Shown here: positions 1 through 64,000 of the stretch, piece by piece
Layout of the letters: each line of letters begins with the position of its first letter
Numbering within the stretch: position 1 is the first letter of the stretch
Assembly: GCA_963514005.1 (NCBI GenBank)
Contig: OY740814.1
Location: 14,570,001-14,634,000 of the forward strand
Direction of reading: 5' to 3'
Source: Raja brachyura
Lineage: Eukaryota
Length of the DNA: 64,000 nucleotides
Made by a program: the position numbers and the translations under genes
Notes under the pieces: model-generated
Database searches by the model: none
What the model was told of the DNA's origin: nothing
What the model saw: only the letters and a program-made list of their open reading frames with translations

Positions 1-153
1 GAACTACTTCCTGCATTAATGGCTGGTTCTTTTGTTGTACTTCAGAAATATTCACGGGGAATTAAAATATCAGCACCTGAGGGTTCCCTCCATTGAAATT
101 AATACAGGGAAATTGCACATCATGTGTTCGGCTAGAAGTGGGCTTAAGTAAAT

Positions 154-1918
154 TAGAAACATAGAAACATAGAAAAATAGGTGCAGGAGTAGGCCATTCG
201 GCCCTTCGAGCCTGCACCACCATTCAATGTGATCATGGCTGATCATCCAACTCAGTATCCCGTACCTGCCTTCTCTCCATACCCCCTGACCCCTTTAGCC
301 ACAAGTGCCACATCTAACGCCCTCTTAAATATAGCCAATGAACTGGCCTCAACTACCTTCTGTGGCAGAGAATTCCAGAGACTCACCACTCTCTGTGTAA
401 AGAATGTTTTCCTCATCTCGGTCCTAAAGGAATTCCCCCTTATCCTTAGACTGTGACCCCTTGTTCTGGACTCCCCCAACATCGGGAACAATCTTCCAGC
501 ATCCAGCTTGTCCAACCCCTTAAGAATTTTGTAAGTTTCTATAAGATCCCCCCTCAATCTTCTAAATTCCAGAGAGTACAAGCCGAGTCTATCCAGTCTT
601 TCCTCATATGAAAGTCCTGACATCCCAGGAATCAGTCTGGTGAATCTTCTCTGTACCCCCTCTATGGCAAGAATGTCCTTCCTCAGATTTGGAGACCAAA
701 ACTGTACGCAATACTCCAGGTGTGGCCTCACCAAAACCCTGTACAACTGCAGTAGAACCTCCCTGCTCCTATACTCAAATCCTTTCGCTATGAATGCTAA
801 CATACCATTTGCTTTCTTCACTGCCTGCTGCACCTGCATGCCTACTTTCAATGACTGGTGTAACATGACACCCAGGTCTCATTGCATCTCCCCTTTTCCT
901 AATCTGCCACCATTCAGATAATAGTCTACCCTCATGTTTTTGCCACCAAAGTGGATAACCTCACATTTATCCACATTATACTGCATCTGCCATGCATCTG
1001 CCCATTCACTCAGCCTATCCAAATCACCCTGCAGCCTCCAAGCATCCTCCTCACACCTAACTATACCCTCAGCTTGGTGTCATCTGCAAATTTGGAGATG
1101 TTGCATTGAATTTCCTCGTCCAAATCATTAATATATATTGTAAATAGCTGGGGTCCCAGCACTGAGCCTTGCGGTACCCCATTAGTCTCTGCCTGCCATT
1201 CTGAAAAGGACCCGTTTACTCCTACCCTTTGCTTCCTGTCTGCTCGCCAGTTCTCTATCCACATCAATACTGAACCCCCAATACCGTGTGCTTTAAGTTT
1301 GTATGCTAATCTCTTATGCGGGACCTTGTCGAAAGCCTTCTGAAAGTCTAGATATAACACATCCACTGGTTCTCCCTTATCCACTCTACTAGTTACATCC
1401 TCGAAAAATTCTATCAGATTTGTCAGCCATGATTTACCTTTCGTAAATCCATGCTGACTTTGTCCAATGATTTCACCACTTTCCAAATGCACTGCTATCC
1501 CATCTTTAATAACTGACTCTAGCAGTTTCCCCACTACTGATGTTAGACTAACTGGTCTGTAATTCCCCGCTTTCTCTCTCTCTCTTTTTTAAAAAGTGGG
1601 ATTACATTAGCTACCCTCCAATCCTCAGGAACTACTCCAGAATCTAAGGAATTTTGAAAAATTATCACTAATGCATCCACTATTTCTGTGGCTACCTCCT
1701 TGAGTACTCTGGGATGCAGACTATCTGGCCCTGGGGATTTATCGGCCTTCAATCCATTCAATTTACCCAACACCACCTCCCGGCTAACCTGGATTTCACT
1801 CAGTTCCTCCATCTTATTTGACCCCCGTTCCACTGATATTTCCGGCAGATTATTTATGTCTTCCTTAGTGAAGACAGAACCAAAGTAGTTATTCAATTGG
1901 TCTGCCATGTCCTTGTTC
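154..1918 (-). mobile_element. 5'-truncated CR1-clade LINE (RT domain plus 3' UTR), interrupted
   Basis: ORF pieces with [41 protein letters not shown]; 3' hairpin and (TTCTATGT)n tail at ~154-175; frame broken between pieces. Confidence 0.95.
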
Positions 1919-2192
1919 CATGGCAGACCATTGTGTGGTATTTTAATTGCAAGAAAATCCCTACTTATTTTTTTAAAGACGTGAAGCAAAAGCACAGTGG
2001 TTTTACCATCAGGTATGTTGTGTCCCAGAAACTAATACGTAATTGAACCATGTTGATTAAGACTGACAGGGAAACTGGATGATGCAGTTAGCAGATTGCC
2101 AAATACATGAATGGTAAATCTTGAAATCTCCATTATATATGGTAGGAATTTGTGCGTTAATGGGAAACCTTCCCTTTGGCACCTCTGTCTCA

Positions 2193-2345
<153 letters not shown>

Positions 2346-2889
2346 TTAGAAAAAGCTCTGTAAGGTTTTAACACTTCCTGAACCATTGCACTCCAAACCA
2401 TGGGGGATTAGCAGGGTTTGAGAACTGCAACTAGTTCCAAGGTGTCCTAACTACAGATCTCCTGTTCCCAAAGCATCAGCAACTCTGGGGGTTCGCAGAG
2501 GCTAGAAACAGAGACACGTTGTGTAAGGGGCTTTTGCCAAAATCTGCCATTAACAGTGAGAAAATGGGGAGGAATTTGTGCAGAGATGGAGGCATATTTA
2601 AGGTACTTTAAAACAGAAACACTTGAATCCTACAGCTCAGGTACATCTGTGGAAAGAAAAAAAAGAGTTAATGTTTTAGAAAAACGTCAAACAGATTATA
2701 AGCAAATGCAGAGGCAGGGTAAAGAGGGAAGTGAGAAAAGAATAAATGGTTGTGGCAGGCAGCAGACAGGCAACAACCAAAGGGACAATAGTGCAAAGTG
2801 AAAAGCTGGTGGAAATGAATTAGAAAGAATTGTCAGAAGAGTTGCTCATTCGATACATGAATGGATTGGTTGTCTTAAGAGGAAAGCTT

Positions 2890-3295
2890 CTACAGGCTAA
2901 GTTGTGGATACTGGAGTTTAGAAGATTGAGAGGGGGTGATAGAAGTAAACAAGATCTTGATGTTTCTCGATAGGGTGGGTGTGGAGAGGATGCCTACTTT
3001 ACTGGGTAGATGATCTAAACCAGGGTCACTGATTAAAAATAGGTCCTTTTAAGTCAGAAATTTAGCAAATATTTTGTCTTAGGTGTGTGTCTTTGAAATT
3101 CCTTAAAGGGCAGTGAAAGTAGTCTTTGGAAACTTTTACTATAGAGGAAATGTAGTCTTCATAAGCAAAACATGAAAGGTTACCAGCCGGAGAGGGACAA
3201 AATGGAAAAGTAGAATTGAAGTTATCTTCAGATTCGCCATGATCTTATTAAATGACCCGCTCGTTCGAGGGGCCGAATGGCCACCTCCTGCTCAT
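2890..3295 (+). mobile_element. Degraded CR1 3' fragment
   Basis: ctggagtttagaagattgagaggg... and 3' UTR motif ggggccgaatggccacctcctgctc; boundaries approximate. Confidence 0.65.
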
Positions 3296-4215
3296 GTGTT
3301 CATATATTCCAAATGTGACAAAGACAGGGTTGGATAAGGTGTAAATATAAATAGTAAAATTATTATATTACTTCCTGGAAGATGTCAAATATAGAAGAAT
3401 GTAAAGTGCCCTGCTGGAAGACAAGGTGCTGGCCTCGAGCACATATTGAGCTTCATTGGAAAAGTGGACATGAACAGAGAGCTCAGAGGGGGGATTTGAT
3501 GTAACTGGAGGCTCAAATGTAGGCATTTTGGAGGTGATTACCCATTGCAATTAGTCTCCTCAGTGCTGAGGAAATGATGTTGTGAGCAGCAAGTACAATA
3601 AATGCAGCTGTGAACAGCTTCAGTAACAAATTCACAATCTGATCATCCACATCTGGGAAATAAACCTTATACCAGTGGACTGCAGAGATGCCGTAATCAT
3701 GGTCGTGGTCAGGAACGGACACATCTGACTGTGATAACACTGCTGCTTAATCTATGGAATTAACGGACACTGCTGCTTAATCTATGGAAACTCGTTGCCA
3801 GAGTTCCTCACAACTGTCTCATCCTATTGGCTGAAAAGGTAAAACCTAATCTAGTATGGATTCCATAAACCATGAGGGACAGTGAACATGATCTTCATCA
3901 TGTGAATACTCCAAGACAATTCAGAGAGCAGGACCAGTCACTTTACATGGCCCTTTCAACCTCATTAATGCCTTTAACTCCTGTAGTTGTCAGGGACTGC
4001 GGAACACTCTTAAAAGATTCCCACAGAAATTTGTCTCCATTTTGTTAGCTCCAAGATAGTATGAAAGCCGTGACACCAACCAATAGAAGATTTCAGTGAA
4101 GACCTCATGTGGAACAAGGCTGCATCATTACATTCCCTAATCTTTTCCTTGCAATGCTACAGCTCACCCACCACAAACTTCCTGCAGGTGTAAAGCTGAC
4201 CTTCAGGACCAATGG

Positions 4216-4269
4216 GGGGTGGAAGATTGCAACCTTCACGTGGTCCGCCCTGTTTCGACTAATGCAATC
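4216..4269 (+). ncRNA. Minimal HDV-like (CPEB3-type) self-cleaving ribozyme, predicted
   Basis: P1 GGGGUGG/CCGCCCU with terminal G.U; P2 GAUUGCA/UGCAAUC; P3 ACC/GGU; L3 UUCACGU; J1/4 GU; vestigial P4 UUCGA; J4/2 CUAA with putative catalytic C4259. Confidence 0.85.
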
Positions 4270-4358
4270 AACTCAACGTGCACCAACGGAAGATCAAATA
4301 GACCAAGTTGTCCAACAACTTTAGGCTGTGCACGTCACACAAAAGAAGAAGAAGAAGA
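4216..4358 (+). mobile_element. Short non-autonomous retroposon with 5' HDV-like ribozyme and (GAA)5 tail
   Basis: TSD ACCAATGG at 4208-4215 and 4359-4366; (GAA)5 at 4345-4359; second copy at 11237-11310. Confidence 0.85.
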
Positions 4359-4374
4359 ACCAATGGGAAACTTC

Positions 4375-5035
4375 AACCACTGAGCCTCTGTACTACCCTT
4401 TGTAACTGGATGCTTGACTTTCTAATAGGCAGATCTCAATTGGTGCAGATTGGTAACGACCTCTGCTCCTCAGTGACCATAAACACAGGTGTACCTCAAA
4501 GCTGCGTGCTTATTCCTCTGCTGTACTATCTTTATTTTGTGACTGTGTGGTTCAGTGGTTTTTAACCTTTTTGGCACCAGTACGTGCATACGTGAACAAA
4601 ATACTGTATGTGGTGTGTATCTTTGTTAGGTTCCTAAATATGGGCTCAACAAATTGATATGTTATTTGTGCCCCCGTCATGACCCCCGGCAAAGCCCAAA
4701 CAACCTCCATACGGGGTCACGACCCCCAGATTAAGATCCACTGGTGTAGTTAAACACAGCTCATTTGCCATTGATAAATTTGACAATGAAGCCACTGTTG
4801 GTGGCTGAATCACGCGTGGGGTGATAAGTTAACGTACAGTAGAAATAAAACACCTGGTTGAGTGATGCCACAATCTCTCACTCAACATCAACAAGACCAA
4901 GGAACTAATCATTAACTTCTGAAAGGAGATGCCGGAAGACCACCGGCTACGTTTCATTTGTGGGTTGGTAGTGGAGACTGTCAGCATGCTTCAAATTCCT
5001 TGACGTTAACATTTCAGATGACCTGTGGACCACTT
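4375..5035 (+). mobile_element. Rex1/Babar-type LINE RT fragment
   Basis: ORF text LCNWMLDFLIGRSQLVQIG...INTGVPQSCVLIPLLY, followed by LNINKTKELI-like sequence. Confidence 0.75.
4553..4743. mobile_element. hAT/Charlie-type MITE, 191 bp
   Basis: Imperfect TIRs CAGTGGTTTTTAACCT / AGATTAAGATCCACTG; 8-bp TSD gtgtggtt (4545-4552) / gtgtagtt (4744-4751), 1 mismatch. Confidence 0.75.
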
Positions 5036-5040
5036 CCCAT

Positions 5041-5268
5041 AACTCAGAGAGTGGTGAATCTGTGGAATTCTCTGCTTCAGAGGGCGGTGGAGGCAGGTTC
5101 TCTGGATGCTTTCAAGAGAGAGCTAGATTGGGCTCTTAAAAATAGCAGAGTCAGGGGATATGGGGAGAAGGCAGGAATGGGGTACTGATTGGGGATGATC
5201 AGCCATGATCACATTGAATGGCTCGAAGGGCCGTATGGCCAACTCCTGCACCTACTGTCTATTGTCTA
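5041..5268 (+). mobile_element. CR1 3' end fragment
   Basis: TQRVVNLWNSL...RGYGEKAG, 3' UTR and (CTATTGT)-like tail. Confidence 0.85.
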
Positions 5269-6094
5269 ACTTGGGAGCTATCACTTACCAGCGGTAGACA
5301 TTGATGTTAAAGTTCACCATCGCCTTCATTGTTCCAGCAGAGTTGGTTGACTGAGGTTATCTGAAGATCAAGACTTCAGACCTGTATAAAACTTGTCATC
5401 TACCCTGCTCTATGCTTCAGAGGCCTGGACTTCCTCCAACAGGCATCTCAAAGCACTGGAAATAAAAAAATACTTCAAATTCACAATGGGGAGGAAATGA
5501 TGAGGCACAAGGACAGTTGCTATATTTTATGTGACTGTGTGGGGTGGGGCTGGTTTTTTTGTGGTGACCAAGGAAGACACCAGAAGACAGCAGCGAGAAG
5601 TCTCCCTCCAGAATACCGTAAGGGGAGAGAAATGGACAATGTGGTTTGCAGTGGCATCACAGGGAAGGTGAATAATGGGGTGGGTAAAGGCAGGGAAGAG
5701 CGTTTCTATGTAAACTTCCTTCTTCTATGATTAACTTAGATTTATTTGGAAATCACATTCTCAGGAGGCGCTTGCCCAATCACCTTCTAGGGATTTTGTC
5801 GACCTATCAGTTTCACAGAAAAATGGCCATTTTGGTAATTTCAAAATATTGAGCCCTGACACCTAAGAATTTCACAATTAGTTGTTGCAATTTAATCTAT
5901 TGATGAAAGAATGTCATTAAACTGGCTGATCAAACATCAGCAAAACATGCATTCAAGAACAAAGATCTCTTCAATTTATTTTTAACTAAAGAAACTAAGG
6001 TTTAATGACTGTACAAATGAAGGATTTGCTGTTTTATTTTATCACACCACAAGGTGGCAGGCTCTTCCCAGGTTGATTTCCACTGAAACAGTTA

Positions 6095-6301
<207 letters not shown>

Positions 6302-6409
6302 TTATTGCAAACAATGAAAAATGTCTTGGGTCTTTCCAGCCTTAGTACAGCACACATAGAGTAGAATTGATGTTCACATTTATTTTATGTATTCATTATT
6401 TTGATTACA

Positions 6410-8140
6410 GTTTGGAGAAAACAGGCCCTTTGGCCCACTATGTCTGCACCGATCATGATACCAATATAACTCAGCCCATCTGCCTGCCTGCTATATTTCT
6501 CCATTCCCTGTCCGTTTCTGTGTCGATTTAAATGCCTCTAAAATGTTGCTATTATATCTGGTTCTATCACCTCGTCTGACAGCCCATTCCTGGCATTTAC
6601 AACTCTCTGTGTAAAAAATTTGCCTCGCCCATCTCCTCTGAACTTTCCCCCTTTTTTTAATGTTGATGTTATGCCCTCTACCCTGGGAGAAAGACTAACT
6701 ATCTTATCCATGCTTCTCATATTTATTTAAACCTATATCAAGTCACCCCTCAGCCACCAACAGTCCAGAGCAAACACTCCAATGTTATCCAACCACTCCT
6801 TCAGCTAATGCTCTCCAATCCAGCCAACATCCTGGTATGCCTTTTCTGCACCCTCTCCAAAGCCTCCAAATCCTTCCTATAGTGTGGTGACAAAAACTGC
6901 ACAAGATACTCTGTATGCAGCCTAACCAACATTTTATATAGAGGAGGCTCTCGACTAGGATCTCCTCCATATCCCATGCTTCTCCTTGCCCCTTTCGTAA
7001 CAAGGACAGAGTCCCCCTTGTCCTCACTTTCCACCCCATCAGCATATAATCCTCCAACACTTTCGCCACATCCAACGGGATCCCACTACTGGCCACTTCT
7101 TCCCATCTTCATCCCTTTCTGTTTTCCGCAGAGACTGTTCCCTCTGCAACTCCCTGTTCAACTCGTCCCTTCTTAACCAAACCACCCCCTCCCCAGGTAC
7201 TTTCCACTGCAACCGCAGGAGATGCAACACCTGTCCCTTTACCTCCCCCCTCGACACCATCCAAGGACCCCGACTGTCTTTTCAGGAGAGGTAGAGGTTC
7301 ACTTGCACCTCCTCCAAACTCATCTACTGTATCCACTGTTCCAGATGTTAACTTCTGTTCATCGGCGAGACCAAGCAGGTTAGGTGATAGTTTCGCTGAA
7401 CACCTCCACTCAGTCCGCCTTAACCTACCAGATCTCTCGGTTGGTCAGCACTTTAACTCCCCCTCCCATTCCCAATCTGACCTTTCTGTCCTGGGCCTCC
7501 TCCATTGTTAGAGTGAGGCCCAGCGCAAATTTGAGGAACAGCACCTCTTATTTTGCTTGGGTAGCTTACACCCCAGCGGTATGAACATTGAATTCTCTAA
7601 CTTCAAATAGCCCTAGCTTTCCCTCTCTCTCCATCCCCTCCCACTGCCCAGTTTTCCCATCAGTCTGACTGTCTCCGACTACATTCTATCTCTGTCCCAT
7701 CCACTACCCTGACATCAGTCTGAAAAGGGTCTCAACCCTAAACATCACCCATTCCTTCTCTTTAGGGATGCTGCTTGTCTTGCTGAGCTACTCCTGCATT
7801 TAGTGTCTATCCAAAATTTTATATAGCTGCAACATGACTTCCCGACTTTATACTCAGTGCCCCAACCAATGAAGACAAGCATGCCTTCTTTACTATTTTC
7901 AGGCAGCTATGATCTTACACCCAAGATCTATTTGTACATCATTACTTCAATTAAACCTGCCATTTACTGTATACCTTTTCCTTACATTTGATCTGCCAAG
8001 GTGTAACACCTCACATATCGGATCAAACCCTATCTGCAATTTCTCTGCCCAAATATCCAACTGGTCTATATCATGCTGCATCCTTTGACAACTTTTCCCA
8101 CTAACCATCCTCCACCAATTTCAGCTTCATCTGCAAACTT
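6410..8140 (-). mobile_element. CR1 fragment interrupted by a Penelope-like element
   Basis: LYKMLVRLHTEYLVQFLSPHYRKD and FFTQRVVNA; CR1 sequence resumes after 7826. Confidence 0.8.
6942..7810 (+). mobile_element. Penelope-like element, 3' part (decayed GIY-YIG endonuclease plus terminal repeat with degenerate hammerhead)
   Basis: Encodes LIYCIHCSRC*LLFIGETK...FAEHLHSV (GIY-YIG); degenerate hammerhead ctgaaaagggtctcaaccctaaacatc at ~7720; 16-bp TSD ccaa(c/a)attttatatag at 6926-6941 and 7811-7826. Confidence 0.9.
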
Positions 8141-8141
8141 A

Positions 8142-8506
8142 TGCCCCTGCACCACTTAAGAAACCTGAACGGAAACCCCTGGAGACTTTGCGCCCCACCC
8201 AAGGTTTCCGTGCAGTTCCCGAAGGTTTTTGTCAGTCTCCCTAATGGTCGAAAGTGGTTTCCGCTTCTTCTATGTTCCGGCGATTATTTCAAAAAATTCA
8301 AAACCGGCCGCGACTAAAAATAGGTTGCTGTTTTAAAAATCGGTCATTTTTTAGTCAAAGCCGGTTGCGATGCTAGTTGAAGGTGGTTGCTGGAGGTTGC
8401 AGGTAGTGGAAGGTAAGACCTTTTTTTCACCCAGTTTTATTCCACCAGGGAGGTCTTACCTTCCACTACCTGCAACCTACGGCAACCACCTTCAACTAGC
8501 ATCGCA
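8142..8506. mobile_element. Truncated Harbinger-like MITE with internal 56-bp inverted repeat
   Basis: Starts tgcccctgcaccact after TTA, resembling the termini of the other MITEs here; inverted repeat 8366-8421 / 8451-8506; right TIR not found. Confidence 0.6.
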
Positions 8507-10327
8507 TAGAAGGCAGAAGAGGCCAATTCACTAAATGAATTTAAAAGAGAGTTAAATAGAGCTCATGAGGCTAGCGGAATCAAGGCATATGGCTGATTGT
8601 AGATTATCAGCCATGATCACAATGAATGGCGGTGCTCCTGCACCTATTTTCTATGTTTCTATGTATGCAGTAAATGCTAATAATCTAGACATGCAACTGC
8701 CCATTTCTCAATATGTTCAGCAGATGACACTTCTTTATCACAGTCAGTCATTCCAGCCCTTACTGCCATCACGTAATAGATTGCATCCAGAAGTCAGCCA
8801 GCATGGTCCAGTGGTAGTAAATTGTGAAATGCATGAAAAACAATGTCTGGAAGATGAATAGAGCATTCTTAATGTTCAGTTTCTTCGAGTGAAGCTTTTC
8901 CTTCTGGTTACTTCCTGCCATGCAATGATTTATACATGACAGACTAAAGCCCATTATCAAATGAGGTCGATATAATGAGGGAATGCTATTGTGTCTGTGA
9001 GCAGGCACAATATGGGGATGGGACACACACACACACAGTAACTCGTATTAAAACTTAGCATCTTTTGGTCAGGCACTTTAACCAGGAGGAGAGAAGAGTT
9101 GTACATGTAGATAGGATGAACAGGTCAGGTCTGTGCATGTCGTAATGGATAACTAAACAAACTGCTTAAACAAAGAGGGAAGCTTTTCTCACTGGATTCT
9201 CAAAATAAAACAAATAGAAATAAATCAAAAGAAGAAATAAACCTCAGCATCTAATAACATTAAAAATAAATCTAGCATTACATTAATGTACAATTAAAAA
9301 AAACCTTCCAAACTCTAACTTCTTGTGGTGATCACGTATTTGGGCTTGGATTGGACGCTTTGAGGCATGCCTACTGAAAGTGGCCGACTCACTCCACATC
9401 AGGCTGGAGCTATCGGAAGCTGACTCAAAATGATTGTTTTATACCACTGGTTGCAACATTTCTCCTAACTAACAAGGTCTTTTCTTTGAGTGCAACTATT
9501 CCTCTCCCTCAAAAGCAATAGACGAATTGCTGGTATCATGCACATTTTCAAGCGATTTCTCCAAGTATCTTTGAGTTTTGTAATATGACGTGACCATGGA
9601 ACCTAGTTCTCATTAATGACTTGTTCCAAGGAAGTTCCAGCTCATAGCATCTAATGTTGTAGTGCAGTGATGCCCCATAGCTCCCGGCCAAGGGGAATGT
9701 GAATGATTCTTCGTGGCTCCAGTGATCAAAGGGATCCGGTGAAGCTGCACATTTATCAAGGAGTTATGAAATTTGGAAAACAAAGAACTCCGACATCAAT
9801 TTGTTTTCATCCATTTCAATCCTTTTATCACTCAGGCAAGATCAGGATAATTGTAAAAAATTCTAGATGTGAAATAAGTTCAGTATGATACAGGGGATCA
9901 TGGTCCAGGAGCACAGGCTAGAAGGGAGGTCGAGGCAGATTCAACAACAACTTTAGTGAAATATAGGTTACATTGGGAGGTTCTGAGGGACCAAAACTAA
10001 TGAGAGCATATTTTCAAAACCCACCAGAAAGATTCTCTGGAATGCTTCCATTCCAATCAACCTGCAAAGTTAATTTGAAAATGCCATCTCTGCCTCAGTT
10101 CCCCCGCGTTGGTGCATCTCTGCCAATGATCTGCTGGGTCTCTGGTGAATGGTGCTCATCTCTCAACTGCTTCTGCTACATTTATATATTTATGTTTTTT
10201 TTTTAAACAAGAATCTGCTTCAATCAGGAGTGAAAATCCAAGATAATTCGAATCAAGGGAACCCAAGTGTGAATCTAACACATCGGATTGCTGGTGAGGT
10301 GCTGTATATATACATATCTTCCCATCA

Positions 10328-10543
<216 letters not shown>

Positions 10544-10599
10544 TTATTGAAGGGTTGGAGTTACCTGTATGAATATATACACACACACATACATACCAT

Positions 10600-11230
10600 G
10601 GGGGATTTTTGTTGAAAGCTTTACAAAAGTCCATGTAGACAACATCCTTTCCCCTACCTTCATCAATCTTCTTGGTCATCTCCTCAAAACACTGCAAACA
10701 AGTTTGTAAGACAAGATCTCTATTGCTCAAAGCCATGTTGACTACTCTTAATAAGCTTATGCTTCTCCAGGTGCGGGTAAATCCTATCCCTAACAATTTT
10801 CTTTCATATTTCCTTACCACTCATGTAAGGCTTACTGGCCTATAATTTCCTGAATTGTCGCAACTGCTTTCTTAAACAGAGGAACAGCATTGGCTAGAGG
10901 GTTAGAATAAATGGTTGGAAGGATGAAAGTAGCGGAATGCCACGAGGATCAATACTTGACACACAATCATTTATAATCTTTAGAAATAGTTTGGGGGAGT
11001 GGCAAAGTATAAGACTTCCAAGTTTACCGATGATATGAAAACAGGTGACATGAAAACAGGTGATATAAAAACAGGTGGGATGGCATGATTTGATGAGGAT
11101 ATTTGGATCTACAACCAGATACAGGTAGGTTGAGGGAGTGGGTGAAAACTTGGCAAATAGATTTTAATGCAAAAAAGTGTCAGGTCACACAATTCGGTAA
11201 CAAGAATCAAAAGGCAGATTAACTAAATGC
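10600..11230. mobile_element. Two degraded CR1 RT fragments (minus ~10600-10895, plus ~10900-11230)
   Basis: FEEMTKKIDEGRGKDVVYMDFCKAF on minus; KFTDDMK and WQIDFNAKKC-like sequence on plus. Confidence 0.7.
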
Positions 11231-11236
11231 AGAGCA

Positions 11237-11310
11237 GTGGGAGATTGCAACCTTCACGTGGTCCACCCTGTTTCGACTAATGCAATCAACCCGACGTGCA
11301 CAAACAAATA
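11237..11310 (+). mobile_element. Truncated second copy of the HDV-ribozyme retroposon
   Basis: gtgggagattgcaaccttcacgtggtccaccctgtttcgactaatgcaatcaac is near-identical to 4219-4272; lacks the first three G of P1 and the tail. Confidence 0.85.
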
Positions 11311-11750
11311 GGTCAAAGTCAGCACATTTCTGGGAAAGATGCACATTTTGTGTCTTTAGCATTGGTAACCTATTGACTCGATATTACAAAGCAGTTTAGG
11401 AAATGCCATGTCATACGGTATTATAGAAAACCACATCCACAGGAGTCTCTGCTTTTGACACCAAGGACACTTGCAGGTATAATAAAGGCATTTCAGTGTA
11501 CACCACAGGACTGAAGAATCAGCTCATGAATCCCTGAGGAAACTCAGTGCAATAAAATGGACAAGGGGCAAGTGAGGGCAGTTAGTGTGAGAAATTCAAA
11601 AAATGCAATCATACCAAGACTGCAGACTCAGCACCTGTCACACAGCTCCAAGCAGAGATGAAACACAGAGCATCGAGGTAACAGCCTCATTGAGATAAGA
11701 GAGAAACAAGTGACTGCAGCAGCTTCAGTACACTGTGTAACATAAAGTAA

Positions 11751-12206
11751 AAGGCCTGTCCCACTTGGCTGTCATTTGCGCTTCATTTACGGGTTATATG
11801 TAAAATAGGCCGACGTGTCGTGATGCGCGACGTCGCGCGCAAATCACGCGTCTGTTGCGCGTGACATCATTAGAATACCCTGCGGCGTGTGGCGACGCAT
11901 GGTTACGGACGTCGACGTAGCCATGTGTCACCACACGATACACGTGAGATGTCGGGACGCCAGCGTGAAACGCCAATGCGTCAGCGCGCGTACACGATAC
12001 GACACGCGGATGCCACGCGAGGTTTTAGTTACACTACAAAATCCTGGAGCGCCGCACGATATCGCGCATCACCGCATGTGATTCCACGCCTCACCATGCG
12101 CAATGCGTGCGTCACCCACGCGCACTCCACGTGTCATGACGCGTCGACCTATTTTACATATGACGCGTAAATGAGGCGCAAATGACGGCCAAGTGGGACA
12201 GGCCCT
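11751..12206. mobile_element. PIF/Harbinger-type MITE, CpG-rich, 456 bp
   Basis: ~40-bp imperfect TIRs A(A/G)GGCCTGTCCCACTTGGC(T/C)GTCATTTGCGC; TAA TSD at 11748-11750 and 12207-12209. Confidence 0.9.
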
Positions 12207-14589
12207 TAAGGCCCTTTTGCTCAAACAGCATGTGCTGGTGCTAATACTTTAGCTGCTCTCTCAATGGTGCTTTATGGTCACGTGAAGAGAATGGGCTAAT
12301 TAGGGATAGCCAGTATGGCTCAGTACATGACAGGTCATGTCTCACTAACTTGATTGAGTTTTTTTGAGGAGATAGCAAAGGAGATTGATGAAGATAGGGT
12401 GGTGGATGTTTTATATATGGATTTTAGTTAGGCTTTTGATAAGTTCTCTCATGGTAAGCTGATGCAGTAGCTTAAGATGTACAGGATTTATGATGACTTA
12501 GTCATTGTCAGTCACACTGTGATGCCCTGCACAGCTGGGTATTTTGCTTGCAATTATTCCCAAGGCACACACTTGGGTGGCTGCCCAAGAATATTCACCT
12601 TCTCTGGAACTGTACAACAGTGGCAGAGTCAATGTCTTCAGGAGAAGGGGGACAAAGAAAACAAATTGAGAAAAATAATAATTTTCTTATGCAAAACTTT
12701 TGCCACAACACAAGTACACTTATTAGACCAACTACTCATAAACAGAGTTCCTGAATTAGAGCATCTTCCTGTTTAACTATCCCCCACTGAGATACAATTT
12801 TGCTGAACCACTCAATGTTCACTGCCATTGCAAATTTTAAGCAATAAAAGCAATGTTGTAGGATTGTGAATGCTGTAGATTACAAATATTTTACGACTTT
12901 AAAAGAACTTATTCCACAAACTTTATTTTAGTTAATCAGGTTCCAGCCTTGAAGCCACATATAACCCTTCTAAGCCTTTTGATCAAACACAAATATCGAC
13001 CTCAGACCACTCATTTGGCAGATTAAGCCCTGAGTCAATTAGAGACTCTTCTTGTTTTAAGTTGCACATGACAGGGGTTCTATAGCAGCATAGCAAATCC
13101 TCCTTCAGATGACTTCTTTGATGGTATAGCTTGGCTTTTTAATGGACTAGGAATTAATCATATTAATCTATATTCAATCAATATTTAATTACTGTGCATA
13201 AAAACTTTATGAAGTTGGGCAAATAAACTATTTGGGGAAAAAAGTTGGGTAATCATTAGAAACTTATAATTAAACTTGCTAACAAGCTTAGCACTTATTT
13301 CAGGTACAGTGCCATGGGAATACAATCTAACTTTTCAGAAAAAAAATCAAAGAGATAAGCCTACATGGTGCCAATGTAACATCTCGTTAGTTAGAAACAC
13401 TGCTTAGGAATAGGGTTACATCATTACTGCTTCATCCTCCGACACATAAACAGTGCTCATGTTCTCCAATGCCAGACACCCTTAAAATGTAGAGAATCAA
13501 GAGAAAGCAGCGTTTAGGGAAGGGAGAACAGCTTGGAGTCACACTTTCAGAGTCATTACTGACACGTTCCTGCAGGTGATGAGCCAGGGACAGTCACAAG
13601 GACACAGATGCTTTGTGTTTGGTCAGTATCTTGCTCTATTGCTGAGCTGTCTTCTCAGGCACCAGGCAATACAGGAAATCAGCCTCGGCAAGCAGCCCAG
13701 AAATGTAGAGAACGGATAACTGATGCATTATTCTACAGTATCAACACTTTGATCTTGTATACTATTGAACTGCAACCACAGCATGACAATGTTTCCTAAC
13801 CATAATACATCACAAGGATCTGCCAATGTACTGAGGTTCTTACCACAGTAGGTGTGTGTCCATTGGCACAGTGGTCTATATGAACAAAATGGGAGCAGAC
13901 TCCATGCATGTTACACTGACTTCTTGGCAGAAATCACAATACTTTTCATATTAAAATCATGTAAGCCCATGTCAGGTTTACTTGATCTGAGAGTTAGCCT
14001 AATGTAGTCAAACAAAAATTAACATTCCTGTCAGTAGTCACTGACAGAAGAAAGAAAAACTACAAGGAACTGCAACCAATTCATTATGGCATGAACTGCT
14101 GGGTCTCAGCAGTCGTTCAGAAACCATAACAGGTGGGATGCACTATAATGAAGCCCTCCAGCAGTTCCAGGATTACTGATAACTGATGATACCATGCAAC
14201 GCTGCTACCCAAAGAGGCCTAAACATGGAGGAACAAACTGTCTCCATGAAGCCAGAGTAGGGACATGCAATGATCAAAGGGATCAGATATGAGGATCTCA
14301 GAGATCTACCAGAATTTTCAAATCCCTTCAGTACGGCAAGTTATCCTGCTGGCTCTACTGGCTACTCTATCAGGAAGACTGGTGAATCTTACACATACTC
14401 CAATTAACCTGTTTGTGGATATGTGCTTCCACGTCCCTTTAAGGAAATTTACTGTGTACAGGGATAGCTCAAAGCAGTCTTAGTGACACACTGCTATCTT
14501 CCTTGTGTCACATTATAAACTCATTGGGGATTGGGGGGAATACTTCTCAAGTTTGCCCTGCAAAAACCTCTTGAAGCTTGGGTGCAAGG

Positions 14590-15490
14590 TCATAGTCAGA
14601 GAGTGATACAGTGTGGGAACAGGCCATTCGGCCCAACCTGCCCACACTGGCCAGCATGTCCCAGCTACACTAGTCCCACCTGCCAGTATTTGGTCCATAT
14701 CCCTCCAAACCCGTCCTATCCATGTACCTGTCTAACTGTTTCCTAAATGTTGGGATAGTCCTTGCCTCAACTGCCCCCCTCTGGCAGCTTGTTCCATATA
14801 TCCACCACCCTTTGTGTGAAAATGTTACCCCTCTGATTCCTATTATATCTTTTTCCCTTCGCCTTAAACCTATCCTCGATTCACCTACTATAGGCAAGAT
14901 ACTCTGTATATCTGCATGAATTATTCCTCTCATGATCTTATACACCTCTATAAGATCACCCCTCATCCTCCTGTGCTCCAAGGAATAGAGTCCCAGCCTA
15001 CTCAACCTCTGCGTATAGCTTAGACCCTCTAATCCTGGCCATATCCTCATAAATCGCCTCTGCATCCTTCCCAGCTTGACAACATCTTTCCTACAACATG
15101 GTGCCCTGATCAGAACACAATTCTCTAAATGTGGTCTCACCAACGTCTTATATCAACATGACTGCCCAACTTCTATACTTGATACTCCAGCTGATGAAGG
15201 CCAATGTGCCAAAAGCCTTTTTGACCACCTGATCTACCTGTGACTCCACCTTCAGGGAACTATGCACCTGCATTCCTAGATCCCTCTGCTCTATAACACT
15301 CTCCAGAGCCCCACCATTCACTGTGTAGGCCCTGCCCATGTTAGACTTCCCAAAATGCGACGCCTCACATTTTTCTGCATTAAATTCCATCAACTGTTCC
15401 TAAGCCCACTTGGCAGATCCTGCTGCAATTTTTCACAACCATCTTCACTATCTGCAAAACTACCCACTTTTGTATCAACTGCAAACTTGC
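14590..15490 (-). mobile_element. 5'-truncated CR1 LINE
   Basis: ORFs 15148-15393 and 14670-15143 (MEFNAEKC, RDLGMQVHSSLKV, VRPHLENC) plus 3' UTR. Confidence 0.9.
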
Positions 15491-15664
15491 CATTGGGAAA
15501 GTTGAAATCCCCTACCATAACACCCTTATTTTACTTGCATCTGTCTTGCAATCTCCTGGCATATTTGTTCTAATTCCCATTGACTATTTGGAGGACTGCA
15601 GTCCACCCACAACAACATGTGCATCCCTTTCTTGTTCATCAACTCCAGGTCTGGGGGGATGCAG

Positions 15665-16020
15665 ATGGTAAGAGAGCCCAGGAATGAAGAAGATTGCAAA
15701 AAGTGGTGTTCTCTACAAAGTCCATCATGGGTACCTACCTCCCCACCATTGAAGGGATCTACAAAAGTCGCCACCTCAAAAAGGCAGCCAACATCATCAG
15801 GTACACACGCTGACTCTGGTCATGCTCTCATTTCACTCCTGCCATCGGAAAGAAGGGAAAGGAGCCTGAAAACTTTTTCCACCAGGTTCAGGAGCAGCTT
15901 CTTCTCTCCAACCATCAGGCTATTAAACATTACAGCTTCCTACTAAGGTCCAAAAAACAGGCTTGGCTGGCACAATTACTGTTATTTTTTAATATACTGA
16001 ACTTTTTGTTGTTTATTACA
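15665..16020 (+). mobile_element. Rex1-type LINE 3' fragment
   Basis: GHALISLLPSERRERSLKTFSTRFRSSFFSPTIRLLN, a typical Rex1 C-terminus. Confidence 0.75.
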
Positions 16021-17867
16021 GTGTTTACAGAGTACTATGTTTACTTAGCTGTTGTGCTCCTGCAAATAAGAATTTCATTGACATTTGATCTCTTGGTCAT
16101 GTCAAAGCTTCAACAGTCAAAACTTAAATGGAATTATAGGGAATATACACTGACCAAGAGAGTAAGTCTTGATCCACCAATTTACCAATCACGATGGTCT
16201 AAATCAAATTCACCAAGTGATCTCCACCGCATGCCCTTGAAACTCGCCAGGCCCCACTTGCTATGCTCCTCTGAAACTTGCCTGGGCCCCAGGGTCCATG
16301 CTCCACTGAAAGTCTCCAGGGTTTCACTGCCCAGAAACTCATCAGGTTTTCTGGGAAATTTATTACATTACTACATAGTATCTAAAAAAGTGAAAGTGTG
16401 CTGGGAAATTCATAAAAATAACATAAAAATAGTTCACAAAATGTGACATTTTGGCAGCAGTCCAGAGTATGCTGGAATATCAGAGAATGCACATGGTAAG
16501 AGTCACTGGGAAATACAGAAGAATTACACTGTGGGATATGTATAGAAGATTTACAGCAAGAGATTTACAAGGAGTGCACGCTATGAAAAGTGGGGTATAT
16601 GGAGGAAATAGAGGAGTTATATGAAGATGGCATCAGAGGATTTTAAACAACTAATAATGGTATAGAGAGATTAAGATTGGTATATTTAAGAGATTTGCAC
16701 CAAAAATAACGTGAGATACAAATGACAGAAATAGTCAGAGAATAGAGAGATGTTTGTACTATATATAGACAATATGTCAAAAGACAGCAAGAGTGACAAT
16801 GAGAATTTATGGCCAAATATTCTGGTTTATCTAACAGTTAAGAACAAATCACATTGGTTGGTTACAACCTCAACTATACCCACAAGTCATGGGATAACAT
16901 AACATGAAATCATTCATGACATTCCATTCCACCTTTTGGTTATTACAGCTTTCAAACACGACCTGAAATGTGCACGTGGAAATCCCCACTGTCAACCTGA
17001 TGATGAAGGTCGTTCATTTGATTTTTGATACTACATTTCATTTTACACTAAATCTGCCACTGAACTGCAGGACCACATTGTTTACTGCGAATTACATTTT
17101 CCTTTCCACCACCAGGAGTCTATTAGTTAAAACACCAATGCGTTTCATAAAACTGTCATATATACTGAGCCTGAAAGAAGGATCGACCTCCTGGTCAGTA
17201 TTATTTAATCTTGAAGAAATGCTGCTCAGAGGTATTGTTGAAGTTTGTAATGTTGGATTTGATAGCATACTTGAATGAAGCTTTAATATCACATTCTGTT
17301 CTTTACTAAGCTCACTTCCAGCATTCTAATCATTTACCACCTTGGGAAACTATAGAAAAAGTAGTGGAATGGGCTAATTAAACATCTCTTCAAAGAGTTA
17401 GCCAGATGTCCTGATTCTGTGCTGCAAGATTTTATCCAATTCCTGTAAAACTATAAATATGACAACTTTTTTACATAATGTAAAAAAATAAATTATATTC
17501 TTGATACTGCAAGTGCAAAGAAAGCCTATTCAGCCCCGAGGAAATGATAGAGATTTGGTCTGTTGATACCAGTGAATGCAGGTTCAAATCTACCATTTCT
17601 TACACAATGGACTTTGAGACTCAGGCTCGCTATGCTCTTGACATCAGAGATTTTGTTACAAAGTGAAGAGTCACTTACTAAAATGCACAAAAAATAGAAT
17701 GCTGGTGAAAGTCATAAGGTTGTCTATAATTTTCCTCCACATATGCTGCGTGCCCTACTGAGTTCCCCAGCACGGTTTTTGCACCAGATTCCAGTATCTG
17801 CAGTTTCATGTGTCTCTACTTATTAAAATGATTTCAGTATTGTGTTCATGTAGTCTTCAGTAAGTCA

Positions 17868-18083
<216 letters not shown>

Positions 18084-18325
18084 TCAGGGTTTTATTTTCA
18101 TAAAATGCTGATCAGAAGATTATCAAATACTGAAAGAAATGTCAGAGTTTAGGTCCTGGATGAATGATCAAACCCAGTGATGTGCCAGAGGCCGGAATTA
18201 CCTCTTCTTAAGCAGACATCTGAGAGACAGAGTGATTTCCTTCCTTCTTGCCAAGGGTAATATGTGGAGATCAAATGTATGAAAGGAAAACAGCTTTTGA
18301 AAACCCATTAAATGCAACCAGGCTA

Positions 18326-18577
<252 letters not shown>

Positions 18578-18584
18578 TTAAAAT

Positions 18585-19877
18585 ACTTAGGATCAGGCTT
18601 GGACCTCCGTTGTTTGTATTATTCGGCAATGATTTGAATGAAAATGCAGGTGGTGTGATTTGTAAGTTTTCAGATGAAACAAAAAATTGAGGCTAATGGG
18701 GAAGGTTTTCAAAGTTCACAGCACAATTTAGATCAATTGGATATTTGGGCAGGGAAATGGCAGTTAGAGAATAATCAGGGCAAGAGAGGCGTTGTATTTT
18801 GGCAAGTCAAATGTACGAAGAAAGTATATGGTTATTGGCAGGAGCCTTCAGAGCATTGATGTATGCGGGGATCTTGGAGTTCAAACCCATGGCTCCCTCT
18901 AAATGGCAACACAAGTGGATGGGGTAATGAAGGCATACGGCATGCTTGCCTTCATTGGTCAGGACAAAGAATATAAACATTTGTAAGTCACATAATATAA
19001 AACATTTTGGTTAGGCCCCTTTTGGAGTATTGCACACAGTTCTGAAGAATGTGGAGGCTTTGGATAGGGTGCAGGCCTTTCACCCCAACTAGTCCATGCC
19101 AGCAAACATGCCCCATCTACACTAGTCCCAACCACCGGCGCTTGGCACAAAACCCTCTGAACCTATCCTATCCATGTACTCATTCAAATGTCTCTTGAAC
19201 GTTAAGATAGTACCTGCTTCAACTACCTCCTCCAGCAGCTCGTTCCACATACCCATCACCTTTTGTGCAAAAACGTTATCCCTCAGTTTCCTAGTAAATC
19301 ATTCTCCCCTCACCTTAAATCCATGACCTCTAGTTCTCGATTCCCCTTCTCTGGGCAAAAGGCTGTGCATTTACCCGATCTATTCCCCTCATAACATTGT
19401 ACACCTTTATAAGATCCGTCATCCTCCTGTGCTCCAAGGAATAACGTCCTAGCTTGCTCAACCTCTCCCTATAGCTCAGACCCTCGAGTCCTGGCAACAT
19501 CCTCGTAAATCTTCTCTGTACCCTTTCCAGCTTATTAGCCACGCAGAGAAGTTGAATAAAGTTGGACTCTGGACCATGAGAGGTTTATAAAAATTGTAAT
19601 ACTAGAGGGCACAGGTTTACGGTTCGAGGGAGAAAGTTTAAAGGAGACGCGTAGGGCAAGTTTTTCTTTAAACACGAGAGTGCCTCGAATCCTCTGCTAG
19701 GGGAGTGGTGGTAGCAGATATTATAACACCAGGCTTTTAGACAAACACATGAACAGGCAGAAAGTAAGATATGGACTATGTGCAGGCAGACGGGATTAGA
19801 TAGATTGGCATCATGGTTAGCGCCGACGTGCTGGACCAAAGGGCCTGTTCTATGCTGCACTTATCTATATGTCACAA
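18585..19877. mobile_element. Plus-strand CR1 fragment with a nested minus-strand CR1 3' end (~19072-19533)
   Basis: NDLNENAGGVICKFSDETK on plus; KLERVQRRFTRMLPGLEGLSY on minus; plus-strand 3' UTR at ~19780-19870. Confidence 0.8.
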
Positions 19878-19892
19878 AACATCCTCGTAAAT

Positions 19893-20097
19893 CTGGAGAA
19901 ACTCAGCGGGTGCAGCAGCATCTAAGGAGCGAAGGAGATAGGCGACGTTTCGGGTCGAGACCCTTCTTCAGACTGAAGAAGGGTCTCGACCCGAAACGTC
20001 GCCTATCTCCTTCGCTCCTTAGATGCTGCTGCACCCGCTGAGTTTCTCCAGCCTTTTGTGTAACCCTCGATTCTCCAGCATCTGCAGTTCCTTCTTT
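19893..20097. mobile_element. Short palindromic Penelope-derived element with back-to-back hammerhead cores
   Basis: Perfect inverted repeat 19893-19971 / 19973-20051 (79-bp arms, 1-nt spacer); 17-bp direct repeat AACATCCTCGTAAATCT at 19878-19894 and 20098-20114. Confidence 0.9.
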
Positions 20098-23000
20098 AAC
20101 ATCCTCGTAAATCTTCTCTGTACCCTTTCCAGCTTATTAGCCACGCAGAGAAGTTGAATAAAGTTGGACTCTGGACCATGAGAATCAAAACTATATCTTA
20201 CTAACTTCTTCTTGGAACCCTGTGACCCCCAGTTGATTAAAAAAAACTGATAACTGATAACTGAAAAAACTGAGTGTCCTCTGAGTGAACACATCTGTGA
20301 CGACAGAGAAATATCAGGAAACCAGCCAATGGTTCCTTCTGCACCTAAACAATGTGTCGTGTCCCTCTGGTATAAACAGATTCTCCAAGTGTTAATAACA
20401 GTGGGAATATCATTGTACCCATTGGCATTGTTATATTTAAATGCTCTGGGGTGAAGTTCTGCAAGCCCTTGAGATCCTGGCAGACAAACAAAACCCAGTG
20501 GGAATTCACAGCACAGCTCGAAGTAAATGTGCTGGGAGACTACTGTACGTGCTGCCTGATACCAACAATCCAATAACAATGGCACAAGGCTTGAACAACT
20601 GAGACCTCATTTACATTTCATCTTTCCATATATTATGTGCACTTAGAAGTTTCTATGCTTCCACTATGTGAAGTGCCTGTGCTTAAATGAACAGCTCTGT
20701 GGCAATCAGATATATATACACAAATTTAACTCTCCCAGAAAAAAAAAATATTCAAAACATTTCCTATCCTTTATTGCTACTGAAAAATGTTCATGTCAAA
20801 GGTTCTGTGACTGGAAGGTCAAGTGGGGTTCCATTCCAAGACGTTACCAATGCCTCTGTTGAAGGCATCCTTGATTACACTTAACATGTACATAACATGT
20901 TAATGTCTTAATGACAGCACAAAAGAAGTGGGGTTTCAAGTATGAAAAGTCTTAATGTGAATTTCTACCATACCAATTTATTAAGTATTTTACATCACTT
21001 GAGTTGAGTATGTCTTGTTAAAAAAACAATTATAATATAAAAAAGTGCATCCTTATCATTCTGTATTGCAAGTTACTCAAACCGCTGAAGCTCTCACAAC
21101 AAATAAAAACTGATAAATCGTATTTTAACTTTTGACCCATAACTCAACAATTCACTCAAAACTCCTGTTTATGGTCCTGCACCCAGGAGAGCAAACATTC
21201 AGCAAATGACAGCTTTCTTCATGGCAGTACACCGCCTGCCATTGGTCCTAACCTTGGCTTTTAATAGATAGTACATACATCACTGGAGTCAGGAAATAAT
21301 GTTCAGGATTAACCTTTTCAAAGTGACATAAACCTTATGTACCTCTACAACATTTCCTGTCTTTTTCAGGATTTAGTGTTCAAGTTGCTAAAACTATTCC
21401 TCATCACTCATTTTTGTGACAGTTGTACTTGGTCTTGTGGGACTTCTGTATATCACTTCCAAGACAGGAATGTTTCCCTTGTGCCTTGTTGACCAGAAAT
21501 GATCATATTATTCAAGGTGCAATGTGGCCAGAGCATTCCACAGCTCCAGCACAATAGCCCAATAAAACATTGTTTGCTTTGTTCCTGTCGATTGATGACT
21601 GGATAATACTGTTGCCTCTAATCTCTTTCTTAGCTACTGTAGCAATGTTCACTGAATGCCCATTTTGCCTTTTATAGCTTAACACCCTGAACTTATTTAT
21701 CACCAATGTCATCCGTTGTACTTCTGCTCATTTGAAAATATTGTTGGGAAATTATTGCATGGAATCTTCTTCCCATTCTATGGCATTTTATCCATAAAAG
21801 GGATGTGAGTGCCATTAGCAAGGCCAACATTTATTGCCGATTCCCAACATGAGAAGGTGATGTTGCCCACTGGCATATGCGATGAAAGTGCTCCCACAGT
21901 GCAGTTGGGAAGGGAGTTCCAAGATGTTCAGGATTTATATGTAAATGCATTCCTTTAGTGCAAGTATAGAATACAGCAAAAACAAATACATCACTGATAC
22001 CAGTAACAGCATTAAAAGTTAGTAAGTAGATGACAAAACTGGCATTTTGTCTAATTAAGTCCTTGGAACCCTCTGCCCCACACCATTGATAATATTTCTA
22101 TATTTAATATTATGCTTTTTTGAGGAATGTGGCGTTAAATAGAACAGATGGAGGAGATCATAATATAAATCTGTGAGGAGCAAGTTTCTTCGAGTTACAT
22201 TAACAGAGCAAATGGTAAGGTGTTAGGTGATTTATTTTATTTCTGTACCATGAATCTGAAAATACTGTTGATCGTGAATGCTATACTCAGAATACGTGGC
22301 ATTTTATCTACAGCAGGTACAATTAAATAATGCGCAATGCATTTACTTAAGGGTCCTGACATGTTTCAAGTCAAAAAGCAGACCATGCTCCTTGTACACT
22401 TGCCACCTTAATTTTAATGTTTTTGCCATTATAAAATAAGTAATAAGGTTTTTCCAGAATTTTAAAGGCTAATATTATTTTTTAATGTTAAAATGTAATT
22501 TTCCCCACACATTTTGAGCGTATTTTCATTTTCACTTTTTGGGGGACATTAGACATTATTAATGAGGAAATAGTCTTGACATTTGTAGCCATGGCCTGCG
22601 TACTGGCAGCCTACAGAATCCGGGGATAGTTTCATTGCGTAATATGCCGGACAGCATCTGGACTGTAATCAGGGATTCCATCAGATATAATGGATCAGAT
22701 TTTAAAATTCATCATAAAAGGCATTAGATGATACGTCTGTACCCTGATACTGTTAGTGTATAGATTTGAAATAATTTATAGTTTGGATCAGGCCAAATTC
22801 ATTCTCCTTTCACAAGGACGTGGATAATCTCATCATCAAGGGGATCTGTGAGTAGAACAATATGCAGCTTTGGAAGTGATGAAGAGCATTGTAGATTTAA
22901 TTTTCTTATATATCATTTCAGTTGATTTTAGTCCCCTTGGATGAGAGAATTCGCCACCAAGACACGAGACAATTTTGCTTGTGTCACTCAGCATTTACAG

Positions 23001-24797
23001 CTCAAACTCCAAACTGCCTCTACCTCACCAAAAAGTCATTTTTAGTTCCAGTAACTCTCAATTTATTGAGTGTGTATGAATCAGTGATGTTATTCATTTA
23101 GATCTCTATCCTACTTTCAGGCCATCACCCCAACCACTTCTCACAACAGTCTGGAAATAATACAACCTCTAACAATCCCTCCTGGCAATAGGCAATTGTG
23201 ATTAAGAATACAGTGGCATTAAAAATGAACCTTCTCGGTTATTAGTCCATATAGCAGCACGCTAAACAGGAAGAGTGCTGCACAGCCTGTTTCATTACCG
23301 ATTCATGTGGCATCCATTGAGACTTCTAACTTAATATTAATTACTTACAAATTAGGGGGGTTTCAGCCACTTCTGTCCTTTTCTTTGGAAACTGCATTGA
23401 AAAGTAGTTGTTCCACAAAGCACGGTTATAATTTTCATCTCGTGCATTAAAAAGGAAGCTATGATCACAAGACAGCCTGTAACTGTGTTCTGGACTAACC
23501 AAAGATGGACACAAACCACCCTATTTCAACTGCTCCTTGCAGTTCATGCCTTGCCAAATCCCTTTCAAATTCAGAAGGAGGTACATTTTAATTAATGGAT
23601 TTTTTTTAATGTGCTGCATCATTAAATCAAAATTAATCAACCCGTTTAAATTTATTGAGATAAGAGTATGAAGCCAATTTTAAACAGGGCATATATTACA
23701 TTTAATAATTATTAGAAAGAACATGTCAGAGTTTAAACATAAAAAATAATTCCATATTCAGAAAGTCAGAGGTCTAGTTCCAATTTTAGAAGTGCATGAG
23801 ATACAGTCTCTCTGCAGAAAATCTTGCCACGTATGCAAGTTTCTCTTTTAAAATTGGTACGGCAAAAATCATAAATATTTCTATCTGCAGAGTGATGCTT
23901 AAAATTTTCTTTCAACTCTTAGATCTTTTCTCTTCTAATAATTTTAGATAGTGCAACATTCTGTAAAGGACTCCTACATTAGATAGCAGTGGATCTATCA
24001 CAACAGAGAACAGGAGACATATCTGCAACTGGATTCTCCACTTTGGGGAAGGGCTGTTCCTCAAGTCCGTCTCTCTAGTCCGCACCCTCCTGCACAAATT
24101 TCATTCGTCCTTCACCATTAATGTAGTGAAAATCAAGTCACTGCAGGAGTGTTATCAAACAAAAATAATTGATGGCGAGGTGTCAAAGATGCAGGTTTTC
24201 AGGATAGGGATGGAGGCAGAGTACTTGAGAGAAGATAGTCCAGAGCTTGCAGCCTTGGCAGCTGAAAGTTATCGTCAATGGTGCTGCATTTAAATTACAA
24301 GGTGAGGGAGAGGATAGAAATAAAGAGCAGATATCTTGATGGGTTATTGAGTGAGGGGAATGACTGAGATAGAGTGGTGAGGCATGGAGGCATTTGAAAA
24401 ATAGAATGAGCATTTTAAAACTGAGGCAGCTTATCTGGGAATCTATGTAGGTCATTTTCAACCACAGAGAAGTCTGGTGAATGGGTCTTGCTGCATCACG
24501 ATAGAGATTGGAAAGTTTTGGATGAGAAACTGAGAAAAGTAGCTGACGATGCAATAATCAGGACGAGAGGCAGATGAGCTTCTTGGCAATGGAGCAGATG
24601 AGGCAGGGGCTGAGATGAGTGACTTTACAGAGTTGTGAATAGACGGTCTTACTGAAAGCAGGGAAGCAGAGTTTGAAGCTCAGCTCAGTCAAATGACACA
24701 AACTTGTGAAGAGCCTGAATCATAAAATCAATACTGCACAATAAGACCATGTCAGTTCCTGCTGAACAATTTATTCTGTTCCATTCTTCAAGGCTTT

Positions 24798-26087
24798 ATG
24801 GATTTATGCCTGGAAGGTCATGTTTGACTAATCTTCTTGAATTTTTTGAAGAGGTTACTAGGGAAATTGACGAGGGTAAAGCAGTGGATGTTGTCTATAT
24901 GGACTTCAGTAAGGCCTTTGACAAGGTTCCTCATGGAAGGTTGGTTAAGAAGGTTCAACTGTTGGGTATAAATGCAGGAATAGCAAGATGGATTCAACAG
25001 TGGCTGAATGGGAGAAGCCAGAGAGTAATGGTGGATGGCTGCTTGTCGGGTTGGAGGCAGGTGACTAGTGGGGTGCCTCAGGGATCTGTGTTGGGTCCTT
25101 TGTTGTTTGTCATGTACATCAATGATCTGGATGAAGGGGTGGTAAATTGGATTAGTAAGTATGCAGATGATACCAAGATAGGGGGTGTTGTGGATAATGA
25201 AGAGGATTTCCAAAGTCTACAGAGTGATTTAGGCCAGTTGGAAAAATGGGCTGAAAGATGGCAGATGGAGTTTAATGCTGATAAATGTGAGGTGCTACAC
25301 CTTGGCAGGACAAATCAAAATAGGACGTACATGGTAAACGGTAGGGAATTGAAGAATACAGTTGAACAGAGGGATCTGGGAATAACCGTGCATAGTTCCT
25401 TGAAGGTGGAATCTCATATAGATAGGGTGGTAAAGAAAGCTTTTGGTATGCTAGCCTTTATAAATCAGAGCATTGAGTATAGAAGCTGGGATGTAATGTT
25501 AAAATTGTACAAGGCGTTGGTGAGACCAAATCTGGAGTATGGTGTGCAGTTTTGGTCACCCAATTATAGGAAGGATGTCAACAAAATAGAGAGGGTACAG
25601 AGGAGATTTACTAGAATGTTGCCTGGGTTTCAACAGCTAAGTTACAGAGATAGGTTAAATAAGTTAGGTCTTTATTCTCTGGAGCGCAGAAGGTTAAGGG
25701 GGGACTTGATAGAGGTCTTTAAAATGATGAGAGGGATAGACAGAGTTAATGTGGACAAGCTTTTCCCTTTGAGAATAGGGAAGATTCAAACACGAGGACA
25801 TGACTTTAGAATTAAGGGACAGAGGTTTAGGGGTAACATGAGGGGGAACTTCTTTACTCAGAGAGTGGTAGCGGCGTGGAATGAGCTTCCAGTGGAAGTG
25901 GTGGCGGCAGGTTCGTTGGTATCATTTAAAAATAAATTGGATAGGCATATGGATGAGAAGGGTATGGAGGGTTATGGTATGAGTGCAGGCAGGTGGGACT
26001 AAGAGAAAAAAGTTGTTCGGCACGGACTTGAAGGGCCGAGATGGCCTGTTTCCGTGCTGTAATTGTTATATGGTTATATGGTTATAT
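24798..26087 (+). mobile_element. Young 5'-truncated CR1 LINE with uninterrupted RT ORF
   Basis: Open frame to stop at 26002 ([30 protein letters not shown]); (GTTATATG)3 tail; TSD GGCTTT at 24792-24797 and 26088-26093. Confidence 0.95.
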
Positions 26088-26114
26088 GGCTTTCCTATTG
26101 GCTTGTAAATTACT

Positions 26115-26245
26115 GTGTTAAAGAAGGAACTGCAGATGCTGGAGAATCGAGGGTTACACAAAAAAGCTGGAGAAACTCAGCGGGTGCAGCAGCATCTAAG
26201 GAGCGAAGGAGATAGGCAACGTTTCGGGTCGAGACCCTTCTTCAG
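26115..26245 (-). mobile_element. Short Penelope-derived element with hammerhead core
   Basis: Near-identical to the 19.9-kb and 36.9-kb copies; 15-bp TSD GGCTTGTAAATTACT at 26100-26114 and 26245-26259; core on minus at 26218-26245. Confidence 0.9.
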
Positions 26246-27459
26246 GCTTGTAAATTACTTTCCTCAGGTGGCTACCCATTTCCCTACCGATGAATGTTTC
26301 CTCTACCTATATAAACAGGCCGTTTTACTCCACACGCACACACATGTTGTATCTTTCATGCTTCCCTATGTAAATGCAAGCTTCCAGGCTGAGCCAACTA
26401 GAACAATCTCTCTCTATTTAGACCATCACAATCTTGAACATCCAGTCAAATCTCTTCCCTACTGTCCTTGCTCAAAGGAAAACTGCAGCTTCTCCAGTCT
26501 ATTCCTGGAACCATACTTGTGCATCTTCTTTAGGACCTTCACAATCTTTATCAAGTATAGCAACGATAATTTGGATGGAACACTCCAGTTGTGGCCCGCA
26601 AATCTGTTGCAATAATTCAAGCTGACCACTGCTTTTGTATTTTTGATATACCAATGAAGATCTAGCTTCCATATATTTTATTAAAGCACATGGATATGGA
26701 GAGCATGTACACTTGTTGGAGAATCTAGTACCTGGGGGGTACTGTTTAAAAATAAGGGACTCCTATTTAACACAGAGATAAGGCATCTTTGCTTTCAGAG
26801 GGTGGGGGTTAAGGTTTTTTTTTTAAAATCATGAAAATGACTTCCTCAAAAGACACGGAAGCAAACAATGTGAATAATTTTAAGGCAGCAGTAGATAGAT
26901 TCTAGATAAGCTTGGTAGTGGAAGGTAAGCAGTAATGGAGAGCTGAGTTTATAATCAGATCCGCCATGATGTTGGTTAATGGTGAGGAGTCTCGAAGACT
27001 GTAGCCAATTGTGCTCTAATTTCTACATTCATGTGTAGCAGCTTTGTATATATCCTTCTTCCCAGAGCTACCTTTTATTATGTGTTGGGAGTTCAAAATT
27101 CAAGAGGGAGAATCCAAGATATACACTTCTTAACAGGACTAACAAACTTGTAATAAGATGTGGTTGAATAATACCAAACTGCTATTTTTGTTTCATATCA
27201 TAATACATACTATTGCTGTGGCAGAATATGTTTTACTGCTCTCTATGACCTTTCAGGAAGCTGTATCAGATGTCTACGGTATTTTCAAAACATCAATGGA
27301 AATGCCATTCCAAAGCATGACAATGGAATGGTATGTTAAAGAGCTGAATTGCATTTCTAGTTTTGTGATTAGTAGGAAAGTAAAATAACGTGGAATAAAA
27401 ATAATACATCAATATCAGAGTTGTACTCCAAAGTGGTAACCAAAGAATATTGAACTTTA

Positions 27460-27573
<114 letters not shown>

Positions 27574-28732
27574 CTACAACAGAGAAGAGAGGGTTAAAAG
27601 CACAATCCCCAGATCAGCATCTCAGTATTTTCTGCAAAAATTTTCACTGCTCAAGTCCTGGGGATAGTAGAGAGGGCCGAGTGGTTCAGACATTGTAATC
27701 GAGGGAGGAGTGAGGATTATCACTGTTGTGGGAGGTGATGAGAAACCAGAGATAGTCATAGAAGGCAAATATTTGGTATAAAGCAGGCCTACATGAGGTT
27801 GGTTCCCAGCTCTGGATCCTGCAAGGCTGATACTCTTTAATTGGTGAACCCCATAAGTACTGTGAAAGCATGAGTACCTTGTGACATATATGGATGGATG
27901 GATCAAATAAAAATCACAAAATCCTGCCATTGGATGTAACTGTGCATATCTCGGCTCCTCCAGAAGAAAAACTGTAGATTTTGTACAACTCACGAAATCC
28001 CTGGTTTTACTGTATGATTGTTTAATTCCAATGGGGAAAGAAACAAAAATCAATGGAGTGCATGGAAGTGTAATATAACTCCGTCGACTGTTTCAATATT
28101 TAACGCTGCCTCAGGAGAGCAGTCAACATAATAAAGAACCGTTTCCACCCTGGTCATTCCCTCATCTTTCCTCGCCCGAGCAGTAGAAGATAAAAAAGCT
28201 TGACAGCATGTACCATCAGATTCAGTATTTTCAGGAAAAGCTTACTCACTGTTATCAGAGCACTTCCCTTCAGCTAGGGTGTAGTCCTGATCTCCCAACT
28301 TACCTCAATGCAACCCTTAAAAAAAAATTGTCACTTTCTCTGTAAGCGTGATGCTGCAACTATAATATTCAATCTGCTATTTTTCTCTTTGTACTACCCA
28401 TTGTCCGTGTATAAGGCTTAAGTGCATTCAAGATTTGACAGGATAGCGCACAAAAATGTTCACTGTATCTCTGTCCTCATGACAATACTGACCAGGGTGG
28501 AAACGGTTCTTTATTATGTTGACTGCTCTCCTGAGACAGCTATTAATATTGAGAGACTCCAGGCTATTATTTCAAATGTGAATAATCACCCAGCTTACCT
28601 AAATATTTCAATTAGGAAGACGTCTTAGATTAGAATTGAAAAAGAGTAGCAGTCTTGTCAGATAATTTGATTGACATACTAACAGCCAATTGTGATAAGA
28701 CATTTGCACACATGGGGGGTTGGGTTGTTCTT

Positions 28733-29037
28733 TGTAGTTTGCGATATACAGCATGGAAACATGCCTTTTGGCCCACCAAGTCCGCGCTGACCATTGATCA
28801 CCCATTCAAACTAGTTCTATGTTATCCTTCTTTCCCTACACATTAGGGGCATTTTACAGAGGCCAATTAACCTATTAAATCACACGCCTTTGGGATATGG
28901 GAGGAAACTGAAGCACCCGGAGGAACCCCAGGTGATCACAGGGAGAACTCCACACAAACAGCACCCAAGGTCAGGATTGAATCGGGTCTCTGGCGCTATG
29001 AGGTAGCAGTTCCGCCAGCTGTGCCATGGTGCTGCCC
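28733..29037 (-). mobile_element. tRNA-derived V-SINE (HE1-like)
   Basis: Reverse complement gives ggcagcaccatggcacagctggcggaactgc head, ggtttc/cctccca core and CR1-like tail. Confidence 0.75.
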
Positions 29038-29044
29038 TACATCA

Positions 29045-29353
<309 letters not shown>

Positions 29354-30545
29354 TCAATCCAATCCCACTTTAACTTTTTAGCATAGGAGAAACACTTCCT
29401 AAGATCCCAAGGCAAATGATTCATTCGAGTGTTTCATCTGGAATGTCTGAGTGTATGCAAAGCTTTTCCCTTTTGGGAATGGCATGAAGCAGAGGTAAAT
29501 CCCTGGGGAGAACAGTCTCAGATTTAATCAGGGCAATTCAGAAGTGGTTCGGACCTGAACTGGGCCTGGAATCCAGTTGACGGCCCCGGCCTGTTGTCAG
29601 TCTCACAACCTGTTGTCATTGACTGATGGACACTCCAGTGATGCTGCAAGGTTGTTGTGCCAAGGGTTTGTCCTGGACCATGACTGACTTTACAGGAACT
29701 CTACAGCTGGACTGAAATGTCCATACATGCTCCAGTCTGGTTCTGCATCCAGCAGATACCCAAAAGATCAGTATATCTCTTTGCTGGCCTCTACCATTTG
29801 TACTTCCTAATTTTCAAATACAGTCTTGCTGACCGTTGACCCAAAACATTAACTGTTTCTTCTTCCACAGATGCTGATTGACCTGCTGAGTGCTTCCAGC
29901 TTTTATTTTTCCATTTTGGTGTGTTGCTGATCTACATTGGTTTCCAGTCCCTCAGTATTAAAGTTCTTGTCCTGCTTTCCATGCCTGACCCCACTCTATC
30001 TTTGCAACCTGCCAAATATAAACCAACTCATGCACTTTGGTGCATTCTGATTACAAACCACAACCGCCCCCATCCACAGACACCTACCCAAACCCTCTTT
30101 CAGCCTATTCTTGTGGGCAACGGTGGGCCATCTCAGTTAACGTGCCAGGGATTTGTAAATTTGTCACCAAATTTAGAATTATATTTCTGAACCTTATTGA
30201 ACCTTCCTGCTAATTTATTCCTAGACTCTTTGAAATACCAATGTTTTTTTTCTCATTCTTAGAAAGCATATTGGGACATTATTGATATCACTGTTCCTAA
30301 TATTGTTAAAATGTCTGTGTGATTTCTCTTCCAAGCTTTTTACGATTTCACCCTACATTAGTAGTCATGCTCACCCATAATAACTGTAGAGAGATGCAAG
30401 CATTACTGGCAAGGAGGGCTCTATTCCTCATAAAAAGTGATGGAATAGACACCATAAGAGAAATTTCCTTTTCAATTACATTTCTCACCTCATTTCGTAA
30501 AGAAAGAACATTTATGATAGAACAATGAAAGGCAGATGTCTGTAC

Positions 30546-30666
30546 CTTCTTTACAAATACAGGTGCCATCAATAGGAGAACAAGTTGCACCATGCTTGCA
30601 GTTACAAGTGGATGAACAGTTGGACCCAAATTTACCAGGAGGGCACAAAGATGAGCAATCTTCCCC
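30546..30666 (-). CDS. MEGF11: MEGF11-like exon F, 121 bp
   Basis: attacAG/GTacag; [40 protein letters not shown](G). Confidence 0.93.
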
Positions 30667-31729
30667 CTGTAATGCAAAGGAAATGCATTTTGCCAGATAA
30701 AGATCAAATGTGTTATTTGAAAGTACATCAAGTTAGCCAACGTAATCCAAGCTATCCCACAGCAGTTGTCATGTTTTGTTAATTTTTTTCTAATGCACAA
30801 TGCAATCAGACACATTCTGTATTTATCCAAAAACTCAGCTGTTTATTTACAAGGCAGTACACAAATACATATGCTAGGCTTAAGCTCTGCTAAACTGTTT
30901 TATTGTTTGAGAAGTATATACACCACATGACTTTGATCTCCAAAAGGAGCACAGTGTAAACACACAGATAGATACAGAGAAAAGCTTTTTTTTGTGTGGA
31001 TAAGGATGCATTACATTCTGCTCTCCACTTTTGAAAAACAATAGCCTTTTATTATTCATTAATGCATTTTCTGACATTTATTGCCTATCACGATAAGGTT
31101 CAGTCAGATAGATGGGCGAATGTTGGAGGGGGCAAGCAGACAGCACAGCTTTCTCTTGTGGGTGTCCTCTCTCAAGCATGTTTACTGCTTCAGAAACAGT
31201 TGGGGCGAATGGCCCCTTGGGGAAAAGAGAGCTGTAGTGACTCAGTAGTTAGGGAGATGTAGTGAAAACAAACAAGACTACAGGATGATATGTTGCCTCC
31301 TAAATGCCAGGGTCTAAGATTTCTCCAAGCAGTTGCAGAACATTCTCAGGGGGAAGGGTGGGTAGCCCGAGGTTGTTATATATATTGGTACAAACCAGAA
31401 AGGGATATGTTTCTCCAAAACGAATATAGGGAGTTATGAAGGGTTGAAAGCAGGACCTCTCGGACTCTAATCTCCAGATTACTCCCAATGTCACCGGCTA
31501 GTGAGGGTAGAAATAGTAGGTTAGGGCAGATAACTACGTCGCTCAGGTTAAATGTAATTGTGTATGATTTTTTAATAGTTTGATATTTTGTGTAAAAGTA
31601 TGTTTTTGAACTTCAGAGACACTCACTAATTTTCAAGTTCCTTAACAGCTGGTTCAGCCTGAAAAGTGACTTAAATGGCAGCCAAAGTGCTTCTGTGGGA
31701 TTTACAACTGGGAAAAATTGCGAGCCCAT

Positions 31730-32640
31730 GAATCAAATACTAGAGGAAAGCTTTAAGGTGAAAGGGGTAATGTTAAAGGAGATGTGCAGAGCAAGTTTTT
31801 TTTAAAAAACAGTGGATGACAAATGCCTGGGGTGGGGGTGGGGATGGTGGTGGAGGCAGATACGATAGTGGGACTTAAGAGACTTTTAGAAGGGCACATG
31901 GATATGCAAGGAATAGAGAGATATGTTGGTCTTCGCATAGTGTTCGGCATAGACATTGTAATTTGAGGGGCCTGTTCTTGTGCGGTATTGTTCTATGTTC
32001 TAATACACCCCCTGTCCTGCCTGTCAATCAATTCTGAATTCACGGCAGCATATTAACACCTATCCCATGTGCCCTAACTTTACATAATTACCTCTTATGT
32101 AGAACTTTCCGAAATTCCAAACACACAACTACTGGTTCTCCGTTATCAATTCTCCAATTTACATCCTCAAACAGTCCTGTAGATATGTTCAGTTTGATTT
32201 TGTTGTGATAAACCCATGTTGACTTTGTCCAATACCGTTAATACTTTCTAAGTGTTCTGTTACTGTATCTTAACACATTCCAGCATTTTCCCCACTGCTG
32301 ACATTAGGTTAACTGGTCTGCAGTTCATCATTTTCTCCCTTATCCCTTTTTGTCAATGGTGGGGTTACATTTGTCATCCCTCAATCAAAATAAACTGCTG
32401 TGGAATCGGAAGAATTTCGGAAATTGATCACCAATGCATCCACTATTTCCAGGCCCACTTCCTTTATTACCCAGAGATGTAGATTATCAGACCCTGGGGA
32501 CTTGTCAGCCGGCAGACCCATGAATTTTCCAGACACAATTTAATACTCATACTGGAGAAGAAAGATCTTTGGTCAAATGGTAGCTTCCTGTCTTATCTGG
32601 GATTATATTTGTGCACTCCTTTGTGAAGACAGAACAAAGT
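31730..32640. mobile_element. Degraded CR1 fragments (plus 3' end ~31730-32000; minus RT ~32080-32640)
   Basis: Homologous to the CR1 copies at 154-1918 and 24798-26087. Confidence 0.7.
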
Positions 32641-33594
32641 ATGTGTATATTTGTTCTACTAATTCTTAATTTCAAATGATAATTTTGGCTGTGGGAAACC
32701 TCTATAATATCATCTGGGCAAATGTCCATCCACATCATTATAATGACTTCCTCCTTCACTAACAACATCTCATCACCTTGTTCCCTTTGGCTTGTCGTTC
32801 CTAATATCAAATACCCTAGTTATTTAGTGAACTGGGCATGGGAAATGACCATCCTGGGCTCAGTGCTGTTCACACAGTGACAAGGCATGGGATGCACCCT
32901 GATCTGGCCTCCATTGTACTCCTGACATCTGAGGGTAACAAAAAACTGACGAGGAAAATCACAATCATGAAAGCCTGCGCAATGCTGGTGAGAGAAATGG
33001 ACTTTTCAGGATAATCACCTTTCACTGTCGATTTTTTTTTCTCTCAAGAGAGAGACCGCCGGTTACATAATTTGAACATTTTCTGAGTTACTTTTTAGCA
33101 GTTGGGGGAAACAAAATGTTTTTTTTTTAACAAAACAAAATATTTAAACAAAATATGTTTTTTATATTGTTCTGTCTTTCTGGGGGAAATAAACCTGTTT
33201 AACAGAATTCTGAAACAAGATACATCAAGAGCAGTTCTGGCTGAAACAGTATTTCATATCTTAAATTATGTTATTGTTTGTAATTATTGAATGCCAGGCA
33301 GGCTTACTTTAACTAAAATTAGGGACTTGGTCATGAAAAATGACATGTGCAATGATGCATGGCAGAATCTGTTCTGCTGCTCTGACTTCATTTTATCAGG
33401 CGTCATGACGTTTGTTATTCAATAGCAAGTTTTCCGATTGAAGGACTATGTTGATGTTAATTCTCATCTAATTAATTCCTATGCACTTTTCAATGCTATC
33501 TTAAAAAACTGTTATATGTGTAAATAGTTTGATCTCCTAAGAAGAGGAAACAATGGTGGAGGAATTTCTTACCCAAGCCACCTAGCAACTAGAA

Positions 33595-33775
33595 GACATA
33601 GCGATGGAGTGGCTCAGCAGGTTAGGCAGCATCTTAGGAAAACATGGATAGATGACATCTTGGGTCAGGACTCCTCTTCAGACTGTTGTAGTGTTTGATG
33701 CTGTTTGACCCGCAGAGCTACTCCAGCACTTTGTGTATGTTGTAAACCAGCACCTGTAGTTCCTTGTTTTCACGT
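33595..33775. mobile_element. Degenerate palindromic Penelope-derived element
   Basis: ggagtggctcagcagg...cctcttcagac followed by inverted gatgctg...ctccagcactttgtgt...gttcctt. Confidence 0.6.
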
Positions 33776-35386
33776 AGGAACAAGCTGTGTAGCACCCGTG
33801 AAATTTTCTAATCACCTTGTTTAAAGTTCTGGCCACCCTGCTATAGAAAGGAAGGCATTATGCTGGCATAATGCAGAAAATATTAGTAAGTATAGGACAG
33901 GGGGACTTGTGTTAGAAAGAGAAACTGGACAAGCTGGCGTGTTTCCTCCTGTCACGTAGGAGGCCAAGGAGGTATATAAAATCTTAAAAATGTAGATAGT
34001 TTTTTTCCAGGATAGGAATTAAGGAGAGAGGGATATGTTGGATTTAAGAGCCTCTTCCAGTACAGCGTAATTCTATGCATCTATGTTCCTCCCTCTGTTC
34101 ATGGAGGAGAAACATTTCAAATAGTTTCTTCACCATGGATAACTAAAATTGCCAAAAGGCCACATGAAGAACCAACTGGTTAGGTGGCAACTGTAGAAAG
34201 AGAAACGGAGTTTGTCTCTCGTCCGAGACAAACAGACCCTTGTTACAGACTAGAACTGTTAACCCTATTTCTCCTGCCACAGATGTTGTCTGAACTGCTG
34301 CATATTTCAGATTGTCAGAATATGCCATTCTTGCTTTGTAGATCAACCAACCTTCCCTTGAGCGGGACACTCAGTTGACACTCTCGGAGTAAGTTTCTAA
34401 ATTGTCGGTATACAGAACACAAGAGGACTGAAGTATGAAAAGCCAACCAGTACACTAGCTCTTTTCCTATTGCATCCAGATATTGTGGTACCCTTGCTTT
34501 TGCTTTAAAAATCTCGACAGGTAAAATGAGCAGGCATCCCATCCACTACGCTAAACATTCCTTCTCTCAACTGCTGCTGCACAGAGGCTGCAATGTACAC
34601 CATCTGCAAAATACACAACAAATACTCTGATATCACCTTCCAACCACAACAATCCTCTATCTCCTAGACAGATTGAGCTATGTCCAAGGGGGAGCATCGC
34701 TACCTGCAGCACCCCCTCCAAACTGCACATCATCTTGATTTGGTAACATATCACCGGTCCTTCGTCATCATTAGGTTTAAATCCTGGAACTCCCTATCCA
34801 GCTGTATTATGGTTGTACCTTCAGCAGCATTTAAAAGGTAGCTGCTCACCAACATATTCTGAAGCGTAGTTAGGGATAGGCTAGAAATGGCAATTTTACT
34901 ATTGATCCCAATTCAAGAAAATGACTGAAAATAAAAGTCACCATTGAGGTAGAGAAAATGTCTACTATTTAAGTTTGCTTTTTCAAATTTAGCCATCTGC
35001 ATTATCCATTATTTTATGAAGACCATGCTGTTTAGGCATCCTATATGAGAATATGATCTGCATTAAGCAGCTCAACATGCAATTTATTGGTTTAAACATG
35101 AACTGCAGCAAAGAAATTGGGTAAGCAACCAGTTTCCAGGTCTCCATCGTAGCCATTCTTGAGTCAAATACTCCAAAGTTGGTGATGAGATGACACTCTT
35201 GTCATATTCGCTCTCCATCAATGATAAAATCTCAAGTTAGCACCGACTGGCAGTTGTGCAGTAGGAAAAGTTAAATACTCAATAAGTTACACACAGTATG
35301 GAGGAAGCACAGCACCTCCAATAACTAAACCAATGGGCCATTGGTTCTCTTCATTATCATCCAATGCATATAAATAAAACATTCAC

Positions 35387-35561
35387 CTTATATCCTGGAG
35401 CACAGGCACATTTGCCAGTGACACCATCACAATTAGCTCCATTCTGACAGACACAGATTTGCTGGCAGCCCTCTCCATGAAAGCCAGGGGGACACATCTC
35501 ATTGCAGTCCTGCCCAGTCCAGCCTGCTCTGCAGGAACATTCACCAGACAATGGATGGCAG
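35387..35561 (-). CDS. MEGF11: MEGF11-like exon E, 175 bp
   Basis: ttttcAG/GTgaat; [58 protein letters not shown]. Confidence 0.93.
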
Positions 35562-36172
35562 CTGAAAAGAGTATCAAAGAACCAACTACATAATCCTCAA
35601 TTTAATTAATTGATCACATAAGAAGCAAAGTTGTTTTATTCAATAAAACAATCAAAGAAAACATCAACAAACTCCAATCGCAATCCGTGTTAATTCAGAG
35701 TTAACGTTAATCACTGGAATGGGGTTTGTAGGAACCAATAACTGAAGGGTTCTTATAAGGAATTATAGTTGATTTGTTAACCTATTACTGCTGATATTTT
35801 GAATATTTTAAATGGAACTGCAATAACCAATGGAATATCAGGGAAAGAAGCTTCATGTGCTATTTCCAAGCCTCATACCCCTGGCTGTTGGTACTGTATG
35901 GTGGGTGCAACTATAAAATTACACAAACATGCAGGAAATGATAGAAAATGAGACATTCTGTCCAATTTTAAAACGTTTATCTGTCCGAATGATTATTTCT
36001 CCAAAAGCAGGCAGAACATGGAGAAAAGCAGATTTGGATTTTTGCATCAAAGTCATTGTGCATGTGCGGACTGACTGGTTGAGATATCTTTTGACACCAT
36101 GGAAAACAAATTAGTTAAAGAAATTTACCAGCATAACAAATTAGTAAATTGTTCTTCTTGGACTGTTATTAC

Positions 36173-36385
36173 CTTTGGGTATGTTTGCCATTGCAAGGAC
36201 ACTGTTTATTGCACTTTAGTCCATACAGCCCATCTGGACACATTCTGTCTTGGCAACGATCACCAGTAAATCCTGGCTTGCAAAGACATGCTCCATTAAC
36301 ATGATAACATTCAGCTCCATTCTGGCACTCACACCTTTGGGCACACTGCAAGCCGTAACTGCCGATAGGACACTCCTCCTGACAC
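36173..36385 (-). CDS. MEGF11: MEGF11-like exon D, 213 bp
   Basis: catatAG/GTaata; [70 protein letters not shown](S). Confidence 0.93.
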
Positions 36386-36631
36386 CTATATGAAGCAAAA
36401 CATGTAGAGAGTTACAACGAGGAGATGAAGTCCTACAAGGATTAATTTTCACTACACTAAATAAATACATGTTTTTCATACCAGTTAGCTTACAGAGCAT
36501 CTACATTTACTTTGTGTGAAATGCATGCTATGAAATCGCTCGACTGGGATAGCTTTAACAGAAGAATTGATTTGTAGGTCAAGTAAAGAGCATTTATTTG
36601 TCAAATGCTCTGGATAAGAACCAGAACAAAT

Positions 36632-36892
36632 ATACAATAAATAAGCAGTTATTCTGGGTAAAGCCGTCCTTGATATTGCAAAAAGAAAAGTACCTATAGC
36701 AACCATAGTGGTGCAAAGTGGTTCAACGATGAGGTAGGATTGTGGATAAGGTTGTGCAGGATATTTTAAGCACCTTATCCACAACCCTACTTCAACGTTG
36801 AACCACTTTGCATCACCAAGGTTGCTATAGGTACTTTTCTTTTTGCAATATCAAGGACGACTTTACCCAGAATAACTGTTTATTTATTGTAT
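36632..36892. repeat. Fold-back inverted repeat, 121-bp arms, 19-nt spacer
   Basis: 36632-36752 is the reverse complement of 36772-36892 with 8 mismatches and no gaps. Confidence 0.92.
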
Positions 36893-37040
36893 TAAAGAAG
36901 GAACTGCAGATGCTGGAGAATCGAGGGTTACACAAAAAGCTGGAGAAACTCAGCGGGTGCAGCAGCATCTAAGGAGCGAAGGAGATAGGCGACGTTTCGG
37001 GTCGAGACCCTTCTTCAGACCTCAGGTTTTTTGTGTAACC
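36893..37040 (-). mobile_element. Short Penelope-derived element with hammerhead
   Basis: 17-bp TSD CTGTTTATTTATTGTAT at 36876-36892 and 37041-37057; remnant of the inverted arm at ~37025-37041. Confidence 0.9.
36987..37022 (-). ncRNA. Minimal type I hammerhead ribozyme (Penelope-type), predicted
   Basis: AGGU-CUGAAGA-A-GGGUCUCGACCC-GAAA-CGUC^-GCCU: stem I AGGU/GCCU, stem II GGGU/ACCC, palindromic ACGU in place of stem III, GUC triplet. Confidence 0.75.
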
Positions 37041-37079
37041 CTGTTTATTTATTGTATCTTTGTGGGACATATCTTCGGA

Positions 37080-37810
37080 GACATGTATGCCCAGGAAACT
37101 AAGCCATCGACTCTTTCCACCACCGACTCACCAATGAGGACAAGTGCATGGTCTCTCACCATTTCCTTCCTGAATTCCACAATTAGCTCTTTGGTTTTGC
37201 TAATGTTAAGAGCAAGATTTTAATTTTGGAACAACTCAACCAGATTGGCAATCTCTCTCCTGTACTCTGCCTCATCATTACCCGTTATTCATCCAATGAC
37301 GGTGGCATGGTAGGAAAATTTAAAGATAGCATTGGAGCTGTGGCTAGCTATGCAGTGATGGGTATAGAGAGAGTAAAGTAGGGGACTAGGCACATGGCCC
37401 TAAGCAAGATTGAGGTGTTACCAATGCGTCCTGATTAAGGTCTGCCTATGAGGAAGTCAAGGAACCAGTTGCCTTGGGAGGAACAGAGACCCAGTTTCCT
37501 TAGTTTGATCATGAGTTTGGAAGGGATGATGGTGTTGAACGATAGTTGATGAAAAACAGCCTGAAGAACATGTTCCTGTAGTCCAAGTGATTCAGGGCAG
37601 AATACAGAACTCATGAGATCACATCCGATGTTGACCTGTTGTGGTGGTAGGTAAATTGAAGTTTGAAGGTATGTCGCGTCCTCTCTTCAATCAAGCACTG
37701 ATAGTATTGAACTCATTTGAGAGTAATACGATACTGTCTCTTGAACTACTTGGTTTAGCCTTGTAAGAATTGATGGCATGCAAGTCCTGCCACAGTTGCT
37801 GAGCATCCAG
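37080..37810 (-). mobile_element. Degraded Rex1-type LINE fragment
   Basis: Reverse complement resembles NLALNISKTKELIVEFRK and NWFLDFL; boundaries approximate. Confidence 0.65.
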
Positions 37811-38079
37811 TTTTGTCTGGAAATAATGGGTACCAATATTAATACTTCAACCTCATCAGACAATGCAATTCCGAGAATAATCCTCTTCTCAAGTGGGCCC
37901 TCAGAATAAACGATGACTTGTTTCCAATCAATTTCCAAGGATTATGAAAAGGCAGATGAGCATTCTGGGACCTTTTCATTCTGCTGTTGGTGTCGGAAGT
38001 ACCTGGGAGTTTGTGCAGTTGTTTGGGAGGTGATGTGTTCCTTCCACTAATACTAAACTAGGCGCTGATTTAAAATTTG

Positions 38080-38575
38080 ATGGGATTGTGAGTACAATGA
38101 ATGATGTACAGATGCTTCAAGGGGATATCAACAAGTTTAATGAATAAATGAAAACAGGGCAAATAGAATATAAAGTGAAAAAATGTGAGTTCATCCACAA
38201 AAGCAGTTGGTCAGTATTGGGCATGGGTAATGTTGCTGTTTAAAAGGACTGTTTTTTTTAGGAACTTTGCTGAATTTGAACAAGTAATTAGGAGGGCAAT
38301 TATATTATTTAGTATGAAAAGGTTTGTATCGAGAAGTAAATAAATCTTATTGTAATTATATAGAGCTTTGGTGAGACTGCGCTTGAACTATTACGAAGTT
38401 TTGGTCTCCTTACTGAAGAAGGATATACTTGCCATAGAGTGCAGCAAGAATTCACTAGATTGGCTCAAGGAAGGTAGGTTGGATGAGGAATTCACTAGAC
38501 TGACGCTCAATTTTTTATAATTTAGAGGGATGAGAGGAGATCCAATTGAAACTTTAAAAATTCTTAAAGGTTGTT
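38080..38575 (+). mobile_element. Highly degraded CR1 fragment
   Basis: ttatatagagctttggtgagactgcgcttgaactatt...ttttggtctccttac motif. Confidence 0.65.
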
Positions 38576-39605
38576 AGATCTAGCAGGGTATTTCAGCTGA
38601 CTGACTGAGGCGCTATAGGGACTGAAGTCAAGTCAAGTCAAGTTTATTCGTCACATACACATACGGGATGTGCAGTGAAATGAAAAGTAAGGAAAAATGT
38701 ATTTACTCAGATGTAATGGACATGTTTGAAGGAAACATTATCAGCTGAAAATATCAAGGATTAAGATTACCTTGTGTATTTTATCAGTAAAACCCTTCTG
38801 CCTGTTGAAGTTGAAGTCAGATATGGTTGTTCAGGCCGTAAACAAGCAGGACTGCTATGTGAAATATGGGGCCATAATCCCACTGAAACACCATCTTTCT
38901 TTACTCTTCATTGCAACCCAAGGTCTTAACAATAGTAGATTGAAAGCCGTCTTAGGTCTCCACGAGTGCTTAGATCAATACCAGAAAGTGACTGATAGAC
39001 CTGGCCATGAAACCAACAGGCGCAGAGAGGGAAAGGGAATCTCCATGTGTGTTGGATGCTAGGGCCTAATGAGTGCAGAAGCAACCAATCAATCATTTCT
39101 ATGCATCTGGATTTATAGACAGATGAAGGGTAACGCATTAATCATTGGTAAAACTGTACTGTCTTGCCCAAGTTTGCACAAAGTAAGGATGATCCCGGTA
39201 TCACAATTGAGAGAGGATTCCGAGAACACTGCTGGGGCAGGATGGAGGATTGACAGACCTGTGTGCAGGTTAAACAGAATTCTTGTGTAGACCTCAATCA
39301 GACTCTGTTGAGATTGATTATTAAAATCCACAAAAGCGGGTGATGAACCTTTGGAGTGCCCTATCCCAGAGGGCTGTGGTGGCTCAATCACTGGGTTCAT
39401 TTAAAACAGAGACCAGAAGATTTCTGGCCATTTAGGAAATAAAGGAATATAGAAATACTGTTGGAAAATGGCACTTGGGTAGAAGATCAACCATGATCTT
39501 ATGAACGGTGGAGCAGATGGTCAACTCCTGTTTCTTATGGTCATTCTGAGCTTCTATGTGCTCCTGATAAATGGTTTTCAACCCCAACCGAAATGCTCCA
39601 TTTTC

Positions 39606-39721
39606 TTAAAGAAGGAACTGCAGATGCTGGAAAATCAAAGGTACACAAAAGTGCTGGAGAAACTCAGCATCTACGGAGCGAAGGAAATAGGCAACGTTTT
39701 GGGCCGAAACCCTTCTTCAGA
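39606..39721 (-). mobile_element. Short Penelope-derived element, hammerhead core mutated (GAAA to AAAA)
   Basis: Same family; direct repeat CCATTTTCTT at 39598-39607 and 39722-39731. Confidence 0.8.
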
Positions 39722-40639
39722 CCATTTTCTTCATGAGCCTAAGATTTCCAGCTGTCAGTGCAAATGTTGTTGATTTTTAAAAAGGCCTCAAGCACACCCT
39801 TGAATCTTTTCCCTTGTCTACCTAGTGATCTCTTTCAATGCCAGAGGTTTAAAATAGAAAGTTTATTTCAGGAGTCTGGTGTCAGACAAGTGAATAATAT
39901 GTTCTGTCCAGCAGAGTCAATTGAGTGTAATCAGGATTTCAGTCCTGGGGATTATTGGCCTGTGAAAGAATGCTAATGTAGATTTGTTTATTCTTTCAAT
40001 AGGTTTGTAAGTTTTTTCTTTGCATTGGTAGTATTTTGGTGGTTTCCTATCTTGCCCTCGTAGATTACCAGTTCCTGACAAGGCCCTGGAAAACACTGAC
40101 CACAGCGCATACCTCAGGAACCATCTAGTATCCGAGGTAGACATTGATGAAGGAATACATTATCACCTTTAGTGAACCAGCACAGCGTTTGGATACCTGC
40201 GGAAAAGAATGCTTGATGAGCAGGACCTGAAGCCTAGCATAAAACACACTGACTACTGAGTAGTTGTGACCCTGTCCATTTAGCTTTTGTTATAGACCAC
40301 CAATAACTAGCACCTCAAGGCACTAGAGAAAAATCAAGAATAATCACTGTTTAGCTGTTACTGTAAGATTTGTATCTCAATTACATTAAATTCTAATTGA
40401 GGATCAGGAATTTGGTCAGGAACAGCTTTCACAGACGTTCTACAAAGCAATACATTACATTTTTAAAGATAGTTTTCTCTGTATCTGTCCTCCCTCCAGC
40501 AAAAACAGAAGGCTCCCCAAAGACAACTGAAACAGCAAATAGATTATTTCTGTTAGTGTAAAAATGGATTTGATTTGATTTACGCCAAACGGATATCATT
40601 GTTAATATTCTCATAACTACGATAAAGCTAGTTATCATA

Positions 40640-41215
40640 GAGATTGGATAGTTTATATATTCTTGATGGCAGATGGTTGGACAAAAGCCAGAGATGAAAA
40701 GACAAAAGGATTGAAGAGTTGCAAATTGTGAAGCTAGAGGAAGTAATGTAAGTTTAAGGAAAGGGAGAAATTGGTGTGAGCCCAGATGGGTCACAAGGGA
40801 GGGGCAAAGAAAAGAGGTGTGTAGGGGAAGAAAGGGGGGGGGGGGTTTAGTTACCTAGAATTGGGGAATTCAATGTTCAGACCAATGGCTACCCAAGCGG
40901 ACCATGAGGTTCTGTTTCTCCATTTTTAGTGTGGCCTCACACAGGCAATGGAGGGGGCCCTGAACAGAAAAGTCAGCATGGGAATGGGAAGAGGTGTGAA
41001 ATGGTTAGCCACCAGGAGATCCAGAGGGCCTTGGCAGACCATGCGCAAGAGTTCGGCGAAACAGGTGCTGAGTCTACGCTTGGTATCCTGAATGTACAGG
41101 AGGCTATCTTGGGAATACTGGATGCAGTAGATGAGGTGCATGTGAACCTTTATCTCACCTAAAGGGCTATTTGGGGTCACTGGATGCAGGTGTGGGAGGA
41201 GGTCTGGGGATAGGA
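40640..41215 (-). mobile_element. Decayed Penelope-like element (GIY-YIG region)
   Basis: ORF 40926-41180: HLIYCIQYSQDSLLYIQDTKRRLSTCFAELLR...VANHF. Confidence 0.8.
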
Positions 41216-42299
41216 AGATACCTGAACTTGAGAACTTTGCTAACTACAAATAAATAATCAGACCACTTTTATTAAAACAGCAGTAGATCGAATGTTTTAC
41301 TGGACATGTGCTAAAGCATACATTGGCATTAACAATAATAAACACCAAAGAATAAAAGGTTCTTTAGCCCATCACATCTGCTCTATTGGACTTCCTTCAC
41401 TCACTATCTATTAATCCTGTTTCTGTGTCACGTACTAAAGAGCTACACTGAATGCTGGTTCAAATTTGACTTCAGATGTTTCTGTGTGAAACTTGCACAT
41501 TCTCTGCATGGGTTTCCCACGGGTGCTCCAGTTTCCTCCCACATCCTCATTGCATTCTGGTAAATTATCTCTCGGTGTAATTGAAAACTAGTCATTACTT
41601 CAGTCTCACCTCTCATTAATCCACCTTCTGGAAAAAATAGACATCATTTTTGAGCTTTTCCCCATGCTCAGGCCCCAGAGCTAGAACCTTCTTGAAGTCT
41701 GTTCTCTCAAACCTTTTTAATGTGTCCACATCTTTCTCAGATTCAGAGTCCAAAAGTACAAACGTATCGCCATGTTGGCCTTGTCACTGAAGAAATGCCC
41801 AGCCTCTATTGTCACTCTGGGCAATGTCAGTAGTTCTCAGTTGCCTGAAAATATTCATTTATCTCATTAATGAATGCCTGTGACCGAAAGCTTACAAATA
41901 TGATCAATGCTCAGTTGCAATCCTTTTCCCTTTAGCAGCTGGTGGAGGAAGAGGCTGTTTTAAGTCTGTTTAGTTCATTTTGGTTAAAGGATGCAAACTG
42001 TTCTGGAGATTTTCATATCACCCTTCAGGGAAGCTTTTGATTATTTTCTCCTGAGAAGCTGAGTTTGCTTGCCCTTAGTTTTTCATCTATTGCATAATAG
42101 ATTCCTACTCGTTTACATGCATGCTCACTGTTGCTATGTACATTATATATCCACATTAAAATTCATTTGCTGTTTTTTGGTCTAGATTCATTCATGAATC
42201 AAATAGCAAATCCCATTTTTATGTGTTATCATTTCTATGTCACCAGCAAATTTAGTAATATCATTTTGAACAGTTATTCAACTTAATTTGCAAGTATTT

Positions 42300-43210
42300 G
42301 ACAGATTTGGAGGGTGAGCAAAGAAGTGGCAGATGGAATACAGTGTAGCAAAGTGTGCAGTCATACACTTTGGTAGTAGGAATAAAGGCATAGATTATTT
42401 TCTAAATGAGGAGCGGATTCTGAACTCAAATGGATGTGGGAGCACTGCTGCAGTATTCTCAAAAGTTTAATTTGCAGGTTGAATTGGTGATATGGAAGGC
42501 AAATGCAATGTTAGCATTTCTTTCGAGAGGAATAGAAATATAATGCATGGATGTAATGCTATGGCTTTATAGGGCGCTTATCAGACCACATTTGGAATAC
42601 TGTGAGCAGTTCTGGGCCCCATACCTGAGGAGGGATGTGCTGGCTTTGCGGATGGTCCAGAGGAGGTTTACAAAAATGATCATGATCGGGTTAACATATG
42701 ATGAGCGTTTGATGGCTCTTGGCCCATATTCGCTGTAGTTTAGAAGGCTGGGGGGGGGGGGGGGAGGTCTCATTGGAACTTACTGAATACTGAAATGCCT
42801 GCATAACGTGGATGTGGAGAGGATGTTTCCATTAGTGGGAGTGTCTAAGACCAAAGGCACAGCCTCAGAATAAAAGGAAGTACCTTGAGAAAGGAGAGGA
42901 GGAATTTCTTTAGCCAGAGGGTGGTGAATCTGTGGAATTCATTGTCACGGGCAGCTGTAGAGGCAAAATCTTTGGGTATTTTCATAGTGGAGATCGATAG
43001 GTTCTTGATTAGTAAGGGTGTCAAAGGGCAGGAACGGGGTACTGATTGGGGATGATCAGCCATGATCACATTGAATGGCAGTGCTGGCTTGAAGGGCCAA
43101 GTGGCCTACACCTGTACCTATTGTCTATTGTTACGGGGAGAAGGCAGGAGAATGGGGTTGAGTGGGAAAGATAGATCACCGATGATTGAATGGCAGAGTA
43201 TACTCGATGT
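42300..43210 (+). mobile_element. Degraded CR1 3' portion with a second 3' end appended
   Basis: LYRALIRPHLEYCEQFWAPYLRRD; two successive 3' UTR motifs at ~43040-43130 and ~43130-43230. Confidence 0.85.
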
Positions 43211-43416
43211 GCTGAATGGTCTAATTCTGAGGAAAAATATAATTGGGGTTGCAAATAGGTTGGTTTTAATGGGAGTGACGTGGAGTGGCAGGAACATGAT
43301 CGAGCTTGGGTTTGGTGCAGATGATGTGAAGTGTCAGGAATATAATTGGGCTAGGTAGAGGAGTGGGGGGCAAAAAAAGAGATTCAATAACCATTGGTTA
43401 GTCTCTTTATACAGTG

Positions 43417-43838
43417 TTGGCCCCCCTCAGTCATGACTGACCATGGGTGATGCATCCTGATCGGATGCAAGCCTGGGCGATGCCATATGGAGGACAGGCT
43501 GTTGCCCATGCTGTACGTCCCCCCTCTCCACGTCGCTGATCGATCCAAAGGAACAGCAGGGCCATTACAGTTTGGCACCAGCGCCGTTGCATGAGCTGCC
43601 AGAGCAAGGTTGTAGACAACGATGAACTGCCTTAGGGGCTCCGACTCCGGATTTTTTTTAGGTTTACTCCTGGAGCCTTTTCCATGACTGGATATGGCTA
43701 CAAGGCAGTGGAGGTTTTAAATCAGAGTTTTCCCTCTCCTAGATGGACTGCCTTCCCAGGCTGACGACCCCCATCTGCCCGAGACTCGTGGGGGCGGGAG
43801 CGTGTACCTTCCCGTGCATGTCTATAGCACCTGCCCAC
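43417..43838 (-). mobile_element. 422-bp GC-rich non-coding insertion, RTE 5'-UTR-like
   Basis: 9-bp TSD TATACAGTG at 43408-43416 and 43839-43847; minus-strand motif tcgtcagcctgggaaggcagtccatctaggagagggaaaactctga recalls RTE-clade 5' UTRs (from memory). Confidence 0.6.
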
Positions 43839-44091
43839 TATACAGTGAACTGTCTATTTAAGGTTTCTTTCTGTGCGAGTTCACAGGATTTACACAAGTA
43901 GCATGAAATGTGTCTAGCACACCATTCAGGGTTGCTGCAACCTCCGAGCACATTTGCATTGTAAGTGCAGAAGACCTGGGACTAACTCTGCAGCCCTTAC
44001 CCAAAGGACAAAATCTGATTTGGGGTAAAATTCAATAGTCCGTGCACAAAAATGTTGCACCTCATGATCACATTTCTAAGCCTGGGTATTT

Positions 44092-44780
44092 TCATAAGTT
44101 CATAAGTTATAGGAGCAGAATTAGGCCATTCAGCCCATCAAGTCTCTCCACCATTCAATCATGGCTGATTCACAGTCATCTGTTGTAATGAATTCCACAG
44201 TTTCACCACCCTATGACTAAAATAATTCCACCTCATCTCCTTTCTAAAGGTATGTCCTTTTATTTTGAGACTATGGCCCCCACACTACCTGCCTCTCCAC
44301 CTATCTTTGTATCATCTGCATACTTGGCCACAAAGCCTTCAATTCCCTCATCCAAATCAATGATATACATCGTGTAGAGTAGAGTCCCCTGCGGAACATT
44401 GTTACTTATTGGCAGCCAACCAGAAAAAGCCCCCATTTATTGCCACTCCTTGCCTTCTGCCATTCAGCCAACCTGCTGTCCATGCTAGTATCTTCCCTTT
44501 TATACCATGGGCTTTCATCTTTTTTAGCAGCATCAAAGGCCTTCTGAAAAGCCAGGTAAAGCACATCCACTGATCAGTCTGAAGAAGGGTCTCGACCCAA
44601 AACGTCACCCATTCCTTCTCTCCAGAGATGCTGCCTGACCCGATGACTCCAGCAATTTGTGTCCACTGACTCTCCTTTGTCTATCCTATTATTTATTTCC
44701 TAAAAGAATTCCAACAGATTCATCAGGCAAGATCTCCCTTTCACAAAACAATGCTGACATTGTCCTATTTTATCATGTTT
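44092..44780 (-). mobile_element. Internally deleted CR1 fragment carrying a Penelope-terminus insert (~44574-44661)
   Basis: cataagtt-repeat tail; RT motifs; insert ctgaagaagggtctcgacccaaaacgtc flanked by TCCACTGA repeats. Confidence 0.75.
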
Positions 44781-47700
44781 CTAGGTACTCATGAAATATT
44801 TCATCTTTTCACTGCAATATTATTGACTAATTGTCTACTGCTGACTATAAAGAAAATTAATATCTGCTGCATAATCTACATCTATACTTTAATTTTGTTT
44901 ATTAAAAGTTTATTGAAAATAATGTAATTTCCAGCGGGGCTTGGAACAAGGGAACTGCTAATACAGCTTAAACATTTATAAAAACTATTAAAAATTCTTC
45001 GAACAAATGAAAGTGGATGAGTTAAGTATTAAAACCAATCTGAAACTCATTCAATTTTTTATTTGCTAGAAAGACTAAACAATTTCTTGCAAGTTCTTAT
45101 TTTCAGTGCCGTCACATCACTGTCTGGACTCACTGACAGTTTATTTATTACATCTCTCTGAGTTGTGTCTTTTTTCTCTGAAGAGTTTATGAGATGGTGA
45201 TAGTGATCTGGAATGTATCTATGTTGAGTTTATGCGAGGGAAGAAGAACAAAGGCATGCAGTTGACCATGGCAAGCTAAATTCAACTGGGGATTAGATTT
45301 AGCCCATACCAAGCATTTAACTTTATTCCAATCTTTTTTTTTATCAGACACTGCTGAGAAGTTATCAGATGAATACATAACTGTACATTAAAAAAAAAGA
45401 AATGATTAATTTGATAAAAGCTGAAGCTTCCTACAATTTGTTCCCAAACCGTCCTTTAACCCAGCTTTACAAAAGTATTGAACCCTGGAATGCTTTTCTA
45501 TTCCTAAGGAGTTATACATAGATCCCTTCCACACGGAGCTTAAATTTGATAGCCAAGTTGTAACTGACCTTACCCACTTCAGTGAAAACCTTCATAGTTA
45601 GGAAAAATAAATATTCCATCCAAATGATTTGTTTAATATGTGATTAACATAGAAACATAGAAAGGTACAAATCAGTAACATGCCAGTGCCAACATTCATG
45701 CCAGTGCCAACATTAATGCCAAATTAAGTTAATCCAGTCTGCCTGCATATGGTGCATATCCCTCTTTTTTTCTGCATGTGTTTGTGTGTCTCCTTCCCTA
45801 GCACTGCATTCCAAGCACCTACTACTTTGTATAAAACAACATTTGCCTCTCAAATTTCTCCAACTCAAAGTTGTGCCCTGTAGCATTTATAATTTCCATC
45901 CTGGGAAAAAGACTCTGACTAACCTACCCTATCTCTGCCTCTCATTATTTTATGGCCATTACTCAGACTCCGACACTTCAGAGAAAACAACCCAAGTTTG
46001 TTCAACCTCTGACCAGCGGCCTCAGTTGGATTGAATTAGTCATAATATCTCCTCTACCCTGATTCTCAATACTGGTGCTCCTCAGGGTATAATGTGCCCA
46101 ATCCCCTTCCCTATTACCTGTACACCCAGGACTGAGTGGCCAAGTACAGCGCCAACCTGATCTTTAACTTCACAAATGATACCATTGGCAGCCAGATCAA
46201 CAACAATGATGAGACGGAGTACAGGAAAAGTATCCCAAATCTTGTGTCGTGGTGTCAGATCAACAACCTAGCTCTCAATTCCTGGTATGCGAATACTTGG
46301 CCAATAAACTTACTTACATACTTAATGCCATAAGGAGGGAATAGTTGGTTGTTGGTAGCAGGAGAATAAACATAACACTGTCCTCAATGATTAGTTAACC
46401 CTTTCACCTAATCTCCAAAATTAATTACAGCAAGTCATTCACCAAGAAATATAAAATTGAATATTTCTTTGTGCTACTCCTGACAACAAAGAATATTGGG
46501 TAGAAAATCTGTTATCCAATACTGACCTGATTTCCTGCTTAACCTGATATGTAAATAACATAGAGAAGCTTGAGCCTGGTGATAATCTGTCTGATTTTAT
46601 TGCTTTCTGTCACTGACTACGTGCCATGTGGGATCACCAGGAGAGCAGTTTCTTCATATGGGGGGCAAAGGCCCTAAACTTTGACCTTTTACTGACTCGG
46701 GTCAATCTGAAATTTAACATTCATGAAACGTCTGACCCCATGGGTCTGACCTCCTCTCCTGCCCTGGAGAGGGGGAGCTTCTCTGGGCAGTGAGTATCCT
46801 GCCGGGAGCTCATTCGTGAATTGGAAGCAATGACTCAGAGAAATGGACTGAAATTACAGTGGGAATGCTACAACAGTAAAAGCCCAATTCAATCTTCCCC
46901 TGATGGAATGCAGGAAAAACCTGGTGTCTAAGTTTTAATATGCAGCACCCTAATGTGGCAAATTGATATTCAGAGCCACAATCCAAATTAAATGATGCCC
47001 TGGCGCAATAGTAACAATAAATGCCACTTAGTCACGCTGCTGCCTATCCACAGAAGCAACCAATGATCCTTGTTGGAAGCACAGTTTTTACTACCACATG
47101 CAGTGAGTTTGACCTCGTCTGCCATCTGTGGTGGAACTGTGAAGAAACAAGCTGCATCCATAGAAGCCAGATCAAGAAATTCCAGAAAAATATATATAAT
47201 TTCAAAGTCTGGTAAGAATAATCCCGCTTTCATTTTCAAAAGATTTCTGATGGTGTTTCTTCACCATTTTCTCACTCTGGTTGTGCTTTGAAAAGCATCC
47301 AGTCAATTGTCCCAGTTGGGAAGGATTAATATGTAGGAGTGATTGTAAAACAAAAAAGGCTGGCTGGAATGTGAGATCAAATAGGTAAACTCTAGGATAG
47401 GTTAGTGCAGCAAAGGATGATGTGGAGATGAAGGAATTTGGAGGAATGGGCTCTGACCAACAGCTCATTTCAGGTTCGAAAATTACTTGTGAAAAACATA
47501 AAAATGAGAAGTTGGCAGCTTTCAGCCTTTCTTCCCTTCTAACTCTGTCATCAGAAAACAAACGGCAGGCACAAACAAATCAGAAAAGTGACAAATGATC
47601 TATAGTGTCTCATTACCTCTCTGTGCACTGTTAAAGGCATCATACTCATTTATTCAAACAGATTACAAATGTTTAGTTCACTCTAAACACCACAAATAGT

Positions 47701-49439
47701 CACTGAGGGACTCTGTTAGTGAGTTAAATATCTTTTTCCATACAAACCATAAATCTATTACAACAGTATTAGAGGCTAGACATATTTCAATTACATTATA
47801 AATATATGATTACGTGTAGCTCCATTTAGTGGTGAGAATGCACTGGTGATGCTTTCCAACTGCTGAGAGTAGGATTATTGCCAGTAGGGAATACTAAAAC
47901 AATCTATAATTATCAGTCCAGCTGGGTTAAATCTGTTGGTGCTCACAAAATTAATGAGGCAATTTATGGGAATATTAAATACTGGCTGATATGTCTTCGT
48001 GAAAAAAAATCAAATAAATTGTTGCATGTATAGGATCCTATATAATAATTGCCAAATATGATTACATTTTTCACAACATTCCTGTTGAATATGTTGCAAG
48101 AACTGTGCAATCCCTGGACATTTTCAGCCATTCATAATCAACGATTTCATCTCAGAATGCTGTCATTTTAGTAAGACTGTAATAGACGATAGACATTGAT
48201 CCCTTATAAGCACCTGAATCCAGAATCACAGAAATCAAAATGTATTTGCTCAATTGACTGGACAATTATTCAGTCTCAGGAAGTATTGCTGCTTCATTAC
48301 ACTCATTATACCTCCACACAATTTAAGCCCACAATCCCATCTCCACACTCTTGGTAGATATAATAAATGACAATCTTTCTACAGTCAGAATTTTGACACA
48401 ACACTAAATTGCAGGCAAATATTCTACCAAGCATTACATAGGAACACACAGAAGGCACAGATGGAAAAAACCCTTCAGATTCTTAATTAAGTGGCTTGTG
48501 AGTGTCATGACAGGTAATGCAACTGACTTGTCACTATTTTTCAAGTGAAATGAAGAAGAATGTATCAATGAAAGTGAACAAAGTGCCTCTGTGGTACATT
48601 AAATGTTGTGCCTGTTTGCATTTTCTGACTAGTAAACTATACTTCTTGTTGTGCACATCTTTCATACTTTAAAATCAAACTCTTTTCCACTATAAATTCT
48701 AAACCCATCTAAATCTATAATGGAAAGCATTGATATAAATGCGTCTCTCTGTAACACCTTGGCTTTGTCTCAGCTTCTCAGCCTAAGAAGAACTCTTAGG
48801 CTTCTACCAATGTGTGAATTATCATTTAGCTGTAAATAATAATCAGTTAACTCCAAACTACTTCAAGGTTTTTCAACTCTTCAAGGCCCCAAAATACAGT
48901 TGTCAGTATGGGTGAACACCACTCCACTTCTTCCAGAAATATTTTATAATAATAATTCAATGATTGAATTATACATTATTGTCACTTGTACATAGGTGCA
49001 GTGAAATGCTTTGTTTTGCATTTAATCTGGTAAAATCGTACAGCAGGCAGTACACATGAGTCACTACGTGCATGGCACCGACAAAGTTTCAAAAGTTCAC
49101 TGCCCGCCTGCTGTCGCATGTGGCAGCAGGTGGTCCCCCACCGGGACCCCCATTGTTGTCGGCGGCTTCCCGCCGGCCCCTCCCTTCATTCTCATCGGCC
49201 TGGGTCCACGTACGGTACATCTCTCTCTCAACTGCCCACTTCACTCTTGGTGGCGTGGGACCTGTCAACGCCGGTGGCTCAGTGCATAGTTTGGAGTTCG
49301 TGGTGGGCGTGCCTGGCCTACTGGCGAGACCGCCGTCCGTGGCGAGCAAGTTTCCGGTCAGTGGCGGAAAGCCCGGCCTGCTGGTGGGCTTGATAGTTAA
49401 TAATATTAGCAAAACATGCAAGGGAAAGTCAGAAGATTG

Positions 49440-51600
49440 TGGTAACATAAGATGGCTTTAGTTCTGTACAGGGTTCTTTTGGAAGTGCATATACAACCTT
49501 GATAAAGGGCCTGTCCCACTGCGGCGACCTAATTGGCGAGTTTAGAAGAGTTTAGGGGAGTTTGAAAAAGTGTCATGTTGAAGACCTCCTTCGACTATGT
49601 TGAAGACTAGCTTCGGGAAAATTGGAAAACGAATAGTGGAGAGTGAAGACGACCTCCTTCGATCACCTTCGACCTCCCTTCAACTATGTTGAAGACTATC
49701 TATGACTACATTTGACTATCCTCGATTACCTACGAATACCATGCCGACCTACTACGACCTACTCAGGCTAAACCTACGAGTAAAAACAAATAGCGATTTT
49801 TTCCATGGCGACCTTTTTTTACTTGCGGGCATTTTTCAGCATGTTGCAAAATACGCCGTGGCCTAGCTGAGGCCTCGAGTACGTGGGGACTTCTCTCGAG
49901 CATGAAGGAGAGTTAGAAAGACCTTCTAGGACCTCGTGTCGACCATGCTGTGAGTATGAGTCGAGGGCAAACTCTTCTGAACTCGGGGATTAAGTCGCCG
50001 CAGTGGGACAGGCCCTTAAGGCTGTCAGAAAAGCAAAGAGACACTTACAGTCTAAATTGATGGATGAGACAGACGTTCAGCAGCTGTGGCAGGGCTTACA
50101 TTCCATCATTTCCTACCAGGCAAACCCAATTTGTATCTCAAGTGACAGCAAGGCATCACACCTGAATGCCCTCAATGTTTTCTATGCTCAGTTTGAAAGG
50201 GAGAAGATCGATGTACCTCCTCATGCCAAGTAGCCCTGGTGACACTGTAATCTCAATCACCATGGCTGATGTTAGAAGATCCTCATCAGGGTGAACCCTC
50301 GGAAAGCATCTGGCTCTGATGCGAGTACCTGGCCACATTCTTAAAACCTGCACGGACCAACTAGCTGGACACCTTCAACCGCTCATTACTAAGGTCTGAC
50401 GTTCCAACCAGCTTTAAAAGGATATCAATAATACTGGTCCCCAAAAATAATAAGGTGACATGCCTCAATGACTGCGACCAGTGACACTAACATCCTTGGT
50501 GATTTGAGAGGGTGGTTATGAGGCATACGAACTCCTGCATTAGTAAGGACCTGGACCCAATTGACTTATTGCTGTTGTTTATCGACTACAACGTTCAACA
50601 TCATCATCCCCTCGAAACCTATCTTCAAACTCAGAGAACTTGGTCTCTGTTCATCCATATGTAATTGGATCTTCAATTTCCTTATCGGCAGATCACAATC
50701 AGTATGAATTGCCATCAATATTTCCTCCTCGATAATGATTATCACGGGAGCGCCTCAAGGCTGTGTGCTCAGTTCCCTGTTCTACTATCTCTATACCCAT
50801 GGCTGCATAGCCAGATACAGTTCCAACAACCATCTTTCAATTCATTCACAATACCATGGTTGTTGGATGGATAACAGTTAACGATGAATCAAACAGGAGA
50901 TAATAGGAGGGAAAATGAATATATTTTTGAATGGTGCTAGAACAACAATTTTGCTTCAATGTGAGCAAGATGAAGGAGTTTATTATTGACTTCAGGAAGG
51001 GAAAGCCAGGAATGCACAATCCTGTCTTCATCCACGGGGCGGCGTTGGAGAGAGTCAATAGCTTCAAATTCCTGGGCATTCATATCGCTGAACATCTGTC
51101 CTGGGCCCAGCACATTGATGCAATTACAAAGAAAACTCATCAATGCCTCTCCTTCCTTAGAAGATTGATGGGATTCAGCATGGCAATGAATACTCTATCA
51201 AACGTCTTTAAGTGTATGATAGAGAACATAGTGACTAATTAAGTCACCACCTGGTTCAGCAACTTAAATGCCCATCGTCTTCACCTCCCCACCAGCGAAG
51301 GGATCTATAGGAGGTGCTGCCTCAAGTAGGCAGCCATTATCATCAAAGATGCACACTCTAGTCACAATCTCATTTCGCTATTGCTACTGGGAAGAAGGTA
51401 CAAGAGCCTGAAAAATGTGACAACCAGTCTCAAGAGCAGCTTCTTCTTAACAACCATCAGGCTCTTGAACATTACACAACACTAACCTGAGCAACTATGA
51501 TCTTCTATGAACTGTGTCCTTGGTTGCACTACAGACTTTGGTCTTTACACTATTATGGTTACAGTTATTAATTTATTGAATTTTTAATTACAATATTATT
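49440..51600 (+). mobile_element. Rex1/Babar-type LINE, decayed RT to 3' end, interrupted by a MITE
   Basis: VQQLWQGL..I..Y, GAPQGCVLS, FNVSKMKEFIIDFRK, RVNSFKFLGIHIAEHLSW, GRRYKSLK. Confidence 0.85.
49506..50016. mobile_element. PIF/Harbinger-type MITE, 511 bp
   Basis: TIRs AGGGCCTGTCCCACTGCGGCGAC(C/T)TAAT; TAA TSD at 49503-49505 and 50017-50019. Confidence 0.9.
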
Positions 51601-52139
51601 TCTGTGTCATCACACCTTGACCCTGCCTTTTTCTCTTGCATTCCCCATTGGATGATGAGAACTTCCATAGGCCAGGCGAATATGCCGACCTGTCGAGTGC
51701 TAATGCTGCCTTCTTAATACTATTACACGCAAAATTACTCAGTTATTATTGAGGCAACACCGGTCAGGTTTCCATCAATGCAATTAGTGTTAAATATTTC
51801 TTCTCGGCAATTACTCCAGAACTATTTATGCCAGCATTTGCTCAGATATCTTTAAATAGACACATTCTAATTTTCAGAGGGGTCAATGCCTTTGAACTGA
51901 AGTTTGGGGAGGGGGACCATTCCATCGCTTACACGTATTTCTGATAATGTAATGCATACAGCAGAGGCAGCAGGCACATCAATTTTAACCTGGATAGAAT
52001 AAATGAGCAAGAAAGCTAATAATTGTAGTGATTATTGTATTGAGACCAGCAAGGTTCCTCGTTCTGTGAGCATTTGGGAAAATCATTGTGTTTTTCTTAC
52101 ACTAGGACATAACAGTGAGGTATGTTGAGAATGTTCTTA

Positions 52140-52277
<138 letters not shown>

Positions 52278-53751
52278 CTACAAACAGGAGAAAGTAAAAT
52301 TCCATTACAGTTGCACTCTTTACGGAATCGTCAAGGTATTTGAATAATCTTCCAATACAATCCAATGCCATACTTTCCAAGGAATAGTGTGGATCGTCAT
52401 CAATTTGCACAATAATCTAATGGTATGATAAACGTGGAGCTGACAATAGTAATTTGTTGTGCAGTTTCCTCAGTGCTTAATTTGATGTTTTTTAACGTGT
52501 TTAATGTTATTTGTAATGTTGAGAGAGCAACAATTTAATTTATTCAACATGGCAACATGCACCAATCTTTCCTAAATACATTTTCAGATCCAATGTTGAT
52601 CCAGTTGCATCCTTGTGACCTTGTACTGTACTTTTCTCATAGAATAATTTAGAAGGTGCCTCAAATAAGTGAGCAAGAAATCTATTCATCTTAGTAATCA
52701 CTTTAAGATCTACTAATTGTTTTCACCTGTGGCAAGGATAAAATTCTGCTGGAAGCTTTCACATTTATACCAAGAAATGGGCAAATTATTCTGCAGAAAG
52801 GTGTAATGTATTGTAATTCTGCACATCATGCTTTCCGGCCACATTTACTACATTAGTAGAGTTAAAGTACTTTGCCTTCTGTATACTATCTATCAATTTC
52901 ACAAAAGGCCAATGTTGAAGATGCCAAACATTTACAATGAAAGAAATGCTGACAATGTTCAGCAAAACAGTTCTAATGAAAGACCCCAAACCAGAATTGT
53001 TAACTTTGCTTTTATCACACATTTCCTGTCTGGCATACTGTGTAACTCCAGCAATTACTGTTGATACCACAAACTAATTAAAATCTAATTGAATAAACGT
53101 TCCTGGTAGAGCAATTCCACTCTATGTCATTGAAGAGTACTTGCCTGCTTTCTGACAGGTAATATGGGCAGCTTGTTGTCATTTCAAATTTAATTCCTGA
53201 ATTCACATACGCTCTGCACTGACACTGAACTACCGTAGCTTTATAGAACTATATTGTTCAGTATAGCGTGCACATGTGCTTTTTTGGCTGGACAAATTTA
53301 TTCTCAGAATTTAATTCATAGTTTGGATTTTGTGAACCTCAGTGTCCACCCATGATTAAATATTACCCCTGCTAGCTTTCATGTCCAGTTCCAGAGATAC
53401 ATTTGGTAGGGCAAAACTGTACCTAATTATTTTGTCAGATCCCATTTGAAAATCGAAAAAAGTAAAAATGCTGGGAATTATCAGTAAGTCAGACAGTATC
53501 TGCAGATAAATAGTGTTAATATTTTAGGTCAATTGTCTCTCAACAGAACTATCTGCCTCTTGAGACTTTAATGTTTTGCAGTGGGAATGCTAAGTTGTCA
53601 GAGGTGCCATATTTCAAATGAGACATTAAACTGAATATATTTTTGGTGGACATGAAAAAGCACAGAATCCATTACCATAGAATACAGACAAGAAAGCTAT
53701 TTGGCACATTGTGTTTGCTGCCATATTACACCAAAGCGTGAAGGAATTTTA

Positions 53752-53949
<198 letters not shown>

Positions 53950-54454
53950 TTACTACAAAAGATTGCATTATCTGGAAAAATCTAATAAAATTAGTATCTC
54001 TGTGGGATAATACAATTATTGCTGAATACACTGTATTCTTGAGCAAACAGTTTCTGTTTGCCATAGTTTTAATACAGGCAATACTTTTAGTATGATAAAC
54101 GGATTAAAGGAAAAAAAGAATCAAATAAATATTGTGACATATCTGAAGACACTTATAATGTTTTTTACATGCCAATGTTTAATAACAAATTCGCCTTTAG
54201 TGTTTTATGATGTTGCCAGTACCATTTGATTGAATCAAACTTTGAAGTCAGTTTTTATAATTCACAATGTTATATGTTATTGTGAAGGACAGGATCCACA
54301 AGAAGCAATAGCAGGAGAGGGTGCCCTCTGGACTATTTTCATGCATTGTACGATTACATTTTTTCTCATTTATATAATCTTCTTTGGTATTTGAATGCAA
54401 AGCATTCACGAGTGCAAAACTGAAATTTATTTCCCATTTCCAAAAGCAACTATC

Positions 54455-54660
54455 TGTTTAGTTTATTGATACAGCAAACAGGCCCTTCGGCCCACCGAGT
54501 CCGTGATGACCAACGGCCCCCTGTACACTAGTTACATCCTACACACTAGACAATATATAGAAGACAATTAACACACAGAGATGGACGCCTTTGGAATGTG
54601 GGAGGACACCGGAGCACCCGGAGAAGACCCATGCTGTCACAGGGTGACCATACAAACTCT
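54455..54660 (-). mobile_element. V-SINE fragment
   Basis: ggcccttcggcccaccgagtcc...ggaatgtgggagga.accggagcacccggag. Confidence 0.75.
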
Positions 54661-55069
54661 GAAAACTTGAGAAACACCTTTTAAATATTTAAGGCTCAAG
54701 AGATATGTCTATTAATCGTGTGGCTGTATGAAATCATCTTATTAAGTTATTTCATATTTTAAACTGTGAATTTATATTGCAATATCAAATTATTCTGGTC
54801 ATATTCATTTCAATCAAAGGTCTTTCCATTCAATACACAACTTCCTTCAAATTACACTTGGAAATATATTGTTGTGATACTGGTTTATGCACTAAACATC
54901 TTCTGAGTTGCAAATAAATTGTGCGGTGATTCTCACCACACAAAACATCAACTTTGCATGAGCACAGGGGACTGATTACTAAACAAAATATCACTGCAAT
55001 ATGCCACAATATAACCCAAATTGTAATTAGGAACTTTGAAAGAATACAAAAAACTTTTACTTGCACTTA

Positions 55070-55342
<273 letters not shown>

Positions 55343-56085
55343 TTATAATAGCAGGAGCTACATTAATATGGCAACTTGTGACCGGGTTGTACAACAAAAG
55401 CCTCAGCAATGGAGCTTTCCCCATCTTGATCAGTTAATGACACTCATTTACTGATGACATTTATCTGCTGAACCACAAGAGTACTTTCATTTGGAAACAC
55501 TGCATTGGTAGTGTTGTGTATGGAAAATGTTTTCCTGTTCCTATTCAATATTTAAATAGTTTTACAGCTTCAGTGATCAGCAAAATAAAAATAAAGCAGA
55601 GTTGACAATTTTTAATGTAAAAAAACATGATAATGTTTTCCCCACAATTTCAGTAAGTTTATAATATAGAACAGTGGGTTTGTAATAAATGTCCATATAA
55701 AAATGGAAACTATACGCTGCTCTCAATTCACCACATTTCCTCATTATGGTTAAGCAAATACAATAGAGAGATGAAGTGTGGCATCAGTCCATATTGAGAA
55801 CTACCTACACAGGAGCAGTGATTTACATTTTATGTGTTTGTGTAATGAAGGTGAACTCATTCACCACAGGACTGAATCTGGAGCTCTCATTCACACTAAT
55901 TCTATTTTTACAGTATACTGGAAGTCAAATAGACCGTTCTGCTTTCCCCTTCTTACACGTATAGCCACTTTAATCCATCTAGCACAATTTTTCAGGCCAC
56001 TGAAGCTGCAGTATGGCACTGTCACATTTTTGGCTCGTGATCCATAGCTGCTACATTGGCAAGCAGCAAACACACCCATTTTTTA

Positions 56086-56290
56086 TAGACACAAAATGCT
56101 AGAGTAACTCAGCGGGACAGGCAACATGTCTGGAGAGAAGGAATGGGTGACGTTTCAGGTGGAGACCCTTCTTCAGAGGAAACGTCACCTATTCTTTCTC
56201 TCCAAAGATGCTGCCTGTCCCCCTGAGTTACTCCAGCATTTTGTGTCTATCTTCAGTTAAAACCAGCATCTGCAGTTCCTTCCTACACAC
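56086..56290. mobile_element. Palindromic Penelope-derived element, second subfamily
   Basis: tagacacaaaatgctagagtaactcagc...cccttcttcaga followed by inverted gaaacgtcacc...ctccagcattttgtgtcta and gttccttcctacac terminus. Confidence 0.8.
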
Positions 56291-56711
56291 TAAAATAGTC
56301 TTTCGATCCCTTGTTTATGTATATTACTGGCTTAACATTTGTTTGGATTCTCTGTCCATGACTAGTTTATTTTGAAGCAACACGATTGGTGACAGGAAGT
56401 TTGTCTAGACAATCAGCTGCAATCCCAATCAAGAAAGCAATGGGGAAGTGGGACTTTAGACAGCAGTCCTTGATCTGAGTGGTCCCTCCTATGGTTTATT
56501 TTTTATATGCTATAATTCTCAATTTGAATGGCATATTAATTAAACTGTTTACTGTTACTTCCCAGCTTTAAATTCCATTAATCATTTAGACCCACATCTC
56601 CACTTCCAGTTTACAAAATCTACTCTCATCCACTCCCTGCTCTCAATTATCAATCTTTCAATATCCAGAGCTAATCCCACCCACCCACGCATGGCCCAAA
56701 TGTTGACCTAC

Positions 56712-57014
56712 TTTTAGACTTTAGAGATACAGCGCGGAAACTGTCCCTTTTGCCCACCGAGTCCGCGCCGATCAGTGATCACCCTGTACACTAACACCAT
56801 CCTACACACTAGAGACAATTTTTAAATTTACCAAATCCAATTAGCCGACAAACCTGTACATCTTTGTAGTGTGGGAGGAAACCGGAGCACGTAGAGAAAA
56901 CCCACACAGTGACAAGGAAAACGTACAAAACAGGGAAGACAGCACCGGTAGTCAGGATCAAACCTGGTCTTTGGTTCTGTAAGGCAGCAACTCTACCATT
57001 GTGCCACTGTGCCA
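56712..57014 (-). mobile_element. Full-length tRNA-derived V-SINE
   Basis: Head tggcacagtggcacaatggtagagttgctgcc, V-domain-like core, ctctaaagtctaaa tail. Confidence 0.85.
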
Positions 57015-57044
57015 TCCTAATTGAAGATTAATCCTCAGAGGATT

Positions 57045-57665
57045 AATCAAGAGTGTTTTATTGTCATATGTCCCGAATGGGACAATGAAATTCTAACTTG
57101 TTGCAGCACAACAGAATATGTGAATATGTAAACATAGTACAGAAAGGGGGAAGAGATAAAAGAAAAAAGTTCAATAAATAACAAATATAGTGCAATAATA
57201 ATAGTATTTTGCAGTTCAGAGCTTATTCGTTGTTGTGTTTAATAGCCTGATGGCTGTAGGGAAGAAGCTGTTCCTAAACCTGGACGTTACAGTTTTCAGG
57301 CTCCTGTACCTTCTTCTTGATGGCAGTGGTGAAACGAGTGTGTGGCCAGGATGATGTGGGTCTTTGATGATACTGGCTGCCTTTTTGAGGCAGTGACTAC
57401 GATACATCCCTTCGACAGTGGGGAGGTCAAAGCCGGTGATGGACTGGGCAGTGGTCACAACTTTTTGTAGTCTTTTTCGCTCCTGGGCATTCAAATTGCC
57501 GATCCAGGCCACGATGCAACCAGTCAGAATGCTCTCTACTGTGCACCTCTAGAAGCTTAGGAGAATCCTCTTCGACATGCCGAATCTCCGTAATCTTCTC
57601 AGGAAGTAGAGTCGCTGATCTGCCTTCTTTATAATTGCATCGGAGTGCTGGGTCCAGGAAAGATC
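57045..57665 (-). mobile_element. Rex1-type LINE 3' fragment
   Basis: ORF 57216-57512: LQKVVTTAQSITG...HPGHTLVSPLPSRRRYRSLKTVTSRFRNSFFPTAIRLLN. Confidence 0.85.
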
Positions 57666-57696
57666 TTTGATTTAATGGGGACAAGGCTGTTTTACA

Positions 57697-57886
57697 ACTT
57701 ACCGAAGCCAATTAACCTACAAACCTGTACACCTTTGGAATGTGGGTAGAAGCCAGATAACATGAGGAAAACCTACATGGTGACAGAGAGAACTTACAAG
57801 CTCCATACGGACAGCACCCGTAGTCAGAATCAAACCATGGTCTCTGGTGCCGTAAGGCAGCAACTCTACCATTGCGACACTGTGCC
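57697..57886 (-). mobile_element. V-SINE 5' part
   Basis: ggcacagtgtcgcaatggtagagttgctgccttacggcaccagagac head. Confidence 0.8.
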
Positions 57887-58499
57887 TCACATGCAACATT
57901 GGCCCTACCACATAAGCCCAACCCCTCACAGCCCATTCCTCCAATTTCCAGGCTACTGTACTTCCCTGTACCCATCTTTAATCTTCATCTTCCCTACACA
58001 AAATCCCCACGTTTCCCCTCAGCAACCTCTCGCTAGTCCAACTTTAACCCTATCCCTAATTTCTAACTTTCCTAACCCCAAATTCACTCTCTATCTAACT
58101 TTTAAAATATTTTGCTCAGATCTTTGCATTCAGTCACTCCTCAAATTTAGGGCAGTGAATTCTCCTATCCCTCCAATCCCCAATTCCATTTTGCCAAGCT
58201 CTTTTATTTGTGACTTACCAATTCTCAGACACCAGGTTCCATGATGTGCACTGAACCTCTAAGCGTGACTAGCTTATACTGCTGGTACTGAGTGGGGTCA
58301 AAAGGATTGAAGTTATTGTTTATCACGGAGGTTGTCAGATTGAACATAAGTGGATGCAATGAACCCTGCTCACTTTCTATTTGGAGAGTCTCCCTTCAGC
58401 TGACAGTGGGCATTTGGAGGTGCCATTTAGATAAATAATGAACAAGTTACCAAAAATAAGTATTTTAGGCATTAAATGAAAATAAGTTCATCAATGACT

Positions 58500-60510
58500 C
58501 ACCAGAGGAATTAAATATAGTATTAAATATCAAGGAACAAGGCTTATAAAATTCCAGAAACAGTAGGCCTAAGCATTAGGTGCATTTCAGAACTCAGCAA
58601 AGACTGGCCAAAGATTAGAAAAAGAAAAAATCAGAATACAAGAGTAGACTGGTGAAAAACAGATTAGGTACATTAAATGGAAATGACCAACAGGGGAATG
58701 TGTGCTACCCTGCAGAGACAGAATCATGGATATGACATGGCAGATGCATTAAACAACTCGTAATAGATGCATTAAACAACTCGGTCTGAAGAAGGGTTTC
58801 AGCCCAAAACGTTGCCTATTAATGCTGCCGCACCCGCTGAGTTTCTCCAGCAATTTTGTCTGCATTAAACAACTCTTTGACTATGGAAGAATGCTGCAAA
58901 GTTTGCTGGATATATGAGAGAATTGAGAGTCTAGTGGGAATGAGGAAATGAAATAACTAAGTAACAGTCAAAAAATAGCACTGGGAAAATTGGTGAGTTT
59001 GATAGCTGATGAATCCCAAGGAGCTGAGGATCTACATCTCAGTTTTGAATGAAGTGTCTTTAGAGAAAGTGGATGTTCTGGGTATCATCTTTCAAAGTTC
59101 TGTAGATTCTGGAGTGGTTTATGTGGTCTGGAGTGGAGCCAAATACTTAAGGAATAAAGTAGAGATAAAACAGGAGATAAAATAGGATAAAGCCTGTAAG
59201 CCTAATGTCAGTGGCTGGAATCTATAATGATGGGCATGATAACAGAAGAACTTAGAACAGAGAACAATACAGCATAGGAACAGGCCCATCAGCCCACACT
59301 TTGTGCCAAATATTATCCCAAGTTAAACTAATCTCCTCTGCCTGCATGTGATCCATATCTCTTAATTCCCTGCATATCTACGTGCCTATCTAAAAGCCTC
59401 TTAAAAGCCACTATCTTATCTGATTCCACTACCACTCCGGCAGCGTGTTACAGATACCTACCATGTTGTGCGTAAAAAAATATTTCCCTGCACGTCACCT
59501 TTAAACTTCCCCCCTCCCATCTTAAATCTATGTTCTCTCTTTATTGACATTTCCAGCCTGTGAAAAAGGTTCTGACTGTCTGCCCGATCTATGCCTCTCA
59601 ATTTTATATCCTTAAGAGCTAGTAGATAAGAAATACTTCTAGAAATGTCCCACATGGAGGATTGGTTAACCATGTTGGAGCATGTGAAATTGGGAATAAT
59701 GAGCTGACACAGACTAAGAAATGGCTACTGAACAGGAAGCAAAGAGTGGGAATAAACTGATACGTCACAAGCTGGTCAAGCAGTGACCAATGAGATACTG
59801 CAAGGTAGACAAAAGAGCTGGAGAAACTCAGCGGGTGCGGCAGCATCTATGGAGCGAGGGAAATAGGCAACGTTTCGGGCCAAAACCCTTCTTCAGACTT
59901 CTTTGGTCTGAAGAAGGGTTTTGGGCCGAAACGTTGCTATTTCCTTGACTCCATAGATGCTGCTGCACCCGCTGAGTTCCTCCAGCTCTTTTGTCTACCT
60001 TCGATTTTGCAGCATCTACAGTTCCTTCTTAAACATGAGATATTGCAAGTATTGATACTTAAGCTCTGGGTATTCATAATCATTCTCAACACATTGGCTG
60101 AGGGAATTAAATGTCACATTTCCAGGTTTGTTTTTGATACTAACTTTGGTGTAATTATGTATGCGGAGAAAGCTGTAAAGAGGCTTCAAGGGGTGTAGAC
60201 AGAGTGAATAGGCAAGAATGTGGCTGATAAAATATCATGTAAAAAATGTGAGCTCATCCACTTTGGTGAACAAAAATAAGAAAGCAAAATATTTGTTAAA
60301 TTATGAATTATTGGGTAGAATTAATATTTAGAAGGTATTATATGAGCACAATTTGTTGGTCAAATCGCAGGTACATTAAGAAATTTGAAAGACAAGTGGA
60401 AGTTATTCTTCATTATGAGATGGTTTGATTACTGAAAGACAGATGTCTTATTATACAGGATCTTGGTGAGAATGCACCTGGAGTATTGTGTATATGTTTG
60501 GTTTCCTTAC
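58500..60510 (+). mobile_element. Old CR1 with nested inserts (Penelope termini at 58784-58860 and 59805-60034; minus CR1 3' end ~59255-59610)
   Basis: Degenerate homology to 154-1918; SRFVFDT and LVRMHLEYCV motifs; boundaries approximate. Confidence 0.7.
59805..60034. mobile_element. Palindromic Penelope-derived element with two hammerhead cores
   Basis: Imperfect inverted repeat ~59802-60001; 15-bp TSD ATGAGATA(C/T)TGCAAG at 59790-59804 and 60035-60049. Confidence 0.85.
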
Positions 60511-61266
60511 CTCGGTATCTAGATAAAGGAACTGCAGTACCAAGGGCAACATTGAGATAAGAGGTAGGCATTTTGTACTGAGATGAGGAGGAAGGTTCTT
60601 TGAGGGTAAACTTTTAGTTTCTTGGTTTGGAATTATTATTGTCCTGTATACCGAGGAATGGTGAAAAGCTTTGTTTTTCTATCCAAACAGATTAGATAAT
60701 ACTATACATAAATACAATCAAGTTAAATTCAAGCACAATGGTATCCAATAGAGGCAATTTGTTATTTGAATTGTGTTAATTCATAACAGAGATCAACAGA
60801 TATCCAGGTATCATTGCGATTTCTGGGGAAAGTGTTGTAAATTGTGCTGTTTGATGATCAGTCATGACCTTGATTAATGGCAGTTCAGGCTCAAAGGGCT
60901 GAGTAGCAAATTCCTGCTCCTGTTACCTTTTTTATGTACCACTGTGACAAGTAATGTCTCTCTGCAATGATTTGTTGAAGGGGGGTGGGCAATGAAAGGA
61001 TGGTCACACTGTCCAAAATTAGTGATGACACAATCTTAGAATAGTCACAATCTGCATTTTGGGCACCGATGTTTAACTTTGACCAGCACATTGTTTAAAG
61101 CCTCATTAGGAAAACTAGACACCTTTTTTTCTGGCATGGCAAGATTGGACATGAAGGAAATTATTACAATATTTAACAATTTACATCCACATCTAAATTA
61201 AGCAGGCAGTTTGTCTGGTTATGAGGACAATTATTTAAGTGCAATTTAACTAATTATAATAATAGA

Positions 61267-61564
61267 GGCACGGTGGTGCAGCGGTAGAGTTACAGTGCTT
61301 GCAACGCCGGAGACCCGGATTCTATCCTGACCACGGGTGCTGTCTGAATGCAGTTTGTACGTTGTCCCCGCGATCGTGTGGGTTTTTTCCGAGATCTTCG
61401 GTTTCCTCCCACACTCGAAAGACATACAGGTTAATTGGCTTAGTATGAATGTAAATTGTCCCTAGTGTGTGTACAATAATGTTAATGTGCAGGGAGCCCT
61501 GGTCGGTGCGGACTTGGTGGGCCGGAGAGCCTGTTTCCACGCTGTTTCTCTAAACTAAACTAAA
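61267..61564 (+). mobile_element. Full-length tRNA-derived V-SINE (HE1-like)
   Basis: A-box-like tggtgcagcggtaga, B-box-like ggattctatcc, ggtttcctcccacac core, CR1-like 3' end with (CTAAA)3 tail. Confidence 0.85.
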
Positions 61565-63019
61565 TTTTGAAATAGATAAGCGAGGACAGAATCACAAAAT
61601 AATAATGTCACAATAAAAATGGAAAGCAAAGCACTTTTCTCACTCTGGGCTTTCTGCAAATAGCTAATCACTTACTCTTCTTCCAGTGATTGAACACTGT
61701 TTTTTCTCTGAGGACTGGATTATGTAACAGCTTAGCAGAAGACCTTTCACCCTCAGTAAGGTGTTAACTCAGGCATATAGAATGCATGTCTCCCTATTCT
61801 CTCCCTCCATCTGCTGATGCAGGCCTGGGTCAATCTCAGTCATATCCCATCGAGCTCATATATACCATACCAAATTTCACAGAATGTGGAAGTACATTTT
61901 GAAATTTCTCACAAATGTATATCAGAAATCGATTCAAGCTATTTTATACTGTACTTTATAATTGCTGAAAATGTTAGATTCCAAAATTTAAAGATTTTCT
62001 TCCATCTCTTAGAACTGTCATTGATAAGCATACAAATATTCAAAGTTCTAAATTAAGAGAAAAAAGGCCATGCTGGTCACCTACATGTTAGGATTGTCAA
62101 AAGGTTATGAGGGAAAGTAAACTAAAATGTTTGGCTTTTATTGTCTCCTGATTTTTTCCCCGTTAATGTAAGTTCAATGGCAATATATTTCTCATTATAT
62201 CTCTGGGGGCAGATTTTGTTTTATTTTACCAGCATCACTCTTGTAGCAGCGTACCAGACAAGACGAGAAGAATGTCAATAACTTTTCGGTAAATCAAACA
62301 TTATAAATGGAAGAAATCCACAATCTCTCCCATACAAAGCCGAAAATGGTTGGCTTGAGTAAGCTTTGTATGCATATTAAAGTAAATGAAGACAGAGAAT
62401 ACAAAGTTAACTTAATAGAATACTTCTCAGCAACTTCAGGTTATGTACAATTGAACATTTTCCATTCCTCTTTCCAGTTCTTATTTTGATTTTTTTTAAC
62501 AATCACTCTCATAATCACTTGAAAGAAATAAAGCTCCTTTTGTAAATTTAAGATTAATTCCACTGTCCTTTTTCTTCCGGAAAGGATGGCATAATATTTA
62601 ACCTCTGATCAATAATATGCTACCACTAATCATGCAGTATGTGGGAGGCCCATTTTGTGCCTCAGCACAATCTTGTCAGACCCTTATAATTTTATTTCCA
62701 ATGTTTTAAAACGTCACAGAGAAGCTTCAGGTGAGAACACAATGTAGAATCGAACCTTGTTTCCATCCATAGAGTCTTAACTCTGGCAGCAGACACACTG
62801 AAATTATCCGTAAAATAATTTAAATGATTTCACTGAGGTCTATTGTTCCTGATAACTAAGTACATTGATAGTGAATGTTTGTGTAAAGACCAATAGGAGC
62901 AGATGGACTAGTTTTATATAGATTTAAAATGTTAATGCATGAAAATCCGAAGCAAAACATAAAGTATTGGAAAATCTGCAGGTCAGAGTGCATCTGTGTA
63001 AAGAGAAACAGTAGGCAGT

Positions 63020-63304
63020 GTTTAGTCTAGTGTAATAATACAGTGCGGAAACAGGCCCTTTGGCCCGAGTCGACCAGCAATCACCCTGTGCACTAACACT
63101 ATCCTACACACACGAGGGACAATTTACAATTTCACCAAGCCAATTAACCTACGTCTTTGGAGTGTGGGAGGAAACTGGAGCACCCGGGGAAATCCCACAC
63201 AGGTCACGGGGAAAACATACAAACTCCCTACAGACAGCACCCATTGTCAGGATCGAACCCATGTCTCTGGCGGTGTAAGGCAGCAATTCTATCGTTGCGC
63301 CACC
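63020..63304 (-). mobile_element. tRNA-derived V-SINE
   Basis: Reverse complement gives ggtggcgcaacgatagaattgctgcc...gggttcgatcc (B box). Confidence 0.85.
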
Positions 63305-64000
63305 AAGCCGTACACAGATGGGTTCTTTCCCCGCTATTCCCCATCGTTCTCAGGTGTTTGTTTTCTCATTCAAAAACTGACTCAAGAAGAAAGATTTTTG
63401 ATTGCTTAGCAACTTGTTAATGGGCAATCAGAAGAAATCTATCAAGGATTATGTTGGATAGAGTAAGAGAGTCTCTAACATATTGATTTGATATCATAAT
63501 CTTGAAAAGAAAAATGTAATTAGAACATTGTTGATATAACTGTACATGTTTTCTTGTAATTGAAGGCATTTTTATAATTTGAACTATCAATCAAGGAGAC
63601 ACTGTTCATTTTGATGGGTAATAACAACAATAGTCTTAGAAATTGTTCTATTTTACAGGATACTTTAAAAACTTTTAAACTCAAATCTGTGAAAACATAA
63701 AAGGTCCAATAATGCAATATTCCCAATTTAGGAAATCCAATATCATTCTTAAAATGGCATGAGTGCGTAAAGCAATGTGATGGCAGTATTAATATGGAGA
63801 ATATGCTTGGTAATTCTTTTCCCAATGCCACAGGCTAATGAAAATGCTGAAAGTAGCAATTTTGGTTTAATATTAACTAATAGCTGACACATTTTCCTCT
63901 TTTTGTTTAAAAACCTGTTTTACCGTTTACTGAATACACTTTTGCTATATGACAGACTTTAAGTCAGTACCCTACCACTCCTGGACTTGTACTTATAACA

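Follow-up and report, generated by a model that had tools for sequence, protein, structure and literature searches.

Short terminal-repeat copies related to a Penelope-like element have 5' ends clustered just upstream of a minimal hammerhead motif

Analysis of a 64 kb stretch of DNA (hereafter the window) revealed nine short loci of 78–230 bp that match, by blastn, the pLTR end (7714–7810) of a broken, putatively Neptune-type Penelope-like element (PLE). Most of the pattern displayed by these copies is already known biology, with one unusual feature, namely that nearly all 5' ends lie just before the CUGA of the hammerhead and not at its cut site, which hints at where the template RNA starts. 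On the basis of the primary sequence, we somewhat favour the view that the copies arose through target-primed reverse transcription by a Neptune-type EN+ PLE, the cDNAs having run off the 5' end of an RNA just upstream of the ribozyme.

Short loci and the ORF-bearing fragment

All nine loci, described in the earlier note as homologous to the element terminus, were found in their reported places by both blastn and nhmmer, the latter with E-values of 3e-24 to 4e-42 (3e-15 for one half-arm), and their interpretation as terminal-repeat products of a Penelope-like RT/GIY-YIG element is likewise supported. Their density is ∼140 per Mb, as calculated from nine loci in the 64 kb of this one window only. 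The copies at 19.9, 26.1 and 36.9 kb are identical to each other at 123/127 to 125/127 positions, in keeping with their earlier description as nearly identical and recent. Three older candidates were detected beyond the nine (17716–17809, plus strand, decayed and tail-bearing, nhmmer E 6e-9; 29836–29914, plus strand, decayed, E 8e-11; and 62934–63026, marginal, E 0.007), and were omitted from the endpoint counts as their ends cannot be placed.

The ORF-bearing copy at 6942–7810, previously regarded as a coding Penelope, turned out to be a 5'-truncated, broken fragment comprising the RT-EN linker and GIY-YIG and not a coding gene. Its left TSD (6926–6941, 16 bp) recurs with one mismatch at 7811–7826, the remaining 3' part of the ORF (7001–7610, plus strand) carries in-frame stops and a frameshift near 7376, and a tail-less 3' pLTR with a decayed minimal hammerhead follows at 7716–7810 (plus strand; C3 at 7720, 110 nt past the stop codon). 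When used as a query, the fragment shared 59% and 56% identity with a pair of predicted proteins, whose longer relatives come from sharks and rays. Pfam searches with the two broken ORF pieces gave no matches; alignment to relatives carrying RT and GIY-YIG Pfam domains located a C-terminal GIY-YIG with CCHH in the fragment, and the CX4CxxC between RT and EN falls within the CX2-5CxxC linker pattern. A pLTR with hammerhead, an optional tail, an inverted copy and a TSD, as known from EN+ PLEs, are all present as well. Placement in Neptune rather than Nematis is probable, given the linker and the clades on record for vertebrates, the window copy itself being devoid of the RT. A second decayed PLE endonuclease fragment (40866–41214, minus strand) is 66% identical to the first, and no pLTR was found near it.

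The occurrence of three near-identical young copies within 64 kb, none of whose arms enters the element body, and the lack of any young ORF-bearing copy in the window could also point to a SINE-like non-autonomous family, in which short copies with an internal promoter would themselves be transcribed and re-mobilized in trans, the internal RT start freeing them from their flanks. Non-autonomous PLEs do exist (MRC1; PMC8557442) and pLTR sequence is enough in trans (PMC3846280). However, in 19.9R, 36.9, 56.1R and 59.8R an ATG frame runs uninterrupted through the tail, although it is broken in 26.1, 33.6R and 39.6, and linker lengths step by 3 nt (19/22/25, with one homopolymer slip), which hints at coding masters, even though a profile search for a protein with this ATG-frame N-terminus found none, its sole return being one repetitive low-complexity protein. 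The ORF 3' sequence was, in addition, about as deep as the pLTR in two public runs, and we consider such a SINE-like origin possible but unlikely.

Arm endpoints and target site duplications

Five copies, including those at 33.6 and 36.9 kb, are two-armed (arm positions are numbered from CUGA, with the cleavage site at +28). In the 19.9-kb copy (19878–20114; 17-bp TSDs at 19878 and 20098), a tail-less arm (19895–19972, minus strand) and a tail arm (19973–20097, plus strand) stand head to head and are identical in 77/79 columns. The old 33.6-kb copy (33603–33772) has a minus-strand tail-less arm from −4 and a plus-strand tail arm truncated at ∼+49, and that at 56.1 kb (56086–56289) has a tail-less arm from −1 (56086–56177, minus strand) and a tail arm truncated at +20 (56179–56289, plus strand). 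At 36.9 kb (36876–37057, minus strand; 17-bp TSDs at 36876 and 37041), the tail arm starts at −3 (36893–37021, minus strand) and is accompanied by a tiny tail-less arm of 13–15 bp (37028–37040, plus strand), and at 59.8 kb (59790–60049; 15-bp TSDs with one mismatch) a 5-nt filler separates the tail-less (59805–59899, minus strand) from the tail arm (59905–60034, plus strand). Thus, all five pair a tail arm head to head with a tail-less arm (p = 0.03 under free choice); the two arms invariably overlap, by 14–92 nt, so that two templates or strand displacement would be needed.

The other four copies are single arms. Those at 26.1 kb (26100–26259, minus strand; 15-bp TSDs at 26100 and 26245), which starts at CUGA, and 39.6 kb (39598–39731, minus strand; internal deletion of 12 nt) have the tail, and those at 44.6 kb (44566–44669, plus strand), starting at about −5, and 58.8 kb (58768–58875, plus strand; 15-bp TSDs at 58768 and 58861 and a third target copy at 58745), starting at −3 or −2 and with an internal deletion, are tail-less.

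The 5' ends of 11/14 arms lie at −6 to 0, the other three being internal (+20, +49 and +79). The 5' ends thus cluster within 6 nt upstream of CUGA and not at the cleavage site, where 0/14 arms start or end; circular permutation was likewise not seen in these arms. Single-arm ends had been placed close to CUGA, which was confirmed, except that the CUGA-side end is the 5' end in the ORF sense and that the clustering is shared by the two-armed copies. PLE insertions are typically heavily 5'-truncated (PMC8557442), and the clustering could in principle reflect chance or an alignment edge effect acting on ordinary random truncation. Uniform 5' ends were not observed, however (locus-level P ∼4e-11 under best-case geometric truncation, with a ×130 window correction), and the TSDs set the arm boundary without any alignment at 26.1, 58.8 and 39.6 kb, which makes random truncation extremely improbable. 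The 3' ends are bimodal, at +77 to +93 in seven arms including that of the ORF-bearing copy and at +121 to +129 in the other seven, in agreement with the Penelope 'tail' described before and with two sites of RT initiation.

Four young arms carry a G at −3, which could be a copied cap but equally completes stem I, and TCAGTCT resembles an Inr only weakly (8% chance over a span of 7 positions). Alternatively, the copies might stem from a long RNA read from the 3' pLTR, its cDNA stopping or snapping back either at a hammerhead bound by protein or at the TCAG(T)CTGA palindrome, after which the hairpin would be extended or resolved. In agreement with this, the 19.9-kb junction is palindromic and the 44.6-kb copy has an overlapping palindrome; palindromes at the inverted junctions of rotifer PLEs were, moreover, read as self-priming (PMC3846280), and the ribozyme is protein-assisted (PMC11167929). 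Yet a folded ribozyme should stall the RT at its 3' edge around +30, where no arm ends; the young arms read GGT and not CAGT upstream, the filler at 59.8 kb is non-palindromic and the four single-arm copies abut the target directly, so that we regard snapping back as rather doubtful. A splice acceptor boundary (CAG/TCTGA after a pyrimidine-rich tract), with copies made from spliced or mis-spliced RNA, was also considered, as 7690–7718 resembles the acceptor consensus and the D. virilis intron ends at hammerhead helix I (PMC4209133). No upstream exon common to the copies is present, however, at most GG being shared, and such a joint was absent among the 15 listed of 316 joints; splicing is thus a very improbable source of the copies.

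TSDs of 15–17 bp were found at six of ten loci (the nine short ones and the ORF-bearing copy). The lengths given in the earlier note for 6926, 19878, 26100, 36876, 58768 and 59790 proved correct, being 16 (one mismatch), 17, 15, 17, 15 and 15 bp (one mismatch), respectively, with scores of 12–17 as compared with a best score of 8 in 150 random position pairs. The 39.6-kb copy has a 10-bp TSD, the possible 8-bp TSD at 44.6 kb is within the null range (its score was reached by 2/150 random pairs), and searches at 33.6 and 56.1 kb found none. The roughly fixed stagger proposed earlier is hence seen at most loci, but not at these four. Nor does TSD length serve as a signature of these copies, since two distant Neptune-like loci have TSDs of 16 bp (L009) and at least 14 bp (L041). 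Among relatives, two of five two-ended loci had TSDs of 14–16 bp, two gave null-range scores and one gave nothing, and 21 single-end searches yielded one 11-bp match.

Related elements from metagenome contigs showed this same bimodality of 3' ends, but the 5' ends of their inverted arms were scattered, with 1/13 at −3. The difference from the 11/14 clustered window arms is significant (Fisher p = 0.0003), in a comparison that is not like for like as the control loci were picked for carrying an RT ORF. In three near-full-length relatives (L002, L005 and L012), the hammerhead either immediately precedes the ORF start or falls within it, which places this module at the 5' end of the transcription unit. 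The largest loose-end pile among those listed for two public runs (1362 and 202 contigs) reads TCAGTCTGAAG, and the letters before it do not resemble the element body; these piles consist of contigs, which cannot show RNA starts, and the pile at 7725 coincides with a position where the reference copy lacks 1 nt and may contain subfamilies with other 3' UTRs. Two raw-read runs contributed 0 reads over this stretch.

The hammerhead motif

The arms possess a minimal type I core (CUGANGA, GAAA and UH) with stems I and II and a palindromic stem III, stem I being just 2–3 bp and stem II 4 bp long in the window copies. Pairing was found in 90.1% of cells as against 77.0% after shuffling (0/500 shuffles), and changes on both sides of stems I and II, contributed mainly by six distant relatives, indicate covariation. 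As had been asked of the earlier proposal, the core is more conserved than other positions (0.98 versus 0.84 without CpG sites, p = 0.0014), and G12 has been lost through CpG decay in 5/10 arms. Judged from sequence, the minimal type I hammerhead is real and covarying, and may self-cleave as a dimer or with protein assistance. Rfam detected no hammerhead family in the window; none of its 16 matches, to hairpin models of microRNA-like or other kinds, reached the gathering score, the 59.8-kb copy scoring as a microRNA-like hairpin. Single-strand folding of six arms was no better than that of shuffles (z −1.07 to +1.19), as would be expected of a motif requiring dimerization, and a search of contigs from viral, metagenome and prokaryote genome sets for the hammerhead pattern gave 0 matches.

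The covarying type I hammerhead, the PLE-pLTR origin proposed for retrozymes and the occurrence of monomers, also in one chondrichthyan (bioRxiv 10.64898/2026.07.22.740005), would fit the 'retrozyme-like' label of the earlier note, under which hammerhead cleavage would release monomers or circles for reverse transcription and insertion. The label did not withstand closer analysis: the window contains no tandem array of the element (just four short unrelated arrays), the two-armed copies are inverted and not tandem, G12 is frequently lost, and the 14 arms lack cleavage-site ends and circular permutation. The ribozyme is, furthermore, of the minimal PLE type with a zero-loop palindrome and not canonical with a real helix III. 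The retrozyme reading is thus largely refuted for these copies, and its remaining probability is very low.

Proposed mechanism and comparison with known systems

In the run-off mechanism that we favour, a GIY-YIG enzyme would nick both strands of AT-rich DNA, usually 15–17 nt apart as in the observed TSDs, and the RT would start inside the RNA at ∼+90 (tail-less) or ∼+125 (tail) from CUGA, at the observed 3' ends and in the manner of the Anolis PLE in vitro. Both nicks could prime, one per start site, to produce the head-to-head tail and tail-less arms observed, and failure of one arm would leave a single arm of either kind. The cDNAs would end at −6 to 0 since the template RNA presumably starts immediately 5' of the hammerhead; this template would most likely be the 5' pLTR in the transcript of the element itself, giving 'strong-stop'-like run-off products, with the ribozyme merely carried along and its cleavage not setting the ends.

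Earlier work describes two internal RT starts that define the tail, cutting and extension of both strands and a predicted dimer, and found ribozyme cleavage dispensable and no RNA ends at the cleavage site (PMC11167929). As the RT start site in vitro was the same on either strand, the strict asymmetry of the arms is left unexplained by that study. An internal promoter with the transcript starting in the upstream pLTR is also known (PMC2377424). Counting against our proposal, transcription in D. virilis starts upstream of an intron that adjoins the hammerhead with its 3' end (PMC4209133, PMC2377424). More speculatively, and with a good deal of doubt, the copies might constitute a still-spreading Pol II mini-retroelement of 90–130 nt in sharks or rays, composed of PLE promoter, minimal hammerhead and two RT starts, on which a dimeric PLE protein would prime one start per nick, possibly on two RNAs joined by the palindromic stem III; the ribozyme would then be an RNA dimerization module and not a cutter, and each insertion would record an RNA 5' end.

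The copies bear on the PLE transposition cycle after priming and on the purpose of the hammerhead. If ∼140 loci per Mb were typical, they would document the two cDNA ends of a very large number of insertions and permit direct tests of the RNA start, of RT start-site use per nick and of the role of cleavage. Fold-back copies of this kind could also be mis-annotated as MITEs or microRNAs.

In L1 twin priming, priming from both nicks leads to an inversion, with arms that cover non-overlapping parts of the RNA, and in retroviral minus-strand strong-stop DNA, a short run-off cDNA results from priming at an internal site close to the 5' end of the RNA. The window copies resemble both in anatomy, although, unlike in twin priming, their arms overlap.

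With non-LTR retrozymes, as described in PMC7229834 and bioRxiv 10.64898/2026.07.22.740005, they share a non-coding nature, a type I hammerhead, a relation to PLEs and TSDs of more than 4 bp. In retrozymes, however, tandem repeats with canonical type I hammerheads are cut into cleavage-bounded monomers and circles (PMC7229834), the units of 150–450 bp forming head-to-tail arrays, whereas the window copies are dispersed, single or inverted; their hammerhead is minimal and their ends bear no relation to the cleavage site.

The motif agrees with the min-HHR of Cervera and de la Pena (2014; PMC4209133) in its type I core, an extra base between 9 and 10.1, G10.1-C11.1, the palindromic 15.2–16.2 and the lack of loop 3, with stems (II of 4 bp, I of 2–3 bp) shorter than in the S. 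mansoni motifs. That paper already reports mostly single dispersed motifs, and opposite-strand pairs 100–700 bp apart, which were read as truncated PLEs.

The copies also correspond closely to EN+ PLEs of the Neptune clade, whose 5'-truncated insertions carry a pLTR, an inverted pLTR and an optional 30–40 bp tail (PMC8557442, PMC3846280, PMC11167929). GIY-YIG with CCHH, the CX2-5CxxC linker, a pLTR hammerhead, a head-to-head inverted copy, a tail at one end only, AT-rich targets and TSDs are common to both, the TSDs being 15–17 bp here as against 8–10 bp in A. vaga, but 14–16 bp in related metagenome loci. Unlike in EN+ PLEs, most insertions in the window consist of the pLTR or the pLTR plus tail alone, and their 5' ends cluster within 7 nt.

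Parent element and its hammerhead module

Translation of 7001-7610 (+ strand) shows, in broken form, both a CX4CxxC linker and a CCHH-bearing GIY-YIG domain. They belong to an ORF-bearing fragment (6942-7810) that has copies of a 16-bp repeat, differing at one position, on its two sides. A CX2-5CxxC-type linker is a mark of Neptune or Nematis (PMC8557442), and suggests that the parent is a Penelope-like element (PLE) of one of these types. The fragment's protein had two matches, predicted proteins 56-59% identical, one of which as a query retrieved 17 proteins with RT domains: five came from metagenome or read assemblies and 12 from eukaryotes, 11 of these under shark or ray names. The repeated module, which lies 110 nt past the stop codon of the parent ORF, is the terminal repeat (pLTR) of this PLE. 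The C-terminal residues of P0006, a read-through protein prediction from a shark, fit a translation of the module's hammerhead motif; this peptide suggests that there, too, the module lies downstream of the ORF.

Full pLTR copies (arms) start with CUGAAGA and continue with a single additional A, a stem II of 4 bp, GAAA, a palindrome that leaves no loop and, as the site, GUC or GUU; the arrangement identifies the motif as the minimal PLE hammerhead described in PMC4209133. Related loci on metagenome contigs (best 80 of 359) carry the same motif ∼110 nt after the EN domain. When 10 window arms and six relatives were aligned, pairing held in 90.1% of cells versus 77.0% in shuffles (0/500 reached it) and 15-46% in slid controls, with changes on both sides of stems I and II. 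The core was better conserved within the window than the remaining positions (0.98 versus 0.84, CpG sites excluded; p=0.0014). G12 is gone in five of the 10 arms, as expected from neutral decay after insertion.

The Rfam search of the window returned no family matching a hammerhead. Two near-perfect long hairpins without a match to the window pLTR (∼8355-8510 and 36692-36832, the latter ∼45 bp from the 36.9-kb insertion) gave sub-threshold microRNA hits; they could be MITEs or could stem from fold-back insertion of a different family. MITE-like elements of ∼460-510 bp with inverted ends of 49-74 bp lie at 11750-12207, 28093-28552 and 49505-50017.

Short loci and target-site duplications

Window searches and the arm profile bore out the homology of nine short loci (19.9, 26.1, 33.6, 36.9, 39.6, 44.6, 56.1, 58.8 and 59.8 kb) to the Penelope terminus, namely the last 95 bp of the 6942-7810 fragment. 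The profile added three older candidates (17.7, 29.8 and 63.0 kb), whose ends were not placeable and which were excluded from every count. The near-identity noted for the 19.9, 26.1 and 36.9-kb arms was confirmed (123/127 to 125/127).

Flanking repeats of 15-17 bp, proposed as a family signature, were found at six of the 10 loci searched (top score of 150 random pairs, 8), but not at 39.6 kb (10 bp), 44.6 kb (8 bp), or 33.6 and 56.1 kb (none). These target-site duplications (TSDs) are 68% AT versus 59% for the window (GC, 41%). Of five two-ended loci among the metagenome relatives, one has a TSD of 16 bp and another a TSD of at least 14 bp; thus, the stagger is not peculiar to the window family and does not serve as its signature.

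At 19.9 kb, 19496-19581 and 20098-20183 form a perfect 86-bp duplication starting with the 17-bp TSD and surrounded by an old inverted fragment that we take to be LINE-like. The upstream copy resembles an empty target site in which the 17-mer occurs a single time; recent local duplication, complex insertion or merged haplotypes could account for the arrangement. The 58.8-kb locus carries its TSD a third time, 23 bp farther upstream, in a repeat of AGA + TSD + G (58742-58783), and the target is triplicated at two of the six long-TSD loci. For the young element at 36850-37080, 52-76% of sampled words occurred in runs labelled with five different organisms, indicating a recent yet shared subfamily.

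Arm ends and the putative template RNA

Counting from C3 of the hammerhead CUGA as 0, 3' ends fall at +77 to +93 or +121 to +129, and both classes occur among single-arm copies. All five two-armed loci (19.9, 33.6, 36.9, 56.1 and 59.8 kb) are head to head, join an arm with a 3' extension (tail) to an arm lacking it (p=0.03 if arm types combined freely), and have arms overlapping in RNA coordinates. The metagenome relatives are likewise bimodal (+86 to +101 and +143 to +147). In PMC11167929 the tail is explained by two internal RT start sites, both strands are cut and extended, and a dimer is predicted. In the predicted fold of 36893-37021 (− strand), the AGAUGCUG segment, with a conserved ATG, pairs with the tail between +47 and +111, and the tail-less end falls just past an inner stem; this nearly invariant region, which folds no better than shuffles (z -1.07), may be an RT start structure.

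The nine short loci comprise 14 arms, of which 11 have their first base between -6 and 0, with at least one such arm at every locus, and three start internally (+20, +49 and +79). None starts at the cleavage site (+28). Chance clustering is scarcely credible, its probability being about 4e-11, after correction, under the most favourable geometric truncation model; that arm starts mark a splice boundary is highly improbable. Thirteen inverted arms of relatives start at -483, -429, -422, -289, -255, -222, -175, -163, -127, ∼-24 to -59 (three) and -3 (Fisher p=0.0003 versus window arms), an imperfect control because the presence of an RT ORF was the basis for choosing them.

Four runs were aligned to 6900-7860; two raw-read runs gave nothing, and two contig sets gave piles. 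The largest among the loose-end rows listed (12 of 1850) lies at 7725 (1362 and 202 contigs), where the reference copy lacks 1 nt and some contigs may come from other subfamilies; it reads TCAGTCTGAAG, and the bases ahead of this sequence differ from the element body. In both sets 3' ORF depth about equals pLTR depth, so long copies, too, are common.

We consider it somewhat better than an even chance that the short copies are target-primed products of an RNA beginning just upstream of the hammerhead. In such a transcript 90-125 nt would separate the 5' end from the RT start sites, and if one nick or both primed synthesis there, single- and two-armed products as in the window would result. A self-propagating SINE-like family is an unlikely alternative source, and a long RNA on which the cDNA snaps back or stalls is slightly more doubtful still. 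The Inr-like match near arm 5' ends is weak (8% by chance). The G that four young arms have at -3 may either copy a cap or be a templated base of stem I. In four of seven tail arms an ATG frame runs without a stop through the tail, and linker lengths differ by steps of 3 nt, a sequence pattern hinting that coding masters exist; a profile search for a protein with the ATG-frame N-terminus found none.

Two metagenome relatives with near-full-length Neptune-like ORFs, L005 (1-283/3838-4122) and L012 (1-127/3828-3954), have overlapping contig ends, a tandem or circular assembly; the first ATG of L005 lies within the hammerhead core.

Relation to known elements

Animal retrozymes are tandem hammerhead repeats (PMC7229834; bioRxiv 10.64898/2026.07.22.740005), whereas the 64-kb window holds no tandem hammerhead array and none of the 14 arms ends at the cleavage site. 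On these grounds the 'retrozyme-like' identity given to the short copies was rejected, and a retrozyme origin is very improbable. In PMC11167929 ribozyme cleavage is dispensable, and RNA ends at the cleavage site were not found. We found no literature report of these shark copies or of 5'-end clustering at the hammerhead, in a search whose coverage lay outside most subscription papers, Repbase and Dfam. Single dispersed minimal hammerheads and opposite-strand pairs have been known since 2014 (PMC4209133), an Inr-like motif has been reported from rotifer PLEs along with 5' palindromes and solo pLTRs (PMC3846280), and the D. virilis transcript has an internal promoter and starts in the upstream pLTR (PMC2377424). 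In three near-full-length relatives, as in the Anolis element, the hammerhead lies within the ORF start or immediately ahead of it. The two-armed copies share the inverted pLTR-plus-tail anatomy of PLEs (PMC8557442 and PMC3846280). The short copies are real, and most of what they show is already known of PLEs; the single variant feature, the 5'-end clustering, makes an open mechanistic question testable.
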